From the NCBI GenBank assembly GCA_040954595.2, contig CM082597.2:7403849-7467848 (forward strand): 64,000 bases of DNA. The letters run 5' to 3'. Below, in pieces: positions 1-64,000 of this stretch. Position 1 is the stretch's first letter, and every line of letters starts with the position of its first letter. The stretch comes from Balanoglossus misakiensis. Lineage: Eukaryota > Animalia > Hemichordata. The notes below the pieces were generated by a model. It had not been told where the DNA came from. It searched no databases and saw only the letters and a list, made by a program, of their open reading frames with translations. The position numbers and the translations under genes are program-made.

Positions 1-342
1 ACGTAGTAACAATATCAATATCTGCATTGTGTGGTTGTAAATGGATTAGCCACCTACTGAAAATCTGTGATTGACTAGTATCGAATTAAAACCTAGAGCT
101 ATTAATATCCAATCAGAGACAATTAAAGAAAGGAATATAGCATGTGTGATCCAGTGAAATTAATAGAACAATGAATAATGGAATGGACTTCGAATGAACA
201 GTGGAGAACTTCAAATGTTATTTCTTTGATTTATTTTAGAACTCTTATGTGACAATTGAAAATGTATAATATAAATTATATTATATCATGGTACCGTCCA
301 CAATTCTGATTGGACGAGAGCTCAATCCAGCGATGCTAAAAT

Positions 343-1168
343 TAAGCAATAAAACACCCCCAGCCATGGTATACGGCAAGATTTTGACCAGTTCACGACA
401 TATACGCACGAGCGATATATGCGTATATGGAGTTGAACTGGTCAAAATCTCGTGGTATACCATGGCTGGGGTGTTTTATTGCTATTATAATATGCCAGTA
501 TATTGAAACTTTGCATAAAACATTTAAAAAAAGGCATTTTCTTTGACTATGATATATGAATGTGGTATATGACGAATATATCACGGTCACGTGTCGTGTC
601 TCGACCAATAAAATAGCGTGATTTACACCATCAATATACTGGTATAATGTAATACTCAATAAGGCACTGCTGGCAGTGGTAAAACGGCCCCTGAACTAGC
701 ATACGGCAGCAAAAATGTGCGCATAAACCACAGTCGCGCGTGTTTAAACCAAATAAATAAAACAAAAATACTGTTGAATTAACGGACGTTTTATTTTGGA
801 ACTGCTCTGTAGAAATATTTGTCACTTTGCCACGCGCGATGCCCGTCTTGTCACTTTTGTCGTCTGCTTCATGTTTAATGCTCGATTCCGGCTGGATCCC
901 GGCCGCTCGTGTTTACATTCATCGTCGCCATGTTGGTACACGATCGTAATTTCTCTTTCTGACGCCGTTTCGGTAAGAAAATGACACTGATATGCCACAA
1001 AAACAATTGTTGATATAATATAATAGCAATAAAACACCCCAGCCATGGTATACCACGAGATTTTGACCAGTTCAACTCCATATACGCACTCGCTATCGCT
1101 CGTGCGTATATGTCGTGAATTGGTCAAAATCTCGTGGTATACCATGGCTGGGGGTAATTTATTGCTTA
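343..1168. mobile_element. Composite non-autonomous repeat bounded by two ~145-bp hairpins in inverted orientation
   Basis: 343-488 (taagcaataaaacacccccagccatggtata...tataccatggctggggtgttttattgcta) and 1022-1168 are each self-complementary and are near reverse complements of one another. Confidence 0.7.
495..648. mobile_element. Short MITE-like repeat (~155 bp), second copy at ~41798-41957
   Basis: Termini ccagtatattga...tcaatatactgg are inverted repeats; a near-identical internal sequence recurs at 41800-41957. Confidence 0.7.
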
Positions 1169-1441
1169 AATAATGTTATGTAAGCCTGAGCTAAAAAAGA
1201 GAATGGCATGAGAGACGACAACACGACGTCTGTAATAAAGCCTGTCGGTGAATTATTCAAGTCAACTACCCATTGTCTGTCTTTGGCTACTAAAGGCTTT
1301 ACGATCCTAGGACGATAGCTCAACTGAGTGAATCCCCGGGTGAATCGATCGTGACAAGTTGTTAACGGACTAGCAACATGTAACGATTTTCATCTGTCCA
1401 CTCGATAATCCGTCAAGCATTGACATTCTCAGAACGGTTAC

Positions 1442-1773
1442 AGCGCCTAGCTCGTCTCACACGCATGCGCGTAACTTCCCTTCACAAGAGTTTTCCCTGT
1501 GCAAATGTTCAGCAAATTTTCCGTTCGATGCATTCAAATAGTGGACTGCCTCCGATTTCTTCCACATTTCATGCGCACCGTATAAGTAGATTCTGGTTTT
1601 GCCCCTCCTTTTCACCCAAGCTGGTGTCTTTTCACGATCTCCGACACAGATTATGGTCGCCGCCATCTTCTATGTTGTTAGGACAGAGCACTGCCTTATG
1701 AGATTGACTGTTCACTAAACGGCTGTAACCAGCGGCTACAGTTGGAACATGCGTGTGAGACGAGCTACGCGCT
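1442..1773. mobile_element. MITE family B (TTAA-flanked, Kolobok-like)
   Basis: TIRs agcgcctagctcgtctcacacgcatg / catgcgtgtgagacgagctacgcgct followed by ttaa; related copies at 9471-9572 and 42851-43128. Confidence 0.75.
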
Positions 1774-1988
1774 TTAAGCGATTTTAACTTTTGGGACGAG
1801 GAGACTGGCCTTGACGACGGCGCCTGATCTCATAGGCATTATTTCACTACTTTGCTTTGAGATTCTGTTCCTGTGTGGTTCAAAGATCAATTGGATTATC
1901 GTCCCATTACCAATGCCCCACTGGCTTTGTCCACAATAAGTGGGCGATCACGCGAACTTTGACCTTTGTTCACGAACGGTTAATAATA

Positions 1989-4759
1989 ATGGCGTCCACA
2001 CGGACGGTGACATTGGGTGTCGTGGCACTGGCCCTGGCGGTTTACGTTGCTGTGCAAACGGTGGAAATTTACGTTGATATCGAAATATTCATAGAAGAGG
2101 ACAGACATCGGGTGTTTGAGGTGTTCAAACAACCGGGGAAAATGTTGGAGTTTCATAAACACAGGCAAGTCAAATTGTTAATAGGAAACAGCGTTTGAGG
2201 GCGACGAACTTTATAGCTGCATCACATGTACCAAGGACAGTACACACATTTGCTCAACAGGGGTTACAAAAACATACATGTATAATCTTGGTTTAGCCAC
2301 TGTAGTGGGAAAAAGAGAATACAACATGTCATAAAAATGTCATGAAACGCGGTACAGTCAGAGACCCCTCCCCCCTGCCCACCCCGTGGTTCTGCACACC
2401 CTACTACACGCGTGTTTAGGGCAACCGACTGACACAGTACAACTATAAACAACAGCCAAACAGTTATTCCTTATCACATATTCAAGGTATTGAACTTGTG
2501 TTATTGGCATGTGTTTGTGAGGAGGTGTGTCGGTCCACACACTTGGTGGTTTATTTCATAGATATGGCGGTATCACAGACTACGTAGAAATACATTTATA
2601 AAACTTCATATAAGGCTGCATTCACAAACACCTCTGGAGGGGGGGGGGGCAGGAGAATTCGATTTTTTACCGTAAATTTTCACATGCCCCCCCCCGTACA
2701 CAACCCGAAATATTATCAAATCCCCCCCTTCCGAACTGCGAAAATTTTGAAATCCCCCCGTTTTCTTTCACCTATCTATTTTGTTAAAAATATAAACAGC
2801 GCTCCCATGAAAAGAATTTGAAACTGATGTTTTCCCTAATCAGTGGGTATTAAAACTAAACATTGTTTATATTTTTAAGTCTTTGTATTCTGTGTTGGCA
2901 GACATTTTAAGCCGAGAAGTGAAGGGGTGGGTTTGGGAGGTGGTGTCCCCCTCCCACGTAAGAAAATTTAATAAAATACAGAGCTCAAAGGTGCATTTTA
3001 ATGAACCCAAAAGCAAATTAACTCAACTACCGGTGTGTTGGGGAGCACAAATTTAACCTTCGCCGCTCAAAGTTAGCTTGAGGTGGTGGGGGGGGGGGGC
3101 AACTCCCCTGACCTGGGACACTAGATAAACCAGTCAATGATTGAAAGGTGTTGATGAATGACGGGGGTGGGTGTGGGAGGGGGTCTCCCCCTCTCACATT
3201 AGAAAAAATTGGATTATGAAGGGTTCATTTTTGTAGACTCAAAATAAATATTTAGTCCTCAAAGTTTTCAAGTCCCCCCTTTCAGTCCCTAAATTATTTC
3301 AAATCCCCCCTTATATACCCTCAATTTTTTTCAAACCCCCCTTCAATTCTCCCCCCCCCTCCAGAGGTGTTCGTGAATGCAGCCTAAACAGTATATTCGT
3401 AGAGCTACTGGGCCCAAGTAGGTAAAACGACATCATTAGGTTTTCCCCACAATCCCCAGTTCATCATGTGAAACACTTGTTAATTTGTACATGCATTTGT
3501 TTAGGATGGAAGTTACAACCGATATTGAAGAAACCATTGTTAATGGACAGGTCGTGAGACGAATGACCTTCCTGCAAGATGTGGATATACCTATAGTTGG
3601 AACGCGAAGAATTGTCACTGAAGGCGAATTTATCACAACGAAGTATGAACCTTTATTTTTTCAACTATTTCAACAGTTTGGGAAAGTTTGTCGTGTTAGA
3701 GGGATAATACAGTTTGACTGAACAACAGTTCAACCACAAAAAAGTAACCAGTTTACCATTAGAACGTGTTTGAGGCGAAAATTACTTTACAAATTCTATG
3801 TCAGAATTTACAACAGTGGCAATAGCATTTTGAACAAATTGGTGCGAACTCTGATGTCTTGTCCTGTCAAAATTTCAACAGCTCTACAGAAAGTCGATGT
3901 ATAAATTATAATGCTTTTAGTGCAAGTACAGCGGATTGTCTTTTTACTGCTTTTTGACTGACTTTTTATCTTTTTTCTTTTATTTTGTTTTTATTATAAT
4001 TGTTGTTTGTGTCTGTTTGTCTTGTATTGTTTTTTTTTTTTTTTTTTTTCTGTCAATGCCGTATGCCTGTTTACATTTTTAGCTGTTCTATGGGACGTAC
4101 TTTAAATCCTGATTTAAATAATAAATAAAAAAATATATATAAATAGGACAATACGTCATTTTCTTAAAGAGGGCATCCTTCCAAGTTGACGCGAAAACGA
4201 GGCCAGTAAGCCACGGAGTGAAAACGTTATTGTCTTCTATATCGTCGCTTTAGTTAGGAAAGACGTTCGACACGTCAGCCATATTATATTGTAAGGTAAT
4301 TTTTATTTTTACACGCCAATTATATCATGTACATGTATAGAACAAACCAGACGAGCTCGTTTAGCACTCTTTGGCTTACTGGCCTCGTTTTCGCATCTCA
4401 TGCTTGGAGATAACGCCATGTTTTCGAAGGGCGCCCTCTTTATAAAAATGCGTATTAGTGGAGGATGGGAAACAAGAGAACAGCATCCACGACTTGTATC
4501 AACCTTAAACACTCTCTTCATTTTTCATTCAAGGCAAGAGTTACTTTGGAATACGACGCTGGATGGCAGGAACCATGTTAAAGGCCGATTCACCTTCTTA
4601 GACCATGAAGTCGACGGCATTCGCGGAACCCTGGTGCGAGACACCTTTCAAGCCGAGGTCCTCTACTTCCTACAGTGGCATGCATCACGCATAGCCCATG
4701 AGGCGCACATCGTGTTGCTCTCTAACATGAAGGACCACATTCAGGGCAAAGGACAATGA
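1989..4759 (+). CDS. SRPBCC/START-like (Bet v1/polyketide cyclase-like fold) protein with N-terminal signal or anchor, 3 exons, ~179 aa
   Basis: Exons 1989-2164, 3505-3642 and 4534-4759 join in frame (540 nt): MASTRTVTLGVVALALAVYVAVQTVEIYVDIEIFIEEDRHRVFEVFKQPGKMLEFHKHR-MEVTTDIEE...GTLVRDTFQAEV...HEAHIVLLSNMKDHIQGKGQ*. Intron 1 has donor AG|GCAAGT; AATAAA at 4807-4812. The fold call rests on the beta-strand / 'VFEVF..P' / C-terminal long helix pattern. Confidence 0.7.
2614..3384. mobile_element. PIF/Harbinger-like MITE in intron 1
   Basis: ~35-bp TIRs ggctgcattcacaaacacctctggagggggg / ccccccctccagaggtgttcgtgaatgcagcc, flanked by TAA on both sides (3-bp TSD). Confidence 0.8.
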
Positions 4760-4836
4760 GACCATTCCTGGACTGTTTTCGGAAATTACTCTGTTGTATC
4801 ACAAGAAATAAAACTGTACTTCTGATAATATATTGA

Positions 4837-5194
4837 AGGGACAAAGTCTCTTTCGCTGCCCCTTTTCCATTAATTATGTTTGATATAAGACACCGTTTAT
4901 GTTAATGTACATGAGGATATGCAGTGAATCAACGTTCGACCACACACAACTTCCACCCACCTTGACGACACGAGAGTAACAAAACTCACCAAAATGAATA
5001 ATTGGTCTGTACCATTTATTCATTTTGGGCGAGTATTTACGTTCCTATCCTACAAACAGGATGGAAGTTATGTGTGGTCGAACGTTGATTCACTATAGCT
5101 TTACATGTATATCCACATGTAGAATGACATAAACGGTGTCATGTATCAAACATAATTAATGGAAAAAGTGCAGCGAGAGAGAGACTTTGTCCCT
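4837..5194. mobile_element. MITE family A (~350-bp near-palindrome, Kolobok-like), copy 1
   Basis: agggacaaagtctc...gagactttgtccct|ttaa; arms are complementary over most of the length; five copies in the window. Confidence 0.8.
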
Positions 5195-5754
5195 TTAAAC
5201 ACAGAAAAGTGAGCCTTGGATGTATATGATTGTAACAGATTTGTGTTTGATTGTCACAGATGTGTCTGCTTTAAGTTGAAATGAATGCACTGAAATATTT
5301 CCGACTCGGATTCGTACCCTGGCGTACGTATTCGACATGGAATTGATATTGTGCTGTCATGCTGCAGGACTGGTGCTCTCTTCACTCTATATGAGATTTC
5401 CCACTTTTAAAGTTGCTCTTTGTTCGTATACCGCGACGTTAATAAAGAACTGATCATAGTGTTTTATTTAAATCGCGGGATTCGAATTAGTAACTCGGAC
5501 TTGAACCTGATTCCAAGTTGATTTCGAATGAAACTGGAGGCTAATTAAATAAATGAAACGTTGAGCTAGCTTGTTTCCAGTTTCCGAAACAGATTCACTT
5601 GGTTTCGCATTCGAATCGCGCGACCAAAGTAGTCTACTGCATCATTGGTAATTGACAACCGTACTAATGTCGATGTAAAGTGAATTCTTAAAATATAATA
5701 TAAAAGTTAGAGACTGTAGTATCTGACGATCAATGATAGATCCAACATTGAATT

Positions 5755-6752
5755 AGAGAATAATGAACGCCCGAAAGACCCATAATGGACGAAAGCACAC
5801 ATTGTGCGTCATAATATACGAGGCGAAGCCGAGTATATTATGGAGCACAATGTGTGCTTGAGTCCATTATGGGTCTTTGGGGCGTTCATTATTCTCATTA
5901 TTTTATAGTTTTGTCAATGCCAGTGAATTTGCAGACTTCAAAAAGTATAGGTGCAAACAATTCAGACTCGGACACGGAGATCGAGAACAGAGCAATGGCG
6001 TACGCGTAAACAAAAGGTCACCTGATCGTGGTGTGTCAGTGTACTGTACATTTCTAGTATCATATTCAAACATCAGCAAATAAATAATGAAGGTTTATTT
6101 ACGCATGTGAAAATTGATTTAAGGGTTCTGCTGAAATATATCTGAAAAAGTTTCGATTTTTGTGTAATCTTGGGGAGGACTCGGGGAATACTTGAATTCG
6201 TTTGCGATCTCAGGAAAGTTCACGTATACGGGCGCTCGGAGGGTTGCAATACATAAACAAACTCGCCCTCGATCGACCCTCCGTACCGCGTAGACAACAT
6301 GACAGTGACACTTGCGGCATATTTTGTTTACGTATAGCTTCGTTGACATGACTGCTTGGTACATGGTACACGGTATGTATGGTGAACGAATGTCAAATCC
6401 AGCATCATCGAGAGGTTTGCTTTACGTGCGTGAGCGAGTCATGTTGACTGCGCGTGATTCAAGAGCAGACGACATGTACTGCAGCCGTAGGAAGAAAAAA
6501 TAAACAAAACGCCAGTCGGGGACAGATTTGGAAATTAATAAATATCGCCGTATTTATTCTGTGTACGTTTGCGTTTCTTTTTTAGCCCTTAAAATGTTCG
6601 CATTGTTTGAAATCCTCCGTTATTCAGTCGGAAATTGTACACGTCCACTGGTTCTTGGGCGCGTCGCGCGTCCATCGAATAACACGATACATTATCAGTA
6701 ATAATGTATAGCTATGACGTCACAAAATTCACTGGTATTGATAAAGCTATAA
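5755..6752. mobile_element. Hairpin-headed non-autonomous element (possibly Crypton-like)
   Basis: ~145-bp hairpin at 5756-5897 with a central gaggcgaagccgag loop, then inverted repeats tatagttttgtcaatgccagtgaattt (~5904-5930) / aaattcactggtattgataaagctata (~6725-6750). Confidence 0.55.
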
Positions 6753-8054
6753 TATAAAGTACAATAACACCAGTGCTGTCGTCTGTGTGGGTCACAGGGA
6801 GCATAAAACAGTTCTGTGCGAATTATTAAGCCACTGAGAATATGACATTTCAAATCAATAAAGCGATCGCAAAATAAAATACGAATGATCCATTTGAAAT
6901 TAAAGCAGTAGATTCTGACCAGTGAAGTAATACTGGCAAATTATGTACAATTATTTGGACAGCCAAACCAATTTGCAAATAGAAGTTAATAAGCGTGACA
7001 TAACTTTACGACCAAAACCTTGATATCAGTGTAGGTTTCGTCAAATTTGGTGCAACGATAATTGTCACGGTGCACTGCACAGGAAACCTTTATAAAACCC
7101 AGTCTTTCAAAATTTCATATAATGCAAACCACATGGCCATCAAACCCACTGAGTTCTTGACGCGGCAAAAAAAAAAAAAAAATAAAAAAACGGGCAGGCA
7201 GACAGGGAGACCTCCACGGGAAAATAGAGACAGGAATAAGTATAGCATTAGCTCCCGTGTTGTACACGGGAGCTATCAAGGGCACACCGCGTCGTTTCAA
7301 TGAATCTAGAACATCGTCCATTTGCCGTGAGAAATGACACGAAGAGTACAAATAAGTTCGACGATAAACAGGTGCAAGCGTATAGATATACTTAGTATCT
7401 CCACTAACTGGCCCGTAAAATCGATAAGACCTACATGTTTATGACGTCGTCTCTAAAGTTTAAATTATGTTAGTGTATGCATAAGCTTGTATCGTTTAAA
7501 GTCTTATGTTTCAAAATGTAAATTATGAAATTATGCACCCCCGCCCGATAATACTGTTTACATGCTGGTGTCACGTGGTTATGTTCACTCTCTTCATATT
7601 GACAGTCTTTCACATGTACCAGTTTCGGCCAAGTGGTTTAACATCTTATTATATCAAGCTTTTGAAAGTGTTCAGAACAATCACCCATGAAATGTAAATG
7701 TACTGTCAGTGCAATAAAGAACAGCGCCTATATCTTGTTCGCTTGTTACATTCCTTCCTTCCCATGAAGACAAAATCAACCTGGATCAGACGGTACGTTT
7801 ACACACAAATAGTACTGTGGAATTAAATCGCAAATTATAGTCAATGCTTTTATTATATGCATTAGCGAAAATAAATATCGAAAAAAAATTTTCACGAGAA
7901 GTCATAAAGTCTTTATTTCAACTCAATTGGTGAGCCCTTGCAACCAAATAAACCGAACACACCCTCAGAGTGCGTACTTGTGTTTATAATTTGCATATCC
8001 AACTTGATAAAAAGTGATCAACACATCAAAGTCTACCGCAGTCATTGATGCAAG

Positions 8055-16604
<8,550 letters not shown>

Positions 16605-16961
16605 GTGTGGTCAATCTCTACTGGATACACAGTTCTTAGTGAAAATGTTGACGGAATGTACTATCCTCGCTTCAAAAAACTGTACATTATGAGATGTCAT
16701 TTGAATGATTTGAAATAAATTATAGGTATTGTAATCAAGTTCTTTAGTGTCCCTAGTCTACTTTTACAACATATGAATGCATAACAAAACGTTGACTTAT
16801 AAAAGGTGATACGGGAATGTAAGTACGATGTTTTTTTTTTAGTCAACTATCCAAAACAAAACGAAAGACAAATAAAGTGTGATGACATTAAAAAAATGGG
16901 TTCTGTTTTCTTTACAGTTTATCAGCAGTATCTTTTCACTTTCCTTTACATTACAATCAAC

Positions 16962-17200
16962 CGCGTGTCCCAGCTTCCCCCGGCGGGACCTCGCTCAAAT
17001 CCCCGCCGAGTTAGAAAGGGAAAGCGCCGTGTCGATGTCCGTTAAGCAGGTGCGGTACATAACGCATGCAGACTGGAGGAGGGGCGGCTGGCGTGCTGCG
17101 TGTCCGAGGTTCCCCTGGCGGGACCTCGCTCAAATCCCCACCGAGTTAGATTGGGACCTTTAAGCAGGCGTGGTATATAACGCATGGGGCTAGGAGAAGG
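16962..17200. repeat. GC-rich direct repeat, 2 diverged units ~135 bp apart
   Basis: ggcgggacctcgctcaaatcccc(g/a)ccgagttaga...taagcagg...ataacgcatg occurs at ~16982 and ~17117. Confidence 0.75.
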
Positions 17201-18585
17201 ACGTGTGAATAACCAATACACCTACGCCGTAATGTCGAGTGACCTCGATTACCTTTGACCTTAATATAATATAAATGAGAATTAATACATAACTATAAGA
17301 GTACAGACTTCATATGTGATGGGATGAAGCACACACATGTACATGTTACCCCTTGAAATTTGTCCCACATTAATTATGCGCATATCTAATTCTGCGCAAT
17401 GGTGCTGATTTTTAGCTACGATGATGATTTTTAGGTACCGATCATTCAATTCTGTCCAATTACGGAGAGAGACAATCTGTAGACCCAAATCATCGGCTGT
17501 ACAGATGTTAGTTAGAATGTTTTTTTTCTGAGTGGTAATCTGGTATGTTGTGTAACGCCTTGATTGCCCCTTGCTCCAACTCCTATATATGGCCTCTGTA
17601 AAAGAATTGACGTCCCAACAGATATCAAACAATTCTCCTACGTTTTAATTGGTCGTTCTCTCTACATCTATACTGGTGTAGCACTGATTCAGAAATTACT
17701 GGGGACGATACAGCAATATTCCTTTTGGGAATATTTTCATGTCGGCGCCTGTTCCATCGCAAGCCAAAATTCATTCTATGCCATCACAAAGAGCTTCGTC
17801 GTGATAAAGAGGGCATTTTGTCAATAGACCTGACCTACATTGGTGGCCTGTTCTATCTTCTATTTGTGAAGATTCGTATGATATTTTAACGGGAATAAAT
17901 AATCTAGCGAAAAGCAGACAGATGATTGCAATTGGTTAATCAGCTTCCTACCTGCCACACTGACAGCTATCATCAAATTTATTTTTATGGGGTGGAGATT
18001 CAGCAAACTCTTCGTCACTCTATATTTGATATCTTTAACTTAAACAATCATCTGCAACCGTCCTCAATCATATCACATCACGGCATGTGTTAAGGTCCCA
18101 CAGTGCAAGCCTTCCACCCATTCCTAATTCAATCGGCAGCGCTTGTATTAGAGACATTCAACAGTCTGTGCGATTAGACCCCTTTATAATTCGGTCCCAA
18201 TAATTTACTTTGCAGCGCGCCAAAACTACACGAACAGGAAATGTTCAAATTACTTTAAAGCGAATTTCTACAAATTATAATGTTATTCAAGTTCTTTCCC
18301 GAACTTTGTTAAACAGTGTTTGAGCTATTTCGATCTTTTTCTGAACCTTAGAAGCCTTATCGCCTTCTATCAGTTGGCTAGACAAGAGTTGGGTTGATAA
18401 AATATAAAACAAATTCGTTATCTCATCTTTTTTATGCACAAGAGATACTGTAAACGAATTCATTGTCGACGCTCCTCTCGACCTTTTATTGACCTACATG
18501 TATATTTCACGACAACGCTGACCCATTAAGGATTGTTTTTCCATCGGAGAGCACTCTAACACGGGAGAGTTTCAAGCTTGGTGAT

Positions 18586-21500
18586 ATGACGCGTTTTGTA
18601 GTGGTCATTGTGTTCGCGTCGCTGGTTGCTGGTTTTGTCAACGGCCAGTGCCCATACTGGTGGTGTGAGCCAGTAGAGGACCCTCCACCATTGGGTGAGT
18701 ACTTGATTCTAGTGGTTTGAATCCAATAAGAACCAATACCTACGTACCTGGCTAGGCAAGTCATGACGTCTGGTGATATCAGCTGCAGCTCATAGAGCAC
18801 CTGTCCTCAACTGATTCGTCGCCCATCATATTCACACGTCGCTAATAGTGCACAATATTGGCCGACCGACGATGACGGACCAATAGTTCTTAGCTCATAA
18901 ACACACTGAGAAGTATAACGGCATATACTCTTTATAGCTTGGTTTTAATAATTCATAGCCATCAAAATGAAGACTGCATTTTCCGTTAGAAATAGAGCGT
19001 GTTATCTGTTTTTATTGTTGTTTGTTTGCTTGTTTTTTGTCTGCATGTCTGTCTGTCTGTCGGTCGGTATGTCTGTTGGTCAACCGTTTTGTCTCCTATA
19101 GCAACAGTGAGCGTGGGGTCTACATCTGAAAACACAAATTGACAGTTTCAGTCAGAATCGATGTTATTTTTGTCGGTTTATTTAGTTCTTAAAGCTCCAT
19201 TAGCTGTTACCTTTTACTGTTTCCATTTTTGTTTGTATTGTGTATCTACTGCAGTTTCCAGTTCAGTTTCCTAAAATATGAAACGCCCAGCATATGGCTT
19301 ATCAAAACAACATATTTGTATACATGTAGTCAGCATTTTTTTGCAAAATTTGAATTCAAGTCCGGACTAGAATAAATTTGCCAAAACCATAATACAGACA
19401 TAGTGGGTATGTTGACAAGTACTGGGTATATATGCATGGAGTACAACAAGAAATTTAGTATACCAGGACAAAAATGCCGAATATATAGCCATTTAGTTAC
19501 AGCTACATGTAATGTCCTTTCAAGGAATGTGATCTAACTGTATTTGTGAGAACAATCCATCGAATCATGATCGCGCTGAGAATTACTGTTCAGGTCGTTC
19601 TTCCAGACAATTCAAACCAATGAATTATTCCCACTACGTATTTAAGTCATTACTTTCCTAGGCTAATAAGTGGTATTTTGCCATGACGTGTCTGCTTATT
19701 CCATTCAGAGGGGTATGGCGCTGCTAAGGACCAGATATCGGTCAGTGGAGTTTCATCCGGGGCATATATGGCCATACAGATGCACGTTGCATACTCTGCC
19801 AGCGTGATGGGATCTGGTGTCATTGCCGGCGGTGAGTGGAATTTAGCTAGTAGGTCTTATAAGGTCTGATTGATTTGTTTTTATAGTTTTTGTACATATC
19901 ACAAGAACGCCATATTACAATCTTCTTGAAATGGGTATCTTTACTTTCCCACATCCTTTATTATCATTTTAATTATCTGAGAAGGATGAAATGTTGCTTA
20001 GACCTTATCATCTCGAAAGGGATGACATCACACCATACTAGAACTGTCCGAATATTGCATAAAGTGATGGTGATCGTGTTGGTGATGATGTGGAGGCCAA
20101 GCTGGCAAAGTCAAGACAAAAATCAACACTCTTGATTCATGATTATGTCACTACTTTTTTTCTATTCAACAACTACTTTTTCTTGTGTTTCTCACTAGAA
20201 CTAAGTGCCAAGTAAAGGGCTTCTCAACGAAGAATGTAGACTTGTAATGTGCCATGTTAGTGTCGATAGTTGTATTTTAGTGTGGACTGAAATTCAGATG
20301 TCAACAATAACATCGCGCGCTTGGCAAGGCATATACATGTATTGACTGTGGTGACAAGCTGAGGCGTAGCATATCAACATGATGTAGGGAGTAGAACGAG
20401 AAACTGAAGGTGACACAGACCAAAATACAAAAAAATATTATGAGCAGTTACTACTGTGCCTTTAATCTCATGTGTTTTTGCAGGTCCATACCACTGTGCC
20501 AAAGGCACCGTTGGTGCAGCGTTACAGGATTGTATGAATTCTCCAAATGTCATAAATGTCCAGGAATTAGTCGACTACACTAACAACAAGGCAATAAGTG
20601 GAGAGATTGATCCAGTGTCCAACTATGCCAATGGCAAAAGTTATCTCTTCTCTGGATCCCAAGATACAACTGTCGATCCTGGTAAGTTTTTGAAAACTAA
20701 TAAACAGCTAGGGATTTCGAGGTAGGATAGGTAGATATTTAAAGACTGGATATTTCTTAACGCCCTTTCTAAATATTTTCATTCGCTCCTTCGGTTCATG
20801 CACACGGTTGGCACTTTCGGCCATGGGATCCTGTATTTGTTTCATGGGTTCTTCTAATGGAAATAAGATTATAAATTAATTAAACACCTGAATAGAAAAA
20901 TAATGATGTCAGATGTCAAGTGTGTAGGTTGAAATGAATATTTGATAAAGGTAAGACTGGTAATGGAAACTACTCTACGATGAAACAAGCCATAGTCCCA
21001 GTTACATTAATGGATTAAGAAAACATTGAAGCAGACCATATTGGATTGAAACTAATGCAATTATGGCTCTGAGAATATTTCTGAATAAATGCTAGCCTGA
21101 TACACTGGCGCCTATCATAAAACAATCGGCAGTCATATTGAACATATCATATCGCAATAAGGATTGTCGTGATCTATTGACGATGTAGAATGAAAGATTT
21201 TAAGTAGTGTGCGGGCGCTGAGGCGCATCGCCTATGAGGTCGTAAGCACGCTAGATCGCCCGCAAACGACTGAATATATCACTCTAATGATAATGCATCT
21301 ATACGCTAGTATCCGTTTGGAGTTTAAAACCCTATTTCCTATTTCCAAAATGCAGGTGTTATGTTGAAATGTGAAGATTATACCAGGAATTTTATGACAG
21401 ATCCCGCCATCGGTACAGATTATACCGTGCCTGCAGGTCATGCAATGGTAAGTCATGTGTCCTTCTGGCGGACAATGCTGCTGGCCGTCGCATGTTGACG

Positions 21501-23081
21501 CAAGATGGGGTTGTAAGAATTGATTTGTTTGCCTGCAGTTGCATGCCTTTTTATAGGTACAACATGACCAGTTATGTCATTGACATAACAGCCAATTAGC
21601 AGAAAGGTGTGTGACGACAGTCAAGCAAATCAATTATTAGGAGGTTTATTCACAGAATCAGTTTTGTGCAATACAAGTTACAAACACTCCCCCAAACGTT
21701 AATCCAAAAGTCGAAAATGTTGCAATACTTTTAATATCAGAGTTTTAAAATTGTAAGTTTGTTATACAATTTGTAAGTTTCTTGCAAATATGGGAGTATG
21801 AAAGTGAACGAAACATTAATGATCTGTGTAATGAATCAACATTCTTATTACAGAGGAGTGTCACTATAATTGTGAGACCTGGTCTGTATGTTTGAATGTC
21901 TTTCTAATCCAATTAATTCCTGTCGTCTTTCTAGATAACAGAAACGTATGGTAACCTGTGTGCCGATGAGAGAATGCCTTACATCAACGATTGTGACTAT
22001 CCACTAGCTTTTCTCCTTATGAATCACATCTACGGCGGGAATCTCCAAGTATGCGCTTTAATTGCCACTTAATTAATTGATTATAATCAAGCATGTGACG
22101 TGATTGTATGCAACCAGTTCAGTACGAACTTTTGTCAGAGAAGAGTATGAATAATAATGTTACTATTTTGATTTTTGAAAGTCTTTGATTATTATTGTCC
22201 TTGAACGGTACGTTTATGAGAAATAACTCTATCTCCTTGAATTCTTTGCTTATTTCGAATTAATACACGCCGACATCTTCTGATGAAGTAAATCGATTGC
22301 CCAGTTGTGTTTTTTTTGCTGCTAGAAACAGTGAAAGGTGTGAATTCGTTTAGCACGTTTGAAATAGTTTGTAATTGATGGTTGTTGATTGCAGATGACT
22401 TTATGTGACAAGATGACTAGCAAATATACCTCGATAACAAAAATATATCAACATTTTTCGTCTTTCAGAAACCAACCACATATGGCGAAGCTCTTCCCGG
22501 AGATGTAATTATTTTTAATTTATTATTTATGTTCTGATAAATCAGACCGGCCAGTTTCTCGCGTCTGGTACATGCATTAGATTAGCTGAGAGGACCACCC
22601 TGTTTCAAATGCTTTCTAGGGGCGATGGTATGTGGGTCTGTGTGTTTCTAATTGTGAACGAGAACCAGCTCCATATCTTAGTTGCTCATAATTGCAGCAA
22701 AAATGCATCACTGCACCAGCAATGAATTGCATCATTTATTGGACCTGTTTTCGGCGCGCACGTCGGGTGGTAAATTACATATTGGCCTATACATATTTAG
22801 CCAATTATGTTGTATAAACACTTTCTCTTCCATTCTTAAGTTAAACTGCTCAACTGACATGCTTGTCAATATGTTCTCATTATGAGAACATGTCTCATAC
22901 GTCTCCATTAAATCTACTCTAATTGTTTTAGTAATACAATGAAAACCGTGTGAGTGGCCACCTCTGTATATACATTGTAGTGTGATCTTTTCTACACTTG
23001 CCATACACTTTGTTACAATCCCAGTGCAATTTACCTGTACATGAAGTAGTGACTGAAACTTGTTTTCGCTTTCGTGTGTTT

Positions 23082-23136
<55 letters not shown>

Positions 23137-25459
23137 GTCTGTCTTTCTTTCTGTCTGTCAATCTTTCTTTCTGAATCGTTTTCGTAATTTTGTTGTTTTT
23201 TGTTTTTCGTGGATGTTCTATTTTCTCGTTCTGATATTTAAAATAACTCCATAATTGACTATTTGTCGCAGATGTTGACTTTTGATCAGACAGAGCTGAC
23301 GCCGACTTTCAGTGGACAGACAGGCGTTGATACCATGGGGTTTATATACGTACCAACAGGATGCCGAACTAATCCAGGTAGGAGTGCCCCCAATAGGCCA
23401 AGTTTAGCTGAGATACACAGTTTGTGTACTCAAATAATACATGCAGGTCCATGTCATTGTGCCAAAGGATAAATGGAGGGGTCACATCTTTGTCCATATC
23501 CAATTTAGAAATTTAATGACAAACATTAAAGTTCGGGGAAAGTAACCATATTAAACCCAAGCAGATAAAATCTGATGTAAGGTTGGGCGCCGTCTTTATC
23601 TCGCTGCAAAGAAAACAGAAGTCAAAATGATCACTCAAGATCAAGACAGCGCCTAACTCTGCATCTGAACCGCGACTGCAATAAAAGATATGTCAAATAT
23701 GCCAACGTAATATATACTTTTAAATATTCATAGATCACGGACAATCCCATCAAAATTATGTTCTTTTCAGTGAGCTTCAATTTTCTCTTTAACCAGGTTG
23801 TAAGGTTCACATTCAATTCCATGGATGTTTGCAAGGAAGGTACGTCTGATACAAATGCACATTCAGGGCCTTGTATTTGCAACTACAATATTTACTTGTT
23901 TCATTTTCTAGCCATCTAATGGACAGGCAACCCAACAACAACAAAATCGGTAACTTTAAATAAAACAGTACACAACAAGTACAACTAGTAGACACATGAT
24001 ATGCAGAAATGTAATTAGATTGTTCAAATATGATGACGTCATATCTCCATTCCCTATCACACAGGGAAACCCTTAATGAGGAATATGCACTGAACACAGG
24101 CTATAATGAAGTCGGCGAACTGAACAATATCATTATTGTACATCCTCAAGCTATTAAATCTCTGGGCAACTCCAATGGATGCTGGGATTGGTAAGGGAAT
24201 AAACAGTCGTGTTCACAGAGTCGTGAAAATATATAACCTGATAGACATGCAATTTGTTAAGATTATTTTTCTCTTTGAGAGGATAAGTCAAGGATAATTA
24301 TAAAAGAATGCTTGTCCCCACTTACTATTCAAACAAAATGGACACGTTTTGTTTTGACGTGCGATTTATTTTAGTTATATATTTCAGGACTGTTTGAAAG
24401 CTACGCATGTGGTATATGTACATTTTTTGTGATATGTATCAAAACCAGTTATACATGTATAATGCAACAAGGTAGTGATCAGTTATTACAAGTGAAAACA
24501 AGACTGAAAGCTGTTAATGTGTTTTGTCATTTTCGCAGGTGGGGTTACACTGACCAGACTTACGGTAAGATTCTTTGACGATGTTAGACTCTCTCACAGC
24601 CCAAGGCTTCGTTAAAAGGCTCTTCACATGTTTCACACTGATACGCCCTCAACCGTTTAGGAGATGCTAGCCAAGCTTCACTCGGGCATTGAGGGCGCAC
24701 ATTCAATCGGACGATAAGCCTGCGTAGACGGCGAGAGGGGATGTGAGAGTCTATGATGTGTGCCAGCAGTAGTTAAAGTTGACGACAACGCATTGTTTAA
24801 AGTTTGGGATAATATACTAGAATGTTGTCAAGCTTGCAAAAAGCCAAGATCATAATAATGCTACTGTGAAAAGGAAGTGGTCACATGATAAAAAAGTAGA
24901 AAATGTTTTCAAGTGTGGTGGCTAGGTCACACGGACACTTTGGTCATTTCAGAGAGTCATACAGACACTACACCCACAGGGAGCTCTTCCTCCTTGTTTG
25001 TAGTGTGTGCGTCACTGTATGTTATTGATTAATATAACAATATGGGGAAAATTTGTGTTTGTTTGTTTGTTTACAAATTAGCTAGGTCACCTGTGTCTTT
25101 TGACAGGTTAGGGTTAGGGCATTTGTAAACAAACAAACAAAACAAAACAAACAAGCACACACAGATTTTTATTATATTAATCACTAACAACACACACACG
25201 CACATGCAATGCATGGCATTACTTGTTGCCATTAACAAAAGATTGTCTTCAACATCCGATGCCTGATATTTGTGTATCTACTTAATTTTCCTGCCACACA
25301 GATCTGAAAGCTGGTGTACAAATGACATTTATCAAGAACATCATCGATAGAGTGACGAGTGAACATAGTACCTGTGGTCTTGTCAGATCCAAGATGTTCA
25401 AGAAACAATGTCTTATTATACCAAGTACTCAGGCACCTCCTCCTCCACCAGTATGCTAG
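18586..25459 (+). CDS. Secreted poly(3-hydroxybutyrate) depolymerase-like esterase, paralog 2 (11 exons, ~376 aa)
   Basis: Exons 18586-18694, 19709-19831, 20484-20681, 21356-21447, 21935-22048, 22469-22504, 23272-23377, 23797-23839, 24065-24190, 24539-24564 and 25302-25459 (1131 nt). Internal exon sizes are identical to paralog 1. Signal MTRFVVVIVFASLVAGFVNG; ISVSGVSSGAYMAIQMHVAYS; FSGSQDTTV; PAGHAM; FHGCLQ; NGCWDWWGY. Confidence 0.92.
23081..23170. repeat. (TTTC)n microsatellite
   Basis: Seen directly. Confidence 0.95.
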
Positions 25460-25767
25460 GCAGATTGACCTTTGACCTGTGAAGACATCAACTGGATACA
25501 GGACTTTAATACTGTTGCATGGATGAATATCTCAATTTGAAAGATGTTTTCTACTTGCAATTAAATCAATGATCTGTCAACTTTTTCTGAGGGCAAATCG
25601 ATAGGTTAATAAAATCACTGGATAAATTGTCAATGCCGGGTTAAATGCACGGAATGAAAATGATTGTAAAAGCTGATGCGGCCAGTTGCAAAAGTCGGTT
25701 GGAAATCATCAACAACTTCTATTGTTTTTTTAAGGACTGCTAAAACTCTGTGTCCAGACCATTCTAA

Positions 25768-26105
25768 GCGACAAAGTCTCTCTCTTGCAGCCCTTTTTCC
25801 ATTAATTATGTTTGATACAAGACACCTTTTTGTTATTCTACATGTGGATATATAGTGAATCAACATTCGACCACACACAACTTCCATCCCGCTTGTAGAC
25901 ACAAGAGTGAAAAAACTCGCCAAAACGAATAATCGGTGTTTATCATTTATTCATTTTGGGCGAGTTTTTACTCCTACAAACAGGATGGAAGGTGTGTGTG
26001 GTCGAATGTTGATTCACTATATATCCACATGTACATATTAACATAAACAATGTCTTGTATCAAACATAATTAATGGAAAAGGGCCAGCGAGAGAGAGACT
26101 TTGTT
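25768..26105. mobile_element. MITE family A copy 3
   Basis: gacaaagtctctctcttgcagccctttttccattaattatgtttgatacaagacac...gagagagactttgt. Confidence 0.8.
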
Positions 26106-28417
26106 CTAGAAAGAACTGAAAGAACCCTTCCTCCTGCCTCCAGCTTGCACCACATATCCCATGACCTGTGTGTTAAATATTAACCACCAACAGACGCCCT
26201 CTACAGTATCTTCATTCGTTTCTGTTCTTCATGGTAATCTAGTGGCTTTATTAATCAGCTTTATCTAGCCTAGACAGATGTTCCAACCCTATCTGTGCAT
26301 AAAACCTGTTTGTGCGGACTGTAGGTAAGTGAAAGTTTGAACAGAAAAAATTCATCTTTTTGCTCAATCAGTTGATGTATGTAATACACATTGTACGAAA
26401 GATTACTTCAGCTGTGGTATTCTGACCAAAACTGAACCTGGATTCAATTTTGGGGATTATAGTGATTTGATTGGATGTACTAGATCCAAAATATTTTTTT
26501 TTTGCAGATAAAATTGAAAACATTATAGATTTGAGACAGGTTAATTTGTGGTCATTAAAATTTGGTCCAATAGCGAGTATTTCAGATTTGAAGGACTGGT
26601 TGTGATTATGTGTCAAACCAGACCAAGTCAGTGTTTTTTTGTGGACTGTGGCATCATCTCATGTATGATGTGTTTATGTGGAAGTGTTTGTGTGGGGGTG
26701 AATATGGAGTGAGCTAGTTTGTAGAGAGCTGAGTTGGTAAATTCTCTGCAGTATATTGGATACTCTGCTCAAACTCTAGTGTACTGTGTTCACTTTCATT
26801 CAAACAATTATTTCACACATAAAGGAACAAAGTCACTAAATTTTGACATTATTTTGGATATTTTACATTTTTTGAAGGCTTTTTATGTTGTTCTACTCAC
26901 CAAAACATGCACATTGACCTATTGTCAACAACTCACTTCACAACCCATATACATTACACATGAATAATTCCATCATTTCATTTCTGGTCTGTACCAAAAA
27001 TTATATTGCAGACATGTTATATTCATGTACAGGGTGTGAGTTTAATTGTAACAACTAGCCATTGAACATGTTTCAGTGAGTAGACATACATCACTAGCCC
27101 ATCAAATGAAACTAAAATATCCAAAATCATTTCAAAAGTTATCAACTTTTCCCCTTTACTCTAAGTTCTCAAATAAAATAAACTAGACAAATAAAGTAAT
27201 AATGATGAAGATTTAATGCTGTATATAATAATAAAAAAGATTCAATAATAAAACTAGACCAAAAATAAAGAACACACAATGTAAAACTCAACTGCATAAT
27301 TTTAACATGCTTTCAACCGAGTCATAAAAATGATAAAGAATTGAATGATGAAAATTTACTACTGTATGTAAAACTAAAAAAAATTAATGTTCAATGATAA
27401 ATCTAACAAAAATAAACAGCACATATTAACTCATGATTGTCTGATTTATATCATGCATAGAGGTTTAATATACAAAGAATGTAATAATAATGAAAATTGA
27501 TTGCTGTTTGTAATACTAAACAAAAATGTATTAAACTTAACTAAAACAATAATAAGGTTAATAAACATAAAAAATAAATTAAACAGAACATATTAAAAGG
27601 ACATACAACACAGTTTGCTAGCAAGTCAAACTTGCCACAAAGTGTAATTGCTACAATGTACATCATTGCAAATAATATTGAATATTGGAAAAATGCCAAA
27701 ATATTAAAGATTATAAAAGTGCAACGGTAAATTCAATTATTCTGTACCAATCAACAAGTCATTATTAACAATATACTCCCCCCCCTGTAGACATGAAAAG
27801 TCAACTTCAATAAAATGGATCAAATTGTGACAAGATAACAATAAGGAAATGTAATATTTACAATAATACAGGTAATAGTTTAAAAGTCAACCATTTATAA
27901 ACTTGAAATGTCTGGTTAATAAGTTCTGCCAATTTCAAGTCTTAATTGATAAAAAAACAAAAATAAGAATACAATGTATGTTACATATGGACGATTGATG
28001 CAAACAGATCTCAAAAGCTCCTACTGATATACAAATCACATAATTATTCTAATTGAGAGCTGATGACAATTCTATGATCTTTGTAATGAGTTGTAAAAGT
28101 TCTATTTTCTGGTTCAGACACAACCTGACTTTTTAACCGACCTTGGCACATATGACAATGGAAAGTGGTTTAATGAATGATTTCTGTTTATTTCAGTCCT
28201 TCTGGCAACTTGACAAACCATTGGGGAAATTATTATTTATTGTTTAATATTCACTAGTTCTCTATAACAGCTTGTATAGTAAGGCAAAAAAAAAAAAAAT
28301 ATGTGCTGTTCCGATTACATGGTTTTCAAAAATAGGGTAGGTAAGTAGGTAGGGAATTTTTTTTATTTTCCAATTTTTTTTATAGTGTAGAAGAATGACG
28401 TCATAGTTCTTGCATGA

Positions 28418-28725
28418 TTCTCACAATTTGCATACATTTTTAGGGGCCTTGGTATTGTTGGAATTTTTCTTCTTATTAGGGCCCTATTGGTTTTGTTGGG
28501 GTTTTTCTTTCTTTATTCTCCTGTCAATTCTTCGGCCAACTAGATCTCTGAAACTACTGCAGGTACACTTCTCAAACTTGCTACAGTGGTCAAAGTCAAT
28601 GAGTAGATGTACAGTGGCTCGTGAATATTTAATTAGTCACATGACCTGGTGGCCATATTGGATTTTCTGAAATGACTTCTACTCAAAAACTACAGGGCCA
28701 TCCAAGTTCAAATTTCGTGTGACGT
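28418..28725. mobile_element. Fragment of Helentron/DINE-like interspersed repeat (same family as 62090-62680; duplicated at ~49505-49760)
   Basis: Shares ttttaggg(g)cc..ggtattgttgg, ttcggcca..ctagatct, aaacttg..acagtggt and agtcacatgacctg motifs with 62090-62440. Confidence 0.55.
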
Positions 28726-29744
28726 TAATAAGTAAATAAGGAAATAAGGAAAACACACAACAACAGGGTCATAGCTGACTGAAATGACAACTACCAGAAC
28801 AGTAATCCTACACCAAATTTGGCCATAAAACAGCACCTCAAAACAATACCCAAACTTACAGCCATTATAAACTTCAATGCCAGGCTGTGAGAGCAATTTA
28901 ATAAAATGGCATGTGAAGATCATTACGGAAGTTGTTCCCAGGAAAAGAATTAGGAGACAGAATATGTCATATGAAAATGATGCAAACAATACACGTCGAT
29001 GTTTGGCATGTACAACTTAATGGGCATATTGAATATATCATGTGCTTGAACTCCAGTGATTTCACCTGCGCTGCTTTTGTTATCGATGGCACCTGGATCA
29101 ATTATTTTACTGCATGGTCTTCCCCAGTCATTTTAACAGGTTCCCCAAATTGGTACCGTGTGTCAATGCAGTCATATTGATGGGGAACAGAAGTGTTACT
29201 GATCTGAAATCATTTACCACCAATCTTCCCCCAACATTTGCAAAAACACTGACTTGGTTGGAAACATGGTCAGCAGTTGAACTACGGGGAAATGCACAAT
29301 TGAAAGACACTGACTGAAACAACAAAAACCAATATAGAAATCCTACCCTACAACATTGACTTTGAGATATGACCTGGAAAAACTAACGTCAAATCAGAAA
29401 TACCCGCAACAGACCAGCATCACTCATTGTTCATGGACAATGTTCCAAAACTCATGGTACACTTTTGGAAAAACTGTGACTTAAACATGACCACTACCCT
29501 CACTATCAAATCTTTACAAAGTCCATTGTGAAGACTTCATGGTAACCATATTCTGACTTACATATAGAAGTAGCCATTGGATCATCCGATCTTTTTTTGG
29601 TTTTTGACTTTCACGACGACCAGATTTCGACCTGTATTGAGAAGCACCCATTAACTGATCTTCCTGTCTTTTCAGCCCATGACATTTTGTCCAAATTTCT
29701 ACCCAAAAGCTAAATAAGGTACCGGTATATAGCTCACCCGTTTT

Positions 29745-32700
29745 TCAAAATTTGCTAAACGAGAGAACATCAGAATCTATACCAGATTCAGCAGAAGTCT
29801 CCTCTGATAAATAGGGTAAGCCAGATATTGCAGCACCTGTAGCTTTTCTTTCAGACTTCAGCTTGCGACCTTCACGACGACCAGATTCTGACATGTATTT
29901 AGAAGTGGCAAATGGATCGTCTCCTTTTTTCAGCAGATGACATTTTTCATGTTCATCTTCCGAACTTAAAGTGGTATATGGCTCACTCAATTTGCCAGAG
30001 GAGAGAACATCAGCATCTACCCCAGATTCAGCAGAACTTTCCTCTGTAAAACAGGGTAAGTCAGACATTGTAGCACCTGCAGCTTTGGTATCATACTTCA
30101 TCTTGTGACTTTCACACAGTCCAGATTCTTTTTTAAGCACATGACTTTTTTTATGTCCACATTCTGACTTCAAAGTGGTACGTTGCTCATCAAGATTTTT
30201 AGAATTGCCAGATGAGACACCTGAACCAGCTTCTATACCAAAATCAATAGAAGTTATTTTCCCAACAAGATCCTCTGACCAAGTCATATTTCCTATCCCT
30301 TTACTTAACCTCTCTGCACCAACATCTTCAATATCATTATGACTAAGATCCAGGAATCTCAGCCAAGTCATATTTCCCATCCCTTTACTTAAACTCTCTG
30401 CACCAACATCTCCAATGTTATTATGACTAAGATCCAGGTGTCCTAGCCCATTCATATTCTTCATCCCTTTACTTAACCTCTCTGCACCAATATCTCCAAT
30501 GTTATTATGACTAAGATCCAGCTGCCACAGCCCAGTCATATTCTCCATCCCTTTACTTAAACTCTCTACCCCAACATCTCCAATGTTATTACAACTTAAA
30601 AAAAGGTGCCACAGCCGAGACATATTCCCCATCCCTTTACTTAAACTCTTTGCACCAACATCTCCAATGTTATTATGACTAAGATCCAGGTGTCTCAGCC
30701 AAGCCATATTCCCCATCCCTCTACTTAAACTCTCTGCACCAAGATCTCTAATGTTATTACGACTAAGATCCAGGTGTCTCAGCCAAGCCATATTCCCCAT
30801 CCCTCTACTTAAACTCTCTGCACCAATATCTCCAATGTTATTATGACTAAGAACCAGGTGCCTCAGCTCAGTCATATTCCCCATCCTTTTACTTAAACTC
30901 TCTGCACCAACATCTCCAATGTTATTATGACTAAGATCCAGGTGTCTCAGCCGAGTCATATTCTCCATCCCTTTACTTAAACTCTCTGCACCAACATCCC
31001 CAATGTTATTTTGACTAAGATCCAGATGTCTGAGCTCAGTCATATTCTCCATCCCTTTACTTAAACTCTTTGCACCAACATCTCCAATGTTATTATGACT
31101 AAGATCCAGGTGTCTCAGCCCAGTCATATTCTCTATCCCTTTACTTAAACTCTTTGCACCAACATCTCCAATGTTATTATGACTAAGATCCAGGTGCCAC
31201 AGCCCAGTCATATTCTCTATCCCTTTACTTAAACTCTCTGCACCAACATCTCCAATTTTATTATGACTAAGATCCAGGTGCCACAGCCCAGTCATATTCT
31301 CTATCCCTTTACTTAAACCCTCTGCCCCAACATCTCCAATGTTATTATGACTAAGATCGAGGTGTATCTGCCCAGTCATATTCTCCATCCCTTTACTTAA
31401 ACTCTCTGCACCAACATCTCCAATGTTATTATAACTAAGATCCAGGTGTCTCAGCTCAGTCATATTCCCCATCCCTTTACCGGTACTTAAACTCTCTGCA
31501 CCAACATCTCCAATGTTATTATGACTAAGATCCAGGTGTTCCATCCAACGCATATTCCTCATCCCTTTACTTAAACTCTCTGCACCAACATCTCCAATGT
31601 TATTATGACTAAGATCAAGGTGTTCCATCCAACGCATATTCTCCATCCCTTTACTTAACCTCTGTGCACCAACATCTCCAAAATGACAACCACAAAGTTT
31701 CAGAGTGCGTACAAATGAAAGAATACTCAATCCATCACAGATCTTTTCAAATTCAGCCTGACTACACTGCTTGCTTACTTCCACAATTTTACATTCTTTG
31801 ACAACTTCCTTCATGAATATCAATTTATCTAGAGTAAGACTGTCTTCATCAAAATTGACATTATGGAAGGATGTCTGCAGTTCCTGAGGAATGTGTGGTA
31901 GGATGTACTTAAGGCCTCTGATGTCATTTCCAGCAACATTGACAATTTGTTGTCGATTCTGTGGCACAATGTTCAACAAACCAACTATTCCTCTTAAACT
32001 GATACCTGTGTCACTAAAATTAACATCAGTGAGATATTCCAGTATATGCAGTTTTCCACATATGTACTTTATGCCGTCATCTCCAATGTTATTTGAACTG
32101 ACGTCTAAATGTCTCAGAGACAACAGATGCTCAAAACTATCAGCAACAACTTTAGCATTATTAGTAGTGAAACCAGACTCAGTAATAACAAAACTTTTTA
32201 AGTTCTTGAAGAAAATCAGATTTAAACATAGCAAGTTGGTAATGTCCGAAGATAAAGTTGAAACATGTATTTGTTCTACAGAGTTTCCTTTCTTCTGCAA
32301 ATTGAAAATGTCACCCACAGTTTTGAAGTGTGTAACATGGGATTTGAAATCTCCAACCTGGTTTGCAATCTGTTCACACTCTAACAACCTTCCAAGACTT
32401 TCTTCCACCCCATTATTCTCCAACAGAACATTGAATTCACCAACCAATGGTAACAATGCTTCACACCCAAGGGAACCTAACTTGTTGTTTGAGACATATA
32501 TATCCTCCAGAAATGGAAAACATTTGACAGCTCTCAGAAGTGTGTCAATAAAGGTGTATTCTAAATCATTATGTGGCAACTCCAATGTCCTTACTTTTAA
32601 TGACACAGTTTCATTTCCCATAATTTCGAAAACCTTTGTGACAAATACATCATTAAATCCAATGAAATGGAGTGATTTCAACAGAGGCAGCGATCCCAAT

Positions 32701-35700
32701 GCTTTGACAAGTGCCTGAATTGTTTCATGACCAACATCCTGAAAGTTGTCATCAACCGCTTCAATAGTCACACTTCTCAGACTGACCTCACTATGACCTT
32801 TGACAGATTTTTGTGTGTGAGCCATTAAGAGTTGATGGAATGTGATATATCTAGTGGCCACAGTCAAATCAGTTGGGTTTTTAACTTGAAATTTGACAGT
32901 GGATGATGGATTTTCAATCATTACATTCAGGTGTTTGTTGAACTTCTCTGAAAGGTCTGCCCTTTCTTTATCACTTGTCAAATTGATATTCTGAACAACA
33001 GAAGTGTTCCCTATAAAAAGGGATGCAGCTTGCAAACTTTGTGGAGAGACTCTATTTATATCATATTCTGATAGTTCTAATGTCTGGGGTTTTAATAACT
33101 GTTGTATAATGCTTGTAAACTTTTCTGGATATTTTGATTCAAGAAGACAAGACCCAAGTAGTGCAAAACAGTCATAGGTCACTGGATATTTCTTCATAAT
33201 ATAGTTTGTGAGTACTATAAAGAAGAATGTTGCATTCTCGTGAAGGATACCAGCTACATAATGTAAAGTGACTGGCATGTACTCTACCAACATCTCAATT
33301 GTATGTTGTTTCAGAAATATGTCTTTGGTTTTGCTGACATATAAAGCTACTGCATAAAAATATATATACTGACTCAGGAAGTGATAGCTATGTGTGTGTT
33401 TCTGTTGATCCGAAAGAAATCTATGGTATAAACTTTCTCCACTCTCTTGTACTAAATTATAGAAGTACTTCTCTTCTTGACAGCTATCAAACGCATGATA
33501 CAGTGTCATGCCTTTTCGACATTTAAGAAATTCTTGTTGCCCAATTTCACAGAGCCTGTCCTGCACTACATCCCAGACATTCTCTATCTCAAGTTGATGT
33601 TCCCTACAGTACATCTCTACATGATGTTTAATTGCATATTCAGTTGCTTCTGTCAAAGTTGATGGTAAAGTGTAACAATTCTCATACCAGTAAGATACAA
33701 GTGAAGGAAAGAAAAATTCTTTCAATCTTAATTCACCCACAATTGGATGAAATCTGGACTGCTGTATCAAATACTTAGCTTGGCTGTTCTCCTCTACATG
33801 ATCTAGTACATATCTCTCCCATTCATCACATGCAACAGTCCTCACCCAGGTCTTCTCAGGGATGGTGTAGACAGCAGACATATCTGATGGAAACAAAAAA
33901 TATGTACTGTTCTCTTAATCTCTTTACAATACACAGAAATATGTATTTAATAATACACAAAATACACACACAAACATTTTTTTGGCTTGTCTTCTCAAAG
34001 TGTCATTCAGCAACACAAATCTTTCAAATCAAAGTTTTATTGATACAAATTACTTACTGCATTTCTGATCATTGTCAGCAATGCAGGTAAAGTTATATCT
34101 TACTTAAATTTATGGAATTCAGCGGAAGTAAGCCAATCAAAAGGAAAATAAAGATAAAGATTTTAAAAATTATTGCTATGCTGGCAAACAGACCGGTCTA
34201 GTACGTTGATAGAAATGAATTTGTGAAACGTGTGATGCATTTATCAAAATTATGCAGATGTAAATACTCACCATGAAGTATGTGTTTGACAGTCTCAAAA
34301 CCCTCTTTGTCTATCTTCATTCTGATTCTGACAACACATCCAGCTTTCTCTGCTAGGGATCTCATCTCCGACGTTATTAAGATATCACTCAGCATTTCAT
34401 CAACTTCTCCAGCATCATATTTCTGCCAGAAATAATCACTGTCTTCCTCTGAAAGGAAAGTCAGTAAGAACCACAAAGAGCTTTGGACAACTCCATCTAA
34501 TCTTGCTTTGTATTTCTCAAAGGCTTCATCTAACTGTTCTATCAGATCCGGATCATTTCTGTCCATGATTTTCTTTATCTGAAGTTCATAAATTGCTGAT
34601 ATTTGATTTATCAAGATCTGTTTCTGCTTCATTTTCTCCCTTTCAAGTTCCATTTTCTCTCTTTCAAGTTCCATTTTCTCTCTTTCAAGTTTAATTTTCT
34701 CCCTTTCAAGCTCCATTGTTTGGTTATCTTTATTCCTTTCCACCTTCATCTTTTCAAGCTCAATCCTTTTGTGTTCTGTTTCATGGTCCATCCTTTTCTG
34801 TTCCGTTTCTAGTTCAATTTTTTTGTGTTCTGTTTCCACTCTCATCTTTTCCATCTCCATCTTCATTTTTTTTTCTTCAAATTCCAGATTTACTTCACAC
34901 TTAACAGCTATGGGTTGAATAAACAATGAAACAGAAATAATTGCCAGCTTGATGATGATTTTTGCTGCCAGATAATTGTGGCCAAAATGAATTGATCTAG
35001 ATTATTTTGCTACAAATAAACTAATGATCAAATTATATTTTATCTCCCAAATGAGTAATATAATTTCATCCTACTGAAAATAGCGATGTGTTATCAATAG
35101 AGGAATCATACAGTGTCAGTTAATGTTCATGTCAAAGCTAAGATATTTTGTGTGACATGTCTTGAGTATAGGTGACACCAACTAACACTGTAGTTTAATG
35201 ACCATTTCACCAAATAACCCGTCAGTTTTGATATTTGCAGTAAATGTCCAGGGGGTGACTGTCCTAGAAACTTGGGTGTTTGGGAAAAGTGAACACACTG
35301 CAGAAAACATAACTTACTTGGCATCAATGGCCTTTTCCGTTGTATCATTTTTGATTTATGAGTTTCACTTGTTGGTTTCTCATCTGAAACAACAGCAGAC
35401 ACTGGACTTCCTGCGAGGAGAAAGTTTTTTTTTTTAAAGTTAGTTCAGAAAAGTGCAGTACCCTTTCACTTTTTTCACAAGTCACTTCGGCATGCAGGAA
35501 AAGCTTGACATATAAATTGTTGTATATACCAGTAAGTATGAATTTCATGAAATGATGACACTCATGACTGTCTCAATTAATTTCTCCTGTTTCAATCTCA
35601 GCGAAAGTATCTGTGCTAGTTAAAAATTGGTTGTTTCAACACAGAGAGTTTATTAAGAAACATTCAATACACAAAACAGAAACTCAAAATGATAAAAATG

Positions 35701-38700
35701 TGTCAAAGTAATAAGTTTTTAAACAACTGGTCCAATCAAAGTACTTACCAAGGTTTTGTGGCTGGGGTGAGAGTGACTGGGAAGAACAGGCATATTCAAA
35801 ACTTCCTAAACCTTCATCAGTTAAAGGACTCCTTACACTATGGGCTGGTGATTTAGGACTTACCATTATCACTAGAAAACAGAAAAATAAAGTTTAATGA
35901 CTAACAGTTGCATAAAAAATCTCTTAACATAATTACTGGTAATAAAAATATGAAATTACATTATTTAAGAAAACATCTGTTTCTGTACCCATGTATTTTA
36001 ATCTTCAGGAGCCTGCAACTTATCAAATAAAGTGTTCTTACCCACGTTTTCTGGTTTGGGTGAGAGTGACTGGGAAGGCTGGCCATCTTCAACAGTTGCA
36101 AAACCTTCATGTGTTGAGGGACTCTTACCACTCTGAACTGGTGATGGGAGTGTTGGAACTGGAAGAAGAAGGAAAAGATTTTAAGGACAAAATGCCCATT
36201 AAGAACAGTTGTGATCAGATGAATGAGGTAAAGTGAAACCTGTGTATAGTGGAGGGACTTTCCTTAACTTTATTTTAAGTCAGCCTGGACTGTAAGTCAC
36301 CTGTCAACATTATTAATATTAGGTTGATAGCTTCTTTGATAATAAAAGTCAAGTGAAAAATGCTTAAACTACTTACCAAAGTTTTCCGGTTTGGGTGAGA
36401 GTGACTGGGAAGGCTGGCCATCTTTAAAAGTTGCAAAACCTTCATGGGTTGAAGGAGTCTTTCCACTCTGCAATTGTGATTGAGGTGTTGGAACTGGTAG
36501 AAAAAAAAGCACAAAAATCTAATGACTAAAATTCTTCCAACCTTACACCTATATTAATTACAAGTTTTTAAAATGCTTCACTGTCACAACATAATCATTA
36601 ACTGTTATTTTATAGAATATTTCTTCCAAAAAGAGCTACAGAAAAGTCACTTTATCATTTTTCAACTTCGCTTTCATTTTGCTGGAAAGAGGATGATGTG
36701 TTGCTTGTTAAAATCATCCAAAGTGAAATTTTCAATTCAAAAGTGTACATTTCATCAGGTTACTGCCCTTTCAGTCTAACTTGTATCTGAGACTGCACCC
36801 TTTTGTTTTGGGATTGTGTGTGGAAAAGGAAATATACTTACTTTGTGCAGGCTGTGTACTCTGAACTTCTTTGAAACAAGCTCTGAACTTTTCATGACTT
36901 TCAGTAATCTCTGTGTGACTGAGATACATTTTCTTCAAACGCGTCGCCATGGGTATTGCATGTGTTGCTCTCAACATCTTATTGATCTGTTGTGATAAAT
37001 CCCCATCAACTGAAGGGTCATACAGGAAATACTTCGCTTCATGGTCAAAGCATGTGTTCATAAATGCTGCTAAGGCAGTTCTTTCTGGAGCTAACACAGG
37101 TAGTCCTGCAGCAATGGATCGTAATCCCTCCATCCTGAATGGCTCATCAGGTGGTATAATACAGACACTACTCTGAAGTAAATCTCTGTAAATATCATCT
37201 TGAGAGCCGTATGAGGGATAAATGTTTGGTTCTATGTAGGGGCAATTTAAGTTGACTGTAAGAAAAGTCTTTGTGTTAGCCACATCAGCTTCTGGGGGAG
37301 TACGTACACACCACAATGGAACCATCTCGTGCATAGAGTTGAATGTACCAGCTGTTTTTCCAACTTCAGCAGCAAGTGTTTTATATCGTGGGGATTCCAC
37401 AGCTGTATCGGTTATCACAGTCAGGATTTGTTTCAAGTCACTTGTTTTTTGTATTTGATCCACATTGACATCAAAGAATTCTTTCTCTGGTCTTGGAAGA
37501 TACAATTCATGTCTTACAGGAACTTCAGTTGTTTGGTAGAGTTTCTTGTAATGTTCAAAGACATCTGGTCCAACAGAGAAAACTGCAGATGCCTCCTCAG
37601 CAAATCTGATGTGTTTGCCTTGTACTTCAGCTGATGGGATGGTGTGATTGATGAGGATAATCTTAGCATCTTTGAAATATCGTTTCCTCAAAACATTTGC
37701 AACCAGGAGCTTTGCTGAAGGCTTGACATGTTCCACAATGTATTTCACATTTTGTAACTCTGTGAGGGTTGTGAAGAATGTCTCTGGAGAAAGAACCCAA
37801 TCTGGCTTCGGTGTGTCATCCTTGTATCTCTCAATCACATCCTCTTGTATTCTTGGAAGTATCAACTCAACTCCACAATCAGCTGCATCTTTCCTTTCTG
37901 CATCACTTGCCTCCAAAACAACACACCATGTTTTACGTTTTCTGTCTTCAGCTACACTGCTGGCAAGTTGACAGTTGAGGGCAGATACAGTGTCCTTCAC
38001 ACGATTCCACTTTTCAGCCAGGAATATGATGGTCGTTTTGAGGTCCTTATCTGAAAAAAGAAGACACAAGTCCAAAATGCCATAATAATGCAAATACCAA
38101 GACGACACATGCAGCAGTTCTAAAGTTGCATATCACAAAGCTTAAAAACATTACAATAGGACACCTATGAGAACTTTGTGTAAATTTTCTTGAGCAGGTT
38201 GTAGTCGGCTGAAAAATGGTTTCAGATATTTTCAGCATAGGAAAATTGTAGCATGAGGTGAGCAAGACAAGTGCTGACTCAGCATTGTTCGCAAGGTTTT
38301 AGAGCATCTCATTGAAAAAAGTTGCATAGGAACACCCAATTTTTCTCTATATTTGTATTAAAAAGTCATTGATATACAATATATTTTAAAAACAAGAAAA
38401 TTAGAATACACTAAAATATGGAAAATTAAGTATGCGGCGGCCATCTTGGGAAAAACCGTATAATTACACATTTCCGGCCATCAGATTTTGGTAGATTTTT
38501 TATATGTTATTAAGGAGTTTCAATACTACAGAAAACCATTGAGAAACCTTTTGGTGCAATTTTGGGGTTAAGGCCCTTTTATCTCATAAATGCAGTCACC
38601 TAGTGTCCTCTAAGCAGGAGATGCAAGACGATATTCTCTGTATTACTTGTAATATTGATTGGTCCAAAGCCAATGATGAGTATAATGGTACATATAAACC

Positions 38701-40799
38701 AGTATATAACTGTCAATACTTGCACCTGGGAATCACTGAATGGCTGGCTATTATTGATTGGTTGAAGAACTCCAGTATATTTTGTAAAAAAAAATCTTAC
38801 CTTGCTCATTAGTTTCCTTCCCTACTGAATCAGTTTGTTTCCTAGGTGATAGTGACTGCAGTCTTGGCATCAAGGGATACAGTGCACGATGTAAATCATG
38901 TCTGTCTATGTGGTGTTGTACACTTGTGGTTTCACCTTCTGGATCTTTCATCATTGTCGTCATCTCTATTTGTGTTGCAGCTGAACTAACTGCACTGCTA
39001 GCAGCAATATCACCGACATATGAAATACCTGACGTATGTGAAAAATAAACATTGACGGGTAAATTACTTGTGTGTGTACAATTCCTTGTAAAAATAAATT
39101 TCAATTACTTTAAGCACTTAAAGTTAGTGTTCTACTGCTGCTTCAAATGTCCGAACAATTTTCTTTTCTCAAAACTATGACCAATGACTAATTAAATATT
39201 CACAGGACATGGCACGTCTAATCATTGGCCCCTATCACAATACAGAGTTCCAGCCCTGTAGGTGCTATGGTTTTCCAGAACCACCAGGCAAAAAATATCG
39301 GAAGAATGAGACGGAATATAAATAATTAAAGCTGCAAGCAGCATTGTCGGGCCCAAGCGCTGATCTGGAATTATAAATGCACATTATGAATGAGAAAAAA
39401 CCAAATGCTCTATCGCGTATTTTATCTCATAAAGTAACAAGGACGTATGTATCTTTGGTGCTGATATAGAGTAAAGTAGGTCAAAGGTCACTTGACGTCA
39501 CCCAAAATTTGGGAACAAAACTTTGATCCCATACTGGTCCATGTCAAACAAAAACCAAAACTCTAGCCCTATTTGTTCGCCTGTAATTAGGTATGCACAT
39601 ATTTAATGAGGTAAACAGGTGTCACAGATGACCCCAAAAATTGGTCCCATCCTGCCAAATGACAAGGCTGTATCAGCTCTGGATGCCGAGATATGCGAAA
39701 GTAGGTCAAAGGTCACCTGAGGTCACCCAACATTTGGGCAAAACAATTTGACCCCATACTAGTCCATATCCAACAAAAACCAAAACTCTAGCTCTATTGG
39801 TTCACCTGTAATTAGGTATGCACATAATTAATAAGGCCCTAGAATTTCCAACAATACTAATAATATCATTCTGGTCAAACATCTAGAGCGATTACAGTTT
39901 TTGCATAATACGAAATGTATCTTTGGTAGATGCTGTAAGTGCTTACAATGAGATTCTTTTGTGGATACTTGAGTCTTGGAATGAGTGGCTGTCACTGCTG
40001 GAGTCTTGGGACGAGTTGATGTCATTGGCTGCACTTTTTCAGTAGGACTTGGATGCTGTGAGGGAGATGGTAACTGTGTTCCTCCTGAGGTCCTCTCAGT
40101 TGAGAATGTTGGCAAACTCTCTTCACTTCTGTCACTTATCTCTTGAGGGCTATCTTTCACCCTAGATACTGCTTCTCTTGTCACATCCTCATATGGATAA
40201 TCTTTATCAAACTTTTTCTCATATCGAACTTCTACGTGCTTCGCTAACATGTAAAGTCCGGCAGTTTTCAACAGCTGAATAAGTGTCTCAGGTTTGTCCC
40301 TTGATAAATGTCCATATTTTAACAACTTTTCAAACAAAACATATGCACGTTTCTCTCTCAAAATTTCTTCCTTCACAACTGTAGGTATTGACGGTTTCAA
40401 TATAGCACCCAGTCCATCAACCAATCTAATGAGGTCATCTTTAACAGAGCAGAGAAAAAGTTACTGTACCGTAAACATTATTCTTGAAATAAATCTCTTG
40501 AAATACAGGAGATCACTGTCTTAAATTTCAAAGTGATAATGGGATGATCATGTTTTGTCTTTTATGACAAGTTTGAATCAAATCAGCTCTGCTGTATGTG
40601 AGATGACTGTGGATGCAACTACTGCATCATTATAGACATTCCCTGAACAACCAGGATGTGCACACTCATGGGTAGACATCCATGAGTGTCCCAGAGCACC
40701 ACTCACTTAGGGATAAAAACATTCATATGTACACTCACCATTTCCGATGTCATCTGCCAGCCTTATAAGATATTCCCTAAACCAATCAAAATATGCCAT
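29745..40799 (-). CDS. NLR-like protein A: DED - GT-B glycosyltransferase-like - S/P repeats - coiled coil - TRADD-N-like - NACHT helical region (no P-loop seen) - RI-type LRRs (10 coding exons, ~2404 aa)
   Basis: Minus-strand exons 40799-40739, 40438-39947, 39028-38801, 38050-36842, 36493-36377, 36158-36042, 35871-35749, 35410-35318, 34907-34272 and 33883-29745; all GT-AG phase 1, total 7215 nt in frame. N-term MAYFDWFREYLIRLADDIGNDDLIRLVDGL...LFEKLLKYGHLSRDKPETLIQLLKTAG (DED-like); AVFSVGP...EPFRMEGLRSIAAGLPVL (GT4-like); SSLWFLLTFLSEEDSDYFWQKYDAGEVDEMLSDILITSEM (TRADD-N-like); LPSTLTE...LCEIG...YHFLSQYIYFYAVALYV (HD1/WHD-like); LDLSHNNIGDVGAESLS repeats. Confidence 0.85.
30280..31690 (-). 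repeat. 84-bp coding tandem array, ~17 x 28-aa LRR (NLR A)
   Basis: Unit HLDLSHNNIGDVGAESLSKGMENMTGL(R/W); 16 full units plus a leading partial; one unit has a 6-bp insertion (STGKG). Confidence 0.97.
39326..39830 (-). mobile_element. Interspersed repeat fragment in NLR A intron (reverse complement of the 62950-63605 family)
   Basis: gctgcaagcagc..gggcccaagc terminus and two aggtcaaaggtcac..gtcacccaa..tttggg units; the reverse complements occur at 63080-63605. Confidence 0.7.
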
Positions 40800-41797
40800 C
40801 TTTGGTTAATATTTGAGCTGCCTTCAGCTTTTGAAGTTCTTCAAAGTGATGACCAACAGAACTAAAACACCTGTCACGCCTATCAAGGAATATAACCAGA
40901 TCAGTATATTGTTACGGCAGTAATAACACATTTGCTTGGGGATCGTTACACTGCGATATCACACCTATGACTTAGGAAAGCGGGAAGTCATGAAACCAAA
41001 TCCCCTTTCCACGCAGGCATTTCAATGTTTGGAAGGTATTTTCACTCAAACAAAGGTGATAATAATCAAGAAATTGGCATCGATACCCATTCCATGTCAA
41101 AATTCATACCTGCAATTCTCTTTGCCCATTAATATTCTGTGTGTTTTGGGGCGATTTCTGAAGGGGGTGATGCTTTGTGCATTCAATCCACTTTCGATCT
41201 ATTGTAAAACAGGTTTTTTTTCGCACACAATAAATTTTTGCAAAATACGCGAGAGCCAAAAAATCGTGTCAAGGACACTGTGATCCCATTCAGGGACTAC
41301 CGAAGAAAAAAAGTCAACACTGGAGTACATATACAGACAGACACACACACACATACAGAGATCAATGGGTTAACACTGACTGACCTATTAGCTACCAATG
41401 AAATGAGTACTCTACATACATCCAAATAGAAGAGCTTGTCTCTTTAACAGTTAGCCAGTTATGTAAACATGCAGGAATTTCCTGTGTGTTCAAATCTCAG
41501 TAGGGGTTTCCTCACTAATTACAAAGAATTATGTATCATTAATTTCTCTTCTTAAGATAATTTTTTGTGGTATCTATAAGACAAAATATCAACATTTTGA
41601 ATTACCTATGATTTGATTCCATTATTATTTATAATTTTAAAGAAGCCCCTCATATATTTACAAATCAAATTTTAAAGAAATCAACTATATAATTACTGAG
41701 AAAGATAATTTTTTTATCAAAATTAGAAAATATGCCCCCAAAATACAAAATATTGCCCCAACAAATCATTGATATTTATTCACTATATGTATTGTAT

Positions 41798-41957
41798 TAC
41801 CAGTATATTGAAACTTTGCATAAAACATTTTTCAAAGGCATTTTCTTTGACTATGAGTTTTGCGTGATATATGACTGTGGTATGTGACGAATATATCAGT
41901 CACGTGTCGTGTCTCGACCAATAAAATAGCGTGATTTACACCATCAATATACTGGTA
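41798..41957. mobile_element. Short MITE-like repeat, copy of 495-648
   Basis: taccagtatattga...tcaatatactggta inverted termini. Confidence 0.75.
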
Positions 41958-42850
41958 TAATATAACTACACATAATTACAAACCAAATGGGACCTAAAAA
42001 CGTGAAAATAAAATTTTGCGTAAAATGATTTTCGGAGATAACGATGTAGTCAGTGAAATACTTTTGATATCACAAAAACTTCCTGTCGCAAAAATAACCT
42101 GCTTTACAGTACCTTCCCGGACAAGCGGTGTTGCGAATGGCCATCTGAAGTTGACTTCTTGTCCATAACTCAATCTTTTATCAACAATAACACATTTCCT
42201 TTTTCCATAGTAGCCACCACCAACCCCCCCCCCTCCCAATGCTAACTTTGAGTGGAGTGGCAAAAGTAAAATTGGTCCTCCCAAACATTGTGTTAATTTG
42301 CTTTTGAGTTCATTTAAATGCAATTGTGAGCACCGTATTTTACAAAATTTCCTTCTTTTACCAATTATACCAACTATTGTATTGACTTGTCATGTTCATG
42401 TATTCATAGATTTCTTTATTGCAACGATATACTATTATACACTTCAATTATAAATTTCTTAAAGAAATTTATAATTGCGGTGTCGGGAGCCTCTATCCCT
42501 TTATTGCATACAGTGTATATGAGATCAGGATGGTGAATGTTTTCGGGGTGGGGGGAGGGGGGTCATCATATTTTTGGTCCTGCATTAAGGTGGGGTCTGC
42601 CTGATTGTGAAAACCCATGACACAAACTTGCCCCCCCCCCCCCCCAGCCGCAAAAACTGAATGGTCCCTAATTTGACTCGAGGTGAAACTCAGCACGTCA
42701 CAAGACAGAATCTGTTTCCTGACACATAACAATAGCTTCCCCCATAAATCCAAAAGACACACATTGAGGGCCGGTAGTGGTTGATTTGAGGAATCACAAT
42801 AGCCCACTATAAATAGTGACATGCTTTACGGACTCTACAAACACAGTTAA

Positions 42851-43128
42851 AGCACGTAGCTCGTCTCACACGCATGTTTCAACGCTGTTTACAGACGTTT
42901 ACTGAACAGTCAAGCCCATTAGGCAGTGCTCACACAAGATGGCGGCGACTATAATCTGTGTCGGAGATCGGGAAAAGACACTAGCTTGGGTGAAATGGAG
43001 GGACAAAACCAGAATCTACTTATACGGTGCGCATGAAATATGGAAGGAAGCTAAGGCAGTCCACTATTTGAATGCATCGAACGGAAAATTTGCTGGGAAG
43101 TTACGCGCATGTGCGTGAGACGAGCTAG
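42851..43128. mobile_element. MITE family B copy (reverse orientation to 1442-1773, internal deletions)
   Basis: ttaa|agcacgtagctcgtctcacacgcatg...gatggcggcgactataatctgtgtcggagatcg...gtgagacgagctag. Confidence 0.8.
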
Positions 43129-45898
43129 AAGCTACAATGTAGGTGTACTCGCTACAACAGGGCCAACAACAACAGTGGTCTGAGAGCAAGTGTGATGAAT
43201 TTGAACACAAATTTCAACTACTTTCAGAACTCATAATGCTTCCAGTCTAGTCTGTGAATTTAACTGAACAACCCAAAATACTAAAAATAATAGAATTTGA
43301 CTTCTATCATAATGTCCGTTTTCCTGATCCCTAATTTAGTACAAGGAAATAACTTCTAAAATGGCCACTAAAAGTGACCTCAGGTGACCCCTGCACAACC
43401 ATGGAACCAGATCGAAATAGTAGATTCATTGTATGAATTATTATTTTACAGCAAATCTGGTAACAAACCATGATTCAAATGATTGTTTGTGTACTTATTG
43501 TTCATGTATGTCTATAATTACATCAGATTGTGGCAAAAAAACACTCTCTTTCATTTGATAAACAAACTGGTCGGAATCCTACCTGTCGTAAGTATCTCCA
43601 CCTGTTGCAGTCTGTCAAACATTAACTGGATGAGATACCCTCTGCGGTAGCTTCTTTACGTGTATGTGGGTCAGGGTCATCACAGTCCCTGGGACTTGAT
43701 GTGGGTCCAATCGAAGCACTCCACTCCTCATTATGAAGAACTAATAAAAACAGACCTTTGGGTGTACTACCAACAGGGGCGGGTGTCACTAGGGGAGGCA
43801 TGTGCATTAAAATTCATGTATCATTTTAATATTTCTTCAGTGTATTGTAAAGGCAGTTTTCGTTTGTTCTCAACAGTTAAAGATAGAGTAAAAGAACAAC
43901 TTTTAAACTTAAGTTGAAACTTTTTTCAATAATTTGAATGACTTATATGCCACATTGTCGACGATAATTAAAAGTGAATAAAACCGACACATATCACTTC
44001 AGTGTTTCACACAGATTTTAATAGAAACTATTTACTAGCAAGGTAACATTACCTTTAATTCGACGTACAATTTGTTTTTTGTCGAGAATTCCTCCTCTGG
44101 GAATGAAAGCATAAGGTAGCCGCCAGCCATAGATTAAGTGCCATGGCAGTCTTGGCATTTATTTTCACAAGAATTCTGGTATTGCCTTTATCACCGCAAC
44201 AGTCTGGAGATGTGACGAATATGGCTTTACATCTGTTTTGAATTCCGCTTTCATTTTGTGCATATGGTTCCTAAATCTATCTCTGAAAATGGCCTTTCCC
44301 CCACATTGTTAGTTCTGATTGCATTTTTTTCCACTCTTGCACCAACAAAACTAATGTTTGGAGTTCAAGTGCCGACAACAATTCCTTCAGATTAGTGTTA
44401 AATCATGATTTTTTGAGATGGCTGCTCTCTTTCAAATCATCAAAGGAGATCTCAAAGCCTATCAATCTCGTTTCGGTATTTGCTCATCTCGTAAAAGGCC
44501 TCTCAGCTTGTGTTCTTTATTTCTGTCTATATCATTTTCAAGATTCATGAAAAGGGTCTTCAGTGGTTTAACTTAAGTTGTCTCAAAACCCTGTGAAGCT
44601 CAAATGATAATATTACTTTGTCAGTGTAATATCATACAAAGGTACATGTACACGTGGTAGGTACCTATAACATGAAAATTACATCTGTTTCCCAAATCTG
44701 ATCTCAGAGACCTTTGGATATTCTAACATGAATACAATGAGTAATGTTTTTTATATCTCCATCGGAGATTAAGTTATATTATAAGAATACTGATGGAAAA
44801 TTACAACTGCTATACATTGTAGCTTAATTTCATTCAATTTAAAAAAAATTGACTTAAGTCGACATCCCTACAAAATCTGTATACCACTGTGACACCAGCA
44901 AGTTTTGCCAGAAAAAAAGAAAACTTTTCTCCAAATTAGACAAACTTCACATTTTACAACTCAAGCATGTCTGACTCAGGTCATCCTATAGCTGTACTGT
45001 TAGCTGGCCACATGCATCGTAGGTGAAAATGAACAACTCGCGACTGAACTGTGCCTGGGTAAATGACAGACTATTCATGTGTATTTAAAGATTTCCTCTT
45101 GGTTGTTTGACATACCATAATTCTGTGTGATGGATGTACGGTATGTGTTGATAGTAAATAGTTTTCTAATATCGTCATATCAAATGTCATAAATGTCGAC
45201 CATCATGCATCGTTTTTTGTCTCGAGTGGGCCATCTTTGTCCGGAGGTTTTTTCTATGGTATTTCCCCAGACCCTCTTTCTGTCATGCCCAACGGAAGAA
45301 GCAGACGGGTCTGGATAACCGAGACAATGTTCCAGTGCCATTCAGATCGAAACTTTTAGATTTATTGTATCCAAATCACATTCCACCCACTCAGTGACTT
45401 TACAATCGCTTGTGATTAGCGCCCCCATTTGGTCATATGACATCATAGAAGTGATCTTTCATATGAAGGGTATTTACCTTTTACATGAAATTTATTTACC
45501 TTTTATATGAAGGTTATAATATTCACATTTCGTATGAAGCCTATTCAGATAAGACAATTTTTTCAGTCACTATATTTTCCTTCCAAAATTTTGCTTCTTT
45601 CCAGAAATCTGGTTCCTCTCTCATCCACAAACAATTCAAAGACAAAAGTATGTCTGACAGAAATTAAACTTTATTTCCAGGAAATTTCTCTCTTCACAAC
45701 TTCATATATTAGACATAGGGTACATTTGAAATTCATATATACAAATTACACTGTCTTTGACTCATTTTAATATCCCCAAAGCCATTGTTTTCTTTTTTTT
45801 AAAAGAGGTACTGGTAATGTGAGTAAAATTGACAAAAGTCACCATTTCACTAAAATATTACGCAAAGCTTTATGAAAATGTTGAAATAAAGAACTTAA

Positions 45899-46245
45899 AG
45901 GGACAAAATCTCTCTCTCACTGCCCCTTTTCCATTAATTATGTTTGATACAAGACACTGTTTATGTTAATGTACATGTGGATATATATCGAATCAACGTT
46001 CGACCACACATAACTTCCATCCCACTTGTAGACACGAGAGTAAAAAACACGCCAAAATAAATAATCGGTGTTTACCACTTATTCATTTTGGGCGAGTTGT
46101 TACTCTCATATCATACAAGCGGGATGGAAGTTGTGTGCGGTCAAAAGTTGTTTCACTATATATCTACATGTAGAGTAATATAAATGGTGTCAGTTATCAT
46201 ACAGAATTAATGGAAAAGGGGCAACGAGAGAGAGACTTTGTCCAT
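45899..46245. mobile_element. MITE family A copy 4, abutting the left breakpoint of duplication unit B
   Basis: ttaa|agggacaaaatctctctc...gagagactttgtccat|ttaa: TTAA on both sides. Confidence 0.85.
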
Positions 46246-46315
46246 TTAACAAATAATCGCCTTCAACATCCGATGCCTGATATTCGTGTATCTACTTAAA
46301 TTTCCTGCCACACAG

Positions 46316-46470
46316 ATCTGAAAGCTGGTGTACAAATGACATTTATCAAGAACGTCATCGATAGAGTGACGAGTGAACATAGTACCTGTGGTCTCGTCAG
46401 ATCCAAGATGTTCAAGAAACAATGTCTTATACCAAGTACTCAGGCACCTCCTCCTCCATCAGTATGCTAG
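46316..46470 (+). pseudogene. Orphan duplicate of the last exon of PHB depolymerase-like paralog 2
   Basis: cacag|ATCTGAAAGCTGGTGTACAAATG...GTATGCTAG is nearly identical to 25302-25459 (3-bp deletion); no upstream depolymerase exons seen between 40800 and 46300. Confidence 0.88.
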
Positions 46471-46771
46471 GCAGATTGACCTTTGACCTGTGAAGACATC
46501 AACTGGATACAGGACTTTAATACTGTTGCATGGATGAATATCTCAATATGTTTTCTACTTGCAATTAAATCAATGATCTGTCAACTTTTTCTGAGGGCAA
46601 ATCGATAGGTTAATAAAATCACTGGATAAATTGTCAATGCCGGGTTCAATGCACGGAATGAAAATGATTGTAAAAGCTCATGCGGCCAGTTGCCAAAAGT
46701 CGGTTGGAAATCATCAACAACTTCTATTGTTTTTTTTAAGGACTGCTAACACTCTGTGTCCAGACCATTAA

Positions 46772-47107
46772 AAGGGACAAAGTCTCTCTCTCGCTGCCCT
46801 TTTTCCATTTGATACAAGACACCATTTTTGTTATTCTACATGTGGATATATAGTGAATCAACATTCGACCACACACAACTTCCATCCGGCTTGTAGACAC
46901 AAGAGTGAAAAAACTCGCCAAAACGAATAATCGGTGTTTATCATTTATTCATTTTGGGCGAGTTTTTACTCACATATCCTACAAACAGGATGGAAGGTGT
47001 GTGTGGTCGAATGTTGATTCACTATATATACACATGTAGAATAACATGAACAATGTCTTGTATCAAACATAATTAATGAAAAAGGGCTGCGAGAGAGAGA
47101 CTTTGTT
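46772..47107. mobile_element. MITE family A copy 5 (duplicate of copy 3)
   Basis: Same position within unit B as 25768-26105 in unit A. Confidence 0.8.
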
Positions 47108-48889
47108 CTAGAAAGAACTGCTCAGAACCCTTCCTCCCGCCTCCAGCTTGCACCACATATCCCATGACCTGTGTGTTAAATATTAACCACCAACAGACGC
47201 CCTCTACAGTATCTTCTTACGTTTCTGTTCTTCATGGTAATCTAGTGGCTTTATTACCCTTGGAATCAGCTTTATCTAGCCTAGACAGATGTTCCAACCC
47301 TATCTGTGCATAAAACCTGTTTGTGTGGACTGTGGTAGGTAAGTGAAAGTTTGAACAGAAAAAATTCATCTTTTTGCTCAATCAATTGATTTGTATGTAA
47401 TACACGTCGTATGAAAGATTACTTCTGTGGTTTTCTGACCACATGAGGGCGCTAATCAGGACTGAACCTGGATTCAATTTTGGGGATTAGAGTGATTTGA
47501 TTGGATGTACTAGATCCAAAATATTTTTGTTTGTTTTTGTTTTTTCAGATAAAATTGAAAACATTATTGATTTGAGACACTATAATTTGTGGTCATTAAA
47601 ATTTGGTCCTATAGAAGCAAGTATTTTAGATTTGAAGGACTGGTTGTGATTATGTGTCAAACCTGACCAAGTCAGTGGTTTTTGTAGACTGTGGCATCAT
47701 CTCATGTATGATGTGTTTATGTGGAAGTGTTTGTGTGGGGGTCAATATGGAGTGAGCTAGTTTGTAGAGAACTGAGTTGGTAAATTCTCTGCAGTAAGTT
47801 GGATACTCTGCTCAAACTCCAGTGTACTGTGTTCGCTTTCATTCAAACAATTATTCCACACATAAAGGAACAAAGTCACTAAATTTTGACATTATTTTGG
47901 ATGTTTTACATTTTTTTGATGGACTTTTTATGTTGTTCTACTCACCAAAACATGCACATTGACCTATTGTCACAACTCACTTCAAAACCCATATACATTA
48001 CACATGAATAATTCCAACATTTATTTTTGGTCTGTACCAAAAATTATATTGCAGGCATAATGTTATATTCATATGCAAGGTGTGAGTTGAATTGTAACAA
48101 CTAGCCATTGATCATGTTTCAGTGAGTAGACATACATCAAAAGCCCATCAAATGAAACTAAAATATCCAAAATCATTTCAAAAGTTATCAACTTTTCCCC
48201 TTTACTCTCAGTTCTCAAATAAAATAAACTAGACAAATAAAGTAATAATGATGAACATTTAATGCTGTATATAAAATTAAACAAAAAGATCTTCAATAAT
48301 AAAGAAAAAAAAATAAACAACATAATATAAAACTTAAACTTAAGTACATACTTTATAACATGCTTTGAACCAAGTCATAACGATTTTAAAATGATGAAAT
48401 TTTACTACTGTGTTTAATAATAATAAAAAATAAATGTTCAATAATAAATCTATAACAAAAGTAAACAGCACATATTAAACCATGATTGTCTAATGTATAT
48501 CATGCATAGAGGTTTAATATACAAAGAATGTAATAATAATGAAAATTTATTGCCTTTTCTAATACTAAACAAAAAAGTATTTAACTAAAACAGTAATAAA
48601 GTTAATAAACATAAAAAATAAAATAAAGAGAACACATAGTGACATTAAAGGGACATACAACACAGTTTGCTAGCAAGTCAAACTTTCCACAAAGTGTAAC
48701 TGCTACAATGTACATCATTGGAAAAATGCCAAAATATTAAAGATTATGAAAGTGCAACAGTAAATTCAATTATTCTGTACCACTCAACAAGTCATTATTA
48801 ACAATGTACTCCTCACTGTAGACTTGAAAAGTCAACTTCAATAAAATGGATTAAATAAAATATTCTGATTGAAAATATGCAGTCTGAAA

Positions 48890-49110
48890 ATAAATTTTGA
48901 CAAGATAACGATAAGGAAATGAAAAGGAAATGTAATATGTACAATATATACAGGTAATAGTTTAAAACTCAACCATTCATAAACTTGAAATGTCTGGTTA
49001 ATAAATTTTGACAAGATAATGAAAGGAAATGTAATATGTACAATATATACAGGTAATAGTTTAAAACTCAACCATTCATAAACTTGAAATGTCTGGTCAA
49101 TAAGTTCTGC
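48890..49110. repeat. ~110-bp tandem duplication specific to unit B
   Basis: ataaattttgacaagataa...acaggtaatagtttaaaactcaaccattcataaacttgaaatgtctggt occurs twice; single copy in unit A (~27820-27920). Confidence 0.85.
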
Positions 49111-50927
49111 CAATTTCAAGTCTTGATAAAAAAATAAAAATAAGAATATAATGTATGTTACATATGGACGATTGATGCCAACAGATCTCAAAAGCTCCTA
49201 CTGATATACAGATCACATAATTGACAATGAAAAGTGTTTTAATGAATGATTTCTGTTTATTTCAGTCCTTCTGGCAACTTGACAAACCATTGGGGAAATT
49301 ATTATTTATTGTTTAATATTCATTAGTTCTCTATAACAGCTTGTATAGAAAGGCCAAATAAAAAAATATGTGCTGTTCCGATTACATGGTCTTCAAAAAT
49401 AGGGTAGGTAAGTAGGTAGGGAATTTTTTTTATTTTGCAATTTTTTTTATAGTGTAGAAGAATGACGTCATAGTTCTTGCATGATTCCCACAATTTTCAT
49501 AAATTTTTAGGGGCCTTGGTATTGTTGGAAGTTTTCTTTCTTTATTCTCCTGTCAATTCTTCGGCCAACTAGATCTCTGAAACTACTGCAGGTACACTTC
49601 TCAAACTTGCTACAGTGGTCAAGGTTAATGAGTAGATGTACAGTGGCTCGTGCATATTTAATTAGTCACATGACCTGGTGGCCATATTGGATTTTCTGAA
49701 ATGACTTCTACTCAAAAACTACAGGGCCATCCAAGTTCAAATTTCGTGTGACGTTAATAAGTAAATAAGGAAATAAGTTAATAAGGAAATAAGGAAAACA
49801 CACAACAACAGGGTCATAGCTGACTGAAATGACAACTACCAGAACAGATATCCTACACCAAATTTGGCCATAAAACAGCACCTCCAAACAATACCCAAAC
49901 TTACAGCCATTTTAAACTTCAAGGCCAGGCTGTGAGAGCAAGTGAATAAAATGGCATGTGAAGATCATTACGGAAGTTGTCCCCAGGAAATAAAGGAGAC
50001 AGAATAAGTCATGAAAATGATGCAAACAATGCACGTCGATGATTGGCATGTACAACTTAATGGGCATATTGAAAATATCATGTGCTAGAACTCCAGTGAT
50101 TTCACCTAGTACCTGCACTGTTTTTGTTATCGATGGCACCTGGATCAATTATTTTACTGCATGGTCTTCCCCAGTCATTTTAACAGGTTCCCCAAATTGG
50201 TACCGTGTGTCAATGCAGTCATATTGATGGGGAACAGAAGTGTTACTGATCTGAAATAATTTACCACCAATCTTCCCCAACCTTTGCAAAAACACTGACT
50301 TGGTTGGAAACATGGTCAGCAGTTGAACTACAGGGAAATGCACAATTGAGAGTCACAATTGACTGAAACGACAACAACCATTATAGAAATCCTACCCTAC
50401 AACATTGACTTCGAGATATGACCTGGAAAAACTAATGTCAAATCAGAAATACCCGCAACAGACCAGAATCACTCATTGTTCATGGACAATGCTCCAAAAC
50501 TCACCCAAAAAAACTTAGTGACTTCAATACCCAGACTACCATCACTACTCACTACTAAATATAATGTGAAGACATTATGGATGCCCTTCATTTAGAAGTA
50601 GCCAATGGATCATCCAATCTTTTTTTGATTTCCGACTCTCATCCTAACCAGTTTCTGACTTGCATTGAGAAGTGGCAAATAGATCTTCCTGTCTTTTCCT
50701 CTCCAAATTCAGAACTTAAAGAGATATGTTCCTCACCCAATCTTTCAAATTTGCAAGAGGAGAAAACATCAACATATACACCAGATTTAACTGTCTTCTC
50801 TAAAATACAGCAAACCGAACATTGGAACAACTGCACATTTTGTATCAATACTTCAGCTTATGACTTTTACAATGACCCGATTTTGAACTGTACTGAGAAA
50901 TTGGAAACAGATCTTGCTGTTTTTAGC

Positions 50928-53900
50928 CTAAGACTTCTTTTCGTGTCCAAATTTAGACCTAGAAGAGGTATAAAATGACTTCCTTTGTCTTGTATGTTGT
51001 CTAGATAAGAGAACATCAACATCTTCATCAGATTCAGCAGAACTCTCCTCTGAAAAATGGGGTGAGTATGTAGATTTGGTATCATACTTTTGTATGTGAC
51101 TTTCACGGTGACCTGATTCTTTTTTTAGCGAATGACTTTTTGAATGTCTAAATTCAGACATAGAAGGGGTATGTGGCTCATACAACATTTTAGATTTGCC
51201 AGAAGAGACACCTGACGCTTCTGCACCAAACTCAATAGAAGTTCTTTTCCCTTTCCTTAAACTCTTTGCACCAACATCTCCAATGTTATTATGACTAAGA
51301 TCCAGGTGTCTCCGCCGATGCTTTTTCCCCATTCCTTTACTTAAACTCTTTGCACCAACATCTCCAATGTTATTATGACTAAGATCCAGGTGTCTCAGCC
51401 AAATCATATTCCTCATCCCTTTACTTAAACTCTTTGCACCAACATCTCCAATGTTATTATGACTAAGATCCAGGTGCCAAAGCCCAGTCATATTCTCCAT
51501 CCCTTTACTTAAACTCTCTGCACCAAAATCTCCAATATTATTATGACTAAGATCCAGGTGTCTCAGCATAGTCATATTCTCCATCCCTTTACTTAAACTC
51601 TCTGCACCAAAATCTCCAATATTATTTTGACTAAGATCCAGGTGTCTCAGCCGAGTCATATACTCCATCCCTTTACTTAAACTCTCTGCACCAAAATCTC
51701 CAATATTATTATGACTAAGATCCAGGTGTCTCAGCATAGTCATATTCCCCATCCCTTTACTTAAACTCTCTGCACCAACATCTCCAATGTTATTATGACT
51801 AAGATCCAGGTGCCACAGCCCAGTCATATTCTCCATCCCTTTACTTAAACTCTCTGCACCAAAATCTCCAATGTTATTATGACTAAGATCCAGGTGCCAC
51901 AGCCCAGTCATATTCTCCATCCCTTTACTTAAACTCTCTGCACCAAAATCTCCAATATTATTATGACTAAGATCCAGGTATATCAGCCCAGTCATATTCC
52001 CCATCCCTTTACTTAAACTCTCTGCACCAACATCTCCAATGTTATTATGACTAAGATCCAGGTGCCACAGCCCAGTCATATTCTCCATCCCTTTACTTAA
52101 ACTCTCTGCACCAAAATCTCCAATATTATTATGACTAAGATCCAGGTGCCACAGCCCAGTCATATTCTCCATCCCTTTACTTAAACTCTCTGCACCAAAA
52201 TCTCCAATATTATTATGACTAAGATCCAGGTGCCACAGCCCAGTCATATTCTCCATCCCTTTACTTAAACTCTCTGCACCAAAATCTCCAATATTATTAT
52301 GACTAAGATCCAGGTGTCTCAGCCGAGTCATATTCTCCATCCCTTTACTTAAACTCTCTGCACCAAAATCTCCAATTTTATTATGACTAAGATCCAGGTG
52401 TCTCAGCCATGTCATATTCCCCATTCCTTTACTTAAACTCTGTGCACCAACATCTCCAATTTTATTGTGACTAAGATACAGGTGTCTCAGCCCAGTCATA
52501 TTCTCCATCCCTTTACTTAAACTCTCTGCACCAACATCTCCAATGTTATTATGACTTAGATCCAGGTGTCTCAGCCCAGTCATATTCTCCATCCCTTTAC
52601 TTAAACTCTCTGCACCAACATCTCCAAAATGACAACCACAAAGTTTCAGAGTGTGTACAAATGAAAGAATACTTAATCCTTTACAGAAGTCTTCAAATTC
52701 AGCCTGACTGCAATGCTTACTTACTTCCACAATTTTCTTTTCTTTGACAACTTCCTTGATGAATATTAATTTATCTATAGTAAGACTGTCTTCATCAAAA
52801 TTGACATTATGGAAAGATGTCTGCAGTTTCTCTGGAATGTGTGTTAGGATGTACTTAAGGCCTCTGATGTCATTTCCAGCAAAATTGACAATTTGTTGTT
52901 GATTCTGTGGCACAATGTTGAACAAATCAACTATTCCTCTTAAACTGATACCTGTGTTACTAAAATTAACATCAGTGAGATATTCCAGTATATGCAGTTT
53001 TCCGCAAATGTACATTATGCCATCATCTCCTATGTTATTTGAACTGACGTCTAAATATCTCAGAGACAACAGATGCTCAAAACTATCAGCAACAACTTTA
53101 GCATTATTAGTAATGAAACCAGACTCAGTAATAACAAAATGTTTTAAGTTCTTGAAGAACATCAGATTTAAACATAGCAAGTTGGTGATGTCAGAAGATA
53201 AACTTGAAGCATGTATTTGTTCTACAGAGTTTCCTTTCTTCTGCAAATTGAAAATGTCACCCACAGTTTTGAAGTGACACTTCACATGTGATTTGAAATC
53301 TCCAACCTGGTTTGCAATCTGTTCACACTCTAACAACCTTTCAAGACTTTCTTCCACCCCATTATTCTCCAACAGCACATTTAATTCATCAACCAATGGT
53401 AACAATGCTACACACCCACGGGAACCTAACTTGTTGTTTGAGACATCTATATCCTTCAGAAATGGAAAATATTTGACAGCTCTCAGAAGTACACCAATAA
53501 AGGTGTATTCCAAATCATTATGTGGCAACTCCAACTTCCTTACTTTTAATGACACATTTTCATTTCCCAACATTTCGAAAACCTTTGTGATAAATGCTTC
53601 ATTAAATCCAGTGAAATGGAGTGATTTCAACAGAGGCAGTGATCCCAATGCTTTGACCAGTGCCTGAATTGTTTCATGACCAACATCCTGAAAGTTGTCA
53701 TCAACCGCTTCAATAGTCACACTTCTCAGACTGACCTCACTATGACCTTTGACAGATTTTTGTGTGTGAGCCCGTAAGAGTTGATGGAATGTGATATATC
53801 TAGTAACCACAGTCAACTCAGTTGAGTTTTTAACTTGAAATTTGACAGTTGATGATGGATTTTCAATCATTACATTCAGGTGTTTGTTGAACTCTTCTGA

Positions 53901-56900
53901 AAAGTCTGCCCTTTCTTTATCACTTGTCAAAATGATATTCTGAACAACAGAAGTGTTCCCTATAAAAAGGGATGCAGCTTGCAAACGTTGTGGAGAGACT
54001 CTATTTATATCATATTCTGATAGTTCTAATGTCTGGGGTTTTAATAACTGTTGTATAATGCTTGTAAACTTTTCTGGAAATTTCGATTCAAGAATACAAG
54101 ACCCAAGTAGTGCAAAACAATCATAGGTCACTGGATATTTCTTTATAATATTGCTTGTGAGTATTTCGAAGAATGTTGCATTCTCGTGAAGGATACCAGC
54201 TACATAATGTAAAGTGACTGGCATGAACTCTACCAACATCTCAATTGTATGTTGTTTCAGAAATATGTCTTTGGTTTTGCTGACATATAAAGCCACTGCA
54301 TAAAAGTATATATACCGACTCAGGAAGTGATAGCTATGTGCGTGTTTCTGTTGATCCGAAAGAAATCTATGGAAACTTTCTCCACTCTCTTGTACTAAAT
54401 TAAAGAAGTACTTCTCTTCATGACAGCTATCAAACGCATGATACAGTGTCATGCCTTTCTTACATTTAAGAAATTCTTGTAGCCCAATTTCACAGAGCCT
54501 GTCCTGCACTACATCCCAGACATTCTCTGTCTCAAGTTGATGTTCCCTACAGTACATCTCTACATGATGTTTAATTGCATATTCAGTTGCCTCTGTCAAA
54601 GTTGATGGTAAAGTGTAACAATTCTCATACCAGTAAGATACAAGAGAAGGAAAGAAAAAATCTTGTGATCTTAATTCACCCACAATTGGATGAAATCTGG
54701 ACTGCTGTATCAAATACTTAGCTTGGCTGTTCTCTTCAACATGATCTAGTACATATCTCTCCCATTCATCGTATGCAACAGTTCTCACCCAGGTCTTCTC
54801 AGGGATGGTGTAGACAGCAGACATATCTGATAGAAACAAAAAAAATGTCTACATGTAATTGTGCTCAATACATGTATATATTCAACACACATAATGCACA
54901 CAAAGATGTTGAATGGCCAGCCTTCTCAAAGTGTCATTCATCATTATATTACCATGGCCTGTGTGTCTCATTTTTATTGGTCAAGATGAACGACGTCACT
55001 GACCACAAATACTCAGTAATGTTTTGTTTACATGCCCGTAAATCTGAATAGTAATATTAATAAACAGTTCAGTGAATATAACATTTTGCATAACACAAGT
55101 TCCGGGGCCCGTAGTCTTTTGCGTGGGGCATTTTTGTAAATTTTGACAGTTTTCTTGAGTTTGTTGGTAATATAATGGAAATAACTGACTCCGCCCTGAC
55201 CATTAACGTTTGTTTATGAGCTCGGGCTCGAGGAAAGCCAAAATTCATGGGCTCGGAATCCTCGCCCATGAATTTTTGGCTTTCCCCTGTGGAAAAGTAC
55301 AGGTATGAAGCATTATGACTATTGTGAAGACTTAAATTAAATACTCACCATGAAGTATGTGTTTGACAGTCTCAAACTCCTTTTCATCTATCTTCATTCT
55401 GATTCTGACAACACATCCAGCTTTCTCTGCTAGGGATCTCATCTCGGATGTTATTAAGATATCACTCAGCATTTCATCAACTTCTCCAGCATCATATTTC
55501 TGCCAGAAATAATCACTGTCTTCCTCTGAAAGGAAACTTAGTAAGAACCACAAAGAACCGAGTCCAACTCCATCTAATCTTGCTTTATGTTGCTCATAGG
55601 CTTTATCCAACTGTTCTATCAGATCTGGGTCATCTCTGTCCACGATTTTCTTTATCTGAAGTTCATAAAGTACTGTTATATGATCTATCAACACCTGTTT
55701 CTGCTTCATTTTCTCCCTTTCAAGTTTTATTTTCTCCCTGTCAAGCTCCATTGCTCTGTTTTCTTTCTCCATTTCGATCTTCGTCTTTTCTGTTTCAAGC
55801 TCAATCCTTTTCTGTTCTGTTTCATGGTCCATCCTTTTCTGTTCTGTTTCAAGCTCCATTTTCTTGTGTTCTGTTTCCACTCTCATCTTTTCTATCTCCA
55901 TCTTCGTCTTTTCTGTTTCAAGCTTAATCCTTTTGTGTTCTGTTTCATGGTCCATTCTTTTCTGTTCCGTATCAAGCTCCATCCTTTTCTGTTCTGTTTC
56001 AAGCTCCATTTTCTTGTGTTCTGTTTCCACTCTCATCTTTTCCATTTTCATTTCTGTCTTCATCTTTTTTTCTTCAAATTCCAGATTTACTTCACACTTA
56101 ACAGCTATGGGTTGAATAAACAATTAAACAGAAATAATTGCCAGCTAGATGATGATTTTTGCTGCCAGACAATTGTGGCCAAAATGAATTGATCTAGATT
56201 ATTTTGCTACATATAAACTAATGATCAAATTATATTTTATCTCCCAAATGAGTAAGATAATTTCATCCTACTGAAAATAGTGATGTGTTATCAATAGAGG
56301 AATCATACAGTGTCAGTTAATGTTCATGTCAAAGCTAAGATATTTTGTGTGACATATCTTGAGTATAGGTGACACCAACTAACACTGTAGTTTAATGACC
56401 ATTTCACTAAATCACACGTCAGTTTTGATATTTGGGGTAAATGTCCAGGGGGTGACTGTCCTAGAAACTTGGGTGTTTGGGAGAAGTGAACACACTGCAG
56501 GAAACATAACTTACTTGGCATCAATGGCCTTTTCCGTTGTATCATTTTTGATTTATGAGTTTCACTTGGTGGTTTCTCATCTGAAACAACGGCAGTCACT
56601 GGACTTCCTGGGAGAAGAAAGTTTTTAAAAAAAAAGTTAGTTCAGAAAAGTGCCCAGTACCCTTTCACTTTTTTCACAAGTCACATCAGCATGCAGATAA
56701 AGCTTGACATATAAATTGTTGTATATATCAGTAAGTATGAGTTTCATGAAATGATGACACTCATGACTGTCTCAATGAATTTCTCCTGTTTCAATCCCAG
56801 CAAAAGTATATGTGCTAGTTACAAATTGGTTGTTTCAACACAGAGAGTTTATTAAGAAACATTCGAGACATAAAACAGAAACTCAAAATGTAAAAAAGCC

Positions 56901-59900
56901 AATGTTATTTCCCTTTTTAATGATAAAAATGTGTCAAAGTAATAAGTTTTTAAACAACTGGTCCAATCAAAGTAATTACCAAGGTTTTGTGGCTGGGGTG
57001 AGAGTGACTGGGAAGAACAGGCATATTCAAAACCTCCTACACCTTCATCAGTTAAAGGACTTCTTACATTATGGGCTGGTAATTTGGCACTTACCATTAT
57101 CACTAGAAAACAGAAAAATAAAGTTTAATGACTAACAGTTGCATTAAAAATCTCTTAACATAATTACTGGTAAGAAAAATATGAAATTACATTATTTAAC
57201 AAAACATCTGTTTCTGTACCCATGTTTTTTAATCTTCAGGAGCCTGCAACTTATCAAATAAAGTGTTCTTACCCAGGTTTTCTGGTTTGGGTGAGAGTGA
57301 CTGGGAAGGCTGGCCATCTTCAAAAGTTGCAGCACCTTCATGGGTTGAAGGACTCTTTCCACTCTGAACTGGTGATGGGAGTGTTGGAACTGGAAGAAGA
57401 ATAAGGAAAAGATTTTAAGGCTAAAATTCCCATTAAGAAGTCTTGTGATCAGATGAATGAGGTAAAGTCAAACCTGTGTATAGTAGCCGGTCAAGCGACT
57501 TTCCTTAACTTTATTTGAAGTCAGTCAGGACTGTATGACTTAAGTCACCTGTCAACATTATCAATATTAGGTTGGTAGCTTCTTTGATAATAAAAGTCAA
57601 GTGAAAAGTTAAAGCTTAAACTCTACTTACCCAGGTTTTCTGGTTTGGTTGAGAGTGACTGGGAAGGCTGGCCATCTTCAAAAGTTGCAACACCTTCATG
57701 GGTTGAAGGAGTCTTCCCACTCTGTGCTGGTGATTGAGGTGTTGGAACTGGAAGAAGAAGGAAATGATTTTAAGGACAAAACTCCCATTAAGAAGTCTTG
57801 TAATCAGATGAATGAGGTAAAGTCAAACCTGTATATAGTGGAGGGACTTTCCTTAACTTTATTTGAAGTCAGTCTAGACTGTAAGTCACCTGTCAACATT
57901 ATTAATATTAGGTTGATAGCTTCTTGATAATAAAAGTCAAGTAAAAATCTAAAGCTTAAACTACTAGTTTTTACCCAGGTTTTCTGGTTTGGGTGAGAGT
58001 GACTGGGAAGGCTGGCCATCTTTAAAAGTTGCAGCACCTTCATGGGTTGAGGGACTCTTTCCACTCTGAACTGGTGATGGGAGTGTTGGAACTGGAAGAA
58101 GAAGGAAACGATTTTAAGGCTAAAATTCCCATTAAGAAAAGTTGTGATCAGATGAATGAGGTAAAGTCAAACCTGTGTATAGTGGAGGGACTTTCTTTAA
58201 CTTTATTTGAAGTCAGTCTGGACTGTAAGTCACCTATCAACATTATTAATATTAGGTTGATAGCTTCTTGATAATAAAAGTCAAGTAAAAATCTAAAGCT
58301 TAAACTACTACATGTAGTTTTTACCCTGGTTTTCCGGTTTGGGTGAGAGTGACTGGGAAGGCTGGCCATCTTCAAAAGTTGCAGCACCTTCATGGGTTGA
58401 AGGACTCTTTCCACTCTGAACTGGTGATGGGAGTGTTGGAACTGGAATAAGAAGGGAACGATTTTAAGGCTAAAATTCCCATTAAGAAAAGTTGTGATCA
58501 GATGAATGAGGTAAAGTCAAACCTGTGTATAGTGGAGGGACTTTCCTTAACTTTATTTGAAGTCAGTCTGGACTGTAAGTCACCTATCAACATTATTAAC
58601 ATTAGGTTGATAGCTTCTTTGATAATAAAAGTCAAGTGAAAAATGCTTAAACTACTTACCAAAGTTTTCTGGTTTGGGTGAGAGTAACTGGGAAGGCTGG
58701 CCATCTTTAAAAGTTGCAAAACCTTCATGGGTTGAAGGAGTCTTTCCACTCTGCAATTGTGATTGAGGTGTTGGAACTGGTAGAAAAAAAGCACAAAAAT
58801 CTAATGACTAAAATTCTTCCAACCTTACACCTATATTAATTACAAGTTGTTAAAATGCTTCACTGTCACAAAATAATCATTAACTGTAATAATTATATAT
58901 TTCTTCCAAAAAAGTGCAACAGAATAGTCACTTCATCATTTTTCAACTTCGCTTTCATTTTGCTGCAAACAGGATGATGTGTTGCTTGTTAAAATCATCT
59001 GAAGTGTAATTTTCAATTCAAAAATATACATTCATCAGGTTACATACTGCCCTTTCAGTCTAACTTGTATCTGAGACTGCACCTTTTGCTTTGGGATTGT
59101 GTTTGGAAAAGGAAATATACTTACTTTGTGCAGGCTGTGTACTCTGAACTTCTTTGAAACAAGCTCTGAACTTTTCATGACTGTCAGAAATCTCTGCGTG
59201 ACTGAGATACATATTCTTCAAACGTGTCGCCATGGGTATTGCATGTGTTGCTCTCAACATCTTATTGATCTGTTCTGATAAATCCCCATCAACAGAAGGG
59301 TCATACAGGAAATATTTTGCTTCATGGTCAAAGCATGTGTTCATAAATGCTGCTAAGGCAGTTCTTTCTGGAGCTAACACAGGTAGTCCTGCAGCAATGG
59401 ATCGTAATCCCTCCATCCTGAATGGCTCATCAGGTGGTATAATACAGACATTACTCTGACGTAAATCTCTGTAAATATCATCTTGAGAGCCGTATGAGGG
59501 ATAAATGTTTGGTTCTATGTGCCGACAATTTAAGTTGTTTGTAAGAAAGGTCTTTGTGTTAGCAACATCAGCTTCTGGGGGAGTACGTACACACCACAAT
59601 GGAACCGTCACGTGCATAGAGTTGAATGTACCAGCTGTTTTTCCAACTTCGGCAGCAAGTGTTTTATAGCGTGGGGATTCCACAGCTGTATCAGTTATCA
59701 CAGTCAGGATTTGTTTTAAGTCACTTGTTTTTTCTATTTGATCCACATTGACATCAAAGAATTCTTTCTCTGGTCTTGGCAGATACAATTCATGTCTTAC
59801 AGGAACTTCGGTTGTTTGGTACAGTTTCTTGTAATGTTCAAAGACATCTGGTCCAACAGAGAAAACTGCAGATGCCTCCTCAGCAAATCTGTTGTGTTTG

Positions 59901-60319
59901 CCTTGTACTTCAACTGATGGGATGGTGTGATTGATGAGTATAATCTTAGCATCTTTGAAATATCGTTTCCTCAAAACATTTGCAACCAAGAGCTTTGCTG
60001 AAGGCTTGACATGTTCCACAATGTATTTCACATTTTGTAACTCTGTGAGATTTGTGAAGAATGTCTCTGGAGAAAGAACCCAATCTGGCTTCGGTGTGTC
60101 ATTCTTGTATCTCTCAATCACATCCTCTTGTATTCTTGGAAGTATCAACTCAACTGCACAATCAGCAGCATCTTTCCTTTCTGCATCACTTGCCTCCAAA
60201 ACAACACAACATGTTTTACGTTTTCTGTCTTCAGCTACACAGCTTGCAAGTTGACAGTTGAGGGCAGATACAGTGTCCTTCACACGATTCCACTTTTCAG
60301 CCAAGAATATGGTAGTCAT
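50928..60319 (-). CDS. NLR-like protein B: GT-B glycosyltransferase-like - S/P repeats - coiled coil - TRADD-N-like - NACHT helical region (no P-loop seen) - RI-type LRRs (~2216 aa from the in-exon ATG; 5' end uncertain)
   Basis: Exons 60333(ATG 60319)-59125, 58776-58660, 58441-58325, 58091-57975, 57747-57631, 57389-57273, 57102-56980, 56607-56515, 56104-55349 and 54826-50928; GT-AG, phase 1, in frame. Highly similar to NLR A. No DED exons seen in 60334-64000. Confidence 0.82.
51250..52630 (-). repeat. 84-bp coding tandem array, ~16 x 28-aa LRR (NLR B)
   Basis: Unit HLDLSHNNIGD(F/V)GAESLSKGMENMTGL(W/R). Confidence 0.97.
57273..58776 (-). repeat. ~345-bp tandem array of intron plus 117-nt exon units (5 exons)
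   Basis: Repeated exon xPTPxxxxxSGKxPSTHEGxATFxDGQPSQSLSPKPENx with repeated flanking intron. Confidence 0.9.
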
Positions 60320-62087
60320 TTTGAAGTCTTTATCTGAAAACAGATCAGAATACAATTGCCATACATAAGACATATATTCAACTGACTCATATTATGTGTA
60401 ATTTGTTTCTATGACAAAAATAGCGTCAAGGACACTGTGGTCCAATTTGAGGATTATGGGTAAATAGTGATATACCAGAATAAAAATTACAGGTGACATT
60501 GCAAGCAGATATGATCTAATCACATAGAGATATGGAATGTAAAAAAAATAACAAGGAACATGCCCAATAAACTGCTAGAAAAAAATATTTTTGACCAAAA
60601 AATTGTCTGTACAAACACATATGACAAGCAACTTTATTCAGTCAGCCCTGGAACAGACAGACAGACGATGAAGATGCTCACTGACCTGCCACTGGTAATT
60701 AAGATAATTGTTTGTGGTATAAGACAAAATATCAACATTTTGAATTACCCATGATTTGTTTCCATTATTATTTATAATTTTAAATAATCCCCTCATATTA
60801 ATTTACAGCTCAAATTTTAAAGAAATCAGCTATATAATTTCCGAAAAAGATAATTTTTTTATCAAAATTAGAAAATATGCCCCCAAAATACAAAATATTG
60901 CCCCAACAAATCATTGATACGTTATTCATTATGTGTATTGTATTAAAATCATCAAGAGGACACACCCAGGAACCTTCAAATCAAATTTCAAAGCAATGGG
61001 GTAGAGGGTTCTGAAAAGCAGTTTTGACCAAAAATGGCAAAAATTACCCCAAAAATATACTATTGAATTTACCATGATTAGAAAAAATTGCAAGAAAGCA
61101 CCTCTGCACACCCTCAAATGTTTTTTTTTTTCAATTTGGAAAGTTATTTTAGAAAAGAAGATTTGTTTTATTAAAAATGAGGAAAATGACAAAAAAATCA
61201 CCAAATTAGCCATTTTCTGATATCACCAAAAGGTGAAAAAAATCTATGTAAGGTCTCAATAAAGTAAATACAAACCAATTTGCAAAGCAATCTGACCAGT
61301 AGTTCTTGAGTTGTGTTTTGACCAAATTCACATTTTTCCAGCTAATTTGCATATTTTTTTGCAATGATAACTTCATTTGCACAAATTCCCATCTACAGCA
61401 CGGCCACATATCAAGGTGAAACACGCAGCGGTTTTCAAGTTTTTGATGTGGTCGGACATATAGACATACATCCATATATTATACAGATGCAACCGATCCC
61501 GTAAGGTCCCATTGTATATATATACATATAATTACAAACCAAATGGGACCTAAAAACGTGAAAATAAAATTTCGCGTGAAATGATTTTCGGAGATAACGA
61601 TGCAGTCAGTGAAATACGAGAACGGGGAAATTTATCCTCGCGTAACAGTTGCCTCTTTTGATATCACAAAAATTTCTTGTCGCAAAAATAACCTGCTGTA
61701 CAATACCTTCCCGGACAAGCGGTGTTGCGAATGGCTATCTGAAGTTGACTTCTTGTCCATAACTCAATAATTAATCAACAATAACACATTTCCCTTTCCA
61801 TAGTAAAAAAAAAGTGACTCATGTAAAATATACTGGGGTAGTAAGGGACCGTTCAGTTTTTATGGGGGGGGGGATGTCTCCCACACCAACCCCTTCATTC
61901 TTCGCCACATTTGATTTGTGGCTGGTTTGTCTAGTGTACCAGGGCAGAGTACTTGCCACCACCACCCCCCTCCCAATGCTAACTTTGAGTGGAGTGGCAA
62001 CAGTAAAATTGGTCCTCCCAAACATTGTATTAATTGGGGGCACAAGCGCCCTCAGGCGGCTTGTGCCCCCATTGTTATTGTTGGAAT

Positions 62088-62285
62088 TTTTAGGGCCCAA
62101 GCCAAGCAGGCTTGGGCCCTATTGGTATTGTTGGCTTTTTTAGGGCCCAAGCCAAGCAGGCTTGGGCCCTATTGGTATTGTTGGCTTTTTTTAGGGCCCA
62201 AGCCAAGCAGGCTTGGGCCCTATTGGTATTGTTGGCTTTTTAGGGCCCAAGCCAAGCAGGCTTGGGCCCTATTGGTATTACTGGC
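62088..62285. repeat. 50-bp tandem repeat x4 containing the hairpin gggcccaagcc-aagca-ggcttgggccc
   Basis: Units start at ~62091, 62141, 62192 and 62241. Confidence 0.92.
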
Positions 62286-64000
62286 TTTTTTCTTCTTCTT
62301 CTTCAGTCGTTTTTTCGGCCAGCTAGATCTGGAAAACGGCTGAACCTACAAATTTCAAAGTTGGCACAGTGGTGCAGGCCTATGAGAGCATGATCTGTAC
62401 CCTTGTGAATGTTTAATAAGTCACGTGACCTGATGACCATATATGGGCAAATTTTTCAAATTGGCCTAATTTGCATATGAATTGAGATATCAAAATTCTG
62501 TTAAGATACTTTGTGGACCATGTGGTCAGTGTCCTACATGCCAAATTTCAAGGCCGTGGGCCAAGTCCATTATGAGAAGAAGATTTTTAAGTATTATTTT
62601 TCATATTTTTCGCCCAAGCCATGGGCCTATACTTCACATAGTTAAGCTATGACCACATATTATTTTGGATAAATATACATACATATCTCAAAATCTGTTC
62701 AGCCGATCAACTCCAACTTTGGTGTGCAGCTAGCCTAGCATTTGTCAATCATTTTAAGCGAAAAAAAATAATATGAAAAATCAACCGATTTTTTTATATT
62801 AATTTTTATATTAAATTTATACCTTTAGTTATACCTCCATAGTTAAGCTATGTCCACGTTTTATTGTGGAATTCTGGTCTGTGCAATGGTTCTGTAAAGT
62901 GGCTGTCTTTTGGCCAGTGAGCAGAATGGGACCGAAATAAAAGGCAATATTTTGGGCTCACCTGTAACACCTGCTTAACTCATTAATTATGTACATACCT
63001 AATTCCGGGGTAACTAATAGGGCTAGAGGTTTCGTTCTTGTGGGACATGGACCAGTATTGGGTCATTAATTTTTTCCCAAATTTTGGGTGACCTCAGGTG
63101 ACCTTTGACCTACTTTCCTATATCTCGGCACCCAGAGCAGGTACAGACTTGGCGTTTGGAGGGTTGGGACTAAAATTGAAAAGCCAAGATGGGGGTCACC
63201 TGTGACACCTGCATATCTCATTAATTATGTGCATACCTAATTCCAGGCTAACCAATAGGGTTAGAGGTTTGATTTTTGTTTAACATGGACCAGTATGGAG
63301 TCAAAATTTCTTGCCCAAATTTTGGGTGACCTCAGGTGACCTTTGACCTACTTTACCATATCTTGGCATCCACAGCAGATACAGCCTTGGCATTTGGAAG
63401 GATGGAACTCCTGATGGAGCCTTACACTTTACCTCATTAATTATGCGCATACCTAATTGTAGGCGAACCAATTGGGCTAGAGATTTTGTTCTTGTGGGAC
63501 ATGGAGCAGTATGGGGTCAAAATTTCTTGCCCAAATATTAGGTGACCACTTATGACCTTTGACCTTCGGCTTAAGCTTGGGCCCGTCATCGCTGCTTGCA
63601 GCTATATTTTCTTCTACTTCTTCTTGTGTAGTTTTTTCGGCCAGGTAGATCTGGAGAACGGCTGAACCTACCAATTTCAAACTTAGCACAATGGTGCAGG
63701 CCAATGAGAGCTGGTGCAGTACCCTTGTGAATGTTTAATAAGTCATGTGACCTGATGACCATATATGGGCAAAATTTTCAAATCGGCCTAATTTGCATAT
63801 GAATTGAGATATCAAAATTCTGTTCAGATGCTTTGTGGACCACATGGCCAGGGTTCTACATGCCAAATGTCAAGGCCATAGGCCATGTCAATTTTGAGAA
63901 GAAGATTTTTAAGTATTATTTTTCATATTTTTCGCCCAAGCCATCGGCCTATACTTTACATAGTAAAGCTATGACCACATATTATTTTGGATAAATATGC
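62286..64000. mobile_element. Helentron/DINE-like composite repeat: 62300-62680 repeated at 63610-64000, plus ~240-bp internal units at 62950-63560
   Basis: tttttcggccag.tagatctgga.aacggctgaaccta..aatttcaaa occurs twice; ttttgggtgacctcaggtgacctttgacctacttt units are repeated. Superfamily assignment is inference from the terminal hairpin, T-rich flank and internal tandem repeats. Confidence 0.6.

What the first reader, a model, noticed from the sequence alone, without database searches (positions are those of the whole stretch)
29745..60333. Tandem NLR-like receptors that keep the NACHT helical domains and LRRs but have no nucleotide-binding P-loop
Seen: in both genes the last exon begins DMSAVYTIPEKTWVRTVA.DEWERYVLDHVEENSQAKYLIQQSRFHPIVGELR...LVSYWYENCYTLPSTLTEATE...LCEIG...YHFLS.YIYFYAVALYV. 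This reads like the post-NBD part of an NLR (HD1, winged helix with a degenerate FxHxxxQEF motif, HD2) followed by RI-type LRRs. No GxxGxGK[S/T] Walker A or Walker B motif is visible in any assembled exon, and the introns preceding this exon are short (388 and 522 bp). Established: NLR/STAND activation depends on ADP/ATP exchange in the NBD, and GT-B domains fused to intact NACHT-LRR are known in cnidarian NLRs. Inference: here a coiled coil plus TRADD-N-like domain sits where the ATPase should be. Both ~4-kb terminal ORFs remain open, suggesting a nucleotide-independent sensor, decoy or scaffold class of invertebrate NLR.
Basis: partly seen in the sequence, partly recalled or inferred. Interest (0 to 1): 0.82.

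Follow-up and report, generated by a model that had tools for sequence, protein, structure and literature searches.

The report
Immune receptors missing their ATP switch
Two neighbouring genes, likely of an acorn worm, encode proteins predicted to keep the helical core and leucine-rich repeats of NLR immune receptors while the whole ATP-binding switch domain is missing, a layout shared by many acorn worm and amphioxus gene models that would have to sense or relay signals without nucleotide.

Summary
Confirmed. Two tandem minus-strand genes splice into stop-free proteins (A 2404 aa, B about 2220 aa): [DED]-GT4-linker-coiled coil-TRADD-N-like-helical module-LRR. The helical module is predicted to fold like NLR HD1-WHD-HD2. 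It aligns to NLRP3 374-743 (Z 15.0) from exactly the HD1 boundary, and the top 11 of 48,161 chains are NLR entries. No NBD fits in front of it: TRADD-N ends about 20 residues before HD1, the introns (388, 522 bp) are closed in all frames, and the nucleotide-contacting Pro and His are replaced. The same short junction occurs in 15 of 15 hemichordate database proteins holding both domains; amphioxus relatives also lack a Walker A. So this is a family, not a local accident. A versus B shows purifying selection on HD1 (dN/dS 0.13). TRADD-N-LRR proteins of this type are catalogued (PMC8195603), but I found no report that the gap holds a decapitated NACHT. These are not NLRs by definition. They most likely act as nucleotide-independent sensor/adaptors (about 50%). 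Expression, function and the number of NBD losses are untested.

The parts
39947..40799 (-). Gene A exons 1-2 (40799-40739, 40438-39947): start codon, DED-like death-fold domain, Ser/Thr/Pro linker
   Evidence: Splice model; Pfam DED E 0.004, below cut-off; DED above cut-off in homologues P0011-P0013
38801..39028 (-). Gene A exon 3, linker
   Evidence: GT-AG, phase 1, open frame
36842..38050 (-). Gene A exon 4, GT4 glycosyltransferase-fold domain; second Glu of the recalled EX7E motif absent
   Evidence: PF20706 E 3.4e-23; motif check; dN/dS 0.28
35318..36493 (-). Gene A small exons 5-8 (117, 117, 123, 93 bp), Ser/Pro-rich linker
34272..34907 (-). Gene A exon 9: coiled coil plus TRADD-N-like domain (about 34571-34272)
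   Evidence: ESM Atlas 0.92 to PF20694 clusters; no direct Pfam hit; profile links it to amphioxus proteins with PF20694 hits
33884..34271 (-). Gene A junction intron, 388 bp, where an NBD would have to be encoded
   Evidence: 7-10 stops per frame, longest open stretch 39 codons
33084..33883 (-). Gene A last exon, first part: about 17-aa linker, then predicted HD1-WHD-HD2
   Evidence: AlphaFold2 pLDDT 84.7; Z 15.0 to NLRP3 374-743, Z 14.9 to NOD2; Z 15.9 to NLRC4 301-614
29745..33083 (-). Gene A last exon, rest: irregular LRRs, about 16.6 regular 28-aa RI-type LRRs (31681-30282), charged tail, stop
59125..60333 (-). Gene B GT4 exon with in-frame ATG at 60319; no DED exons found in the window
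   Evidence: PF20706 E 4.5e-23
56515..58776 (-). Gene B small exons (five of 117 bp, then 123 and 93 bp), Ser/Pro-rich linker
55349..56104 (-). Gene B coiled coil plus TRADD-N-like exon
54827..55348 (-). Gene B junction intron, 522 bp
   Evidence: 6-12 stops per frame, longest open stretch 91 codons; 198 of 350 aligned bases identical to A's intron
50928..54826 (-). Gene B last exon: predicted HD1-WHD-HD2 (about 54776-54035), irregular LRRs, about 16.4 regular 28-aa LRRs (52627-51248), tail
   Evidence: module 93% identical to A

Best explanation
These are two tandem copies of an NLR-derived gene that lacks the entire nucleotide-binding domain but keeps predicted HD1-WHD-HD2 and LRR domains, and they likely work as nucleotide-independent cytosolic immune sensor/adaptors. 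Shown: open spliced frames, domain order, no room for an NBD, the same short TRADD-N-to-HD1 junction in relatives, purifying selection on GT4, TRADD-N and HD1. Predicted: the HD1-WHD-HD2 fold. Inferred: an ancestor of the type GT4/coiled coil-TRADD-N-STAND-WHD-HD2-LRR lost its NBD; HD1-WHD-HD2 plus LRR then serve as a ligand-binding platform, as these subdomains do in NAIPs; binding or clustering, possibly through the coiled coil, would bring the N-terminal DED, TRADD-N or GT4 modules to partners such as DED-caspases or an intact helper NLR, with no ADP/ATP switch and no AAA+ ring of its own. I put the NBD-less architecture at about 0.92 and this mechanism at about 0.5.
For: Fold: pLDDT 84.7, pTM 0.84. 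The top 11 of 48,161 chains are NLR entries (Z 15.0-8.2; first other row 7.3); model 17-361 aligns to NLRP3 374-743, rmsd 4.7, 267 residues; HD1 of NLRP3 starts at 373 (10.1101/2021.07.22.453353, passage). A profile of the module aligns to HD1-WHD of two intact fish NLRs. Junction model of P. flava P0008: alpha/beta domain 1-101, low-confidence linker 102-113, NLR match from 116-118. TRADD-N-to-HD1 gap 15-24 aa in 15 of 15 hemichordate database proteins with both domains (14 P. flava, 1 G. talaboti), 20 in A and B. A Walker A pattern upstream of HD1 in 1 of 43 hemichordate and amphioxus proteins (P0030, residue 10), against a hit in the intact fish control. The PhhCW Pro is kept in 0 of 20 and the WHD His in 0 of 18 hemichordate homologues that reach the column; both are replaced in A and B (roles from PMC7583971 section 21). 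dN/dS A vs B: GT4 0.28 (0.15-0.49), TRADD-N 0.28 (0.13-0.56), HD1 0.13 (0.02-0.37), module 0.39 (0.21-0.85). N-termini vary among relatives (DED, GT4, CARD-TIR, Death), as in immune receptor expansions. HD1, WHD and HD2 confer NAIP ligand specificity (PMC7583971, passage).
Against: No transcript was seen: the junction rests on splice signals and on computed RefSeq models, which could share a prediction error. No ligand, partner or phenotype is known. WHD and HD2 alone show no significant constraint (dN/dS 0.52, CI 0.18-1.76; 1.00, CI 0.24-7.73), nor do the LRRs (0.61, CI 0.39-1.04; 0.89, CI 0.56-1.45). The exposed beta-strand positions of 29 repeats do not show pN above pS (ratio 0.38; all positions 0.82); only the loop before the strand does (0.209 vs 0.047, picked after the fact, pairs not independent). 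The fold tool warns that helical models can reach Z about 13 by chance. NAIP, NLRP6 and others lack the WHD His and still bind ATP, so that residue alone proves little. Several family members are truncated or LRR-less models. Sequence support for NACHT kinship is weak at database scale (E 0.55).
Confidence: 0.5

Rival explanations
1. Decoy or dominant-negative regulator: the NBD-less proteins bind intact NLRs, their activators or pathogen effectors through HD2-LRR and death-fold domains and damp or guard signalling instead of starting it.
For: HD2 and LRR are the autoinhibitory surfaces of NLRC4 (PMC7583971 section 21). Intact TRADD-N-STAND proteins exist in hemichordates and amphioxus (PMC8195603 supplement). 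In B. floridae a STAND-less model (BRAFLDRAFT_77771, 2945 aa, the length of P0040) is numbered next to a STAND-bearing one (77770). GT4 lacks the second EX7E Glu in 7 of 7 proteins (motif recalled), as a pseudo-enzyme might.
Against: No intact NLR lies in this window. At least 17 P. flava paralogues with varied N-termini look more like a receptor repertoire than one inhibitor.
Confidence: 0.22
2. Non-immune structural scaffold, like the oocyte NLRPs of the subcortical maternal complex and cytoplasmic lattice.
For: Lattice and SCMC entries score as high as immune NLRs in the fold searches. Long coiled coil and long regular LRR.
Against: Those matches only reflect the shared NLR fold. Death-fold, TIR, GT4 and TRADD-N partners are immune or apoptotic modules (PMC8195603). 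Tandem duplication, variable repeat number and N-terminal swapping fit immune genes.
Confidence: 0.1
3. GT4 is the active output: an LRR-targeted glycosyltransferase that modifies invader molecules, the NLR remnant being only a rigid cap for the LRR.
For: GT4 is the best conserved domain between A and B (94% identity, dN/dS 0.28). First EX7E Glu and an N-domain His are kept in 7 of 7. Kaur et al. propose this role for GT4.
Against: Second EX7E Glu absent in 7 of 7. Many family members have no GT4 (P0011-P0013, P0022-P0026), so it cannot explain the family.
Confidence: 0.1
4. Artefact or decay: a hidden or trans-spliced NBD exon exists, or the genes are young pseudogenes.
For: No RNA evidence was obtained. 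This genome has very small exons according to unreviewed notes. My NBD homology screens were insensitive: the same fish queries also missed the helical module.
Against: A's intron (388 bp) is shorter than the roughly 460 bp needed for an NBD (154 aa in NLRP3). The two junction introns are only 198 of 350 identical, against 396 of 410 and 320 of 343 for neighbouring introns, so nothing conserved hides there. The same junction occurs in two other genera. 0 internal stops in 2404 and 2221 codons, and dN/dS below 1 in three domains.
Confidence: 0.08

Closest known systems
DEDD2-clade TRADD-N proteins with GT4 and LRRs (Kaur et al. 2021, PMC8195603)
   Same: GT4 before TRADD-N and LRRs after it, in hemichordates, cephalochordates and cnidarians (section 11). 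The supplement lists STAND-less rows such as GT4+TRADD-N+TM+LRRs (Saccoglossus), CARD+TIR+TRADD-N+LRRs (B. floridae) and GT4+TRADD-N+helical-region+LRRs (Stylophora).
   Different: The stretch between TRADD-N and the LRRs is left blank, 'TM' or 'helical-region' there; 0 rows read TRADD-N+wHTH in the stored part of the file (file cut when stored, file 13 not searched). Here that stretch is identified as HD1-WHD-HD2 without NBD. I could not fetch those accessions to check that they are the same family.
Animal NLRs (NLRP3, NOD2, NLRC4, NAIP) and coral GT4-TRADD-N-STAND-wHTH-LRR proteins
   Same: HD1-WHD-HD2-LRR order and predicted fold; death-fold N-terminus in A; Acropora proteins have the same layout with a STAND domain in place.
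   Different: No NBD at all (Walker A, Walker B, sensor 1); PhhCW Pro and WHD His replaced; 10-16% identity to solved NLRs.
P-loop-degenerate plant NLRs (rice Pb1, Arabidopsis variants; PMC3478704, passages) and inactive bacterial iSTANDs (PMC8195603)
   Same: Immune STAND proteins that work, or are proposed to work, without a functional P-loop.
   Different: Those are described as having eroded motifs or lacking the P-loop motif; here the whole domain is gone up to the HD1 boundary, and in animals.
Amphioxus death-fold-plus-LRR genes without NACHT ('DLR', Huang et al. 2008; recalled, paper not held)
   Same: As I recall them: death-fold domain and LRRs, no NACHT. The Branchiostoma Death-group proteins found here fit that description.
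   Different: As far as I recall they were not reported to keep HD1-WHD-HD2. I could not check the text.

Membership tests
NLR (NACHT-LRR) | NBD with Walker A, Walker B and sensor 1 | tested here: not met
   No motif in six frames of the gene strand or in the spliced proteins; no PF05729; about 20 aa between TRADD-N and HD1; no such fold in the homologue's junction model
NLR (NACHT-LRR) | HD1-WHD-HD2 helical module | tested here: met
   Predicted structure: Z 15.0 NLRP3 374-743, Z 15.9 NLRC4 301-614; profile alignment to intact fish NLRs. Pfam NOD2_WH and NLRC4_HD2 give no hit
NLR (NACHT-LRR) | PhhCW Pro in HD1 and FxHxxxQE His in WHD (nucleotide contacts) | tested here: not met
   Glu/Asp and Ser in A and B; 0 of 20 and 0 of 18 hemichordate homologues keep them
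NLR (NACHT-LRR) | C-terminal RI-type LRRs | tested here: met
   LRR_6 E 1e-106 and 1e-101; 84-bp repeats x16.6 and x16.4
NLR (NACHT-LRR) | N-terminal effector or death-fold domain | tested here: inconclusive
   A: DED hit below cut-off, stronger in homologues; B: none in the window
NLR (NACHT-LRR) | Nucleotide-dependent oligomerisation and signalling | not testable with these tools
   Needs biochemistry
DEDD2-clade TRADD-N / GT4 / LRR proteins | TRADD-like N domain (PF20694) | tested here: met
   ESM Atlas top three clusters 0.91-0.92, PF20694 in 45-58% of members; profile links to P0040 and P0043, which pass the Pfam cut-off; no direct Pfam hit on the window's own exon
DEDD2-clade TRADD-N / GT4 / LRR proteins | GT4-conflict domain before TRADD-N, LRRs after it | tested here: met
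   PF20706 E 3e-23 and 5e-23, above cut-off; exon order
DEDD2-clade TRADD-N / GT4 / LRR proteins | Placement in the DEDD2 clade on a TRADD-N tree | not tested
   No TRADD-N tree was built
Active GT4 glycosyltransferase | EX7E motif (recalled) and donor-binding residues | tested here: inconclusive
   First Glu kept in 7 of 7, second absent in 7 of 7; no solved GT4 reached by sequence search for a residue-level alignment

The most novel reading that the evidence does not exclude
An ancient class of switchless NLR-derived receptors arose once, before acorn worms and amphioxus parted (perhaps earlier, if the coral GT4-TRADD-N-'helical region'-LRR proteins belong), expanded into dozens of genes per lineage, and detects microbes through HD1-WHD-HD2-LRR with no ATPase. 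Every NACHT-based survey has missed it, so invertebrate receptor repertoires are undercounted and nucleotide exchange is not essential to NLR-type sensing in animals.
Probability: 0.3. Interest if true: 0.83.

Novelty: new variant of a known kind. Interest (0 to 1): 0.66.

Why it matters
The NBD is treated as the defining and indispensable part of an NLR, and the invertebrate surveys whose methods I read count genes by the NACHT Pfam model. A maintained, expanded family with the NBD removed at the HD1 boundary would be invisible to them. It is also a natural deletion experiment: it asks what HD1-WHD-HD2-LRR can do alone, which bears on where NLRs bind ligands and whether sensors need their own switch. 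The module is about 265 aa with a confident model, so structure and pull-down tests are direct.

Tried and rejected
No genome is held for the window, so a genome-wide search for NBD-bearing paralogues was impossible. No RNA holder was listed; this says nothing about expression. Pfam and PDB sequence searches did not recognise the module; the whole-alignment PDB search returned only LRR matches. tblastn and a two-sequence HMM of fish NBDs found nothing in the window (best E 0.39 and 0.11), but the matching post-NBD controls also missed the module, so these negatives carry no weight. No close intact NLR was found: 0 of 21 hits among 1.84 billion representatives had a NACHT Pfam hit; the profile search gave 17 hits without PF05729 and 2 fish NLRs at E about 0.55, a search limited to 467-2000 aa and to shared words. 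The tree (34 rows, 13 partial rows left out) groups 19 hemichordate rows at 99/99 but leaves the three NBD-less groups unresolved on long branches with only two fish outgroups, so the number of losses was not tested. ESM Atlas hits for the module were NACHT/WHD/HD2 clusters but under 0.9, a lead only. A complex prediction of TRADD-N with the module gave no answer (score 0.00). TRADD-N did not appear in the fold lists of the 684-aa model, which NLR and LRR matches filled. Positive selection on the LRR concave face was not shown. Ten paper searches listed nothing on NBD-less HD1-WHD-HD2-LRR proteins in animals; most subscription journals are not held, and two look-ups failed. Earlier scan findings held no look-alike.
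Full report
Observation. The window has two long minus-strand ORFs, 29745-33914 and 50928-54848, in a tandem duplication of about 25.2-38.1 kb and 46.2-60.3 kb. Ten-exon models give stop-free proteins of 2404 aa (A) and 2221 aa (B), all introns GT-AG and phase 1. The order is DED-like (A only), GT4 (PF20706, E about 1e-23), Ser/Pro-rich small exons, coiled coil, TRADD-N-like domain, then one large exon with about 265 aa that Pfam does not recognise, irregular LRRs and about 16 regular 28-aa LRRs. No G-x4-GK[ST] occurs on the minus strand and no NACHT-type Walker B pattern in any frame. The junction introns are 388 and 522 bp with 6-12 stops per frame.

What the unrecognised part is. AlphaFold2 on the first 409 aa of A's last exon, with 23 sequences, gave pLDDT 84.7 and pTM 0.84. 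Foldseek's listed matches are NLRs or NLRP-containing complexes, best E 4e-5. In an independent alignment to 48,161 chains the top 11 rows are NLR entries (Z 15.0-8.2) and the next is 7.3; model residues 17-361 match NLRP3 374-743 (rmsd 4.7, 267 aligned, 13% identity) and 18-409 match NOD2 429-846; NLRC4 301-614 gives Z 15.9. In NLRP3 the NBD is 219-372, HD1 373-434, WHD 435-541, HD2 542-651 (10.1101/2021.07.22.453353, passages). The match therefore starts at the first residues of HD1. The tool warns that helical models can reach Z about 13 by chance; one family filling the top rows, with a shared start point, argues against that. A profile of the module aligns to HD1-WHD of two intact fish NLRs, weakly at database scale (E 0.55). 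The domain in front is TRADD-N-like: ESM Atlas 0.92 to PF20694 clusters, no direct Pfam hit.

Is the NBD really absent? TRADD-N ends about 20 residues before HD1 in A and B. A's intron is shorter than an NBD's coding length. The two junction introns are 198 of 350 identical, against 396 of 410 and 320 of 343 for neighbouring introns. A model of P. flava P0008 across the junction shows a small alpha/beta domain (1-101), a low-confidence linker (102-113) and the NLR match from 116-118. The adenine-contacting PhhCW Pro and the WHD His (PMC7583971 section 21) are Glu/Asp and Ser here; some ATP-binding NLRs lack the His too. My homology screens for an NBD remnant failed their own controls and are not used. 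No RNA run was listed, so the junction is not shown by transcripts.

Family. Searches returned 17 Ptychodera flava, 2 Glandiceps talaboti and 1 partial Saccoglossus kowalevskii protein, and over 20 Branchiostoma proteins. In 15 of 15 hemichordate proteins with both domains the gap is 15-24 aa; the other 5 lack a TRADD-N hit, and 4 of them start at or just before HD1 and say nothing about an NBD, the Saccoglossus one among them. Three amphioxus proteins have TRADD-N about 40 aa before HD1 (two of them behind CARD-TIR), keep the Pro and lose the His; a larger Death-domain group has low-complexity linkers before HD1, loses the Pro and keeps the His. A Walker A pattern lies upstream of HD1 in 1 of these 43 proteins, at residue 10. 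None of 21 hits among 1.84 billion representatives had a NACHT hit. A tree of the module (34 rows, 13 partial rows left out) puts 19 hemichordate rows together (99/99) and the window's genes with six P. flava proteins (98/95), so the organism is likely an acorn worm; the three NBD-less groups are unresolved, and two fish outgroups cannot count the losses. The different patterns of residue decay fit either one old loss or several. All database members are computed gene models.

Selection. Between A and B, dN/dS is 0.28 for GT4, 0.28 for TRADD-N, 0.13 for HD1 and 0.39 for the module, each with a bootstrap interval below 1. WHD (0.52), HD2 (1.00), proximal LRRs (0.61) and regular LRRs (0.89) are not distinguishable from 1. 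Among 29 regular repeats the variation concentrates just before and at the start of the beta-strand (Arg/Trp, Gly/Trp/Arg), but exposed strand positions do not show pN above pS. GT4 keeps the first Glu of the recalled EX7E motif in 7 of 7 proteins and lacks the second in 7 of 7, so its activity is open.

Mechanism. Without an NBD there is no ADP/ATP switch and no AAA+ ring; this follows from established NLR biology. What remains is the part that sets ligand specificity in NAIPs (PMC7583971, passage) plus a long LRR, tethered to interaction modules. I therefore favour a nucleotide-independent sensor/adaptor that signals through DED, TRADD-N or GT4 when clustered or when bound to an intact helper (0.5). 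Rivals: decoy or inhibitor of intact NLRs (0.22), non-immune scaffold (0.1), LRR-targeted glycosyltransferase (0.1), artefact or decay (0.08). None was tested functionally.

Known versus new. Kaur et al. (PMC8195603; passages, section 11, searches in the supplements) describe GT4-TRADD-N-LRR proteins in hemichordates, amphioxus and cnidarians. Their table lists both STAND-bearing forms (Acropora GT4+TRADD-N+STAND+wHTH+helical+LRR; Saccoglossus coiled coil+TRADD-N+STAND+wHTH) and STAND-less forms whose middle is blank, 'TM' or 'helical-region'; no row reads TRADD-N+wHTH in the stored text (file 4 was cut, file 13 not searched). So TRADD-N was probably already there and the NBD was lost behind it. 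P-loop-degenerate plant NLRs (PMC3478704, passages) and bacterial iSTANDs are functional analogues. I recall amphioxus 'DLR' genes (death fold plus LRR, no NACHT) from Huang et al. 2008, which is not held. Other papers seen as passages only: PMC3879445, PMC2575513, PMC8662601, PMC3196919, PMC2858798, PMC11508797, 10.1101/2025.07.21.665930; PMC5752844 as abstract. Ten searches showed no description of an NBD-less HD1-WHD-HD2-LRR family in animals; the library lacks most subscription journals, and bioRxiv supplements are closed.

Verdict. Real and conserved; an NLR-derived variant, not an NLR by definition. The protein class is catalogued, but its decapitated NACHT appears unrecognised. Interest 0.66.

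Noticed in passing
window 9656-15209 (+) and about 18500-23470 (+): Two tandem multi-exon esterase genes; the exon at 9656-9868 matches fungal PHB depolymerase (PDB 2d80, E 8e-7), and similar exons recur in the second copy.
   Followed up: partly
window 34907-33884 versus 56104-54827: The coiled-coil/TRADD-N exon (dS 0.35) and the junction intron (57% identical) are far more diverged between A and B than the flanks (dS about 0.09; introns 93-97%), suggesting gene conversion or a mosaic history.
   Followed up: partly
window 58776-57273 and 36493-36042: A 117-bp phase 1-1 exon with its intron (period about 344 bp) is repeated five times in B and twice in A, changing the length of the Ser/Pro-rich linker.
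   Followed up: partly
window 60333-61805 versus 38050-42212: B lacks A's three 5' exons (DED) although flanks further upstream still match; B has a Met where A has Lys-Thr, and DED-less P. flava and Glandiceps models start with Met at the same place.
   Followed up: partly
window 31681-30282 and 52627-51248: The 84-bp LRR units are about 89-93% alike within each gene and sit in one exon, a sign of recent internal expansion or homogenisation.
   Followed up: partly
window 1836-2198 (+) and 3440-3721 (+): Two ORFs that read like exons of a small signal-peptide or membrane-anchored protein; no Pfam hit.
   Followed up: no
window 4824-5208, 8903-9192, 25766-26104, 45895-47106: A dispersed, roughly 350-bp element that matches itself in reverse (MITE-like), at several places.
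   Followed up: no
window 62058-62291: 50-bp tandem repeat, 4.7 copies.
   Followed up: no
proteins P0029, P0032, P0041 (Branchiostoma): Some amphioxus family members carry PF02135 (recalled as the TAZ zinc finger of CBP/p300) in front of the NBD-less module.
   Followed up: no
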